A DNA stretch of 63,206 nt, filler included, from Kipferlia bialata (lineage: Eukaryota), in the NCBI GenBank assembly GCA_003568945.1. It is 5 parts of 5 records of this genome, joined end to end, with 100 filler letters (N's around TTAATTAATTAA, not from the genome) between each part and the next. Parts side by side here need not be neighbours in the genome. Positions count along the whole stretch, not along the records: positions 1 to 10,137 come from BDIP01000559.1; positions 10,238 to 18,389 come from BDIP01000560.1; positions 18,490 to 35,416 come from BDIP01000561.1; positions 35,517 to 52,430 come from BDIP01000562.1; positions 52,531 to 63,206 come from BDIP01000564.1. One strand, written 5' to 3'. The translations under genes were made by a program, and so were the position numbers. Under the pieces are notes generated by a model. It did no database searches. It saw only the letters and a program-made list of their open reading frames with translations, and was not told where the DNA came from. Below, piece by piece: positions 1 through 63,206 of this stretch. Every line of letters begins with the position of its first letter. Within the stretch, counting starts at the first letter, position 1.

Positions 1-232
1 ATATATATATATAAATTATGGGGGGGGGGGGGGGGGAGGGAGGGTGTCCCCCTTCTGCAAGGCCTCTCTCCCTATCTCTCTATGGTTATAGTTTGAAGTA
101 CAGACTAACATTCAGACTATTCACAATCCTACAGAATGGCTTGAGCTACACACTCACTCACACACACATATATATATATAAGGATATTAGTATATGTATA
201 CGTAATAGCATATGATATGCATTCACCCCCAG

Positions 233-430
233 AGTCTTCCAGGATGCCCTCAGCAACATGGACCATGTACATATATATATATAGTGATATGTAATTATAT
301 ATGTGCATGTATTTGCAATCATCATCATCTCTTAGTGTGTATGTATTGATAGTCAGGACCTTCCAGGATGCCCTCAGCAACATGGACCTGATGGACTGCT
401 GTGTCGTGATGGGTCTCAAGGGACTGACAG

Positions 431-465
<35 letters not shown>

Positions 466-3400
466 ATATGTGTATGTGGTGATTGGTCTCAAGGGACTGA
501 CAGGTATTTTACTTACGTATGTATATGCAAGTATAGTATATGATATTCGTCTCTCTCTTCATATATGAGTGTTGCATAGTGATTATTGTCTGTGTGGTCA
601 TGGGTCTCAAGGGACTTACAGGTATAGATACTGTCTCTCTCTCATACATATCAATAGTATTATATATATATATATGTATCTATATATCTACCTATGTTGT
701 CTAACATCAGGTGAAGCGAGGAGAGCCCGTATCAGACAGCTCAACCTGGACAGGTACATGCACATCGTATATATACATACGTTGCACATGGTTCAGTGGA
801 CTATTGGAGTCATAGCTATTTGCGCTTCTCTGTTTAGCCGGTACACATATTGCACATCACATGTATAGATGTAGACTATGGTAGGCTCACTCCCAGTAAC
901 ACCAACCTGAGTGTGGTCCTGGACGTGCCAGGTAAGCGTATATATATCTCTCTCTATCCTAAAGAGTAACCACACATACCCCCCCCCATATATATATATA
1001 TTATTATACATATACCTTACCCCAGACTCTGAGAGTGATGACGACAGTCCCTACATGAAGGCCCTGATGGAGAGGCTCGAGGGGTACGGGATATTGTATA
1101 GTATTCTGGATATGTAGGAGATCACATCAACTAACAGATCTCTATGTGCACTATGTTCTAGTTAACAGCCTCAATATATATATATATATATATATGAAGG
1201 CCCTGATGGTGAGGCTAGAGAAGTACGTTATATATGGTTAATTGTGATATACATATATGATATACATATTCATATATACATCAGCGTATCTATAATATGT
1301 CTAGACGTATTTTCAGTCTCAACTTGGACAGCCTTGCCTAGAGAAGCATATGTATGTATTCATGAGTGTGAATATATGAGTGTATATATATGTGTGTGTG
1401 TGTGTGTATCTGTTCTAATTCACAGCCTCAACCTGGACAGCCTTGCCAAGAGGGGCAGCATGATACCACCCTGGGACCATGTGTCACCCACAGTTAGGTA
1501 TGTGTGTATGCCACCTATATATATATGGGGACCATGTGTCACCCACAGTTAGGTATGTGTGTATGCCACCTATATATATATGTATATATACATTCATATA
1601 CATACCCACCGTGAGGTGATATAGTATTCAGTATATGTAGAGACACATACACCCTCTCAATTTCTTAATCATACGTATCCTTGGGACCACGTGTCACCCA
1701 CAATGAGGTGTGTATATATATGATATGAATGCATTTATGTATATATGATAAGTATGTATGTACACTGTGTATGTATATAATAGTCATACGTATCCTTGGG
1801 ACCATGTGTCACCCACAGTGAGGTGTGTATAAGTGCTCCATTATATATTTCTATAAATATATTAATATATGGACGGGACGTCATTCTAAATATGTGTCAC
1901 CTCTCCCCACTAGCTTTCTACTCCTCTACCCCTCAACCCGTCTCTTTCCTAGGCACAGTGATATCGCATCAGTATAAGTAGATACTCTCGTCACTAGATA
2001 CTGATACCAGGCACAGTCTAGTCATGACATTTGGATATATATGTATAAATATACAAATATGTATGTGCCTCCAGTTCCTCCCCCCCCTCAATCTCTCTAC
2101 CCCTCTCTCCCCCTAGGCACAGCCTGGTCATGTCCCGCCTGTCCCCCAGACCAGTGGCACAGGGTACGTATATACACATAAACATGCATATATATATCTA
2201 TACATATATCTACATCTATATACAGGGTTCGTAGACTGGTCATGTCCCAGACCAGAGGCACAGGGTACGCACTACATATGTATACACACACACATATATA
2301 TTCATATATATCTACATCTATATGCAGGGTACCCACATGCATACTCTTCACATCTGATATACACTCGGACTATGTCTCTAATTATTATCCTGTCAATCAA
2401 TGTATCACATATAGTGTATCTTACCTCAGCCACCACTCCAGTACCCAATGCCCAGAAGAGAGAGGGGGTGATGTCATCTGGAGATTCCATGTCTGTGGAC
2501 AGGTATGCTATTACTATATAGATATTCATATTCAGCCCCCCCCCCCCACACGCATTCTCCTTGTCTTGTCCTCAGTGTTACTTCTCTCTCTACACTCAAT
2601 TATATACATATCATGTTCACCCCAGGTACCCCAGCCCAGCAATGGACTCCCCCTCCCCCTCCAGTCCATATGACACTCAGAGTAGAGCATCCAGAACACT
2701 GAGTCCTAGGAGCTCAGTGGTGAGGTATGTTGTATATATGTATATACCAGACACCAGTCTCTGTCTTAGTCCGCTATATTGCCAACCCTAGTCTTTAGCA
2801 TTCTGACGTTCATGTATGTGTCAGTCTAGACAGTGTATCTGTAACCTTACTTGCACACCTAACTCACCCAGCCTTGCCCTGTCCATTGTCGTATACACCA
2901 CAAATATATATACTCACATATTATATACTCTTGTTAACTATCATATATGTATTGTTATTCGTATTATCGTGTATACCTCACCCAGTCTTGCCCTGTCCAT
3001 TGCAAGTGCAGCCATCGAGAGGGCCAGAGCAAGAGGTACTATCACTCATATATACCATATACAACACTATAGTGTCACTCTGGTTATAGGCACATATATA
3101 GCGTATATATATTAGTGCAACCATCGAGAGGGCCAGAGCAAGAGGTACTGTTCTACTCATATATCTACCACATACAACACCTTTGTGTCTCTCTAGTCTA
3201 GAGAGGGCCATTACAGGAGGTGATGTCTGGAGTATCACTGTATCTTTTGACACATTCTCTCTGTCATTATCATCTCAGATCAGTTACAGTGAGTCTAATA
3301 CCCAGGCTTTGTTTCTCCACTTGTGGCATCCAGTGTCGAGACACCCACAGGTGAGTGCATTATATTCACCACAGAATAGGGTCTCTATATATTGAGTTAG

Positions 3401-5087
3401 TGTCTGCTATCCTACCGCTGTGTGTATCTATTTGTGCACGAGTCTCAGTAGGTATTTATCTCACCCTCCCAGGCCTCATCTCGCCCTTCCCTGCTGACTA
3501 CTCGCCTCTCTCTGTCTCAGTGCCCCCCTACCCCATGGTAGCCTCATACCACACACCCAGGTACATTGTAGGCATTACTCTATTTGTGTATTGTCTAGGG
3601 GTATATATGGAACCTTCTGATTGTTACCATACACCCAGGTAGCATATATCTCTTACTATATGCCCATATGACCCTTAGATCTACGATTCATATTTCAGCT
3701 GCCACTATGGATAAACTATATCATATTCAAAGTAACCATATTTCAAATCTTCCTCATTCCCAGTGGCAGCGGCTTCAGACTGTCCCCCAGCTACAGTGAC
3801 AGTCAGAGTAGGGAGAGCAACGAGGGAGAGGGAGAGAGGCCCTCCAGGGATAGCACATCATCTCCCAATGAGAGGTATAGCTATGCATATACTTGTACTA
3901 GAGTCTAGTATTATAGCTGGTATGTAATATTTTGATCGTTATCTCCTTGTATTTATACATGGACTTGCAAGCATCTTCTCATCCCCAGGGAGACAGAGAC
4001 AGAGACCGGGAGGCTGGATGTGGAGACACTTTCCCCAGGTAGATCCATGTATATTCATATATATATGTATGTATGTATGTATATATATATATGTATGTAT
4101 ATTCTCGTATATGGCAGTCAGTCAGTTAGAGAGTCCTATGAGTCCTGTAGTGGGAATACACTCAGCAGTAGATGTAGTAGTATAGTTCGGTCAACCAGAG
4201 TTATCTTAACACTCCCTCACCCTGTAGGTCTCCCCTCCCCCTTCGTCCTGTCACCCATGATGGGGTACAGTCCCATCGCTGCCAGGTATTATATATATAA
4301 TATACAATGCATGTGTATATATTATACATATGCATATATATAGAAGTGTATGATATTTAGATACATTCCCCTGTGACCCATAGTGGGGTGCAGCCCCACC
4401 CTCGGTGCCAGGTATAGTACATATATCTTATACATATCTTGTATATCTTATATATTGCTGATAGTCTAGTGTATCAACTCATCGATATCTATATATGTTA
4501 CACTAGTACAGAATATGTTGCATGCCCCTCTCACTAGATATATATCTACTTGTGAATAGATGTGTGTTTATATACCCATTCTAACCCTCAGTATATCTGA
4601 GACCTTCTCACCGGGGCACCTCTATGTATATATCTGAATGTAGTATTCATTCAGTCCTTGTATATCGTTCTCATCCCAGTGTGTCTCAGACTGTCGAGGC
4701 AGTGACAGGGGGAGAGAGAGAGTCACCCACTCTTCACAGCTTTGCCACTGATAGGTACTATATGTCTATTCATACAATACCTATGATCCACTATCAGTCA
4801 TAATTTATGTATATATCCGTATGATCATAATGTTTATTCTGTGTATATACACATTATCTGGTGCCCACTCCTTCTCACCACTAGTGAGGCATACACATCC
4901 ATGAACAATTTCCTTATATAGTGAATGCATAGATCTATGCACTCTCTTTCTAACACCTCGGCCAGTACATATTTATATGTATATATATAGTATTTGAGGC
5001 TCCTTCTTACCGCTAGGGATGTACACACACCCATGCCCCTCAGCAGGCAGGGAGGGAGGAGAGAGACCCAGGTATATGCATAGACAC

Positions 5088-5126
<39 letters not shown>

Positions 5127-8100
5127 CACTATACAATATGTAGTTTCTCACTCAAGGGAGGGAGGGGAAGACCCAGGTGTACCCAGATCATATATACTAT
5201 ATATATATATATATATAATTCGACATACTATATATACAATACATGCTAGTATCACTCATACACCAGGGACAGAGGAGAGAGACCCAGGTGTACTACAGAG
5301 TACCCATACAGGACGGGGTCCCCACTCCTGCTCCCAGGTATGTCCACTATGTAAGTGGCACCCACATATATATGTATGACATGTATATAGTGTAGTACTC
5401 TTGTATACAGGATGGGGTCCCCACTCCTGCTCCCAGGTATATATAGACTATGATATATCTATATTCAGTACTATGTGATGTGTTTATGTCGCCCTGCCTC
5501 TATGTACCCATTATGCCGTCTCTCACTCCAGGTACAGGACTGGGGACGAGACCCTGCAGAGAGTAGGCGAGTGGCATTGTGATGATTCTTCCAATGCGTT
5601 GTATACATATTGCCCTGTATACACATCGGACTCCTCTATATATACACAATATATACCATGCCTATACTATATCTTCCTCTGTTCTCACACTTCCAGCACT
5701 TGCGAGTGATATTCTCTACACGACTATATATGATATATACCTATTTAGAGTGTCATTCTCACCCCAGTGTCTGCCCGGGCCAGTGTCCTCAACCAGGTGG
5801 GAGATAGGAGTAAAGACATTTATCCAGTCTTCAGTATCAGTGCATCAATGCAAATATTGCACCAGTAATAGTATATTTGGATCCGTATATATGCTACGGG
5901 TAACAGTAACAGTTACAGTACTTATCTGTATACATTTGGCATAGGCACACTGACACTAGGTTGGCCCCAGTCTGTCCAAGGTACCTGCTTTCCTTGAGGG
6001 TCTCTATCCTCTCAGGGAGCTAGGGTCCATAGAGCATGCGGGCCTACGCAGGGGTACGGGGCATATATATACACATACACCATGCTATACTTATATATAT
6101 ATATATGTATGTATGTATGTGTGTATATATATGCATGTATATCTCTCTATCTCACTCCAGGCTTCCTTATGGAGTGGGAGAAGCAGCTGATATGCCTCAG
6201 TACCCTATATATATACGTATAGTAAATACATATATATATATATATATCTCACTCCAGGCTTCCTAACAGAGTGGGAGGAGCAGCTGATGGCACTCTGCAA
6301 CCAGTGCACAGAGACCATACCCAGGTATACTACTGATACTGATAGAGATGCTGACACTGATACTTATCCTGATACATATACTGATACTAATTCTATGACT
6401 GATACTCATTCTGATTCTGATACTAATACTGATACCTATACTCATACTGATACTGATACTGATACTGATCCCTAGATGTGAGAGCACCGGGGACCCCATC
6501 CATGCAGGGTATGCTGTGGCACTGGTGCGTTGTATAATGCATTAATTATTAGGATATTAGTAAATTATAGTAATACAATTATTAATATACATCTTATGTT
6601 TATTGAGTGTTCTAATATATTGATACTGATACTTATCCGTGTGGGGTATGCTGTGGCACTGGTGCGTTAGTCTAACCCATCTCTCTCCACCAGGATATAT
6701 ATATATCATAGGCACTAGGACGCCGTCTGTCTCTGTCATCTCTCCTCTTAACCCTCCAGACTGCTGCTAGGACTGACCTCGAGGCACTGCTTAGCAGAGT
6801 GGTAGAGGCCAGATACAAGGCACCTGAGGGTAAGTTTCCAATATAATATAACATGGAAAATACATACTAAATAGGGATATTAGCAATCATCTTAGAAGAG
6901 TGATAGAGGCCAGATACAAGGCACCTGAGGGTGAGTGTAGTATACAGATACTACTTTATGAATATGCATACTATCTAGGAGTATTATTGCGACATACTCA
7001 GATATGTTTTCTAACCCTCAGGCACTGCCTCTGTGGCCAGACCCAACACTGCCAGGATGAGGTACATGTATATATATATATATACTTATTGATATATGGA
7101 TACAATATATACACTTATAGGTCTATTTCAGAAGTATACAGTTTATATAATATATACATAATTAGTGGGGCGTCAAGAATCCATGTATACCTACTGCAGC
7201 CTGTCTTTCAAGTGTCCTATTGTAGTATCTATGTAATCTGTCTGTATTTAACCCCCAGACACCTTGGCATGTCCCCCAGGGGCAGGTACACACCAAAGGG
7301 GGCAGGTGGGATCAGCAGTATAGGTATATCTATACAAATACGTATGTGCATACATATGTATTGTTTGTAATCCATTCAGTATGTGCTACACAATGAAACT
7401 CTCTTGTTGACAATCCTCTCATCCTCTAGGCCGGCGTCTCTCCTCCATGTCCACCAGGCATGTGCCACAGACAGCACAGATAGGTACATACTTCGGCATC
7501 TTATATATGTATATATATTGTGCATACATTTACTGTCTCTCCTCCATGTCCACTAGGCACAGACAAGTGTATTCATATACATATTTCTATATATATACTG
7601 TTTGTATACTGTGTATATATATACGATATATGCAATTATATAGTTTTCAACCATACATTCTTGTCGTACATGTGTGTCAACTAACCCCAGGTACCAGGTC
7701 CCACCTCACCTATGCCCAGACACCAACACAGAGGAGGTATGGTATATATACATATATATGTGTGTGTGAATATTAGCCTTGTCATTTGTGTACATCGTTC
7801 ATGCTCCTATACCATTCCATTTTACTCTTAGTACATTCAGTATCGTTATCACTCATATGCATTGTACATGCTCTCCTATAGCTTGTGGCCTCACGCCCAG
7901 GGTCACCTACACCCCAAGGCCCATCACATCCGGTAAGTATGTATATATATATATATATCACTATCATTATAGTATGTCTTGTATCTCACAGTACAATGCA
8001 TCACCTTCATACACACCAAGGCCCATCACATCCGGTGAGTTTATATGGATGTGGTATATATGCTTGTGTATAGTGTGTTGCATCTAACAAGTACTATACT

Positions 8101-8582
8101 ATATATGGAGATTCTATGACTGCTTTTTCTGGTGCCTGCGACAATATTTACTATTCTCAATATACAGACATGTAAATGGTGTATTTCTATTCTTTTCCAC
8201 TAATCTCACGATCACAGTACGGCCAGAGATGTATGTACATATTTGTATACAACCACCATACAATCATTCTTGGAGTATTTGCTGAGGATACATGCGAGTA
8301 TAATATATAGTATTATACTCAACACTCACGTTTAGAGTACGGCCAGAGGAGAGCACAAAAGTAGTACACTAGATATATATATATATGGTACACATTAAAT
8401 TACTCATTACATACACTCACTCTTAGAGTACGGCCAGAGGAGAGCCTATATGTCAGTGTATGCTAGATATGATATATAGTATTGTACTCTTCTCACGTTT
8501 AGAGTACGGCCAGAGGAGAGACACCATGAGTAGTGTCACATGGCAGACAAGACGTGCCCAGCACACCAGCAGCTGGGTGTGA
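233..8582 (+). CDS. 5'-partial multi-exon hypothetical Ser/Pro/Thr/Arg-rich protein
   Basis: GC-rich exons between GT..CTNAC-YAG introns splice in frame where checked: FQDALSNMDLMDCCVVMGLKGLT ... LNLDSLAKRGSMIPPWDHVSPTVR ... FLTEWEEQLMALCNQCTETIPR ... EYGQRRDTMSSVTWQTRRAQHTSSWV*. TGA at 8580-8582. No family recognised; not every internal junction was verified. Confidence 0.75.
6330..6468 (+). repeat. degenerate (ATACTG)n hexamer microsatellite in an intron
   Basis: gatactgatactgat... repeats directly visible. They explain the spurious DTDT/ISIS ORFs. Confidence 0.85.
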
Positions 8583-9184
8583 TACGGTTACGCTTCCACA
8601 ATATAGGGGTGTATACTATGTGTTACTATGCATACTGGTAGCATACAGCTGGGTGTGAGAGGGTAGAGGGTATAGGGTACACTCCTAAGCTTGTGGCTGT
8701 AAGGGAGGGAGGGAGAGGGTATCGACTGCTGGATGTGAGAGGGGTACATACTGCCACAGTATAGATGGGTACTATACTCCGATAGCATGTGGCAGTTAGA
8801 TATGGAGATGGTACCCTTGTTGTTTTGTGTTTGTTTGCATCGTTACCACCATTTATGAGGACTACTGTCTCTCTACAATGGTGTGTATTACAGTCACTGG
8901 ACTGATGGCCATAATAGATCGTTTATATATGCCTGATGTGGCTGACTCTGGGAGTATTCAGGAGCATAACAGTACTAAGCGATACTATTCAGTTTCACTT
9001 AGTATCATCTTATTAATGAGTGTGTATAATATAATTTAACCCAAAGTACATTATATTGAGGTGTATCGGCTCAAGTTTCTGCACCCTTTTCCCTCAAACC
9101 CAGTTCGCGTTCCTTTCGCCCAGTTGACCTCTGCTTGTACTGTAGTGCATCACAGTAGACCATCACACAGTATCAGGCACCAGT

Positions 9185-9885
9185 ATGAGAGGCCGTGATC
9201 ACAGGTATGCTCCTGTCTTGCCGTTACATACATTGCATATCCAGGTGGTTGTGGTTGGAGTCGGTATGCACCTGTGAGGTTGTTGAGTGATATACCACTC
9301 ATACCAGATCACGCACTCCCCAGGCTAGCCCCACTGGTATATATGTGGCCAATGATGGACGTAAATATATCCAGTACCATGGAAAAGAGGCCATAAGGCT
9401 GCTACTAGAGGTATTGCTTCACAGACAGTTGGATTGAGTGGCGGGAACAACTCCTGTCACTCTTCCTGGTGCTCTACTGATGATATGTACCTACCATTCA
9501 TGTTCATGTGATCTTTATACGTATATTAGTGTCTCTGACTGACCGTAGAGTGACAGAGTGGACTACAGACACCTGGGTATCGACTACGTAGACCTCCATT
9601 CCCCAGTGCCTATCAATGGGCACACCACACCCTTGGTTGGTACAGGAGGTGAGTACATGTGTTAATGCACCATATACGGTCTCTGGGTGGAGAATACTAA
9701 GTAGTGGAATCGCATCCTCAATGGAGTTGGTCACATTCAATACCCTAGCGTTCCACTCTCTCCTTCTGCTCTTTCTAAGACTAAGACTATCTGTGGTATG
9801 CGTGTGCATACATACCATTCTGATCCTCAGCCACACCCCGTCCATACTCTGACACCCCTGAGAAGAGAGTGCTCCTGAAGCAGGG
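9185..9885 (+). CDS. 5' end of a hypothetical gene, truncated by the contig end
   Basis: Short exons with canonical splice sites give ...VVVVGVDHALPRLAPLYHGKEAIRLLLE / SDRVDYRHLGIDYVDLHSPVPINGHTTPLVGTG. Start and exact junctions uncertain. Confidence 0.4.
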
Positions 9886-10089
9886 TATGTATAGTGTTGT
9901 ATAATCGTGTAATCACCTATTATGTCCCTTTCTCTATCATTCCCTCTCTCTCTCTCTCTCTACTAGTGGAGAATCTACTACCTGTCCCCTACTGCTGACA
10001 TGATAGATACATAGTATGTCTCCCTCATACCCTTATGTAAGTGCCCTTGTATAGGAGTATGCAAGTGTGTGTCATCCCTTGACCACTCT

Positions 10090-10137
<48 letters not shown>

Positions 10138-10237
10138 NNNNNNNNNNNNNNNNNNNNNNNNNNNNNNNNNNNNNNNNNNNNTTAATTAATTAANNNNNNN
10201 NNNNNNNNNNNNNNNNNNNNNNNNNNNNNNNNNNNNN
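10138..10237. other. artificial contig linker N44-TTAATTAATTAA-N44
   Basis: Six-frame stop linker flanked by 44 Ns; identical to three other linkers in the window. Confidence 0.98.
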
Positions 10238-10304
10238 TTTTGAGTAATTTTTTTTTCCCCCCCCCCCCCCCCCATATATATATGAACATTTACTTACCCC
10301 CCAG

Positions 10305-11317
10305 GAGAAGGTTGTCGAGAGGGCCGGCCAGCACCAGATCATCATCTTCGTGCACAGCAGGTACGGGACTCTCTCTCTCTCTCTTTCTTTCTCTATGTCC
10401 ATCTCTCTCTCTCTCCTCTTTGCTAATACCAGGAAGGAGACTGTCCGTTCCGCCAAGCTCATCAGAGACGGCCTCATGGAGCAGGTATCTAACTTACTAA
10501 TAGTGTATTGATATTTGTAAGTGTATGAATATTCCGAATCCAGTCTCCCCTCCCGCTCTCTCACCCCCAGGGCCTCATTGGCAAGCTGGTCCCCGAGAGC
10601 GGTGCCACAGTCAGGGTCCTCCAGGTACATGTACTTCGTACTCATATGTGTATTGTCACTACGTATAGTCTTCAATATACGCCCCCTGATGCCCAGGACT
10701 CTGTGGCCGAGGCCCAGTCCAACGACCTTAAGGACCTCCTCCCACATGGAGTGGCTGTCCACAATGCAGGTGTGTGGTGTATGTATGTATATATATATGG
10801 ATAGCGTGTTCCATTCAGTAGTGCGTTACAGCGAGTTATGTCTAATCCGTAGGAATGACCCGTTCCGACAGACACCTCATCGAGAGGCTCTTTGCCCAGA
10901 GGCACATCCAGGTATAGTCTCTCTCTCTCTCTCTCTCTGTATTATTCAAGTATAATATACTCACCCCAGATCCTTGTGTCCACAGCCACCCTTGCCTGGG
11001 GTGTCAACCTCCCTGCCCACACAGTTATCATCAAGGGCACAGACGTGTACTCATCTGAGATGGGTACGTGGTGATCATATATGATTGAGTCCTATATAAT
11101 AGTAACTATGTATACCTTACCCTCAGGTGGCTGGGTCGACCTTGGTTTCATGGATGTCCTTCAGATGATTGGTCGTGCCGGAAGGCCCCAGTTCGATACT
11201 AGTGGAGAGGGTACGTGTATACTATCTCTCTCTATGTTTTTTGTGTACCCCTTATTCTTTCACCCCCCTGGAATCATCAACACCAAGGAGAGTGCCGTGT
11301 CGTACCTCTGTATATTC

Positions 11318-11350
<33 letters not shown>

Positions 11351-13082
11351 ACACCCTTACCCTCACCCCCTAAGTATCATCATCACCAAGGAGAGTGCCA
11401 TGTCGTATCTCTGTATATTCTCTCTCTCTCTCTCTCTCTCTCTACACCCTTATGTTCACCCCAGGTATCATCATCACCAAGGAGAGTGCCATGTCGTACT
11501 ACCTGTCCATCTTCAACGAGCAGCTGCCAGTGGAGTCCAGGATGATCGGCCGGTACGTATAATTACCATCCAAAGTGAATAATAATAGTGCATTACTTGG
11601 CTTCATTGTTAGTGTGTAAATATCATTCCATCTCTTACCTCCAGTCTGTGCGAGGCCCTCAATGCCGAGATTGTCCTAGGCACTGTGGCAGATGTCAGAG
11701 AGGCAGTCATCTGGCTCAGATACACATACCTCTACTCCAGGTACACAATACACTGTTCTAATCCTATTTCCCCCATGTGGTTCTGATGTCCATATTCGTC
11801 TAGCCCCTCACTGTCAGGATGATGACCGACTCCTCCAACGCTGCCGCAGACAGGTATGTGGCATATGAATATGTCAAGTGAACTGGAAGATAACTTCTAT
11901 AACGTATAATTGTATTCCCTCACCCCCCAGGTACGGCGTATCCCAGTCCATGCGTGTTAAGTCTCTCTCTATACGTAGTCTTGTGTATTATGAAGTACAT
12001 ATTACCTACCCTCAGGTACGGTGTGTCCCAGTCCATGCGTGTTGAGGACAAGGGCCTGGTCAGATACAGAAAGGCACTCATCGTGGCAGCTGCCACAGAG
12101 CTCGCCAAGCAGGGTACGTATGTATGTATATGTATACACACACGAGTGTATATACATATAGTATCATCCTAACCCCCCAGGCCTTGCCTCCTTCGATGTG
12201 GCCACCCAGCGCCTCTCCCCCCTGCCCCTGGGTAGGATTGCAGCCAAGTTCTACATCACCCCACAGACAGCCAACAGATACAGCAGGTACTGTACCATCT
12301 ACCCTCACTGTGTTGTTCTAATACTTGTGCCCATCTCACCCCCCAGGCTTCTCCGCCCTGACCTCGAGTCCCCCACCGAGCTCCTGTCTGTCTTTGCAGC
12401 AGCAGACGAGTTTGCAGCAAGTGAGTGACAGTAACAGTACTCTCTCTATATATATATGTGTGTGTGTAGTAGAATTGTATTTGTATAACAGGGATCTCTC
12501 TCTCTTTCTCTTGGTTACCCCTCACCCCCAGTCAACCTCCGTTCTGAGGAGAAGGGTGAGCTGCGCCGTGTCATTGAGCGTGTCCCCATTCCCATCGCAG
12601 AGGAGGACACATCCCCACACGCAAAGATCATCGCTCTCCTGCAGGTAGATAGCAGACCTCCCTGAATATTGATTTTTGTACTCCATCCCCTCACCCCCAG
12701 GTGTTCATCTCCCGCCTCAACCTTGACGGCTTTGCCATGGTGGCTGACATGGTGTACATTGTGCAGAGCGCACAGAGGTATGTATTGCTTAGATATACAT
12801 GTATGTATGATACGTATCGCGCTTTTTCAATTGATATAGATTATGCAATTGATACAGTGCCATAGTATGATCTAAGTATGAACTAACCCCCCAGACTGAT
12901 GCGTGCTCTGTTTAAGATTGCCCCTCTATTATTCAAGTAACTATGCAATGGATATTGACTATATAATATCATTGTCTTACTCTAGACTGATGCGTGCTCT
13001 GTTTGAGATTGCCCTTGCCAAGAAGATGGCATACCCCACCCTGGCCCTGCTCAAGCTCAGCCAGCAGTGCCAGCACAGGTAT

Positions 13083-13122
<40 letters not shown>

Positions 13123-16100
13123 GTATATTGTTTCTATATATCTGACCATAGGCTCTGGGAGGCCCAGACCCCCCTTAGACAGTTCAAGGACGAGGTGTCC
13201 CCAGACCTGCTCAGGAGGCTGGACTCTAAGAACATCCCCTGGCTCAGGTACAATTATCCCTGGATATATATCTAAATATATATGTTCTCACTATGTGTAG
13301 TTACTATCCTGCTCACCCACTCACTCTCCAGATACCTTGCCCTCTCTGAGGAGCACGTCGGAGACATTGTCAGAGAGCCCCAGCAGGGAGAGTACCTCCA
13401 CAACCTCATCCACTCCGTCCCAAGGTACACATACGCACAAATTCACGTGTTTGTTTTTATGTAATCCCCCTTACCCCCCTAGGTTTGAGCTTGAGGCCTC
13501 TGTGCAGCCTGTGACCTCCTCCCTCCTGGCCGTGACTGTCAACATCGAGCCACTCTTCAGGTATATTAATCAGAGCTTCTCTCTCAATATGTGTGTATGA
13601 ATACATGTGTATGTATCTATACACCCCCCTCACTATTAGGTGGCAGAAGAGGTTCCACGGGTTCATCCTGCCAGTCCACATCATGGCTGTGTCATCCACA
13701 GGACACCAGGTATATATATATATACATATGTATATAAATATATATATATATTCTTTCCTCGTCATACCTCTCTCCTCCCCCCTCACCTGAAGGTCCTGCA
13801 CTCTGAGATGCTGCGTCTCACCCGTGCCTCCTGCAAGGTGGCACACACAGTGGACTTCCTCGTGTCCCTCCAGGTATATATAGCTGCACACATAATATAT
13901 TTATGTATTCATTTATTGTGTTGTATGATGTCCCTCACCCCAGGGCTCCAAGTCCTCTGCCCCCCCTAGCCACGTGTACATCCACGCAGTGGCAGACGGC
14001 TGGCTCGGATCACACACAAAGGTATATTGATATACATTTGCACAATCATATTCATGACGTTTCCAGATTTCTTCTTTTCTCTCTCTCTGTGTCTCTACTC
14101 ACTCCCAGGTGTCTGTGATGCTGGGCGACTCTGTCACCATGCCCTCCAAGTTCCCCATGCCCTCTGCTCTGTCCGACGAGGCACCAGGTATACACCCACA
14201 CTATATCGCACCCCTAGTTATTTGTGGATATGTATAATTATATGGTTATATGTGTATATACCCTGACCCCCAGTGCCTGTGCCTGAGGACCTCAGGGAGG
14301 TCATCCACAAGGACAAGAGGACACACGCCAAGGACAAGATCGATGGTGAGTGTATGTGTACATGTATATAGATATAGATACTATTAGTATGCGTACAAAT
14401 ATGAATATTCTTATATAGTTGGTGTGTGTGTTCTCACCCCAGTGGCTGACGAGGTCATCAACGCCTACCTCCCACCCTCCTCCCTGGTGACTGTCGGCAC
14501 AGAGACTACACTCTCTCCCACAATGTCTGAGGTATAGTAGTGTATACATATTAGTATGAATGTTTGGATGTATTCCTTCTTGCTCATTACCAGGTCTTTG
14601 ATGCCCTCTGCATGGCCCCACATCCATATCGTATATTGTATATATAGTGTAGTGTAGTGGAGTATATTGTAATAATCTCTTACCCCCTAGGCCTTTGATG
14701 CCATCTACATGGCCCCCAACCTTAACTCTCTCTCTCTCTATGAAGTCATAAAGTATCTGTCCATTCCTTCTCCTCATTTCCAATGCCAGGCCTTCGACGC
14801 CATCTACATGGCCCCCAACCTGCCCTCTGTCGGCTACTTTGGCCCAGACAATGCCACCACTGTGCTCAACCTCGCCCTGCTCAGGCACTTCAACAGCCAC
14901 GAGCTCGAGAGGTATGGATACATTGTATATAATATGTATTGTATATATTACGTGTATCTCTACATGGCACTGCTCAGGCACTTCAACAGTCACGAGTTGG
15001 AGAGGTACGCATATAGTAGAGTATATATTGATATTGATCAGTTATACTCTCTTTCCTTCCCCTATTTCCCTCTCTGACGTCCAGGCAGGGTGACCGTTCC
15101 ACCGTCATCTACCTCACTGCATCCCAGGTATGGAGTGTTCACATTCACAAACACTTGCAGTAATTCTTGCATGTTATATATCATGAGTCTTACATAGTAT
15201 GTATATATTATTAATGTATATGTCTCACCCTCAGGATGCTGCCGAGGCCAGGTTCAGGTCCCTGTCCGTGCTGGCAGAGAAGGTATATACTATACATACA
15301 TGTATACATTCTGGTGTTATAAACACAATATAGAAAGTGTATATATGTATATATATATATATATATGTATATATACCCACCCCAGGTTGCCCAGGTGACA
15401 GACAATGCCACCCACTGTGCACCCAATGTGGTGCTGCTCACAGGGGACGTGGTGGCTGACACTAGGTACAGTGTATATATTGATAGATGTATATCCATAG
15501 ATTATTTCATATTTGTGCAGGTAGTATTATTCTGTCTCTTCCTTCCCTCACCCCCTAGGCTCATCTCTGGGTCTGATGTTGTGGCTGTCTGTGGACCCAG
15601 GGAGTACGACGTGCTCTGCAGAAGGTATAGAATACATATATGATCCATGTATTCTATGTCATCTCTTATTGTTGAGTATGTATATTGATAGTATTAATGA
15701 TGACGGCCTCTACATTCATTACCCTCACCCCCAGGTGGCAGTCCTCCAAGGCCGTGCGTAACATTGGCCTCCTCCTGGTCGAGGATGTGCATCTGGTGGG
15801 GGCACCCAACGGAGACGTGCTCGAGACAGCACTCTCTAGGACTAGGTATGTATATATATATATCAGTATGTATATATATAGTGTATATACATACTCCACG
15901 GAGACGTGCTCGAGACAGCCCTGTCTAGGACAAGGTATGGAGTATTACATACATGTCTATCACTTAGAATGAGTTGAATCGTGTATGCTTACCCCCTCAG
16001 GTACCTGTCCCAGCAGCTTGCCGCTGCTGCCAAGGAGAACCCCCAGGCAGACTGTGCAGTGGCCACTATCAGGTATGGTTGTATATATATGTATGTATGT

Positions 16101-18268
16101 ATGTATTTATAGAGAGAGAGAGAGAGAGAGAGTGAGATGAACTCTGGCTTGCTGTACTGTGGCCACTATCAGGTATATAGTATATCAACATGCATATACA
16201 GTATAACATATGCATACTTATATATATAGATGAAAAGGTACTCTGGCTAGACTGTGCTGTGGCCACAATCAGGTATGGATATATATATAAGTAGTGGTAC
16301 GAGAATACCCATGAATTAGTATTCATTTGTATCCCCTCACCCCCAGGATGGTTGTGGCCGGTGTCCCCGTGGCCAATGCCCACGACATTGCCAACTGGCT
16401 AGGTGCGCCTCGCTATCTCACTGTACACTGTCGCTATTTGTATATATTTGTGTATCTCCCTTTCCTTCCTTCCAGCCCCCAGACATCAGGACCAAGTCCA
16501 AGCTATCATATGTATATATGTACCCTTACCCCCCAGGCATCAGGACCAAGTCCAAGCTATCATATGTATATTTGTACCCTTACCCCCTAGGCATCAGGAC
16601 CAAGTCCAAGGACAGGAAGAAGGCTGCCCTCTTTGCATTCCCCCCAGACAAGAGGATGCAGGAGACAATCACAAAGTGAGTGGGTATTCAGAGTCTCTCT
16701 CTCTATGTGTATTATTGTATTGAATAATGGTGTATCTCCTCACTCCAGCCCCATCCTCCCAGGCAGTCTGGCTGCCAGGCTCTCGTCCCTGTCAAGGGCT
16801 GTGTTCAAGGTACAGTGCTGATATGTATATATATTGGTATGGCAATATATTGATATCGTCAGTGTGTTTATAATATGTCTATTATGTCTGTCTCACCCTC
16901 CAGGAGACTGTGATTGTGACCAAGCGCAGCAAGAGGACCAAGGAGACCACCAACCAGAGGGCCCTGGTCCTGGTGCCCAACATGACTCAGGTACTGGATA
17001 TGTATATATATATATATAGTGTATATTCCACTGTCAAGGGTAGTGTGTTAGGACTACTATATACAACTATCTCACCCCCAGGGCCGTTCTCTGATTGAGG
17101 ACATGCTGGAGCTCTCCCTGTCCTACCTGAGTGAGGCAGACAGGGACAGCAGCAAGCTGTACTGCGGATGGGAGGTATTTACATATGATATATATTTTAC
17201 ATATTGTATATATGTGTATTGTATATATATGTATATATACACTCACCCCCAGGATGCCAAGGTTGATGCCGCCCTCTCCGCTGCCAATGTCAGCAGGGAC
17301 CACCCAGAGCTCAAGTACCTCTCCCAGGGTGCTGTCACTATCACACCAGCCACAGGTACACAGAGTTCTCTCTCTCTCTCTCTCTCTCTGTCTATATATT
17401 TATATATATATGTATATATGTCTCTATATTCTCTTCATGTCGTTGACCCCCAGACCTGTCTCTGGTCGAGGTCATTCTGGAGCTCTACTCCCTCGGGGCA
17501 TTCAAGCTGCTCGTGGTTCCCATGGAGGTATGGAGTATCACTTGCACGCATTCTGACACTAACAGAATTTTGTATCTTTCTATCATGTTTGGCAAGCGGT
17601 TCCTGTCTCTCTTGGCAATACAGTTTGAATACCTTTCCTTCCACTTAGCTTGTTACGTCCCATACATTTCTAAACTCCAGGACAAGCGCCTCCTGCCCTC
17701 CCTGGACACTGCCCAGTGCCGGGCAGACATTGTGGTCATCCACGACGCAAGGGTCTTCGATGCCCAGGTGGGTTCAATATGTACCTCACAACCACATATA
17801 TATATTGAGTAGTTATATGTCAATTTCATGTTGTCTTCTGACCCTTTAGGAGCAGAGGTTTGTCCCCCTGCGTGTGGCTGACATCCTGGACATCAGGCGG
17901 AGGACACTCGCCGGTGGAAGGTACATGATATATTAATATATATAGAAGGGCATGCTCTCACTCTTCTACTTGCCCGCTCTCTCTCTCCCTCACCTCCAGG
18001 TTCATCATCCACTGCGACCAGTCCCGTATCGAGTACTACAACAGATTCCTCTTCTCCCCCCTGCCCATCGAGTCCAGCCTCGCATACTCCGTGGTACGGA
18101 CTCTATGTGTCTATAGCCCCGTCAAACGACACATTTCATATATATCCTTTTCTCTCCTTCATTCCTCACCCTTCAGTCTGAGTTCCTGAACGAGGCCATT
18201 GCCAACAAGAGTGTCTCATGCCTCAGCGATGCACTCAACCACCTGTCCTGGACACTGCTCTACCAGAG
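10305..18268 (+). CDS. BRR2: U5 snRNP 200-kDa Ski2-like RNA helicase Brr2, internal fragment (RecA2, WH and Sec63 of the N-cassette, plus most of the C-cassette), about 40 exons
   Basis: Spliced translation: [198 protein letters not shown]. The ERVPIP and FAM-ADMVY motifs favour Brr2 over ASCC3. Confidence 0.93.
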
Positions 18269-18389
18269 GTACTACCTGCCTCTGTCTCTCTCTCTCTGTA
18301 TGTCTCTCTGTGTGTGTGTATAAGTACATTCCTAACCCCAGGCTGTCCCAGAACCCCAACTACTTTATCTCTCTCTCTATCTATCTATA

Positions 18390-18489
18390 NNNNNNNNNNN
18401 NNNNNNNNNNNNNNNNNNNNNNNNNNNNNNNNNTTAATTAATTAANNNNNNNNNNNNNNNNNNNNNNNNNNNNNNNNNNNNNNNNNNNN
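18390..18489. other. artificial contig linker
   Basis: N44-TTAATTAATTAA-N44. Confidence 0.98.
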
Positions 18490-18717
18490 GATGGATAGGG
18501 GGATTAAAAACCCCCCCCCCCCCCCCCCCACACACACATGCATATATATAGGAGATTTTGTTTGCTATATATATATATATATATGCCCATGTCCAAGGTC
18601 AGTGCGGTGGGCAGTGACTCAGAGGTACATTATATATATTTATACATACACGTATATATGAATTGTTCCTGTACTCCCATATTCATATGTCAATGTATGC
18701 CAATTGTCTCACTCCAG

Positions 18718-19956
18718 GCTGGCAGCAGTAGCAATACCTCAGGGAGTGGAGAGGGAGATGAGGAGAGTGAAGGGGAGAGTGGCAGTGGGGACATACAAGA
18801 GGGAGAGAGAGAGAGAGAGGACAGCAGCAGTGAGGAGAGTGGTGAGCAGAGTGACTCTGAGAGTGAGGGGGACTCTGTGCTGGAGGTGGTCAGCTCAGAT
18901 GATGGAGAAGATAAGGTATATATACATGTATATATCTATATATCTATATATGTATATATATTGTCTACTCAGCTGAGGACTCGGTCCTGGAGGTGGTCAG
19001 CTCAGATGATGGAGAAGATAAGGTGCTTATATATATATATATATATATTTCTATATATGTGTAAATATTGTCTACATTGCTGGGGACTCTGTGCTAGAGG
19101 TGGTCAGCTCAGATGACGGAGAAGATAAGGTAATTGGCCTACTCATTTGTATTTGTATGTATATGTATAGCAATACGTATGAATTCTGTGCTAGAGGTGG
19201 TCAGCTCAGACGATGGGGAGGATAAGGTAATTGGCCTACTCATTTGTATTTATACGTATATGTATAGCAATACGTATGAATTCTGCCTTCTGTGCTGGAG
19301 GTGGTCAGCTCAGATGATGGAGAAGATAAGGTATTACTATATATATATATATATATACCGATACGTATGTATAATGACTCTGTGCTAGAAGTGGTCAGTT
19401 CAGACGACAGGGAGGATAAGGTATACGAACCTATATATATATAGATTCTTTTATATGTAGAGACATATATATATATATATATATATATATTACTTTCTAC
19501 CTAGGTGTATAATGAGGGTGACTCTGTATTTAAAGTGGTGGGCTCAGACGACGGTGAGGACAACACATATATATACATTAACTCCTTAATTGAAACCTGT
19601 ATCTATGTATATATATACCCACCGCAGTAGTATCTCTAGGCGGATACGTCATTATACTGTATGGATACTATATATTCCACATATCTATACAATTTTTCCT
19701 GTTTTTTAACCTGTATGTATATATAGACTACAGTATCCACACCCCCACCCCAGTCTGAGTCTGAGGATGCCCAGACCAGGAATACTCTGCCATATATACA
19801 CATATTAATACTAGTGTATAGGAGTATATACTTGTACTTCTCTATATATCTATATACACACCCACCCCAGTCTGAGTCTGAGGAGGCCCAGGCCAGGAAG
19901 AGACTGAAGTGGGCAGAGACCACAGAGAGACCGTGGCAGGTCCCGAGGTTGGTAGT

Positions 19957-19990
<34 letters not shown>

Positions 19991-22900
19991 TTATGGGTAT
20001 ATATATATATGTATATTTAGTATTATGGGTATACACATGTATATGTGGGCAGAGACCACAGAGAGACCCTGGCAGGTCCCAAGGTGAGTGGTGTGAATAT
20101 TTCATACAACGATATAAGTATATATATACAATAGACTATAAATTAATATTGTATCATCCCTAACCCCAGGATGCTTGTCAACCGGTACCACATCCCATCC
20201 AGTGCGGTGAGTCATGGCATATATTGATATATTGATGTATACTTATATATATATTGCTGTGCATCCCTAACATTCTCTTACGTATATATATATATATAGA
20301 GAGAGTATACCGATGAACAGTGCTTATGTTACTGGCTAATTCTCAGAACCATGTCTCTCTCTCCTTTTCCTACATTCTTTATATACAAGTGAATTAGAGA
20401 GTGTGTATTATATTATTAGTATGTATTAGTATATATACATTGCTGCTAATGTTCAGGACTGTGCCTCTCTCTACTTCTCTTTTGGGGAGCACTATATTAT
20501 CAATAGTATTCATCAATATATATGTATGTCTTCCTGATATCAGGACTGTGCCTCTCTCTCCTAGTCATGCATACAATATATATACCTATATGTTCTATAT
20601 TGGTAATATTTTCCTCCTCATTGCAGGACTGTGCATCTCTCTCCTCTGGTAGGATGAGTTTCATAAACCTGTATTGCATATGCATGGTACCATGCTTCTT
20701 GATAGTACTAATGTTCAGGACTGTGCCTCTCTCTCCTTCTCTGGTGATGAGGATACTATACGTGTAGTATTCTACAGGTTATATCATGGTATGTATATAT
20801 ATGTCTATCTCTCACATCAGGACTGTGCCTCTCTCTCCTTCTCTGGTGATGAGCACAGAGACCTCAAGCTAGCCATTGAGATGAGGGCACTCTGCCCAGA
20901 TGATAGGTGGATTTATATATGTAGTTGTCAAGTGTATATATATCATATATATACATATACATGTATATGTATGAATATACATGAATTTCTAGTCTATTGA
21001 GATGAGGGCACTCTGCCCAGATGACAGGTGGGGCAGACACTTGTATAGACATACAGTTATCAAATGGAATATTAATCGAGTAGTCTGGTGTTACTATTCA
21101 TCTATTGAGATGAGGGCACTCTGCCCAGACGACAGGTGGGAAGAGTATATTTGAAGTATAGTGTATGTATAATTCCATATACCATATGTATACTAGTGCA
21201 CTGGTATTTCAGGTGGTCTCTATAGAGATACGGCCACTCTGCCCAGATGACAGGATCCATGGGGTAATAGATATATATATATATATGGATATATATATAT
21301 GGATCATATATATATCCAGACACTTCACAGTATTCTGGTGTTACTATTCATCTATTGAGATGAGGGCACTCTGCTCAGATGACCAGTGGGAGGAGTATAC
21401 TATTATATGTTTATGTCTGTTGACTGATATATGTTATACTTTGATCTGCCCCTCTCCTCCTTCTTCCCAGCATTCGAACAGAACTTTGTATCTGTCATTG
21501 TCTATATCACCTGTATTGTCCGATTTTTAGTTCTTCTCTCGTTCTCTAATACTCTCTCCCCCCAGACAGATGGTGCGTATCCACCCCAACATTGTGAGGA
21601 AGAAGGGTACCATGGACCCGCTGAAGCTGCTCGAGAAGGTAAATGTGTGGCAACGAGCGAAGTGTTATATAATCTTGAGTACTTTCAATACAGTGCTATT
21701 TACTGTACTGTAGAATTATACTGATGCTGAAGGTGCTCGAGAAGGCAGAAGTGTATGGCCATTATTTCATCCCTTATGCATAGATATAGAGTCACGTAAA
21801 TACCATGCTCACCCCCAGTACACCCGAGGCACTGATCAGTAACCTTTCGTTCTTTCAGTCTATTATTATATTGTACTCAATCAATATATACCCTCACCAC
21901 TCACCATCCAGTACACCCGAGGCACAGACCAATACCGCACCCTGGAGACACACCCCAACACAGCAGTGGGAGGGTATGTACCAATTAGTATATATGCACT
22001 ATATATATCGTAGTGTGGATTCTTCTGTGTGTCAGAGATTGTCAAGGTTCTCCTAGTGTTATATCTCTATATCTATACTCACACCAGCTTCTTCGACCCC
22101 GTCTGTGTCAGACCCAACCCACAGTACACGACAGAGGTAAGTATATTGATATATTGTTACAGTGTTATATAGCTGCACTGTTGTTGTGAGAGAGACTAAA
22201 CGCAGACGGCAGTATGTGTTACTCTTACCCTTCCAGGACCCAACTCCGAGCACTCTCCCCTCAGTATACATGTATGCGTTCAACATATGCTTTATTATCT
22301 ATACTTATCATGCATCATGTGTCTATCCCACACCCCAGGACCCCACCTCCAAGCCCTCTCTCCTCAGTGTATATATACGTATATGTTTTTCTATACTGCA
22401 TGATCCATATATACTTGATTCACTCATCATAGGACCCCACCTCTGAGCCCTCCCTGCATGTCCCCAAGATGAACACATGGGTCAAGGGGCCACTGGTGGT
22501 CACATTCAGAGAGGTAAATATGTAGTACACATGCAAATTTGTATATATTATTACTTGTGTGTGTATTACTATCCACCTTTTACAGACAGGCCGAGGAGGG
22601 AGGGACTGATAAGTAATTTTCATATATACGCTAGTGTATACGCTTGTATACTGTGTATTGCTACACCCTTGACACCAGGCTGAGGAGGGAGAGATTGAGC
22701 CCGAGTGTCGGTTAGAGGACACGGACAGTGAGGTATCCTGACTGTATCAGTATCATCATGATATATACTACATTCTTCATTTTTCATATTTTATCAATAT
22801 TACTAGAAGACACGGACAGTGAGGTATCCTGACAATATAGTTATATACTCCTGGGCTAACTCCTCGTCTGAATTCCATACGTTCTTTTGATTTCTCACCT

Positions 22901-25068
22901 ACTGACTGTCTAACCCCAGACGCTGCCCCCCCTGTCTGATAGTGACTCGAACATAATTATTGACGCGCAATGCTACTCATATATTGTATTACATTGAAAA
23001 TTGACTCTAACCCCAGATGCTGGCCCCCCTGTCTGAGAGTGAGGAGGAGGAGTCCCCAGACACTGGCAGTGCCACCACTGCCAGAGTGCCATCGACACCC
23101 AAGGTATAGTGGAGATGTATCTATATATATACACAGTATGTGTATATCCACCTCCCGTCTGACCCCATATTAGTATCAGTAAATGAATTATATATATGTA
23201 TATATCAATTGCCTCTGACTCCTCAGGGCAAGAGACAGAAGGGTGCTGCCACGCCAAAGGTACCACACATTCACTCGTGTTGTATCTGGTCGGTTCTAGG
23301 ATAAGTTAGATTGTTAGTATACTTGTGAATGAGTGGAAACTGTCATCACTGTTACAATTGTAATTATGTGTTCAACTTCTGTATATATCATACCTTCACC
23401 CCCCAGGGTTACTCCCAGGGTCACAAGGCCAAGCTCAGCAAGTCTCTCGCGGTGAGTGATGTAAACTATATGACTCAAGTCTTGATATAGTGGATTTGAC
23501 TGACTACTCATGTATTCATAAATAGTGATATGTATAACAATATAATGCACACCCCTCATCCTCAGAACCTGCTCCATTCAGACAGGCCTAGGAGAGCGCT
23601 GCCCAAGGTATGCTGTACTATAGTGCGGTGGTATCCAAACGCACACATTTCACTGTATCTCCACTTTCCAGAGACATGGAGAGTGTTCACAGTTTCAATC
23701 ATTACACAGTGAGACTACCCTGCATATATCCTGACCCCAGGTTGACTATGAATATACTATATCGTTGATACTTTACTATAGGTATAGTAATTGCTCTATA
23801 CATATAGTCACTGGCTACTCATCATTATGATAACTGACCCCAGGTTGACTATGAGACTATGTGGTGGGTGTCAGAATAATAATATATATATACATCACTT
23901 CTGCAGTGAAACTACCCTGCATATATACTCTGCTGTTTCTGACCCAGGTTGACTATGAGCGCAAGGACGTCAAGCCAGTCATTCCCCACCCTGTCACTCA
24001 CCAGACTGCTGATGTCAAACCAGTCCTCGAGACACTGGAGAGCGCTAGGTATATTTATCTGTGTCAGTATATATATATTCATATACATATATGTATCCAC
24101 ATACATAGTGTATCTCTTTAGTGTAATGTCAAGCCAGTGGTAGAGTCACTGGAGAGTGCTAGGTAGATGATTTCAATACACCTGATTTTCGATAACTATT
24201 CTATTACCACTGCTCTCCCACCCCTCAGGGCCAGACACTGTTGATGTTGTGTATTACAAGAGTATACATCTATATGTACATTTTTCTCTCTCACCCTGCA
24301 GGGCCAGGCAGGTAGTGGAGATGGAGAACGTATATTTGTACATGTATATATATGTATATATATATTGTATATTACCACTGCTCTCTCATCCCTCAGGGCC
24401 CGACAGGTTGTGGGCAAGGGCAGGGACCTCACCAGGGGGAGGCTGCCATGCATACCCAACACACAGTCTAGGTATGGCTATGCATCTATGTATGCATAGT
24501 ATGTGTTCAGAGAACTGTTACATACACACTCACTCCTATCATATTATACTCATTATACATTCATCTGAGGCTGCCATGCATACCCAACACACAGTCTAGG
24601 TAGTGAGAATCATATTAAGAATATTGAGATAATAATACTATGATATGTTCAAGTGTATATATACTGCGAGACAGTCAAGGTGTGTGGATATAGCTGTGTC
24701 TATATACCTACCATAAGACGTGGTCACATATACAGTTTCTTACTCAGGTACCTCACCCCAATGTCAAGGACAGGTCTTGTGAGATATATGTATATGCCCT
24801 TCATATACGTTAGACTCTCTGGTTCTCTTTAAGTATCTCTCGTGACATGTGTATACACGCCTCACCCCAGGGTTAAGGACTGTGTATAGTATATGCCTTG
24901 TGTATATATGTGTATATGCATGAGTATACATGTACGCCTCACCCTCCAGGGGCAATGACAGGACCAGTGTAGGGTATCTCTCTCTCTCTATGTATATACA
25001 TATATTGATGTATGTATATATATACATATCTTCTGACCCCAGGGCCAAGGACAGGGCCAGTGTATTGT

Positions 25069-25101
<33 letters not shown>

Positions 25102-28100
25102 CATATATATATACATATCTATATACATATCCTAACCCCAGGGCCAAGGACAGGGCCAGAGAGGACCAGGAGAGACTGCAGCCCAGGAACCCCAGGAGAC
25201 CCAAGGAGCCGTTCCTGGAGGTACGTGTGTAGTGGACTTGTATTACCGTAAGACACTCAGTGCGCGAAGTATACGCCTCTATCTTGGGTATGTAAGTTTC
25301 AACAAGTGTGGGATGTTAATTGTATTAGTAATATTGTATCATTGTTTGTATTCTTTTCCTATATGTGTTGGTTCTAACCCCTTAGCTCCTGACCAACCCC
25401 TGTCCTGCCATAGACGCCAAGGTCACGGGGAGGGCAGCAAGGTGTGAGATCATAGTATTCTCAGTGTAACTACTGGTATCAGTGATGTGACTGTTGGTAG
25501 TGTATACGTTGACCCCAGACTGACCTTGGATGCAGTAGTGTATGTCTACATATATATACCTAACCCCAGACTGACCTCCACCCAGATGGCCAGGATCCAT
25601 CTCTATGCATGTCTGGCGTCCTCAGAGATACTCTACAAGGCATGATTTTATTGTCTCTTAACATGTAGTTCAAGTGACCGACCTAGGCATGAGCACATAT
25701 CCAGTGGGTGTTTGCCAGTTGTGATATACTGACTGACACCCAGATTCTGTACTGCTTCTTCAAGGACTCCACCGGTGAGCACAGCATCATACCACAGGGA
25801 CAGTCCTATCTGGGGGTGGACGAGGTAATGACAACTGTCGTCTTTTCTACACTTACTGTCAAATGGCGCTTGACGAGGTGTTATTTCTCTTCTTACTTCT
25901 TAAGAGTCAATAGTCACTAGTTGTTCTTCGTGTATATCCCTATCTCACCCCTAGAAGACCGAGAGGGAAAGGGAGCAGCTGCACGAGCGTACGTGCTATG
26001 AGATGCACCTAGTCTCTATGGCCATGTCCCTGGCCTGCATAGTTACACGCTCAGGTATATAGATATATATCTTACGCGGGTATCTTGACATATGGGTGAT
26101 ACTTTATATATACAGTATTCTCACCCCCAGCCTGTGTGAGTGAGGCACGGCTAGACTCTGCCGATGCCCTCAACCACCCTTTAGTCATAGCCGTGGCATC
26201 GGCCCTATTCGCCATAGACGAGGTGTGTACATACACACGTATATATCAATATCTATATGCATTATATATATACTACCCCCTGGTCATAGCAGTGGCATCG
26301 GCCCTATTTGCCATTGACGAGGTATATATGCACACACACATATATATATATATATATCTATATGCATTATATATATGCTACCCCCTGGTCATAGCAGTGA
26401 CATCGGCCCTATTCGCCATAGATGAGGTGTGTTGGTTTATGTTGATATATAATGTATAATGAATATGAGTTGAGTTGAAGGTGCATTTGCCACTCTTTGC
26501 CATATATGAGGTACTACTAGCCTGCCACTAAATATCATCAATTCTACACTATTCATGTTCGAGGCCACTCAGTATCTCTCTATATATCATATGGTAATGT
26601 CTTGTTGCATCTAATATCTATTCTAACACCCCAGGTCCGTGTTGTCAACACCTCCAATGAGGCCAACCGACAGCTGGAGATAGACCTAGTAGAATACATG
26701 GCAGACTACGTGCTGGAGCACCAGTACCTCTTCACAACATTCGGATGGCCAAAGTGAGTTTGATGTGTTCTTGAGGACAATGACCAATTGTCGTTCTCAG
26801 CAAATGTATGATAGTTAGTGCATTCTAACTCAGGCTCAATCTGCACAAGTACAGGGAGAGATATGTCCGGCGGACAGGGGATGAGGTGAGTGCCTTCTTC
26901 TCACGTGTTTCCACCCTACGGGTGTGAGGAATCAATCCTATTACACTCTTCAACACTGGTTGGGAGTCCCTTCCATGGTTACAGTCATTATTGTTGTTAT
27001 ATTAGGTATAATACTTACCCAGGGTGTATTGCAGCACTCCGACCTGCAGACTGTCAGACTGGTCCTGGATGAGAGGTGTGGATACACATGTATATATGTG
27101 AAGAATATTGATTCTTCAGTTCCTATCCTACGGACACTGTGCTGTATACACATCTAATCACCAGATACAACGAGATGAATGTCAAGTATGAGACCGAGAC
27201 CATCCCTAAAGAGAACCTCGCTGAGTACAAGACTGCCATCAGCTACGACTCAGTGTACAGGACAGTCTACCAGATCCATGGTGCGGCATTCTTCTGGGAC
27301 ATTGCATTACTAGTCAGTTCTCCAATTCTCGTGTTCATTCATCGTCTGCGCCATTCTATCATGCTGTACAGAGTGAGATATTCTTAGTGTGATCTGAATA
27401 GTATCCAGGCCACTCACCCCAGGCGTCAGCAAGAATGACGCACAGATATTTGCGGCCTCTGTCATGGGTAAGGAGTGCCTGTGTTGCCAACCTTCAACAC
27501 TGAGGAATTATGGTTGTTGCTGCTCATGCCTGTGACAACATTCTCTGTCGAGACTAGATAGTGAACTATCCTCTAAATGTATACATTGCCCCCTAACCCC
27601 CAGCCACCCTCCCCGCTGTCTGCTGTCTCACACCCATTGCCAACCTACCAGCCAGGTACGGACTTGGAATAGTGCGTCAACGTTTCCTTGTCTCTGACTT
27701 CTTGATTTGTTGAATGTCTATCTGCTGTAATCTTACCCCTCAGACGCACTTCTGAACTGTTGCCTGGCATCATGTGCTTTGTCCTCTGTGCCCTGAAGCA
27801 GTACGCAAGGGGGCAGGTACCTATACACTTTATTATGGGTAGCTATCCTTGTGAGTGTGTTAGTGTTCACTTGCAATCACCGGTTAACACCCAGGTTGCT
27901 GCCTGGGAGAGAGAGAACACCGATGAGCTGAGTATCAGTCTGGATGGATGTCCAGAATTCACATACCCGATGCTGGACTCAATCAAGAGGGTGGGTTGGG
28001 TATTCTATACTTACTGAATTGATTGGTCTTCTAAAAGATAGTCCTCTCTGGGAACTTGGACATATGTATCTGACCCCAGTCTCTCTATTCCAACCTTGTC

Positions 28101-40916: not shown

Positions 40917-42149
40917 AGTGGTAATATTTATCCTTTTATACCACTATTGGTAGAATGATATCACTCTAACCCCCAGTCCCCCCTTCTGCTCCATGACCTC
41001 CTTAGGTCCAACAGGACTGTGCTGTACCCACTCATCAGTGCATTCTGCGGGGTGTTCCAGGTACATATAGTACATATATAGTATATTATATTTATAGTAC
41101 ATAGTACAAGTACCTAGGACAGTGCTCTACCCACTCATCAGTGCATTCTGTGGGGTTTTCCAGGTACATATAGGATATATATAGTATGTATAGTATATAT
41201 AGTATGTATAGCATATATAGTATGTATACCATGTCGAGTATACTCTATGTCCTCTACCCACTCATCAGTATCAGTATCAGTATCAGTATCAGTGCGGGGT
41301 GTTCCAGGTACATATAGTACCTATGTATAATATATAGTATAATATATAGTATAATATATAGTATAATATACATACATTGTTCAAGTACATAGGACAATGG
41401 TATATCCACTCAGCAGTGCATTCTGTGGGGTGTTCCAGATATGTACAGTGTATTTAGTAAACATACTCGTACATGACATGTATAGTCAGTCTCTCTAAGC
41501 AGAAGCTTGGCCCCTCCTCCCTCTATTGCCACATTGTATACAACTTTATGTAATCATATGTATTCTGATGCCTAACCTCTAGCTCGAGAATCTCCTAGTA
41601 GATGGCACCTCTCTGGGTCACTTCAGCCCTCTAATTAATATATATATTTCTCTGTTTCTATCTGTATATATGATCCTAACTTCTAGCTTGAATCGCTCCT
41701 TGTGGTCGATGCGTCTCTGGGCCACTTCAGCCCTCTCTCCAGCACCCTTGGTGTCATACTCTCCAGTGTGCATGGCCTCAGGGACATCCCACTGGCTATG
41801 TACAGGGTACTGCTGGATAGGATAGTAGGTATGCGGTATACAGTGTGTTAATATTCAACATAGCCTCAGTGGGAGTTGTAGCTTTACCATCTCTCTGTAT
41901 GTATATATATATTTATGTATTCTCTCTGTAGGTGTACTTGGGTCAGAGGCTGTATATCAGCCGAGGCATAAGTTACATTTCTTTGTATATATATATATGT
42001 ATGTGTATGTCTGTACAACTAACTCTCAGGTGTGCTTGGCTGGGTCAGGGGCTGTATATCAGCCGAGGCTTCCAGGGTCTTTGCATCAGTGCTAGACAGG
42101 ATGCCAGCGGTGGTGGACGTGTTACAGCTAGACAAGAAGGTACTAGGCA

Positions 42150-42184
<35 letters not shown>

Positions 42185-42408
42185 TATATACCATATGTCT
42201 TTGCATCAGTCCTCGATAGGATGCCGGCGGTGATGGATGTACTACAGTTAGATGTTAAGGTACTTATCATCATCATACTGTATATATATATATATATATG
42301 TGTGTATTTAAATCTATGTATATTTTATATATTTTAATATATATATATTTATGTATATATATATATGTATATGTATATATGCCTCTGTATATATTAATAT
42401 ATATATAA

Positions 42409-42441
<33 letters not shown>

Positions 42442-42566
42442 TATGAGAGATACTATATATATATATATGCCTCTGTCCTCGACAGGATGCCTGCGGTGGT
42501 GGATGTATTACAGCTGGATAAGAAGGTATTCACTTCTTGTAATGAATATTTAGTATGTGTGAAATG

Positions 42567-42599
<33 letters not shown>

Positions 42600-44898
42600 A
42601 CCCTTATTGTCAGGAGTCCTCTTCCAAGGCATACAACATCCTGCACATGGTTCAGCTCCTGCTGATATCATACTCGGCAACATACTACGAGCAGCCAGTG
42701 GAGGTAAGTGCACAGAGATGTATACACAAATGGATTTTAGTATTTGCAGTGACTATGCTATGCATACGTTACAGCCATTGGAGGTACGGTATTATGTGAG
42801 GGCATCGTGTAGTACCACTATCGAGTATTATATATGTATGTGTTAGTAGCTGCCTTGTTGAGATACATCCCCTTACCCCCTTACCACACACGCACACATA
42901 CATACATATTTGTATGTGTGTGTATATACTCATAGGAGAATGAAGCTTCATTACCCCTTACACCCAGGGAGAGAACATTGCCACCAAGGAGATGTGTCTG
43001 CAGCAGGGTATCACAGGTAAGATTTCTGTAGTATACGTACCTCCCGTTAATATACTCATCCATTTATTGATGACTTATATCCCTCTACCCTCACCCAGGT
43101 GCCATGCAGCGTGTGGTTGAGCTCTCTCACACACACACTCTCTCCCTCAATCTCTCTCTCGCTCTCACTCTCACTCTCACCCTCACTCTCCCTCTCTCTC
43201 TCTCTCTCTACATATATATATATATTCATATACACATATGTCTTCTAATGACCCAGGTGCCATGCAGCGTGTGGTCGAGTACCTCCATGACCCCCAGTCA
43301 ACACTCAAGGCATACTCTACAAAGGCTAAGGTACACACTAGTATATCTATGATACATATATGATATATATATGATATATGTATATACATTACTGTGTCCT
43401 CAAGGCATACTCCACTAAGGCAAAGGTTAGTCATTGGAGTATCTGTATTTATATAGCACATATGATATTTATATATACACATATATATATATATATACAT
43501 TACTGTGTCCTCAAGGCATACTCCACTAAGGCTAAGGTAGACATTAGTACGGATTAGAACGTATATACAAATAGCATGTATAGTTGTAGTGTGTCTTAGT
43601 ATATCTATGTACTCAAGGCATACTCTACCAAGGCTAAGGTTAGTCATTGCAGAACACTTGGATATAATATGTATTAATATTTATGTTCTCAAGGCATACT
43701 CTACCAAGGCTAAGGTATACAGTAGTATATATATTGTAGTAGTATATTCGAATGTCATGTGTAATAGTATTATGTATTAGTGTATGTGTGTGCTCAAGGC
43801 ATTCTCCACTAAGGTGTACATACACGTTTGGTTAATCATTTGTAATTATATACATTCATTTATACTCAATGTACTCATACATGTACTCTCTCTCTCTCTC
43901 TCTCTCTCTTTCCCTTCATACCTTGCTTACCCTAGGGCGTCTCCCCCCACATTGCTACTGAGCCCCAGTTCTACTTCGGTGCATACCTCTCTCTCTCTCT
44001 CTCTCTTTACCTATCTTACATTCAGGGTGTATCTCCCCACATTGCTACTGAGCCCGAGTTCTACTTCGGTGCATACCTAGTCATGGCCAGTGCCCTGGGA
44101 CCAACCACACATGGCTATGTCAACTTCACACAGGTATATATATATATTTATGAATGTATATATGATGTATGTAGAATACATGGATACGTCAACTTCACTC
44201 AGGTACACAGTGTATACAACAATTTTACACATGCACTATTATATATATATGTATGCTAACCCTCAGCTCTTCCTGCGCTGGTATGCAGGCGGTGCCGTCT
44301 CTCACTATACATATATGTATATATACTAGTATCTCTCTCTATATATATACATGTATAACATATACTCTATATACTCTAACCCCCTAGCTCTTCCTGCGCT
44401 GGTTTGCAGGCACTGACGGTCTCAATGCATCCTGGGATGGACCACTCACAAAGGTATGGGGTTCTCTCCCTCTCACCCTCTCCCTCTCTTAATCAATATG
44501 TATATACATATGTATATATGTACAATGATGTATGTGCTCTTCCTTATCACCCCAGTACATCCTGCTTGTCCTCAATGGCACCCTGAGCAGCAGCACAGGC
44601 ACCATAGTGACACCTGCCATGCCAGTGCCATTCTGCAGGTATACATATATGTGTGTATATATATATATATATGAGTGTATGTATACATATATATACCTAT
44701 ACAGAGGATAGGTGCTATGTCAAATATATGTATATTCATGACACCAGCCATGCCAGTGCCATTCTGCAGGTATAGTATATATATATATATATATATGAAT
44801 GTATATATATAGAAAGGGAAGGAGGGATGTCATCCTTAAGAGGTGTATGTATCTGAGTATTTGTATTTGGCACCAGCCATGCCAGTGCCATTCTGCAG

Positions 44899-44936
<38 letters not shown>

Positions 44937-45210
44937 CCTTTATATCCAGCTGGGTCATAGGCCAGTTGAAGTCTGTGTCTCTCTCCCTCCCTCTATACAC
45001 ATACCTATGTATATGGGTACATGTACTGTATGTATATCTATATCTAACCCCAGCTGGGTCATTGGCCAGTTGAAGTCTGTGCGTGACCCATCCGACATAG
45101 TGTCACTCAGTGATATGGTACCAGAGGTATAGATATGTATGATATAGACAGATAGATGAATGGATATAATGTATATAGGTGCCAGAGGTATGTGTAATAG
45201 GACTAGTTGC

Positions 45211-45241
<31 letters not shown>

Positions 45242-48200
45242 CCCCTCTACACCCTTAATACCCAGGCCGATGAGGATGTGGTCGAGTGGTCATGCTGGAA
45301 CCCCAGTCAGAGGTACGGAGTATTGCTATATACATATATGGGACAACACAATCATTGACGTGCCTCTGGCCTCCAATTTATATATGCTACAATGTTGATA
45401 CATATCATACAACATATAAATATATATATCATAATACCTATATTTCACTTGTATGTATTGATAACCTATCTTACCCCTAGAGGCGTAGATGCCGCCGGTG
45501 TCCCCCTTGCCTACAATGTACTGAGGGCATACCAGAGTGAGCACATCAAGGTATGGACTATATATCGATACAAGTATATATATATATGCAATATATATAT
45601 ACTCTGTCTATATTACATACATCTAACCCCCAGCTGTTCAAGTCGTGCCGTGACAGCAAGGGTCATCTCCCATACTCCCATACATACCTATACATTATAT
45701 ATATACATATACCTAACCACAGCTGTTCAAGTCGTGCCGTGACAGCAAGGGCCTGGCCATGGCAGTCAGGGGCATGAGTGTGTACTTGTCTACAAACAAG
45801 GTAGAGTATAGATATATGGATGTGTAGTATATATATATATATATATATATGATACTGTGTGTGTTGTAAGGGCCTGGCCATGGCAGTGAGGGGCATGAGT
45901 GTATACCTATCAACCAATAAGGTATACACATGGATATATGATTAGTATACATTAGTATATATTAGTAGTCTTAATATACATTTATACCCTGACCTCCAGG
46001 CCAACACTGCCCTCAACCACATCTCTGTATCTACCTCTTATATATATACACACACACACCTATATATATATATGTATATATATGTATCGATCTAGTATGT
46101 ATCTATACATGTACTGACCGCCAGGCCAACACTGCCCTGAACCACATATATCTACCTCATATATGTATATATACACACACACACATATATATCATATACA
46201 TATATATGGTATATATGTATCTGACCACCAGGCCAACACTGCCCTGAACCACATCGACAGTGTCTACCCATATATGTATATACACACACATATATATATC
46301 ATATACATATATATGTATATGTATACTGACCACCAGGCCAACACTGCCCTCAACCACATCGACAGTGTCCGCACAGCATACTTCAGGTATGTATATATAT
46401 ATATACTATATTGTATAGATATATACAAATTTATTGTATTCATTTGGATATGTCAGCTGTACTGGTGTTGACAGTGTCCGCACAGCATACTTCAGGTACA
46501 CAATCCATTGGGTCATCCTATAACACTATGTATCCTTCTCTCTCTCGCTCGCTCTCTATTTCTCCAGGTAACACCAGTGAATATATAACAATACACTTCG
46601 GGCAACATGTGAATACCTTAGTATTGTATATGTACATGTATATATTCCTTACCTCTAGGACCACTGTCCCCTATGGCGCAGGCATTGTCTGTGGCAGACT
46701 GGCCAAGGAGCAGGCATACTTAAAGTACGTTATATATATGTAGTATAGTATATATATAGTGACATAGTTTAGTATATATATAGTGACATGAGTGATACTA
46801 TACAGTGTATATTATGAATGTATGTGAAATACTATAGTCTTGTGTGGCAGACTGGCCAAGGAGCAGGCATACCTCAAGTGAGTAATAATAGATATATATG
46901 CATATACTATTATATACTACTATACACTATTATATATACATATACTTGTATATATATATATATATATATATACTGTGTGTCTGTGGCAGACTGGCCAAGG
47001 AGCAGGCATACCTCAAGTACGCATCAATGCATATATATGCATATACTAATATATACTATTATACACTATTATATATACATATACTTATATATATATATAT
47101 ATGTCTGTGGCAGACTGGCCAAGGAGCAGGCATACTTGAAGTACGCATCAATGCATATATATGCATATACTACTATATACTACTATACACTATTATATAT
47201 ACATATGCTTGTATATATATGTCTGTGGCAGACTGGCCAAGGAGCAGGTATACTTGAAGTACGCAGTATTCCACATATTGTATACATATACACTACTATA
47301 TAGACAGATACTTGTATATATATCTATGTATACATATATATATATTTGTATCATCATATTCTTGTATGGCAGACTGGCCAAGGAGCAGGCATACCTAAAG
47401 TGAGTAATAATAGATATATGTATACACATATATAGACATATACTTATATATGTATGATTATATACTATAGATACCGTATGGCTGTGGCAGACTGGCCAAG
47501 GAGCAGGCATACCTCAAGTGAGTAATCATATAGATATGTACATATTTATACACCTATTCACTACTATATAGACGTATACTTGCATATCTATCCATACATA
47601 GATATATATATATATGTGTGTGTGTGTGTGGCAGACTGGCCAAGGAGCAGACATACCTCAAGTACGTCTCTATCGCTCTCTCTCTGTGTGTCTCTCACCC
47701 CTTAGAAAGGAGGTCTTCATCAAGGAGACCTGTGACATCATCCAGTCATCCAGCACATCTACTTCTAACCATATAATCATATATATATGTATATGTATAT
47801 ATATACATATCTAACCGTAGGAAACAAGTATTCATCAAGGAGACCTGTGACATCATCCAGTCATCCAGCACATCGGTCAGAGAGTTTGTGGCTGGCATGA
47901 TCGAGGCCTGTGACAAGTGAGTGGTACATATAGTGTATACTAGAGTATAGTGATAGTGTGGTATATATAGCTATAGAGAGGGGACAGAGAGAGAGAGAGT
48001 TTGTGGCTGGCATGATCGAGGCCTGTGACAAGTCCGTTAGTTCTCTCTCTCTCACTCTTAGTCACGTCTCTCCCTCCTCTCTCTCTCTCTCCCTCTACAC
48101 CCTTTATTCACCCCTAGGTCCCAGGACGAGGCAATCAAGACCTTCCTCTCCCTGAAGACACTGCACAAGCCCCTGGACTCAGTTTTTGTACAGTTCGGTG

Positions 48201-48678
48201 GACTCCCGGCAGGTATAGATTAATTTTTTCTACGCGATTACATTTTTACGCGAGTACATGTTCGGTGGGCTCCCGGCAGGTATAGGTTCTAAGTCCTACA
48301 CGATTGTACTTCTTACGCGATTACTCACTCTATAGGCACTGAAGAGCGTGCCGGTCTCCCCCTACCCCCCTTTGTGCACGGGTGGTCTGTGGGCAATGAC
48401 CCATGGCTGCCCAAGTGGGGGCAGTTCCTACAACTTACTAGGTACATATATATAGTGTACAGTTATAGTGACTGTCCATGTATGACATCTTGAGTGTATT
48501 AGTATATTCCATAATTGTCTAGGAGTCAAAATGCATGTATACTCTGCTCATCATCTCCCCCCATAGTATTATGTATAGTGATATAGTAATATATAGTAGT
48601 AGTAATAGTAATGTATAGTAGTGTGTCTCTCTCACACCAGGACCCACTCTGCGGACCAGACATCTTTCTCTCTCTCTA

Positions 48679-48715
<37 letters not shown>

Positions 48716-51700
48716 ATATTTCCATATTTATTATTCCATATCTAATGCCAGGACCCACTCCGCCGACCAGAACGTGCTGATCAAGCAGTGGCTAGGTACG
48801 TAGAGATGTAGATAGACAACTATGTATAGATACAGTATTTATATACATTTGACTGTATATATGTGTGCAATACTAACCTCAGGACTGTGCAAGACATAGT
48901 ATGTATAGGATACCTTAGTATATATATATGTATAGATATAACCCCAAGGGCTGTTCAAGAAAGAGGCACCCACTCTACCAGTATCCGAATCTTCTCAAAT
49001 GTATTAGTATTATATATATTGTATAATTATGGTGTATGTATATATCTCACCCCAAGGTCTGTTCAAGAAGAAGGAGGCCCCCATCCTGAGGATGTTATTA
49101 CTATATATTGAATGCTATATAGTATATATGAACTATATATATAGTATATATACACTGTATGTATATAGTGTATATATATATTACTGACCCTAGGTCTGTT
49201 CAAGAAGAAGGAGGCCTGCCATCCTCAGGATGTTATTACTATATATATATATATATATATATATGTCTTCTTATGTATCTAACTACACCTTATATAGTGT
49301 ATATATACGTATATATATACATTAGTGTCTCACCCAGGCCTGTTCAAGAAGAAGGAGGCCCCCATCCTCAGGATGTTCATAGCAACACTGGCCTTCTACC
49401 ACTACTACGACGCACCAGGTACAATCCTTATATCTACGCGATGATCACTTCATACACGGTACTCTTTAACACTACGACGCACCAGGTACCACCCGTATAT
49501 CTACGCGATGGTATATTTCTTACACGATTCCATTTTGTGTTCATAATATTCAACATGATACCAGGCTGCTTTGGACCCAACCTCCCCTCTAGGGCCAAGC
49601 TAGTGGCTGCCAGTAGAGCACTGGACAACAGCTACATGAATGGCATAGAGCATGCATACATAGTGATGCTCAGTGACCCCAGGTACTTCTAGAGATAGTG
49701 TACACATACACACACACCCTTACCTCTATATATATGCGGTATATATATATACATGAATGGCATAGAGCATGCATACATTGTGAGGCTGAGTGACCCCAGG
49801 TGGGAGACATTAGGCTCTGATATACGAATGACCTTACCTATACTTGATAAAGCTATATTACTAGATATGATTGTATCTAACTCTCCAGACAGGCACCCGT
49901 GTGGAACACGTCCGAGCCAGACTTCAAGTACCTCAGACGGAACCACAACGTGATGCAGGTATATATGTATCTCTCTCTCTCTCTCTCTCTTCATCCAATA
50001 TCTCTGAGAACTGAAAACACATTGTTTATGTCTATACCCTTACTCACTCACTCTCTACACCCCTAGTATCTAGGAACTGTACACTGTGCCTGGTCACGTT
50101 CTCTCTCCCTCTCTCTCTCTTTTTCTCTCTCTCTCTCTCTCTCTCTCTACACCCTTAATATCCAGGAACTGTACACTGTGCCTGGCCAGGTGGTGGATGC
50201 AGACGATGATGAGCAGAGGAGCCACAGGTAATATATATATATATATATATATACTACAATAGATATATAGATATAGGTATGTAGATATATAGATATAGGT
50301 ATATATATATATATGTAGTCTCTACACTATATATATTATGTGGATGCAGACGATGATGAGCAGAGGAGCCACAGGTGAGTACATGTATTATTATTTATAC
50401 TANNNNNNNNNNNAGCAGAGGAGCCACAGGTGAGTACATGTATTATTATTTATACTACAATAGATATATATATAAAGGTATATACATATATATATGTAGT
50501 CCCTACACTATATATATTATGTGGATGCGGACGATGATGAGCAGAGGAGCCACAGGTGTGTATGTACATAGTATGAATGGTATATATATATGTATATTGA
50601 GAGAGAGAGAGGGAGAGAGAGACGATGATGAGCAGAGGAGCCACAGGTATCTATGCACCGAGTCCAGACATCATATATAGTGATTGCTTAATATGTATTA
50701 TGTGTATCTCTCTCCCCTATCCCTGCTCACCCCAGGTTCTTCCGTCAGCACAAGAACGCTCTCTCTCTCTCTCTCTCATTATATATGTATATGAATATTC
50801 AGACACCTCCCTATCCATCCTCACCCCAGGTTCTTCCGCACAGAATCATTCTCTATCTGTTTATTACTAAATGCTCATTACTGTTTAACTATTTCTCTTA
50901 CCCCAGGTTCTTCCGTCAGGCCATCGCCCTGTGCATCATATACGGACTGGGGGTCAACAGGTATATGCTGTAGTTTACACATGCATAGACATATATATAT
51001 ATAGTGTATATCTCTGGAGGGTATCTCTTCAATTTACTATTGCCCTGTGCATCATATACGGACTGGGGGTCAACAGGTATATATGCACTATATACTATAT
51101 GGTGATATGTACTGAGAGTATATACATACTGATACTTGTTCATATTATTATTGCCCTGTGCATCATATACGGACTGGGGGTGAACAGGTATAAGATAAGA
51201 TGTAGTAAGTATACTATACGAAGTAACTATACTATTGCCCTGTGCATCATATACGGACTGGGGGTCAACAGGTATAGGCTGTATTCATAGTCTCTTGTAT
51301 TGTTATGTATATATATGTGTGTGTATGTATATATATATATATCTTACCCCCTAGGAGGGGGGCCCACTGGTCCAGGACCATGATTCAATAACTAAGATGT
51401 CATCAGTATACATTATTATATATATACTTGTATATACTACTATACTACTATCATTCTATACCACTAGGAGTGGTTTGGTTGTTATATATATATGTAGATC
51501 TATATATGACACTAGGAGCGGGGCCCACTGGTCCAGGACCATGATTGAGAAGTACATCGACCTCAAGGGGTGCTTCCTCATCGGTATGGATAAGTCTATC
51601 AATATATATATGTATGTATGTGTATATATATACATATATAGTACATCGACCTCAAGGGTGCTTCCTCATCGGTAAGGACATCAATCTCTCTCTCTCTCTC

Positions 51701-52113
51701 AAACTGTCCCACTGTTTGTCTCACTCATTTCATTGTTATTGTGTGAATCTCTCTATGTATACCTATCTTACCCCTAGGCCATGCGTGGAACAGTCCAGTT
51801 GGTAACGGCATCCACATCGACTGTGGAATGAAGGTACAGTATACTGAGTTGTACCTCTATACCCTTTCCAATACTCTAGGTGGACTTCTATTGCTGTGTG
51901 TTGTTACTATAGTATTCTTCATTCTCACTCTCAGGATGCCAAGTTCTCCTCCACCGTGACAGCTGAGGCAATGAGTGTCAGATCACTGGGGCCATTGGCC
52001 ACAAGGTGAGTTTGCATGAATATGGTATGTATCTATACTACACTTTATGTATCTATGTGTTTGTACTGAGGCCATGAGTGTCAGAGAACTGGTGCCACTG
52101 GCTACTAGGTGAG

Positions 52114-52147
<34 letters not shown>

Positions 52148-52221
52148 CCCCCTCTCTCTCTCCCTCTACACCCCTAATACAAAGAACTGGCTGGGCCATG
52201 ACCTATGCCTTCATGCTAGCT

Positions 52222-52253
<32 letters not shown>

Positions 52254-52380
52254 CCTCTACACCCCTAATACCAAGGACTGGCTGGGATATGACCTATGCC
52301 TCTCTCTCTCCCTCTTTCTCTCTCTCTCCCTCTACACCCTTAATGCAAGAACTGGCTGGGCCATGACCTATGCTTTCATT
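35590..52380 (+). CDS. very large hypothetical protein (about 50 exons, probably partial at both ends) spanning the whole contig
   Basis: Exon chain: [172 protein letters not shown]. Looks largely helical; no family recognised. Confidence 0.8.
46659..47667 (+). repeat. largest exon-echo array: exon 46659-46724 plus 7 downstream exon-end+donor copies
   Basis: TGGCAGACTGGCCAAGGAGCAGRYATACYTNAA|GT occurs 8 times at about 115-145 nt spacing, separated by TA-rich spacers. Confidence 0.95.
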
Positions 52381-52430
<50 letters not shown>

Positions 52431-52530
52431 NNNNNNNNNNNNNNNNNNNNNNNNNNNNNNNNNNNNNNNNNNNNTTAATTAATTAANNNNNNNNNNNNNN
52501 NNNNNNNNNNNNNNNNNNNNNNNNNNNNNN
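52431..52530. other. artificial contig linker
   Basis: N44-TTAATTAATTAA-N44. Confidence 0.98.
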
Positions 52531-55500
52531 CAGACACCACACAGTGGGTGGGGCTGATGCTGCCTGGCACGATAGTGATAGTGCCTGCAGAGGGGATGAG
52601 AGCTGGTGTGCCAGTCACACCTACACTAACAGTGTAGTCTCCAGCAAGAGAGAGTGCCGCCGTGGCAATGTATTTCTCGGTAGTTGAGTCAAACACAGCT
52701 GATCTAGGTACCACAGTGGTATCCAGAGTGAATGTGACTGTGACATTGGCTGTGTCTATGGCAATGGCCACCCCAGACTCGTCCTTGAGTGCCACTGACA
52801 CCTCACACTCCTCCCCAGCCACCACGTCTTCTGATGGGAGGGTCACCACGGACTGGGAGCCATCTGGTACCAGAGGGGCAGATATGGTGACAGTCCCAGC
52901 ACTTGTAATGAATGAAGATATCGAGTCGACACCTATACTCACAGTGTGGTCCCCCTCCACGCTGTGTACAGCACTGGTACTAGTGACAATGTACAGTCCC
53001 ACCGATGAGACAGAGGCAGTGGCATCAATGGTCACTGCACTACCGCCCTGGGTGAATGTGGCAGTCACACCAGTGTCAGCGGAGGTGGGGTTGGAGTACT
53101 GATCCCTGAGCATGACAGAGAGTGTGAACCCGAATCCTGAGGGCACAGCAGAGTCAGGGAGGGAGACAGTACTGGCAGACCCATCAGGGGCAGATCCAGT
53201 GACAACAAAAGTGGTGGTTCCAACTGATGCAGAGTCATAGGATACACCAATGGATACGGTGCCTGAGGAGGTGAACGTCCCTGTGAATGTGTATGTACTG
53301 GCAGCTGCCCCCAGTGCTCCACTCATGGGTGCCTGTGTCGCACCCTGGGTCATGACACCTGTGAAGCTGGGGAGGGAGGACCCATCTACAGGGATGAGGT
53401 TGCCGTATGAGTCACTGACAGTCACATCCACAGAGACGGACTCCCCTGCAGAGACTGAGGCAGGGCTGGGACTGCCAACCCTTGATGCTGCAGCACTGAT
53501 GGCGGCTGGTACAATGGTAACGGTACCAGCATTGGTGATGAAGGAGGGGGTGTCCGTGTATGCGATACTGACAGTGTACACACCGGCCTTAGTGGCAGTG
53601 CATGAGAGGGTGTACACAGGCCCGGCAGCCAGGTATGTCGCAGTGAAGGGCAGGCTGGTCTCCCCCATCGTGAGTGTACCAGTCACAGTGGTCTCAGTAG
53701 GAATGTCAACACCTGACTCGTCCTTCAGCTGCACATAGACATCGAATGCCGCCCCTGCCACCTGGGGGGTGTTGATGGTGACAGCTGATGCACTTGGATC
53801 TGGAGTGGCAGGGGCACTGACAGTGACAGAGGCGGTCTTGAAGAGGGGGACCCCAGTATACCCAACGGAGATTGTGTGAACCCCTACCACCTCATCCACA
53901 GCTGCAGTGCTGCTGACTGTGTATGTTGCAGTGCCTGAGTCATATGTAGCCACGATGGGTACTGAAGTCTGCCCCACCGTGAATGTGACAGTGACTGTCG
54001 TCTCAGTGGCCAGCACGTTGAAGCTGTTATCTCTGAGGACCACACTGACTGTGAACTGAGTACCTGTCTCGACGGTACTGGCAGAGAGCAGCACATCAGA
54101 GAAGTCTGCATAGGCTGCGAGGGGGAGTACAGTGACAGTGCCTGCCTCACTGATGAAATCAGGCACCCCAGTGTAGCCTATCCCCACTGTGTATGTGCCT
54201 GGGACACTGTGTACAGAGGATGTGCTGGTGACAGTGTACACCTTGGTGTTGGTGTCATACACGGCCTCGATGGAGACAGGCGTGGACCCCTCCTGAGTGA
54301 ATGTGAAGGTGACAGTGGTGGACCAGGGGATGGCTGTGAAGGAGGCGTCCATGAGCACAACAGTGGCTGTGAACACACTGCCATAGGATATGTCGGAGGA
54401 GGGCAGGAAGAGGTTGAACCCGGTCATCGTGGCGTCTGGGACAGCCACCTCCCCTGTGACTGTCACAGACCCAGCATCTGTCATGAAGGAGGGACTGTCT
54501 GTGATGCCTATACTGAGGGTGTGGGTCCCTGCCACATGGTCTATAGCATCGGTGCTGGTGACAGTGTACAGAGCAGTCCCTGCGTCATATGCAGCCACAA
54601 TGGGTACAACCTCAGACCCCACGGTGAAGGAGACAGTGAGTGCCACCCCGGTGGACACTGTGTTACTGTACTCATCCTTGAGTAACACCTGCACTGTGAA
54701 CTCTTCACCTGCCTGTACAGAGGAAGAGGGCACAGTAACAGTGGAGGTGGAGGGGTCTGGGGTGGAGGGGTCTACAGTGAAGGCAAGAGGGAATGTGCTC
54801 TGGCCGTACCCACACCCCTCTGTTGACTGCGCATAGAGGGTGTGACTCTCTGTGGCCACAGTAGGCAGAGTGACACTTCCGCCATACTTGCCATCTGCAG
54901 AGTGGGAGAGAGACACACTCCCAGACATGTCGGCGGAGTGACTGACACTGAGGGAGAGACAGGTGATGGGGGAGGAGGACCCATCAAGGACAGTGACCTC
55001 CAGTGCTGTGGATGTCCCTACTACACCCTGTGTAGTGCTAGTGATGGTACAGCTAGGCACCCTGGGCAGCACAGACACACTGTACTGGAAGGTGGTGAGG
55101 GTGTATCCAGACCCAGGGTATGACCCCCCCTGGACCCTTCCGTATATGGTAAGGGTACCCACGGCATCAGTGGGTACAGGAAGGGACCCTGTATACACAC
55201 CATCCCCCGAGTGCCCTAGATATACTGAGGCAGAGAGGTCGGAGTAGACACTGAGCTCCACTGACTCAGCAGTCAGTCCCACCCCTCCCGCATCCTGTAC
55301 AGTGAGAGTGAGAGATTCACTCTCCCCGGCAGTGACACTCGACTCAGCAAGAGTAACGCTGGGGTAGGGGTTGCTGGTGGACACGTATAGGACCACCACT
55401 GAACCCACAGAGGTCTGATCCATGTACACAACCTCGACAGTGCTGGACCCGGCCACAGCAGAGGTGCCAGTGTATGTATAGAGCCCTGAGTCGGTGTTGT

Positions 55501-56010
55501 ATGCACCGGCCATTGCCACGTCTAACTGGCCAGAGAGAGTGAGAGTGGCAGTGATAACGGGAGCGAGGTTGGTAGTGACTGCATTGCCGAATGCGTCCAT
55601 GGGGTCTATGTACACTGCCACCTCCTCCCCCACTGATAAGGGTCCAGTGGGTCCAGAGACACTAGACTTGGCGGCACTGAAGGCAGAGGGGACCACTGAC
55701 ATGGTACCGGCATCAGCTATGAAGGCGGAGGTGCCCGTGTACCCCACACTCACCACCCAGTCCCCTGCTCTGGTAGGAGCAGTGGCAGCGATGAGGTATG
55801 TCTGGAAGCTGGACTCATAGGTGGCCTCATAGGAGTGGGACAGGGTGCCCATACTGAGGGTGGCAGTGACTGTCGTCTGGTCCGATACAACACTACCCCC
55901 ACTGTCCCTGAGCACAACACTCATGTCCAGGGTGGTACCAGCTACAACAGTGCTGTCAAAGGAGACAGTGGACTCAGATGGGTCGGGGGAGACAGACTTG
56001 GGTGCATAGC
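52531..56010 (-). CDS. giant internal exon encoding at least 11 tandem ~100-aa Ig-like (filamin/invasin-type) repeats; probable surface or adhesion protein
   Basis: Open for at least 3.48 kb from the acceptor ctcactcccag (CAG at 56013-56011) to the contig end. Repeat motif PD.S.S.V....V.AG..F.V.V.L.D..GN...Y.....Y.V......G.Y.V.V; Ser/Thr/Val-rich beta-strand pattern. Confidence 0.85.
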
Positions 56011-56113
56011 CTGGGAGTGAGGAGTGTGCCTATGTCTTTCGGTCACTATACACTATGAAGAGAGAACGAGAGAGGGGGGGGGGGGGGGGGGGGGGGGGCG
56101 TAAATAGGATAGG

Positions 56114-56524
56114 NNNNNNNNNNNNNNNNNNNNNNNNNNNNNNNNNNNNNNNNNNNNNNNNNNNNNNNNNNNNNNNNNNNNNNNNNNNNNNNNNNNNNNN
56201 NNNNNNNNNNNNNNNNNNNNNNNNNNNNNNNNNNNNNNNNNNNNNNNNNNNNNNNNNNNNNNNNNNNNNNNNNNNNNNNNNNNNNNNNNNNNNNNNNNNN
56301 NNNNNNNNNNNNNNNNNNNNNNNNNNNNNNNNNNNNNNNNNNNNNNNNNNNNNNNNNNNNNNNNNNNNNNNNNNNNNNNNNNNNNNNNNNNNNNNNNNNN
56401 NNNNNNNNNNNNNNNNNNNNNNNNNNNNNNNNNNNNNNNNNNNNNNNNNNNNNNNNNNNNNNNNNNNNNNNNNNNNNNNNNNNNNNNNNNNNNNNNNNNN
56501 NNNNNNNNNNNNNNNNNNNNNNNN
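56114..56524. other. scaffold gap flanked by poly-G runs
   Basis: 411 Ns. Confidence 0.98.
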
Positions 56525-56538
56525 GGGGGGGGTGATGG

Positions 56539-56582
<44 letters not shown>

Positions 56583-56699
56583 AGCAGTTTGGATACATTC
56601 ATGTGGACGTTTGCAGATACAATTGCACATTGCAACAACATACAGCCCCCCTACCTGTCTCTCTCCCCCACCCCCTGGGAGGGAGGGGGGGGAGGGGGA

Positions 56700-57452
56700 A
56701 CGTCCTTGGCGGTAGGAGACACCTTGGTGTACTTCCTCTTGGGCCTGGGGGTGGGTAGGGTACATATACCAACTCATGCCTATACATATATATATACTTG
56801 AGGTGGGTGGGTGGGTGAGAATTTACACCAAACACCATACACAGGAATTAGAATATATATACAGTGAACATATACACACGTCAACCCATCCATACACTCC
56901 CATGTGCATACCTGTGCACCACTGTGCCTGACAGGGTGGTGATAGATAGATATATGTACATATATATATACATATATACATCCTCCCATACCTGTGCACC
57001 GTAGTGCCTGGCAGGGTGGTCATGGAGGCTGGGTCTGGGGTGCCGCCCCCCACCCTCACAAACACAGAGATGTGGGCCGAGTCGAAGTTGTGTCTGGGGT
57101 GGGCTAGGGATAGAGATCACATACTACAGGTGTCCATGTGTGTATGCCAACACCCTATCCCCATCCGCACCTTGATATTGTGTAGCCCATGCCGTTGTCA
57201 CTGACGTACTCGTGTCTGGACACAAGCATGCCTGGGGGGAGAGACGCACAGGGGGATATACAAGGATCCGCAAAACAACTGATACTGATACAAAGTATGC
57301 ACATTCACTTGGTGTGTGAGTCCTGTCTGAAACAGCATTCAGTATCAGCATCAGTGTACACACACCAATGCACATGTACCCATACCTGGTGTGCGTGACT
57401 CCTGCCTGAATGCTATCTGCTTAAGCACAATGTCTGAGAGAGATCTGGGGGT

Positions 57453-57501
<49 letters not shown>

Positions 57502-58805
57502 AATTATCTATAAATACACACATGTACTCACTCTTTCAGACGCTCACTAGGTAAATAATTCACACATATTACACGATTCCCCCTACCCTAGCGTGGGTGC
57601 CTGCTTGTGGCCGATGGATCTGTTGGTCAGAACATGGATCTCATCAGGGTACTGGGGTCAGGGGGGACGGGGGTTGTGTGAAATACATTAGAGACATGAT
57701 CAGAGAGAGACAACACTCATGGCTCTACATCACCCCACCCACCTCGTATGTGACCCCGCCATACTCCGCTGGGAAGTATGCCTGCACCCTCAATGCTAGG
57801 TTGGCCACAGACAGAGAGTCCTTGGCCATGGTGAAGTACAGCCTCTCAAGGCACTTCCTCTGGCTGGGCTTGACATCGAGGCACACAGTGTACTCAGAGG
57901 CTGAGGTGGCCACGTACGCATCCACCTGGTCCTCGCCCTCAGGCCCTGTCTCTCTCTCCCTGGACCCCCTGGGCACCCTGACCCTGGGTATGCCGTCTGT
58001 AGGCACCGTAGGCACTGTGGGGTGGGCATGGGGGTTGGTGGGCAGGAGGGGGGGCTGGGATAGGGGGCCCTGGGTCCTCTCGCCCTCTCTCTCGCCCTGC
58101 CCCTTCTGTGTCTGTGCCAGGGTGTACCCCTCTCCTGAGTACATGGTGCCTGAGAGGGGGGGTCTCTCTGTCCCCGTGGCGTTAGGGCCCATCCAGCCTG
58201 TGCCCTGGGGGGGTGCATCAGAGGCAGGCCTGTCAGTGCGGGTACCCATCTCGAGGGTCTGCATCATGCGCCTGTTCCTGTCTCTCTCTCTCTCTCTCTC
58301 CCTCTCCCTCTGCTCCTCTAGCCCACCCACACCCTCCATGCCGTCTATGCTGGATGAGCCCATACCGCTGGGGGGGATGGAGGGGGGCGAGGCCACGGCT
58401 GTCTGGTGGGTGACCCCTGCCACCCCATGGTGCATGGACAGGTCGAGAGGGGAGGGCAGGGGGAGACCGGCTGGGGGTGGGTATATGCATGATTAGTGTA
58501 CGGCATGAAGTAATATCGTGTATAACAATATATATGCTACCATTCTATCTATCTATATACACAAATAATACCCAGGCCCTACCCATGCTGTCCATAGGCA
58601 CTGAGGGCACTCCCTGGCTACTGGCCTGGGTACTGGCCTGGGTACTGGCCTGGTGCTGGTGCTGGGGGGAGGGCACATAGACACATGGGACACGGGTATA
58701 TATGTGAAAGGGAGAAACATATCCTAGCATAGCCGAGCCTAGACTCACATATAGAAGTGTCAGTTCCTACCCCCCCCCCCCCTGTTCCTTGAGTGCCTGG
58801 GCCCT

Positions 58806-58842
<37 letters not shown>

Positions 58843-59842
58843 CCTTGAGAGCCTGTGGTCCTATGGGCATGATGAGACATAGGTGGGCAGAGGTGAACAC
58901 GTCCTTGATGTTCAGACGGGTCTGGGGGTGAGGGGGTATCAGGGACACATACATGAGGATATATTTATATATATACACTGTATATGTATGCCACCCCACT
59001 CACCCCCTCCTGGTCTATCCTGTAGGGTGCCCTCTGGGTCAAAGGGCCATGGGACGAGGCAGAGTCCACGAGCTGGGGGTGAGGGAGTGGTGGGTGGGTT
59101 AAGTATCGGTACGACATGTATGTATATGGGTATATGTCTCGGGGTATCTGTATTGGAATGGTACACTATACATTGCATTGACAGGCCACCCACCTTGGCC
59201 AGCTGGACCTCTGAGAATGAGTCGAGCACCCTAGCAAAGCGATGCCCACAGGTGCGGGAGGTCAGGACCTTGAGGAGACCCGGGGTCTGGGGTGAGTGTG
59301 CGGTCAGACAGCCTCATATGATACTCAGTAAAGAAACCTATGAATATACACTACCATACACGCCTCATACTTCCTGTCAATGTATATGTATACATACACA
59401 TATAGGTGTACCTTGTATGTCCTGTCGGCATAGGTCAGAGGGAACTTGGCTGGGGGTGGGTGGGGTGGGGAGGGGGAGATGTACAGGGTATAGTTATAGT
59501 GACTGTCAACCACGACAGTGTAGAGACTGCATCATGCCGTACCCTCCACCATGGCTGCGATGTCTCTGCTGTTCAGTTGGGTCTGCCTCACAGGCAGGTA
59601 CATGCGCTGCAGCAGCTTCCGCTCACTGGGCTTGATGTCGACGGAGATCAGGTACTCATGGGGGTCCAGAGGCTGGGGGTGAGAATGGGTGGCGGTACAC
59701 ACACATACTTACAACTCTTGGTGGATTGGGGGTGACGTGCATATATATTCGAAATATCACACATACCAATAGCTAGGGCGAGCCTACTTAACCATGCAAC
59801 AACCTAAGAGAGACACCACATAATGCTCATCGGGAGACAAAA

Positions 59843-59882
<40 letters not shown>

Positions 59883-60113
59883 TTGGGTAGTAGATACTCA
59901 CATCATCTTCCTACTGCTGACTGGTGCCCATGGCACATACACCGGTACCCAATGCTTGGCACCTGAGTGAGGGAGATGGAAGGGAGAGGGGGGGGGGGGT
60001 CATAGATATAGTTACTGTATGTAACATATAGTATGCATAGGGTAATACATATACTGTATATACACACTTCAATCCTCTACTACTCACCTGTAAGTTCTCT
60101 CTCCGACCACCAT
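56700..60113 (-). CDS. hypothetical protein with two copies of an unrecognised ~130-aa domain and a basic PKRKY motif near the 3' end
   Basis: Exons splice in frame: PLDPHEYLISVDIKPSERKLLQRMYLP..TPGLLKVLTSRTCGH..DVFTSAHLCLIMPIG, then a low-complexity linker, then SEYTVCLDVKPSQRKCLERLYFT..YPDEIHVLTNRSIGH..HNFDSAHISVFVRVG, then PKRKYTKVSP. 5' exons and 3' end uncertain. Confidence 0.7.
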
Positions 60114-60642
60114 TACTTGGTACTCCTTGGACAGATAGGATGTGTTGATGTTGGTAACAGTGTCTGAGAGAGGGGCACGTTGGACAGCCAATCCCTCCGA
60201 TTCTCCGATTCTCCGATTTCTCTTGTGAAACGAGTGAAGAGACGCGGTTGAATATCCCGTCCGTCACGACGTCTACCGAATCATATACATCAGTAGAACG
60301 TCAGTAACAGCTGTTGAGAAGGAGACTACTTAGAAATGTCTATTCTTGACCATGGACTCAGATACACCATAGACGTTCTCTCTCTCTCTCTCTCCCCCCT
60401 CAGATACACTATAGATGTGCTACGAGACGGGCCAACCAATCATCAGATGGATGTACATCCAAACACATACATACTCATCGTATCATAAGTGATCTGTCTC
60501 TCCAACCAAATGGACCGGAGTAACCCTCTCCATCTCTCTCGGCCTCCATCTCGCATCTGGTCTCTCTAGCCCATAGGTACACATCTCTCTCTCTCTCCCT
60601 GCTAATATCTCTAGTCCATACTCTCTCTCTCTTGCTGTGTGT

Positions 60643-61395
60643 CTAGTCCATAGCAACATCGGCCTCCTCGTCCCTCTTCTCGGCAACGGCAGAGTCGGAG
60701 AACATGTCTAGGGTGAGACAGAGAGAGACAGAGAGAGACAGAGAGAGAGAGAGAGAGTGTGTGTGTGTACTCACATACATTTATATATATATAGAGAGAG
60801 AGAGTACTCACCCTTTCCAGCTATGGGGGCAGCGTCCAGGTTGGTACGGCCATGGGCAACACCTAAGAGTGAGTGTAATCGACACAGTTATACTATATAT
60901 ATATCATATTCTCTTATACACAAGAATATGATATATATATATATATATATGTAGAGAGAGAGAGAGAGAGAGAGATGTCTGTACCTGGGGCATTGGGCAG
61001 AGAGCGTAACCGCTCAGTCACCATACGGACCTTGTCCTCAATCTGGTGGTTAAAAGGGGTATAGGGGAAGAGAGACAGAAGGAGAGAGAGAGATATATAA
61101 GGACCTTGTCCTCAATCTGAAGGTGAATAGGGGGGTAAGGGGGATGGGGAGGGGGGAGAAAGAAAGAGAGAGAGAGAGCATAGATATACCTGTCTATCTG
61201 TGTTCATGTTCTGGCAGTTACTGGGTAGCACCGAAAGGGTGTAGTCGGGGCCAAAGAACTCATAGAACCCATTGTAGGGGATCTCCTCGGAGAGCTGGCA
61301 GTGAGTGCGATACAGATAATACACATATATAATTACGTTACCAACATATAGTAGTCAAAGATAGTAGTCAAACTGTGGGAGAGGGTGTGAGCGAC

Positions 61396-61432
<37 letters not shown>

Positions 61433-63121
61433 CTGGGTGCCAGCAAGGAGGGCGGTCTCGTAGGTCCAGCACTTGGACACATTCCTGGGGTGTAAGATGC
61501 GTGCAGATACGTATACATCTAAAGAGAAAGATATATATAGAGAGAGTAACACGACAAAGACTTGCTGATGACAATAGTGTGGCGTGAGTACAATGCTATT
61601 TACAACTGTCATCACTAGTTATTGGTAGTATATACATATATATACCTTGGAGTGTACCCTCCCCCTCCCAGGAACAGGGTGGGCAGGCCATAGGAGGCAA
61701 CGGTCTAGAGGGTGAGACGGGATAAGGGTATGGTGATTATATGGGTAAAAGAGGCGAGGGGGGTGGAGAGAGGGAGACAGATAGAGAGAGAGAAAGAGGG
61801 AGAGAGAGGGTGGGGAGGCCATAGGAGGCAACGGTCTAGAGGGTGAGAGGTATATACATAGAGAGAGAGAGGGGGGGGGGGGTATGTGGGTGAAACTGAC
61901 ATGGCGAAAAAGGGGAGGAACACTGGCATATATACATGTCAGTAACAAATAGATGTATCTGTAACAAACCTGCACACAGTCCCCGTGCCCGTTGAGGGTC
62001 AGGTTGAAGGAGCCAAGTCTGGGGTGAGAGGCATCAGTATATATAGAGGTATATGAATGATATGTAACATGGAAGAGGACAACAACAGAACATGTATGAA
62101 TATATCGAGTTACCATTCTCCACCTCAATCTCTGTGCAATTATACTATCACGGGTGACGTTATGATACGTACATAGTATTGAAATAACGAATTACGATAT
62201 AACATGCCCCGTACCTGTCATTGGCCAGGGAGTATATCACTGACGGCACATATATGCATATATATATATATTTACATATATATATATAGTATATCTGAGA
62301 GTGCCTCGTACCTGTCATTGGCCAGAGAGTCAGCACCACACTGCATCACAATGGCAGAGGGTCTGGGGGTGAGACTATAGTAAATGTGTATATGTAGAGA
62401 GAGAGAGAGAGAGAGAGAACAGCATCACAATGGCAGAGGGCCTGGGGGTGAGACATATAGTAAATGTGTAGAGAGAGAGAGAGAGAGAGTCAGCACCACA
62501 CTGCATCACAATGGCAGAGGGCCTGGGGGTGAGGAATTCATAAAGGGAGCAGAGAGAGAGAGAGAGAACATAACCACACTGCATCACAATGGCAGAGGGT
62601 CTGGGGGTGAGATACACGCTAAGGGTGTAGAGAGAGAGAGAGAGAGACGACAGCACCGCACTGCATCACAATGGCAGAGGGTCTGGGAGTGAGATTCACA
62701 TTAAGGGTGTAGAGAGAGAGAGAGAGAGGACATCACTACGCTGCATCACAAATGCATCACAAATGCATGAGGTATATATTGACTTGTATTATATTTTACC
62801 TGTAGTGGTCTATGCATGACTGATGGAAGACTGTCCATCTATATATATATATATATATATATACATCCATATATATCGTACCTGTAGTGGTCTATGCATG
62901 ACTGGAGGATGGGCTTGAACATACCAACAAATGTATTCTACATAAATATATACAAATATATAAATACGTACTACCCATGTATTAACGTATGCAAGACTAT
63001 CTATCTATATAATACCTGTAGTGGTCTATGCATGACTGGAGGATGGGCTTGAACATCCTGCCGTATGTCTCGTCATCCACTCCATCGTCTACATCCACAT
63101 TGACGGAGTAGCCATAGCCAC
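60643..63121 (-). CDS. RPD3: class I histone deacetylase (Rpd3/HDAC1-3 type), 3' half, 9 exons in the window
   Basis: GGYGYSVNVDVDDGVDDETYGRMFKPILQSCIDHYR|PSAIVMQCGADSLANDR|LGSFNLTLNGHGDCVQ|TVASYGLPTLFLGGGGYTPR|NVSKCWTYETALLAGTQ|LSEEIPYNGFYEFFGPDYTLSVLPSNCQNMNTDRQ|IEDKVRMVTERLRSLPNAPG..DVAMD*. TAG at 60645-60643. Confidence 0.95.
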
Positions 63122-63206
63122 CTGGGGGTTAGATAGATAGATATATACATATATATATATATATATATACATAGAGAGAGAGAGAGAGAGAGAGAGAGAT
63201 TCCCGT

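Follow-up and report, generated by a model that had tools for sequence, protein, structure and literature searches.

Genes and junction copies in the window

The window, a stretch of 63,206 nucleotides of Kipferlia bialata DNA joined from five contigs, holds genes whose introns carry partial copies of exon ends. The proteins encoded in it are those of K. bialata. All counts given here refer to this window and not to the whole K. bialata genome. Plus-strand gene models were obtained by mapping the database proteins P0001-P0003 and P0004 letter for letter, with the outermost exons adjusted by hand, and they replaced those of a self-trained gene finder that had taken copies for exons. Models of minus-strand genes were built by hand and kept out of the pooled dN/dS. 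The genes and sites are as follows.

233..264, plus strand: acceptor-side copy of the exon at ~357-430, 5' of the first modelled exon; seen directly in the sequence, outside the counted set
358..8579, plus strand: gene of contig 1, P0004 model of 29 exons, without a Pfam family; 20 copies, spread over 12 of its 28 introns
10305..18387, plus strand: Brr2-like helicase gene (P0001, KIPB_003075; Sec63, SNRNP200 wHTH, Helicase_C); 12 copies, confined to 8 of its 43 introns
11271..11407, plus strand: two acceptor copies before exon 11465, AG lost in both, spacers alignable; both bypassed by RNA joint 11209>11464
11931..11961, plus strand: acceptor copy, branch point-AG intact, 2 synonymous and 1 nonsynonymous differences; bypassed by RNA joint 11850>12013
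14594..14722, plus strand: two acceptor copies that keep AG, 5' of exon 14790
14967..15004, plus strand: donor copy, 3 synonymous and 0 nonsynonymous differences; transcript has the complete exon's letters
15898..15934, plus strand: donor copy, 3 synonymous and 0 nonsynonymous differences; transcript has the complete exon's letters
16152..16556, plus strand: two copies of each kind, donor and acceptor, around exon 16347-16402
18718..32668, plus strand: gene model of contig 3 (P0003, KIPB_003076), PH_SPT16 near its end, possibly a gene fusion; 33 copies, spread over 13 of its 37 introns
18977..19564, plus strand: array of six donor copies with 0-11 synonymous differences each; four-gamete conflicts
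20457..21385, plus strand: four copies of each kind, acceptor and donor, on the flanks of exon 20821-20906
26272..26426, plus strand: two donor copies; 26277-26321 has 5 synonymous and 0 nonsynonymous differences
28221..28529, plus strand: four acceptor copies before exon 28606
35821..52005, plus strand: gene of contig 4 (P0002, KIPB_003078), without a Pfam family; 69 copies, spread over 32 of its 44 introns
38332..38613, plus strand: three donor copies; counted together with the real exon end, 6 of 10 site pairs have all four gametes
41116..41438, plus strand: three donor copies, the last without GT; 41116-41163 has 4 synonymous and 0 nonsynonymous differences
42197..42525, plus strand: two donor copies with 9 synonymous differences apiece
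43399..43714, plus strand: four donor copies; far breakpoint identical, intron starts differing
45868..46264, plus strand: one donor copy (6 synonymous codons, 0 nonsynonymous), then three acceptor copies, in a single intron
46843..47759, plus strand: largest array, seven donor copies and one acceptor copy in an intron of 1,096 nt
56700..59672, minus strand: second gene of contig 5, hand model, open frame; 1 copy called in 11 introns
60648..63121, minus strand: putative class I histone deacetylase-like gene, named from its motifs; hand model, open frame; 9 copies, 8 introns
62682-62419 and 62922-62800, minus strand, in the same gene: four acceptor copies and two donor copies, respectively

The database gene models contain 134 junction copies in 65 of 152 introns, or about four introns in ten. 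In the chance control of the copy search, which used exons of other introns, a score of 11 was reached in 0 of ~4,900 trials, and a copy interrupted by an N gap was excluded before counting (114 to 113; 134 to 133). The model-based catalogue bears out the original prediction of arrays on both strands and all five contigs with one to seven copies each, and the predicted copy length of 15-65 nt holds broadly though not in its bounds (11-63 nt measured). Copies are anchored at the junction, at either exon boundary, and donor copies lie 5' of acceptor copies in 16/16 introns. The 124 introns of three genes hold 66 donor-side copies (34 introns) and 45-50 acceptor-side copies (33-34 introns) with 0-1 wrong-polarity matches; contig 1 has two weak ones, and the 10 copies in 19 minus-strand introns (hand models) have none. 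The strict polarity described at the outset is therefore near-absolute, as would be expected from any tandem duplication across a junction. Its companion, a fading of copies into TA-rich DNA, survives as a slight AT excess of the far flank (69% against 62% in introns at large), while a TA-dense intron core is no predictor of copies (p=0.72).

Expressed copies accompanied by arrays of variants with conserved coding are familiar from the mutually exclusive exons of Dscam and from silent-cassette conversion at pilS and vlsE. The K. bialata copies differ in having a single splice site and covering at most 81% of the exon (median 38%), with the protein conserved and housekeeping genes as hosts. Being partial exons with one site, they are not a mutually exclusive exon array.

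DNA and transcripts of the Brr2-like gene

DNA evidence from reads was taken from Logan contigs of run X1 and covers contig 2, which carries the Brr2-like gene; the large arrays of contigs 1, 3, 4 and 5 are known from the assembly alone. Five intervals (11469-12435, 12474-13072, 13761-15331, 15384-16072 and 16144-16513) are matched by DNA contigs without any difference across exon, spacer and copy, and the depth of contigs crossing copies is even (418-450), with no bubbles. An artefact in which haplotypes or amplification chimeras were joined in tandem could be suspected from the short-read, fragmented assembly and from one N gap within an array, and X1, which bears on contig 2 only, is perhaps the source DNA of the assembly and hence not independent; given the uninterrupted contigs and even depth, we regard such an artefact as extremely improbable. 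Run X1 showed no other letters, as a second allele would give, over 8 kb, its contigs contained no second gene copy of at least 90% identity over the Brr2-like gene, and no copy-deleting joint occurred among the DNA joints listed, contigs being prone to drop rare forms. Metagenome scans for relatives or alleles yielded nothing for the motif and 54 pattern matches for P0002, 0 of them confirmed, and are uninformative either way.

Run X2 was taken as RNA by guess, but its GT..AG joints establish that it is spliced; like X1 it consists of assembled contigs, in which expression levels and rare forms are invisible. The spliced transcript contig omits 12/12 copies of this one gene, has 0 other letters and shows gaps equal to the copy-free model in 7/7 intervals, so that the suggested use of copies in mRNA found no example here. 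All eight copy-bearing introns are spliced at their outermost sites (8/8), which is the behaviour of exon definition, where sites nearest across the exon prevail over equally strong ones nearer across the intron and a mutated splice site leads to skipping of the exon rather than to a retained intron. What the introns hold are genuine tandem duplicates of splice junctions, and the one transcript tested skips them.

Coding differences and splice signals of the copies

Pooled over 133 copies that were not hand-picked, the differences between copy and exon comprise 240 synonymous and 95 nonsynonymous changes (dN/dS 0.118), and the six hand counts given originally were reproduced exactly (3/0, 3/0, 5/0, 4/0, 9/0 and 6/0). 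The ratio is 0.117 when conditioned on the spectrum (p=8e-31 against 0.5), 0.135 in a bootstrap with one copy per array (0.095-0.19; 84 arrays) and 0.139 after removal of CpG sites, which rules out a CpG effect as the source of the silent bias. Accordingly, 0-fold sites differ by 2.9% and 4-fold sites by 21.2%. The Brr2-like gene by itself does not reject 0.5 (p=0.05-0.07), and the minus-strand hand models give 7 synonymous and 6 nonsynonymous changes (0.26).

A dead copy is expected to show a dN/dS of ~0.5 against the exon and of 1 for changes private to a single copy; the null near 1 assumed originally was thus too high for the exon comparison, while its rejection stands. Copies that were dead from birth, with the silent bias due to selection on the working exon only, would need just an ordinary process, and the changes common to all copies (20 synonymous, 1 nonsynonymous) agree with that. 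Yet this reading predicts at least 0.5 where 0.12 was observed, private changes have a dN/dS of 0.22-0.26 (CI 0.13-0.41), and splice signals that should have decayed along with the intron side persist. It is rejected for the pooled window data, and we consider it very improbable; the synonymous bias requires purifying selection on the copies' own lineages.

Distal copies, said originally to carry nonsynonymous changes, have no more of them than others (rank 1 0.12; rank 2 0.075; rank 3+ 0.13-0.14), and neither this rank gradient nor a predicted nonsynonymous excess at the far end (pN 0.025 far, 0.032 near) was upheld. Silent divergence is higher near the junction than far from it (91/227 against 53/234, p=0.0008); the gradient reaches significance in donors but not in acceptors (p=0.13). 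Silent changes are balanced in direction (94 GC>AT, 90 AT>GC; 107 to the commoner codon, 99 to the rarer), nonsynonymous ones are skewed to GC>AT (46 against 25), and the pattern looks as if a short decay lay atop allelic difference. Some copies look strongly diverged, such as 41583 (9 synonymous, 5 nonsynonymous) and 37104 (a TCA/AGT serine switch).

GT or AG is intact in 123/133 copies. Identity to the real junction is ~0.9 on the exon side, as against 0.45 at donor positions +3..+12 (null 0.35) and 0.52 on the acceptor side (null 0.45) within the intron. Copied acceptors nevertheless score 11.0 bits compared with 11.6 for real ones (random-change null -5.2), and 31/48 outscore their own real site. 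Spacers are unalignable for most copies, as had been stated, but not in 43/133, where the intron flank aligns to the real one; copy-copy flanks align in 26% of 86 pairs. Because dN/dS is equally low with and without alignable flanks (0.13 and 0.11) and the divergence of the exon part is unrelated to how similar the flank is (rho 0.04-0.09), there is no clean class of plain self-duplicates.

Working-grade splice signals and the low dN/dS of private changes are what one would expect if copies were used in some cells or at some life stage, through regulated DNA swapping or non-canonical splicing, and so selected directly. Against this stand the copy-free transcript contig, the missing copy-deleting joint among those listed (with the same reservation on rare forms) and the reading frame, which a copy's site would keep in 42/133 cases, the chance level, and leave open in 17/104. 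Frame-keeping use is therefore rejected, and direct use in general seems improbable. Recursive splicing was rejected too, a GT exon start being found in 7/35 introns with acceptor copies and 16/89 without.

Origin of the copies and known systems

Junction-spanning duplication, proposed as the origin from the start, is supported, and recombination among copies is seen as four-gamete conflicts in 2/2 arrays with more than one informative site (11 arrays examined). Far breakpoints are common to copies in 55% of cases within arrays and 17% between them, far flanks are more alike within arrays, and array sizes are overdispersed (mean 0.44, variance 0.88). Together with the alignable minority of flanks, these features favour minisatellite-type turnover in one haplotype that cycles copies through the working position. 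Toy models of such turnover, however, gave dN/dS of 0.7-0.96 with at most 60% intact sites, of ~0.6, and of 0.30-0.80 in single runs, five of six with the wrong gradient (silent excess far from the junction); one clonal run did reach 0.30 with sites intact, which counts against capture from alleles. Fast cycling in arrays of one or two copies should also erase the 25% silent divergence. As sole cause, the cycling inferred originally does not reach the observed ratio, and we think it unlikely.

Rather than alleles within a single interbreeding population, the donors might have been diverged copies of whole genes, left by hybridity or polyploidy in the past, or templates of some other non-allelic kind. 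The deeply diverged copies mentioned above suit this idea, which explains the selection signal equally well. It also appears unlikely, since X1 contained no second copy of the Brr2-like gene at 90% identity or more, several versions per array exceed what two parents could supply, and low decay implies ongoing supply.

Capture from divergent alleles, the third alternative of the original prediction, fits the data best among the readings. Each copy was likely, until recently, the working junction of another, very different allele. To repair against a diverged allele finished by end-joining, combined with exon definition that tolerates the leftover copy, we give an even chance, the step onto an allele being one that we infer. 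A break close to an exon end would be extended on another allele with homology left in exons only, and synthesis would pass the junction into that allele's intron. Unable to anneal, the new strand would be sealed by end-joining at microhomology, with two tandem junctions as the outcome; one would stay with the complete exon and the second become the copy. Copies already present may act as seeds for more, and single-strand annealing likely removes them again, so that most would be young. The spliceosome, by exon definition, would choose the sites nearest across the exon and hence the outermost sites of the intron.

Simulated capture, with diversity and rates of our choosing (3 seeds, N=400), produced a dN/dS of 0.12-0.25, 87-98% intact sites and, given a hybrid junction, the near>far gradient; slow turnover raised dN/dS to 0.43-0.49. 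An indirect gauge of microhomology at far ends, dinucleotide-repeat continuation, gives a slight excess (0.66 against 0.34 nt, p=0.0002). NHEJ is described as absent from metamonads and Rad51A from Fornicata (PMC8516963).

Several observations sit awkwardly with capture. Divergence on the intron side greatly exceeds that at silent sites and calls for an extra cause, and far breakpoints common within arrays would have to recur in independent captures. The absence of other letters in X1, the missing class of plain self-duplicates, the gradient confined to donors and the ratio of the Brr2-like gene by itself also weigh against it. A wider reading strikes us as rather doubtful: that exon ends are kept across the genome as an interchangeable stock, swapped in by repair often enough for selection to hold their code and splice signals, so that K. 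bialata would constantly renew its splice junctions from alleles stored in its introns.

In C. elegans, failed SDSA finished by TMEJ produces tandem duplications (PMC8654963). These duplications of helq-1 and brc-1 mutants, which depend on polymerase theta and on an annealing defect, are likewise head-to-tail, overlap ours at the lower end of their size range and have microhomology at the new junction, for which the K. bialata measure is indirect. They differ in arising in mutants from a sister chromatid template, with identical copies and a median of ~1 kb, whereas K. bialata copies differ like alleles and form ~100 bp units on splice junctions in a wild organism. The Rogers model of intron gain (Gao and Lynch 2009, as cited in PMC3087553) likewise invokes an internal tandem duplication, local and including splice signals, but the counted copies make no new intron, the existing one swallowing the copy.

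The architecture, believed undescribed in the original prediction, matches in layout the 'mirages' of amphioxus in Adh3, globins BflGb6/9, TnC and PGBD5 (PMC3087553, PMC3902484): tandem units of similar size span 5' and 3' exon-intron boundaries, many though not all keep AG/GT, and regular splicing is undisturbed, as here for one gene in contigs. Mirages, however, have been described at a few loci as minisatellites 81-100% alike under concerted evolution, with copy numbers that vary among haplotypes and with somatic instability; they are called unexplained in amphioxus, and were attributed tentatively to minisatellite-type turnover (PMC3087553). K. bialata is a unicellular metamonad with introns of ~90 nt, copies in 65/152 of them, two thirds with an unalignable intron side, and without the general whole-length likeness of mirage units; its copied exon parts bear the mark of protein-level purifying selection, while the word 'synonymous' is absent from PMC3087553. 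In the literature searched, mostly as listings and outside subscription papers, such copies are not described for Kipferlia, nor is selection at the protein level reported for mirages. Within that literature, the density, the short-intron protist host and purifying selection on both copies' lineages are new.

Copies mislead gene prediction and assembly. With 124,912 introns reported for K. bialata (PMC5874029), an extension of 134 copies per 152 introns to all of them would give ~100,000 copies genome-wide, a number sufficient for sequence-based measurement of splice-site choice and of how repair turns out. Short introns lead one to expect intron definition (PMC2397502), and the K. bialata spliceosome is reduced, with 87/174 proteins and no snRNA candidates (PMC6679479). 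If capture from diverged alleles is true, exon definition would operate in a protist whose introns measure 90 nt and whose spliceosome is reduced, intron sequence could be replaced while intron position stays, and mirages would gain a testable mechanism. A single genome would then record the allelic diversity of its population (~25% at silent sites) and offer evidence that alleles of a free-living fornicate exchange sequence.

Gene models and the catalogue of junction copies

The window, to which all counts refer, comprises five contigs with N linkers between them. Three database proteins of Kipferlia bialata (NCBI names KIPB_003075, a Brr2-like helicase, KIPB_003078 and KIPB_003076) were 100% identical to single exons of the window, an unnamed fourth one (contig 1) was likewise matched by a single exon, and GT..AG exon chains matched all four letter for letter. 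Since the gene models derive from these proteins, they are blind to copies, and manual changes were confined to the outermost exons. A junction-anchored, codon-blind scan, with exons of other introns as null, revealed 66 donor copies in 34 of the 124 introns of three genes and 45-50 acceptor copies in 33-34 of them. Including contig 1, the catalogue comprises 134 copies in arrays of 1-7 (65/152 introns), and two hand-modelled genes on the minus strand added 10 copies in 19 introns. The predicted polarity, with donor copies downstream and acceptor copies upstream of the complete exon, was borne out by only 0-1 wrong-polarity matches across the 124 introns and two, both weak, on contig 1, while no null trial reached the threshold. 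The polarity as such is expected, because a tandem duplication across a junction always keeps the exon complete at one end and leaves just a partial copy in the intron. Copy density was regional, with 1.5 per intron in the contig 4 gene vs none in runs of about ten introns at 26635-28156 and 57231-59672. Spacers were near intron size (median 76 nt on the donor and 70 nt on the acceptor side, minimum 40 and 34; introns without copies have a median of 89 nt) and very short copies were rare, which suggests a length constraint imposed by splicing or repair. Individual loci deserve mention:

34390-35131 (-), junction copies flanking exons of a further gene, near the contig 3 terminus and outside the modelled set
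25639-25640 (+), GC-AG intron in the KIPB_003076 model, from model mapping
37423 and 21726, two donor copies ending in GC
37559-37766 and 5017-5337, exon end and following exon start encoding a repeated peptide (14 protein letters) in two database models
52531-56029 (-), intron-free frame of ~1,160 codons cut by the contig end, Ser/Thr/Val-rich and internally repetitive

The repeated peptide is either a copy turned exon, i.e. an intron gain as modelled for the amphioxus mirages (tandem repeats spanning exon-intron boundaries), or the result of a copy having misled the annotation. Contigs 2 and 4 terminate within apparent acceptor-copy arrays (18342-18389; 52160-52430), and the annotated last exon of the Brr2-like gene, which continues into a CT-repeat spacer, is probably a copy and not the gene's real last exon. 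The intron-free frame, conspicuous in an intron-dense genome, looks like a surface protein.

Assembly, transcript and splice signals

Where tested, the copies are not an assembly artefact: on contig 2, the sole source of read-level evidence, contigs of a DNA run (possibly the source of the DNA) span exon, spacer and copy without difference at a depth of 418-450, and no alternative letters or indels are listed. The single spliced contig of a second run skips acceptor copies of the Brr2-like gene at its joints, its pieces match complete exons, and its gaps equal the copy-free model in 7/7 intervals; therefore, all 12 copies of this gene are left out of the transcript. Direct use of the copies is disfavoured by this absence and by a reading frame kept in just 42 of 133 cases. 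Outermost intron sites appear to be preferred to equally strong inner ones, as exon definition predicts. In the accessible parts of these sources, intron definition is reported as the main mode in protists and the cassette-exon fraction as highest in amphioxus among the species compared (PMC2397502), and the K. bialata spliceosome as reduced (PMC6679479). Introns of unrelated genes share the motif (CT)n-CTACACCCYT, and 12/12 sites are in sense orientation, a short distance upstream of an acceptor. It may serve as a signal for splicing or be a small element that was copied from one intron to another:

11347, 11440, 42594, 45245, 48093, 50053, 50145, 52164, 52255, 52330 (+), intronic motif sites
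62714, 62632 (-), intronic motif sites

Identity between copy and original drops from about 0.9 on the exon side to 0.45 directly after GT (null 0.35) and is 0.52 directly before AG (null 0.45); even among copies identical to the exon over at least 25 nt, flanks were not significantly like the real one in 9/12. GT or AG is retained in 123/133 copies, acceptor copies score on par with real sites in spite of 6.3 differences per 14 nt, and donor copies somewhat below them, at 4.6 against 6.1 bits, where a null of random changes gives -0.4. Both junctions would have been functional through most of their divergence, the copy idling only briefly, given 3-4% decay vs 25% silent divergence.

Selection on the copies and their origin

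If a copy is dead, its comparison to the working exon is expected to yield a dN/dS near 0.5, not 1, because silent changes accumulate on both branches. The 133 copies pooled gave 0.118 (240 silent, 95 replacement differences), or 0.139 without CpG sites and 0.135 (0.095-0.19) when each array contributes a single copy, with differences at 2.9% of 0-fold and 21.2% of 4-fold sites. The value of 0.5 was rejected for three genes pooled (p=8e-31, conditioned on the substitution spectrum), while the Brr2-like gene by itself reached just p=0.05-0.07; the small minus-strand set gave 0.26. Changes private to one copy showed 0.22-0.26 (CI 0.13-0.41) against a dead-copy expectation of 1. Silent changes favoured neither direction and neither commoner nor rarer codons; replacement changes were skewed towards GC>AT. 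All six synonymous/nonsynonymous hand counts of the original prediction were reproduced. dN/dS shows no trend with copy rank, distal copies being no richer in nonsynonymous change.

The best explanation, to which we give about an even chance, is allele capture through failed repair: a junction would be captured from another allele, left behind by failed repair and then quickly deleted. Such a toy model, a consistency check with allele diversity and rates chosen by us, gave dN/dS of 0.12-0.25 with intact splice sites (0.43-0.49 with slow turnover). When the junction was made hybrid, it also reproduced the divergence gradient of the data, in which silent divergence is ~2x higher close to the junction. 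According to the available text of two sources, failed SDSA completed by end-joining produces tandem duplications (PMC8654963), and metamonads are without NHEJ while Fornicata have Dmc1 paralogues in place of Rad51A (PMC8516963); failed SDSA with end-joining is a known route to tandem duplications. On the other hand, no second allele was seen in the DNA run over contig 2 nor in two metagenome scans, and flank similarity does not follow exon divergence, which counts against capture. Far breakpoints are often common to the copies of an array, and capture would need their recurrence or later amplification. Turnover within one haplotype, as originally proposed, fares differently in its two parts: recombination among copies is supported by four-gamete conflicts in two arrays, whereas toy models of one-haplotype cycling mostly miss the observed ratio (0.7-0.96 and about 0.6 vs 0.118). 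When unequal crossover was modelled at the population level, the ratios were 0.30-0.80, and 5/6 single runs had the wrong gradient.

Relation to amphioxus mirages

The architecture had been thought undescribed, but its layout matches the mirages of amphioxus as presented in the accessible text (PMC3087553; PMC3902484), which also share kept splice signals and normal splicing. There, units are alike over their whole length, unlike two thirds of the K. bialata copies. The introns of the species have been counted (PMC5874029), and the available text of that study contains neither “duplicat” nor “exon”. The openly accessible literature searched contained no account of such copies in Kipferlia and no report of protein-level selection on mirages. 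The K. bialata copies are real, dense and under-explained, a new form of mirages bearing the mark of recent function.

Follow-up and report, generated by a model that had tools for sequence, protein, structure and literature searches.

Intron 20 of KIPB_003078, a gene of the metamonad Kipferlia bialata, holds two genuine partial copies of exon 20, each reproducing its 3' end and each on the same strand as the exon. Such half-exon copies, here termed echoes, recur throughout the gene on the strand of the exons, with about 60 overall and at least one in 30 of its 43 introns. The echoes differ from their exons mainly by silent changes, and as a rule they are not translated by read-through. The account adopted here, which is possible rather than probable, is that they are tandem duplicates spanning exon-intron boundaries that are ignored in splicing, are not translated, and undergo gene conversion that rewrites their cores, the donors being functional versions of the exon.

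The gene lies in the window, the whole stretch of 63,206 nucleotides that was analysed. In a protein search, KIPB_003078 (a hypothetical protein, 1100 aa as annotated) was the sole database protein matching exon 20, at 100% identity, and its residues map without mismatch to 44 coding exons on the plus strand, from 36354 to 52006. Its introns are of the GT-AG type, with mostly GTAY donors and a CTNAY branch motif a few bases ahead of the AG. Pfam returned no family for the protein or for its single relative, a 4125-residue protein with 27% identity recovered from 1.84 billion representatives, in a library that collapses relatives above 50% identity and is uninformative on close paralogs. Residues 591-1100 of KIPB_003078 match residues 3171-3675 of this relative, and the 1100 aa of the annotation are thus probably only part of a much larger protein. 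A 6648-nt transcript-like contig (from run X2, described below) runs past the model at both sides.

Exon 20 (42030..42139, plus strand, 110 nt) has a CTAAC branch motif and AG ahead of it and GTAC behind, and its last 57 nt, the 19 codons at 42083-42139, constitute copy A. Upstream lies an echo of its 5' part (41931..41969, plus strand), with AG just before it; the core at 41939-41967 is 96.6% identical, with two silent changes in ten codons, and a 4-nt deletion near the start places the echo out of register with its own AG. Downstream, at a tandem period of 120 nt from A according to TRF, is copy B (42197..42261, plus strand), in which homology begins at 42197 and 19 codons at 42203-42259 are followed by GT (GTAC). 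The opening of B is identical to exon 20 over about 13-14 nt (GTCTTTGCATCAG), and beyond it 13 of 49 positions differ. A TA-rich tract (42281..42468; TRF period 2, 93.5 copies, 76% matches) separates B from copy C (42469..42527 including the GT of GTAT, plus strand), whose 19 codons specify the protein of copy A. Within the tract, 11 nt at 42378..42388 (plus strand) are identical to 42466-42476, at the junction of TA tract and C 88 nt downstream, and are a small later slippage duplicate of that junction. The remainder of the intron (42528..42613, plus strand) holds (TC)n at 42569-42597 and then the acceptor of exon 21 (annotated at 42614..42703, plus strand, and covered by an X2 contig from 42612). 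Copy C and its 86-nt tail resemble a full exon end with an 88-nt intron; C continues GTATTC, and exon 21 begins GAGTCC.

Between A and C nine codons are changed, all silently and all at the third position, with no replacement. A and B differ by nine silent and two replacement codons, B and C by six silent and two replacement codons, and the replacement changes of B include AAG to GTT. The A-C match is well above background (blastn E = 1.4e-9 for a 45-nt core against a 17-kb subject, with no hits in the reversed region used as control). That all nine changed codons should be silent has P = 3.3e-6 if both copies drift, and P = 2.3e-4 if C drifts while the exon accepts silent changes only. No run longer than 11 nt is common to A and C and 9 of 19 third positions differ, and thus a recent exchange between the two is unlikely. 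Flank homology to the start of the exon 20 intron is weak for B (z 2.9, in TA-rich sequence) and absent for C (z 0.0). A CTNAY-N1-8-AG branch/acceptor motif, present at 34 of the 44 real acceptors of the gene, is found ahead of neither B nor C, and neither is a complete tandem exon with both acceptor and donor. The preliminary description of this locus had reported 19 identical residues with nine synonymous codon changes between A and C, nine synonymous and two nonsynonymous changes in a middle copy from 42197, a copy C lacking an acceptor behind (TA)n, and a real exon ending at 42139 with the next at about 42614; each of these statements was borne out when recounted to the base, the two exons being exons 20 and 21.

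Tandem copies in a draft genome may be products of assembly. Ko et al. are said to have described such false duplications in 2022, and the resemblance here is of tandem near-identical copies beside gaps, of which the window has one. At an 11-N gap (50403-50413, within 50359-50457) an identical 44 nt lies on either side and gives the appearance of an exon 40 echo. The hallmark of the artefact, identical copies beside a gap or contig end, occurs only for this copy, which starts at 50414 and represents an unmerged contig overlap; A, B and C differ from one another at 9-13 bases and have no N between them. An exon and its echo could nonetheless come from different genomes, appearing tandem through a short-read assembly or a culture of several diverged genotypes. 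According to the excerpts of the genome paper (PMC5874029), a single paired-end library was assembled with SPAdes, and the contig containing C has a word depth of 260 against 361 for its neighbour; both points speak for this reading. Against this, an allele would bring a whole exon, not half of one fused to a microsatellite, and since the identical cores fall short of the largest default word of the assembler, the units are distinguished by their flanks. Furthermore, a separately built DNA contig (from run X1) covers 42462-42555 without a difference, including the truncated TA/C junction that is itself duplicated 88 nt upstream, although X1 may be the source sample of the window, in which case its support is not independent. 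On balance, an assembly origin of the exon-echo pairs is improbable.

A separate intact paralog elsewhere in the genome could also have served as the source of B and C, and the silent-only divergence of A and C, at 9 of 19 third positions, is what is expected of two long-functional copies. A 43-residue query around exon 20 matched KIPB_003078 alone among proteins of 77-2000 residues, and a search for longer relatives with residues 430-640 of KIPB_003078 matched nothing among proteins of 1926-5000 residues. Metagenome contigs scanned with the KIPB_003078 protein and with 37 nt of copy C gave no match. An intact paralog or allele carrying the codons of C, the case in which the preliminary description would have been abandoned, was therefore not encountered in the protein collection or the metagenome contigs searched. 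Moreover, about 60 echoes each adjoin their own exon, and a distant paralog is thus no explanation for them; this origin is very unlikely indeed.

The gene-wide survey places A, B and C in a regular pattern. When each exon was searched against the gene region, 68 plus-strand matches were obtained outside the exon itself, as against two marginal 14-nt matches on the minus strand and none in the reversed control; ungapped matches in adjoining introns numbered 62, from which the 44-nt overlap at the 50403-50413 gap was discarded. Echoes upstream of an exon always represent its 5' part and those downstream always its 3' part. AG accompanies all 18 upstream echoes tested, and the branch/AG motif is present in 14 of 19; it occurs at 34 of the 44 real acceptors and at 36 of the 550 remaining AGs in introns. 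Downstream echoes retain GT in 29 of 31 cases and have lost it in two. The copies are half-exons, having only GT if downstream and only branch/AG if upstream, and never both splice sites. Intron length is given by 122 + 119 nt per echo (r = 0.93, 43 introns), and with the predominance of one strand (68 versus 2) and the 120-nt period of A and B, the echoes form same-strand, head-to-tail arrays of regular spacing. The longest array of the gene is in intron 32 (46726-47821, 1096 nt), with seven echoes of the exon 32 tail and one of the exon 33 head.

Aligned without gaps, echo and exon agree at 0.92 of positions over the exon part and at 0.97-1.00 over the GT or AG, and within about 6-7 nt past the donor identity falls to 0.31-0.33, near the background of 0.29. 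Under gapped local alignment the flanks of 24 of the 48 echoes examined are homologous at p<=0.01. In the exon 33 echoes the cores are fully identical (44/44 and 39/39) in unrelated flanks, and in the exon 9 family variants are shared incompatibly among copies. Frame-breaking indels are present in the third exon 18 copy, in one exon 37 copy and in the exon 42 copy. For exons flanked by echoes on either side, the upstream piece tends to stop where the downstream piece starts, as in exon 31 (46000-46496; pieces 1-24 and 25-51) and exon 40 (50074-50647; pieces 1-27 and 28-63); the gap is <=10 nt, or there is a small overlap, in seven of ten such exons. Such two-sided echoes have the look of a single exon copy divided by a unit containing the whole exon. 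Annotated exons 6 and 7 (37560-37768) have a 28-nt repeat in common, the tail of exon 6 copying the head of exon 7, and the annotated protein consequently has HTPLGSTMS twice; the exon 6 tail may be an upstream echo that acquired a donor and joined the gene model, or it may be an error of the model.

The codon pattern of A and C is likewise general. Over strict BLAST cores (61 echoes, 637 codons) exon and echo differ at 11/7/61 sites of codon positions 1/2/3, the changed codons being silent in 65 cases and replacement in 11, and lenient extension to 715 codons gives 22/12/109 by position and 109 silent versus 31 replacement codons, with no stop. Taking only the nearest copy in each of 39 families leaves 5/5/40 by position and 41 silent versus 8 replacement codons, or 37 versus 7 when the exon 20 family is removed. 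By comparison, random single-base changes in the echo pieces would be silent in 23.3% of cases, and a drifting echo beside an exon that accepts silent changes only would show about 62% replacement codons, far from the 8/49 and 11/76 observed (p <= 1e-9). Echoes compared with one another over 114 codons have segregating sites of 9/4/22 by position, with 23 silent and 6 replacement codons (p = 3e-10). The flanks provide a neutral yardstick: for the 24 echoes whose flanks can be aligned, 96 of 896 flank columns differ (10.7%, with 61 further gap columns), as do 33 of 256 third positions (12.9%), whereas only 4 of 512 first and second positions do so (0.8%). Replacement-site changes are 6- to 13-fold below what the echoes' own flanks predict. 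In families of three or more, all eight exon-private changes are silent and at third positions, and 23 changes private to one echo are distributed 6/4/13 by position, 14 being silent and 9 replacement. Because the silent bias holds across families, between echoes and against flanks, plain neutral decay is excluded.

Third-position changes comprise 24 from AT to GC and 17 from GC to AT, with no shift toward the AT-rich composition of the introns, and on these counts AT-biased or GC-targeted mutation was dropped as a cause. An annotation-free phase test on ungapped self-matches had little power (p = 0.4 even in KIPB_003078). In a stricter version, mismatch spacings were multiples of three in 34 of 71 cases in KIPB_003078 and in 34 of 67 for direct repeats elsewhere in the window; this same effect indicates that the pattern is not peculiar to KIPB_003078.

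Other parts of the window may be described here. At about 2-18 kb on the plus strand is a gene for an ASCC3/Brr2-type helicase (11105-11221; ASCC3, E = 1.7e-16; SNRNP200 chains, E = 1e-14), the introns of which likewise have repeated exon pieces, for example at 11260-11500. Two long unbroken frames (31133-32347 and 52475-56029, minus strand) stand out, exons elsewhere being small; an SPT16 PH-like domain (E = 7e-13) is present in one, the other consists of 1184 residues of filamin/Ig-like repeats, and a protein search with the SPT16-like frame gave no match. Runs of 44 N occur in four pairs, with 12 bases between them, beside long C or G runs (10138-10237, 18390-18489, 35417-35516 and 52431-52530), which looks like a fixed masking or scaffolding pattern, not like sized gaps.

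A coding-like pattern invites the view that the echoes are translated. The preliminary description had taken the synonymous changes as a sign of protein-level selection, and in this the silent bias proved real and gene-wide, while the translation route found no support. Reading through from the exon is possible, in frame and without a stop, for only 4 of 50 echoes: among 31 downstream echoes ten are in frame and one, copy B, is stop-free, and among 19 upstream echoes six are in frame and three (exons 11, 24 and 31) are stop-free. Copy C, at an offset of 386, does not keep the frame of exon 20. The annotated protein contains one copy of each echoed segment.

Translation in minor transcripts, through alternative donors or acceptors or starts internal to the introns, would expose the echoes directly to selection on protein. 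Copy B lends itself to this, as it keeps the frame of exon 20 (offset 120), no stop intervenes, and use of its donor would insert 40 residues; the open upstream echoes of exons 11, 24 and 31 do so as well, and the end of annotated exon 6 places an echo-like piece in the gene model already. Yet for 46 of 50 echoes read-through is impossible, offsets are in frame about as often as expected by chance (10/31 and 6/19), C lacks an acceptor as well as the frame, and the alternative forms would carry the same peptide. Translation of this kind is very unlikely.

Evidence on splicing came from assembled contigs of two runs of one sample, X1 (presumably DNA) and X2 (RNA-like, by guess), which were compared with 42462-42760. 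The 6648-nt X2 contig includes exon 21, starting at 42612, and then passes into the opening letters of exon 22 (from 42968), and intron 21 is therefore spliced out as annotated. The X2 contigs have no cover over copy C, contigs being indicative of presence and not of absence, and the contig is silent on whether the donor of A or of B joins exon 21 because all three copies end in AG. Of the words sampled from 38000-47999, X2 contains a share of 0.12, equal to that of the 31-mers that fall entirely within annotated exons (0.119), which is no more than a hint. Several special modes of splicing were considered and dropped: recursive splicing, as most exons do not begin with GT and the echo ends have no branch motif; nested splicing as an explanation of why the echoes are conserved like coding sequence; and non-canonical sites at the truncated echo ends, which have no motif in common. 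A processed, cDNA-derived copy is ruled out by the GT after the exon piece in 29 of 31 downstream echoes.

For the origin of the echoes, local tandem duplication of a segment reaching from inside an exon into the neighbouring microsatellite-rich intron is supported and likely, possibly by slippage or template switching in these introns. A duplication spanning the boundary accounts for the single strand of the copies, their polarity, the size of the units and the homology of the flanks. Having only one splice site each, half-exons are likely ignored in splicing, and under exon definition they would be invisible. Within an intron donor-only pieces always come ahead of acceptor-only pieces, and the real exon is therefore the sole acceptor-donor pair at exon distance.

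One possible cause of the silent divergence is that the echoes are themselves under purifying selection as functional intronic elements, their sequence being held codon-wise or at all positions while the real exon drifts silently; this is unlikely, though far from negligible. Roles that may be imagined, with the same reserve, are as spare exon ends for recombinational repair beside fragile microsatellites or as exon-like decoys that would guide or protect the splicing of long introns rich in repeats. That untranslated half-exon elements, each an exon piece with one splice signal and changing 6 to 16 times more slowly than its own flanks, form a genome-wide class under purifying selection in K. 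bialata introns is similarly doubtful. The rarity of replacement relative to silent change, measured against the neutral yardstick of the flanks, is what selection predicts, whether counted from exon to echo (65 versus 11, and 41 versus 8 with one echo per family), from echo to echo (23 versus 6) or by position (0.8% against 10.7% in flanks and 12.9% at third positions), and the fall of identity from 0.92 to background within about 6 nt of the donor and the retention of branch/AG (14/19) and GT (29/31) point the same way. Selection acting on the copies as such is the simplest interpretation both of the echo-versus-echo bias and of third positions that have not drifted toward AT.

The function of the echoes is, however, only hypothetical, and copies of the same peptide contribute nothing to the protein. 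Visibly broken copies are also present (two with GT lost, three with frame-breaking indels, and B with its two replacements), and the constrained total would be very large if the pattern were genome-wide. Selection by way of occasional exchange with the exon is, by estimate, too weak, for exchange that leaves 13% silent divergence exposes a copy too seldom. Purging of damaged echoes by such exchange was rejected, its estimated effect being <=2-fold where the data need >=6-fold; conversion by the exon in cis as sole cause failed in the same manner, as it would lower replacement differences by an estimated <=2-fold where >=6-fold is needed.

The preferred alternative is that the exon-like cores would be rewritten repeatedly by gene conversion from functional exon variants. 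The donors in question would include alleles of the exon that differ at silent sites, drawn from a very diverse population; donors of this kind are needed because conversion by the cis exon alone leaves about 62% replacement differences. The perfect exon 33 cores in unrelated flanks, the mosaic structure of copy B and the variant sharing in the exon 9 family all point to exchange with the exon. Weighing against rewriting, the donors would need a mean silent difference of about 10-15%, and no second exon version was found in the protein or metagenome searches; silent diversity of about 10-15% is rare, and for K. bialata it would have to be postulated. Overall, selection on the echoes is favoured by the extent of the A-C divergence and by the outcome of comparing echoes with one another, and rewriting by the broken copies, the lack of gain from an identical peptide and the absence of a translation route. 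Between the two, rewriting from exon variants, which calls for silent diversity near 0.1, is chosen as the cause of the coding-like conservation, as a choice held with less than full conviction and well short of a settled conclusion.

The echoes invite comparison with several known systems. Tandem exon duplication reportedly gives rise to mutually exclusive or other alternative exons, as Letunic, Copley and Bork are said to have described in 2002, and clusters of the Dscam type consist of mutually exclusive tandem exons. As in those cases, the copies lie on the same strand in one gene, with the exon part conserved, the flanks not conserved, and a bias to silent change. Unlike them, the Kipferlia copies are halves with one splice site; they encode the same peptide (the 19 residues of A and C are identical, where tandem exons encode differing ones), they accompany most exons of the gene, and they are absent from the gene model. 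Intronic minisatellites (VNTRs) evolve by slippage, unequal exchange and gene conversion, and the arrays resemble them in their head-to-tail units of about 100-140 nt, variable number per intron and mosaic identity, but the Kipferlia units hold a piece of the neighbouring exon with a splice signal, and that piece alone changes like coding sequence. Assembly false duplications differ in that A, B and C are mutually different, with no gap, and that truncated junctions recur in a separately built contig.

Among published processes, the gain of introns by partial tandem exon duplication (PMC2891723, 2010) comes closest; according to the excerpts of that paper, a new intron arises inside an exon and the copied end of the upstream exon adjoins the next one. 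The likeness is that local tandem duplication including a splice junction leaves exon sequence in an intron with the mRNA unchanged; the layout differs, as in Kipferlia an existing boundary is copied, each unit adds about 119 nt to the intron, and the copy is followed by its own GT and intron. The K. bialata genome paper gives 124,912 GT-AG introns in its excerpts; the string 'duplicat' occurs nowhere in its text, and its excerpted passages on repeats are not about introns (PMC5874029). For Kipferlia, the excerpts of Hudson et al. 2019 (PMC6679479) give only a count of spliceosomal proteins. In the literature searched on Kipferlia introns, tandem exons, introners and partial exon duplication, no report of such echoes was found.

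Half-exon echoes can mislead gene finders and dN/dS screens for 'hidden exons'. If they are kept by selection, they would represent a large class of untranslated DNA that changes like coding sequence, for which a new function would be needed, candidates being templates for repair next to fragile repeats or exon ends that act as decoys when splice sites are chosen. If instead they are only rewritten from exon variants, the locus displays intron growth in an intron-rich metamonad, with a growth unit of half an exon plus about 80 nt that covers nearly all of the variation in intron length in KIPB_003078. Should rewriting be true, the species would have either very high silent-site diversity or very active gene conversion limited to exons.

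What the first reader, a model, noticed from the sequence alone, without database searches (positions are those of the whole stretch)
46659..47667. Eight-copy array cycles through four Leu codons and two different valid donor families
In [11 protein letters not shown] the final Leu is TTA, CTC, CTC, TTG, TTG, CTA, CTC, CTC across the copies, with only two clear internal nonsynonymous hits (GTA and ACA for GCA). Donors alternate between GTACG(T/C) and GTGAGTAAT lineages, both matching donor types used elsewhere in the window. Inference: each lineage has served as the working 5' splice site, so intron 5' ends are swapped via the array.
Basis: partly seen in the sequence, partly recalled or inferred. 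Interest (0 to 1): 0.7.

Follow-up and report, generated by a model that had tools for sequence, protein, structure and literature searches.

The report
Introns archiving other alleles' exon ends
In this free-living protist about half of the introns examined carry extra copies of the neighbouring exon end plus its splice site, which the mRNA skips where tested yet which differ from the working copy almost only at silent codon positions, so they are likely recently displaced pieces of other individuals' alleles and would be a record of hidden genetic exchange in a very diverse population.

Summary
The eight copies, the Leu codons and the two donor types are exactly as described. The array is one case of a window-wide feature in a gene identical to a deposited Kipferlia bialata protein. 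I found 89 'echoes' in 44 of 94 introns of three genes. Polarity is strict: exon end plus donor downstream, acceptor plus exon start upstream (56 right, 0 wrong). A spliced RNA contig uses the first donor and last acceptor in the ten introns laid. Yet echoes differ from the working copy like coding sequence: 92 of 406 four-fold sites against 27 of 1662 zero-fold sites, GT kept in 50 of 52, AG in 35 of 37, while the intron behind them is mostly unrelated. Duplication and decay in one clonal line gives a ratio of 0.5 or more; observed 0.07. Best reading (0.55): recombination with very divergent alleles installs a new exon end and splice site and pushes the old one into the intron. No second allele or strain was available to test this. 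Not found in ten literature searches.

The parts
35588..52005 (+). Host gene, 46 modelled exons; equals deposited hypothetical protein KIPB_003078 (source's name, Kipferlia bialata); 68 echoes in 32 of 45 introns
   Evidence: no Pfam hit
46659..46724 (+). Working exon 34 (copy 1, Leu TTA), followed by donor GTACGT at 46725
46843..46883 (+). Donor echo 2: exon end (CTC) + GTGAGT
46978..47022 (+). Donor echo 3: exon end (CTC) + GTACGC
47102..47146 (+). Donor echo 4: exon end (TTG) + GTACGC
47220..47264 (+). Donor echo 5: exon end (TTG, Ala>Val) + GTACGC
47367..47405 (+). Donor echo 6: exon end (CTA) + GTGAGT
47479..47523 (+). Donor echo 7: exon end (CTC) + GTGAGT
47623..47667 (+). Donor echo 8: exon end (CTC, Ala>Thr) + GTACGT
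47662..47705 (+). Innermost GT..AG piece, 44 nt, between last donor echo and the acceptor echo; not used in the deposited protein
47691..47759 (+). Acceptor echo: branch-like motif + TAG + 54 nt copy of the next exon's start (3 synonymous, 2 non-synonymous differences)
47821..47916 (+). Working exon 35 (last acceptor, AG at 47819-47820)
42077..42525 (+). Best example of codon-aware divergence: working exon end and two donor echoes with 9 synonymous differences each (4 and 0 non-synonymous)
37423..37463 (+). Donor echo with 7 synonymous and 0 non-synonymous differences in 41 nt; the RNA contig carries the working exon 37261-37340 with no other letters
10305..18268 (+). Ski2-like helicase gene (Brr2/ASCC3 family), 43 exons curated by hand, 12 echoes in 8 of 42 introns
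60812..63121 (-). Class I histone deacetylase gene, 8 exons curated by hand, 9 echoes in 4 of 7 introns

Best explanation
The array is one of many silent intronic copies of an exon end with its splice site, which differ from the working copy mainly at synonymous positions and are likely former working ends of other alleles, left behind when recombination with a divergent homologue installed a new exon end and splice site. Proposed steps. (1, inferred) Alleles in the population differ at about a quarter of silent sites and have unalignable introns, so only exons can pair. (2, inferred) A break in an exon is repaired by strand invasion of a homologue, copying through the splice site some 40-120 nt into the foreign intron, then rejoined by microhomology to the old exon end; the old end and its splice site are now inside the intron. 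The mirror event gives acceptor echoes. (3, inferred) Out-of-register crossing-over and short conversions between working copies and echoes of different alleles stack units into arrays, shuffle codons and donors, and return echoes to the working position. (4, shown in ten introns, consistent in 45) Splicing takes the first donor and last acceptor, that is the shortest exon, so single-site duplications are harmless. (5, inferred) Duplications that would carry both sites are mostly purged, which gives the strict polarity. Echoes are short-lived: their decay (at most 1.6%) is under a tenth of the silent divergence.
For: Codon positions of differences 31/11/138; four-fold 92 of 406, zero-fold 27 of 1662; 116 synonymous and 33 non-synonymous unique changes against an expected synonymous share of 0.38 for duplicate-and-decay, P 3e-23, still 3e-15 with transition bias 8; ratio CI 0.04-0.11 by array bootstrap. 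Echo splice sites score like working ones (acceptor 12.4 vs 12.0 bits; branch-like motif 30 of 37 vs 76 of 94; donor 6.4 vs 7.3) but differ in sequence; flank unrelated in 65 of 88, including 7 echoes of 25 nt or more with identical exon part. Amino-acid differences are conservative (mean BLOSUM 0.27 vs -0.62, P 0.004, 26 codons), 4 codons show 3-4 synonymous states, one array fails the four-gamete test. Only 2 of 52 donor spacers hold a good acceptor. RNA contig: first donor, last acceptor, 8 of 8 listed piece coordinates fit the model. PMC8516963: metamonads lack NHEJ, fornicates lost Rad51A and have Dmc1 paralogs (passages); its supplementary table lists Dmc1, Pol theta, Spo11, Hap2 and Msh2 for K. 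bialata. Dmc1 stabilises mismatched joints (PMC6719624 abstract). In a hyperdiverse fungus crossovers fall in exons (PMC4209137 abstract).
Against: No second allele or strain was seen: one protein hit for the exon query, none among shorter proteins, only a 27% paralog among representatives, nothing in two metagenome scans. The implied silent diversity (0.23 raw, 0.27 corrected) exceeds the 0.20 reported as a record (PMC4576712 abstract). No gradient of decay with rank in the array (pN 0.019, 0.017, 0.022, 0.016), so a simple conveyor order is not seen. The helicase gene gives a weaker ratio (16 synonymous, 13 non-synonymous; about 0.25). All six four-gamete failures come from one array. In the 8-copy array only one codon varies while about 6 other silent sites are invariant, which independent alleles would not easily give. 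The simulation is a single lineage without second-order selection. Repair junctions cannot be read without the template.
Confidence: 0.55

Rival explanations
1. Echoes are themselves under purifying selection because they are used, as rare coding alternatives in RNA or as spare templates that are often recombined into the working position.
For: Explains codon bias, intact splice sites and the missing rank gradient directly. Contigs drop rare variants, so rare use is not excluded.
Against: The RNA contig carries working copies only, with no other letters, and no echo-to-working DNA joint was listed. Read-through hits a stop 17 nt into the first spacer. Some echoes carry a 1-nt deletion, a 6-nt deletion or a microsatellite expansion. 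Heritable swapping homogenises as fast as it filters, so it too would need very high diversity.
Confidence: 0.17
2. The divergent working sequences come from a few parental genomes (a hybrid or allopolyploid past) or paralogs, not from a standing diverse population; the capture mechanism is the same.
For: Of varying codons in arrays 28 have two synonymous states and only 4 have more; one array looks like two haplotypes recombined.
Against: Three or four states at four codons need more than two sources; divergence per echo ranges from zero (15 of 75) to 0.4 or more (10 of 75); the only paralog found is 27% identical.
Confidence: 0.13
3. One clonal lineage, in which working exons change much faster than introns through error-prone RNA-templated repair, while echo splice sites are kept as decoys or splicing aids.
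For: Exon part and donor are decoupled at the junction, as a spliced template would cause; PMC8516963 names transcript RNA or cDNA as possible repair templates and lists Pol theta.
Against: It predicts near-identical intron flanks behind working copy and echo; 65 of 88 are unrelated, and branch and donor motifs differ by point changes yet stay valid. Needs two special assumptions.
Confidence: 0.07
4. Ordinary tandem duplication of the gene's own DNA by slippage or sister exchange; selection keeps only copies that span one splice site; they then decay neutrally.
For: Explains polarity, unit length near 106 nt, related spacers of copies 2-7 and the 23 of 88 echoes with a flank like the working one. 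Probably accounts for some units.
Against: Predicts a non-synonymous to synonymous ratio of 0.5 or more; observed 0.07, CI 0.04-0.11.
Confidence: 0.05
5. Assembly artefact: divergent haplotypes or repeats concatenated.
For: The DNA run laid may be the source of the window, so it is not independent; the window is several pieces joined by N linkers.
Against: DNA contigs span working exon, spacer and echo with no other letters at even depth near 400 (records 1, 4, 6); strict polarity relative to splice sites, 56 to 0.
Confidence: 0.02

Closest known systems
Human F7 intron 7 minisatellite (37-bp VNTR spanning the exon-intron boundary; PMC1557585, abstract seen)
   Same: Tandem copies of an exon end plus donor; only the most upstream donor is used; downstream donors are intact but silent.
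   Different: F7 pseudo-sites are identical in sequence and at one locus. Here units have unrelated spacers and different valid donors, occur in 44 of 94 introns, have a mirror acceptor class with last-acceptor use, and differ with a codon signature.
Intron gain by tandem genomic duplication and by double-strand-break repair (PMC3443670, passages seen)
   Same: Short local duplication around splice-like sites; direct repeats at intron ends. Two places in the window look like completed cases (36390-36461, 37587-37712).
   Different: Echoes duplicate one existing splice site and create no new intron; the copies are not identical to the source but look like other working versions.
Tandem exon duplication with mutually exclusive splicing (recalled, e.g. 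Dscam; no call)
   Same: Adjacent copies diverged at silent sites with conserved amino acids.
   Different: Echoes lack the second splice site (2 of 52 donor spacers hold a good acceptor) and are absent from the RNA contig.
Hyperdiverse species with exon-restricted crossing-over, Schizophyllum commune (PMC4576712, PMC4209137, abstracts seen)
   Same: Silent diversity near 0.2 and recombination confined to conserved exons are what the best explanation assumes.
   Different: The abstracts report no intronic echoes; here the diversity is inferred from one genome, not measured between individuals.
One-sided invasion / synthesis-dependent strand annealing (one passage in PMC9299229; details recalled)
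   Same: One end repaired by homology, which would copy foreign flanking sequence.
   Different: Described for gene targeting in plants; its action here is inferred, no junction or template was observed.

Membership tests
Splice-boundary VNTR (F7 type) | Tandem units whose first copy spans the exon-intron boundary | tested here: met
Splice-boundary VNTR (F7 type) | Only the most upstream donor is used | tested here: met
   RNA contig for introns 1-10 of the same gene; for the 8-copy array only indirect
Splice-boundary VNTR (F7 type) | Units and donors near-identical, derived from the locus itself | tested here: not met
   7 of 45 donor echoes share the working 6-mer; flank unrelated in 65 of 88
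Splice-boundary VNTR (F7 type) | Copy number varies between individuals | not testable with these tools
   no second strain found
Mutually exclusive duplicated exons | Each copy is a full exon with acceptor and donor | tested here: not met
   2 of 52 donor spacers with a good acceptor; polarity 56 to 0
Mutually exclusive duplicated exons | Copies appear in mRNA isoforms | tested here: inconclusive
   absent from the one spliced contig, but contigs drop rare forms
Intron gain by tandem duplication | Exonic duplication creates a new intron between the repeats | tested here: not met
   echoes lie inside existing introns; two possible completed cases noted separately
Nested or recursive introns (stwintron type) | Donors and acceptors pair up so that inner removal restores an outer intron | tested here: not met
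   8 donors against 2 acceptors in this intron; many introns have one class only; splicing intermediates not tested
Introner or other transposon insertion | Dispersed copies of one element in unrelated genes | tested here: not met
   each echo matches only its own flanking exon; 0 of 912 foreign matches
Hyperdiverse recombining species | Silent diversity above about 0.1 measured between individuals | not testable with these tools
   only inferred: 0.227 (0.167-0.286) between working copy and echo
Hyperdiverse recombining species | Meiosis and cell-fusion genes present | not tested
   listed for K. bialata in the supplementary table of PMC8516963 (Spo11, Dmc1, Hap2); not checked in sequence here

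The most novel reading that the evidence does not exclude
Kipferlia routinely rewrites its splice sites with DNA from other individuals through Dmc1-only repair, so one genome stores a fresh sample of its species' alleles in tens of thousands of introns. That archive would show silent diversity of about 0.25, above the reported eukaryotic record, would be genomic evidence of ongoing sex in a free-living metamonad, and is tolerated because this short-intron protist defines exons, not introns.
Probability: 0.42. Interest if true: 0.92.

Novelty: new variant of a known kind. Interest (0 to 1): 0.8.

Why it matters
Untranslated intronic DNA with a protein-coding selection signature (ratio 0.07) is very unexpected. 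If the echoes are captured alleles, population diversity and recombination can be read from one genome. [quoted passage not shown] The arrays are also a natural experiment on splice-site choice: an inner GT..AG piece of normal intron length (median 84.5 nt vs 89 nt for echo-free introns) with intact signals is skipped in favour of the shortest exon, whereas intron definition is reported to predominate in most protists (PMC2397502 abstract). It offers a route for rapid intron-end turnover, and perhaps intron gain, in a lineage with about 125,000 introns whose parasitic relatives have under ten (PMC5874029). Echoes also mislead gene finders.

Tried and rejected
No whole genome was held, so all counts are from this window. 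No listed holder is on record as RNA. Searches for a second allele, strain or relative were blank; the helicase exon query found nothing; blanks are weak evidence. My Viterbi parser called 19 false mini-exons in the host gene; I removed 3 and shortened 1 in the helicase and removed 4 in the deacetylase by hand, and left three other genes out of the codon counts. For those a model-free test gave 65 of 138 mismatch spacings in multiples of three (P 5e-4; 54 of 106 in the host gene). Six decayed or gapped echoes were missed by the ungapped detector, which biases against old echoes. Function of the host protein: no Pfam family for it or its paralog. Earlier scan notes: none. Rejected: alternative donor use giving protein (stop at 46741), nested splicing (unbalanced sites), conveyor-belt age order (no rank gradient), assembly artefact. 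PMC4888836 gave only a reference-list hit.

Full report
Observation. Copy 1 is the end of a real exon (46659-46724); copies 2-8 are 33-39 nt of that exon end with a donor, each preceded by 79-118 nt of AT-rich spacer. The same intron holds a mirror element, an acceptor plus 54 nt of the next exon's start, upstream of the working acceptor.

Host gene and organism. Joining exons by first donor and last acceptor gives 46 exons and 1128 codons without a stop. One exon found a single deposited protein, labelled by its source as hypothetical KIPB_003078 of Kipferlia bialata, identical to my model at 1099 of 1099 aligned residues. That annotation is a prediction, not independent proof. It has no Pfam family; its only relative among 1.84 billion representatives is a 27% paralog from the same species. 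The window also holds a Brr2/ASCC3-type helicase and a class I deacetylase, whose exons I curated by hand from a parse.

What is spliced. On 35520-38260 a 6648-nt contig from a run guessed to be RNA joins first donors to last acceptors (five GT..AG joints listed), shows no other letters, and all 8 listed pieces fall at the coordinates my model predicts, which fixes the summed exon lengths for introns 1-10. DNA contigs span exon, spacer and echo with no other letters at depth near 400, so echoes are in the DNA; that run may be the window's own source. There, any later donor would bring in a stop at 46741.

The feature is general. A detector blind to codons and splice sites found 89 echoes (52 donor, 37 acceptor) in 44 of 94 introns of the three genes. 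Polarity is strict: 28 introns hold the upstream exon's end, 28 the downstream exon's start, none the reverse, and 0 of 912 foreign exon ends matched. Units are about 106 nt; the piece from last donor to first acceptor has the length of an ordinary intron (84.5 vs 89 nt).

The surprise. Echoes differ from the working copy like coding sequence: 31, 11 and 138 differences at codon positions 1, 2 and 3; 92 of 406 four-fold sites and 27 of 1662 zero-fold sites (four distal nt trimmed). Counting each change once per array gives 116 synonymous and 33 non-synonymous. A copy that is duplicated and left to decay while the working copy stays under selection predicts a synonymous share of 0.38 (ratio 0.5); P 3e-23, and 3e-15 with strong transition bias. 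Bootstrap by array: ratio 0.04-0.11. A single-lineage simulation with conversion either way and re-duplication gave 0.52-0.64 in six settings. The helicase alone is weaker (16 against 13). Genes left out of the codon count show the same three-base spacing of mismatches (65 of 138). Splice signals behave alike: G and T kept in 51 of 52 each, A and G in 36 of 37 each, branch-like motif in 30 of 37 against 76 of 94 working sites, yet identity to the working intron falls to background from about +8, and the flank is unrelated in 65 of 88.

What that forces. Both versions must have been working for most of their divergence, and the echo can have been silent only briefly, or must still be selected. 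Echoes do decay: 3 of 83 have 10% or more zero-fold change, and some have deletions or repeat expansions. Amino-acid differences are more conservative than random (P 0.004), as expected if part is allelic polymorphism. Copies are mosaics: in this array copies 2, 3 and 4 share the distal spacer but not the donor, copies 3 and 4 share the donor but not the Leu codon, and copy 1's spacer is unrelated to all.

Mechanism. I favour capture from divergent alleles (0.55). Where only exons align, a break in an exon can invade a homologue, copy through the splice site into its intron and be closed by microhomology onto the old end; unequal exchange then builds and shuffles arrays; shortest-exon splicing hides the result; selection removes units with both sites. 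The repair steps are inferred. The gene set fits: no NHEJ in metamonads, Rad51A lost and Dmc1 duplicated in fornicates (PMC8516963 passages), with Dmc1, Pol theta, Spo11 and Hap2 listed for K. bialata (its supplementary table; one supplementary file could not be read). Dmc1 tolerates mismatches (PMC6719624 abstract), and crossovers favour exons in a hyperdiverse fungus (PMC4209137 abstract).

Against it. No second allele or strain turned up. The implied diversity, 0.23 raw and 0.27 corrected, is above the 0.20 reported for Schizophyllum (PMC4576712 abstract). Decay does not rise with distance from the working copy. In this array only one codon varies. Four-gamete failures come from one array, with one more across this junction. 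Rivals are selection on echoes through rare use (0.17), a hybrid past with few donors (0.13), RNA-templated exon hypermutation (0.07), plain duplication (0.05) and artefact (0.02).

Known or new. The closest case is the human F7 boundary minisatellite with silent identical donors (PMC1557585 abstract). Ten searches of the held library gave no description of such echoes; I read only listings for most hits. The genome paper reports 124,912 introns and holds no word starting with 'duplicat', 'heterozyg' or 'ploid'; I did not open its supplements, and subscription journals are not covered. The structure is a variant of a known kind; its spread, the acceptor mirror and the codon signature are not in any kind I could find.

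Verdict. Observation confirmed; interpretation partly supported; interest 0.8.

Noticed in passing
window 37587-37712: A repeat of about 27 nt on both sides of a 65-nt intron, both copies kept in the RNA contig, giving a doubled HTPLGSTMS peptide: possibly an echo that became exon, or a new intron.
   Followed up: partly
window 36390-36461: The 62-nt intron 3 has TACTTCAG followed by GT at both ends, as expected for intron gain by duplication of an AGGT site or for a donor echo turned acceptor.
   Followed up: partly
window 18868-19553, 20446-21374, 28220-28626, 43399-43818, 62419-62682: Other large echo arrays of four to eight copies, of donor or acceptor type; those at 18868-28626 lie in a gene left out of the codon counts.
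   Followed up: partly
window 52540-56030, minus strand: Intronless open frame of 3492 nt rich in Thr, Ser and Val repeats, probably a surface protein; not identified.
   Followed up: no
window 29059-32330: Exons of about 0.5, 1.5 and 1.1 kb in a genome whose median exon here is 77 nt; they matter for the shortest-exon model.
   Followed up: no
window 10138, 18390, 35417, 52431: N runs with a 12-nt all-frame stop linker: the window is several pieces joined, so gene neighbourhoods across them are uncertain.
   Followed up: no
window 56655-60163, minus strand: Intron-rich gene whose parse resembles a cap methyltransferase (recalled likeness, not searched).
   Followed up: no
P0002: 4125-residue paralog KIPB_000973, 27% identical over the host protein's second half, no Pfam family: an unnamed giant protein family seen only in this species in these searches.
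   Followed up: partly
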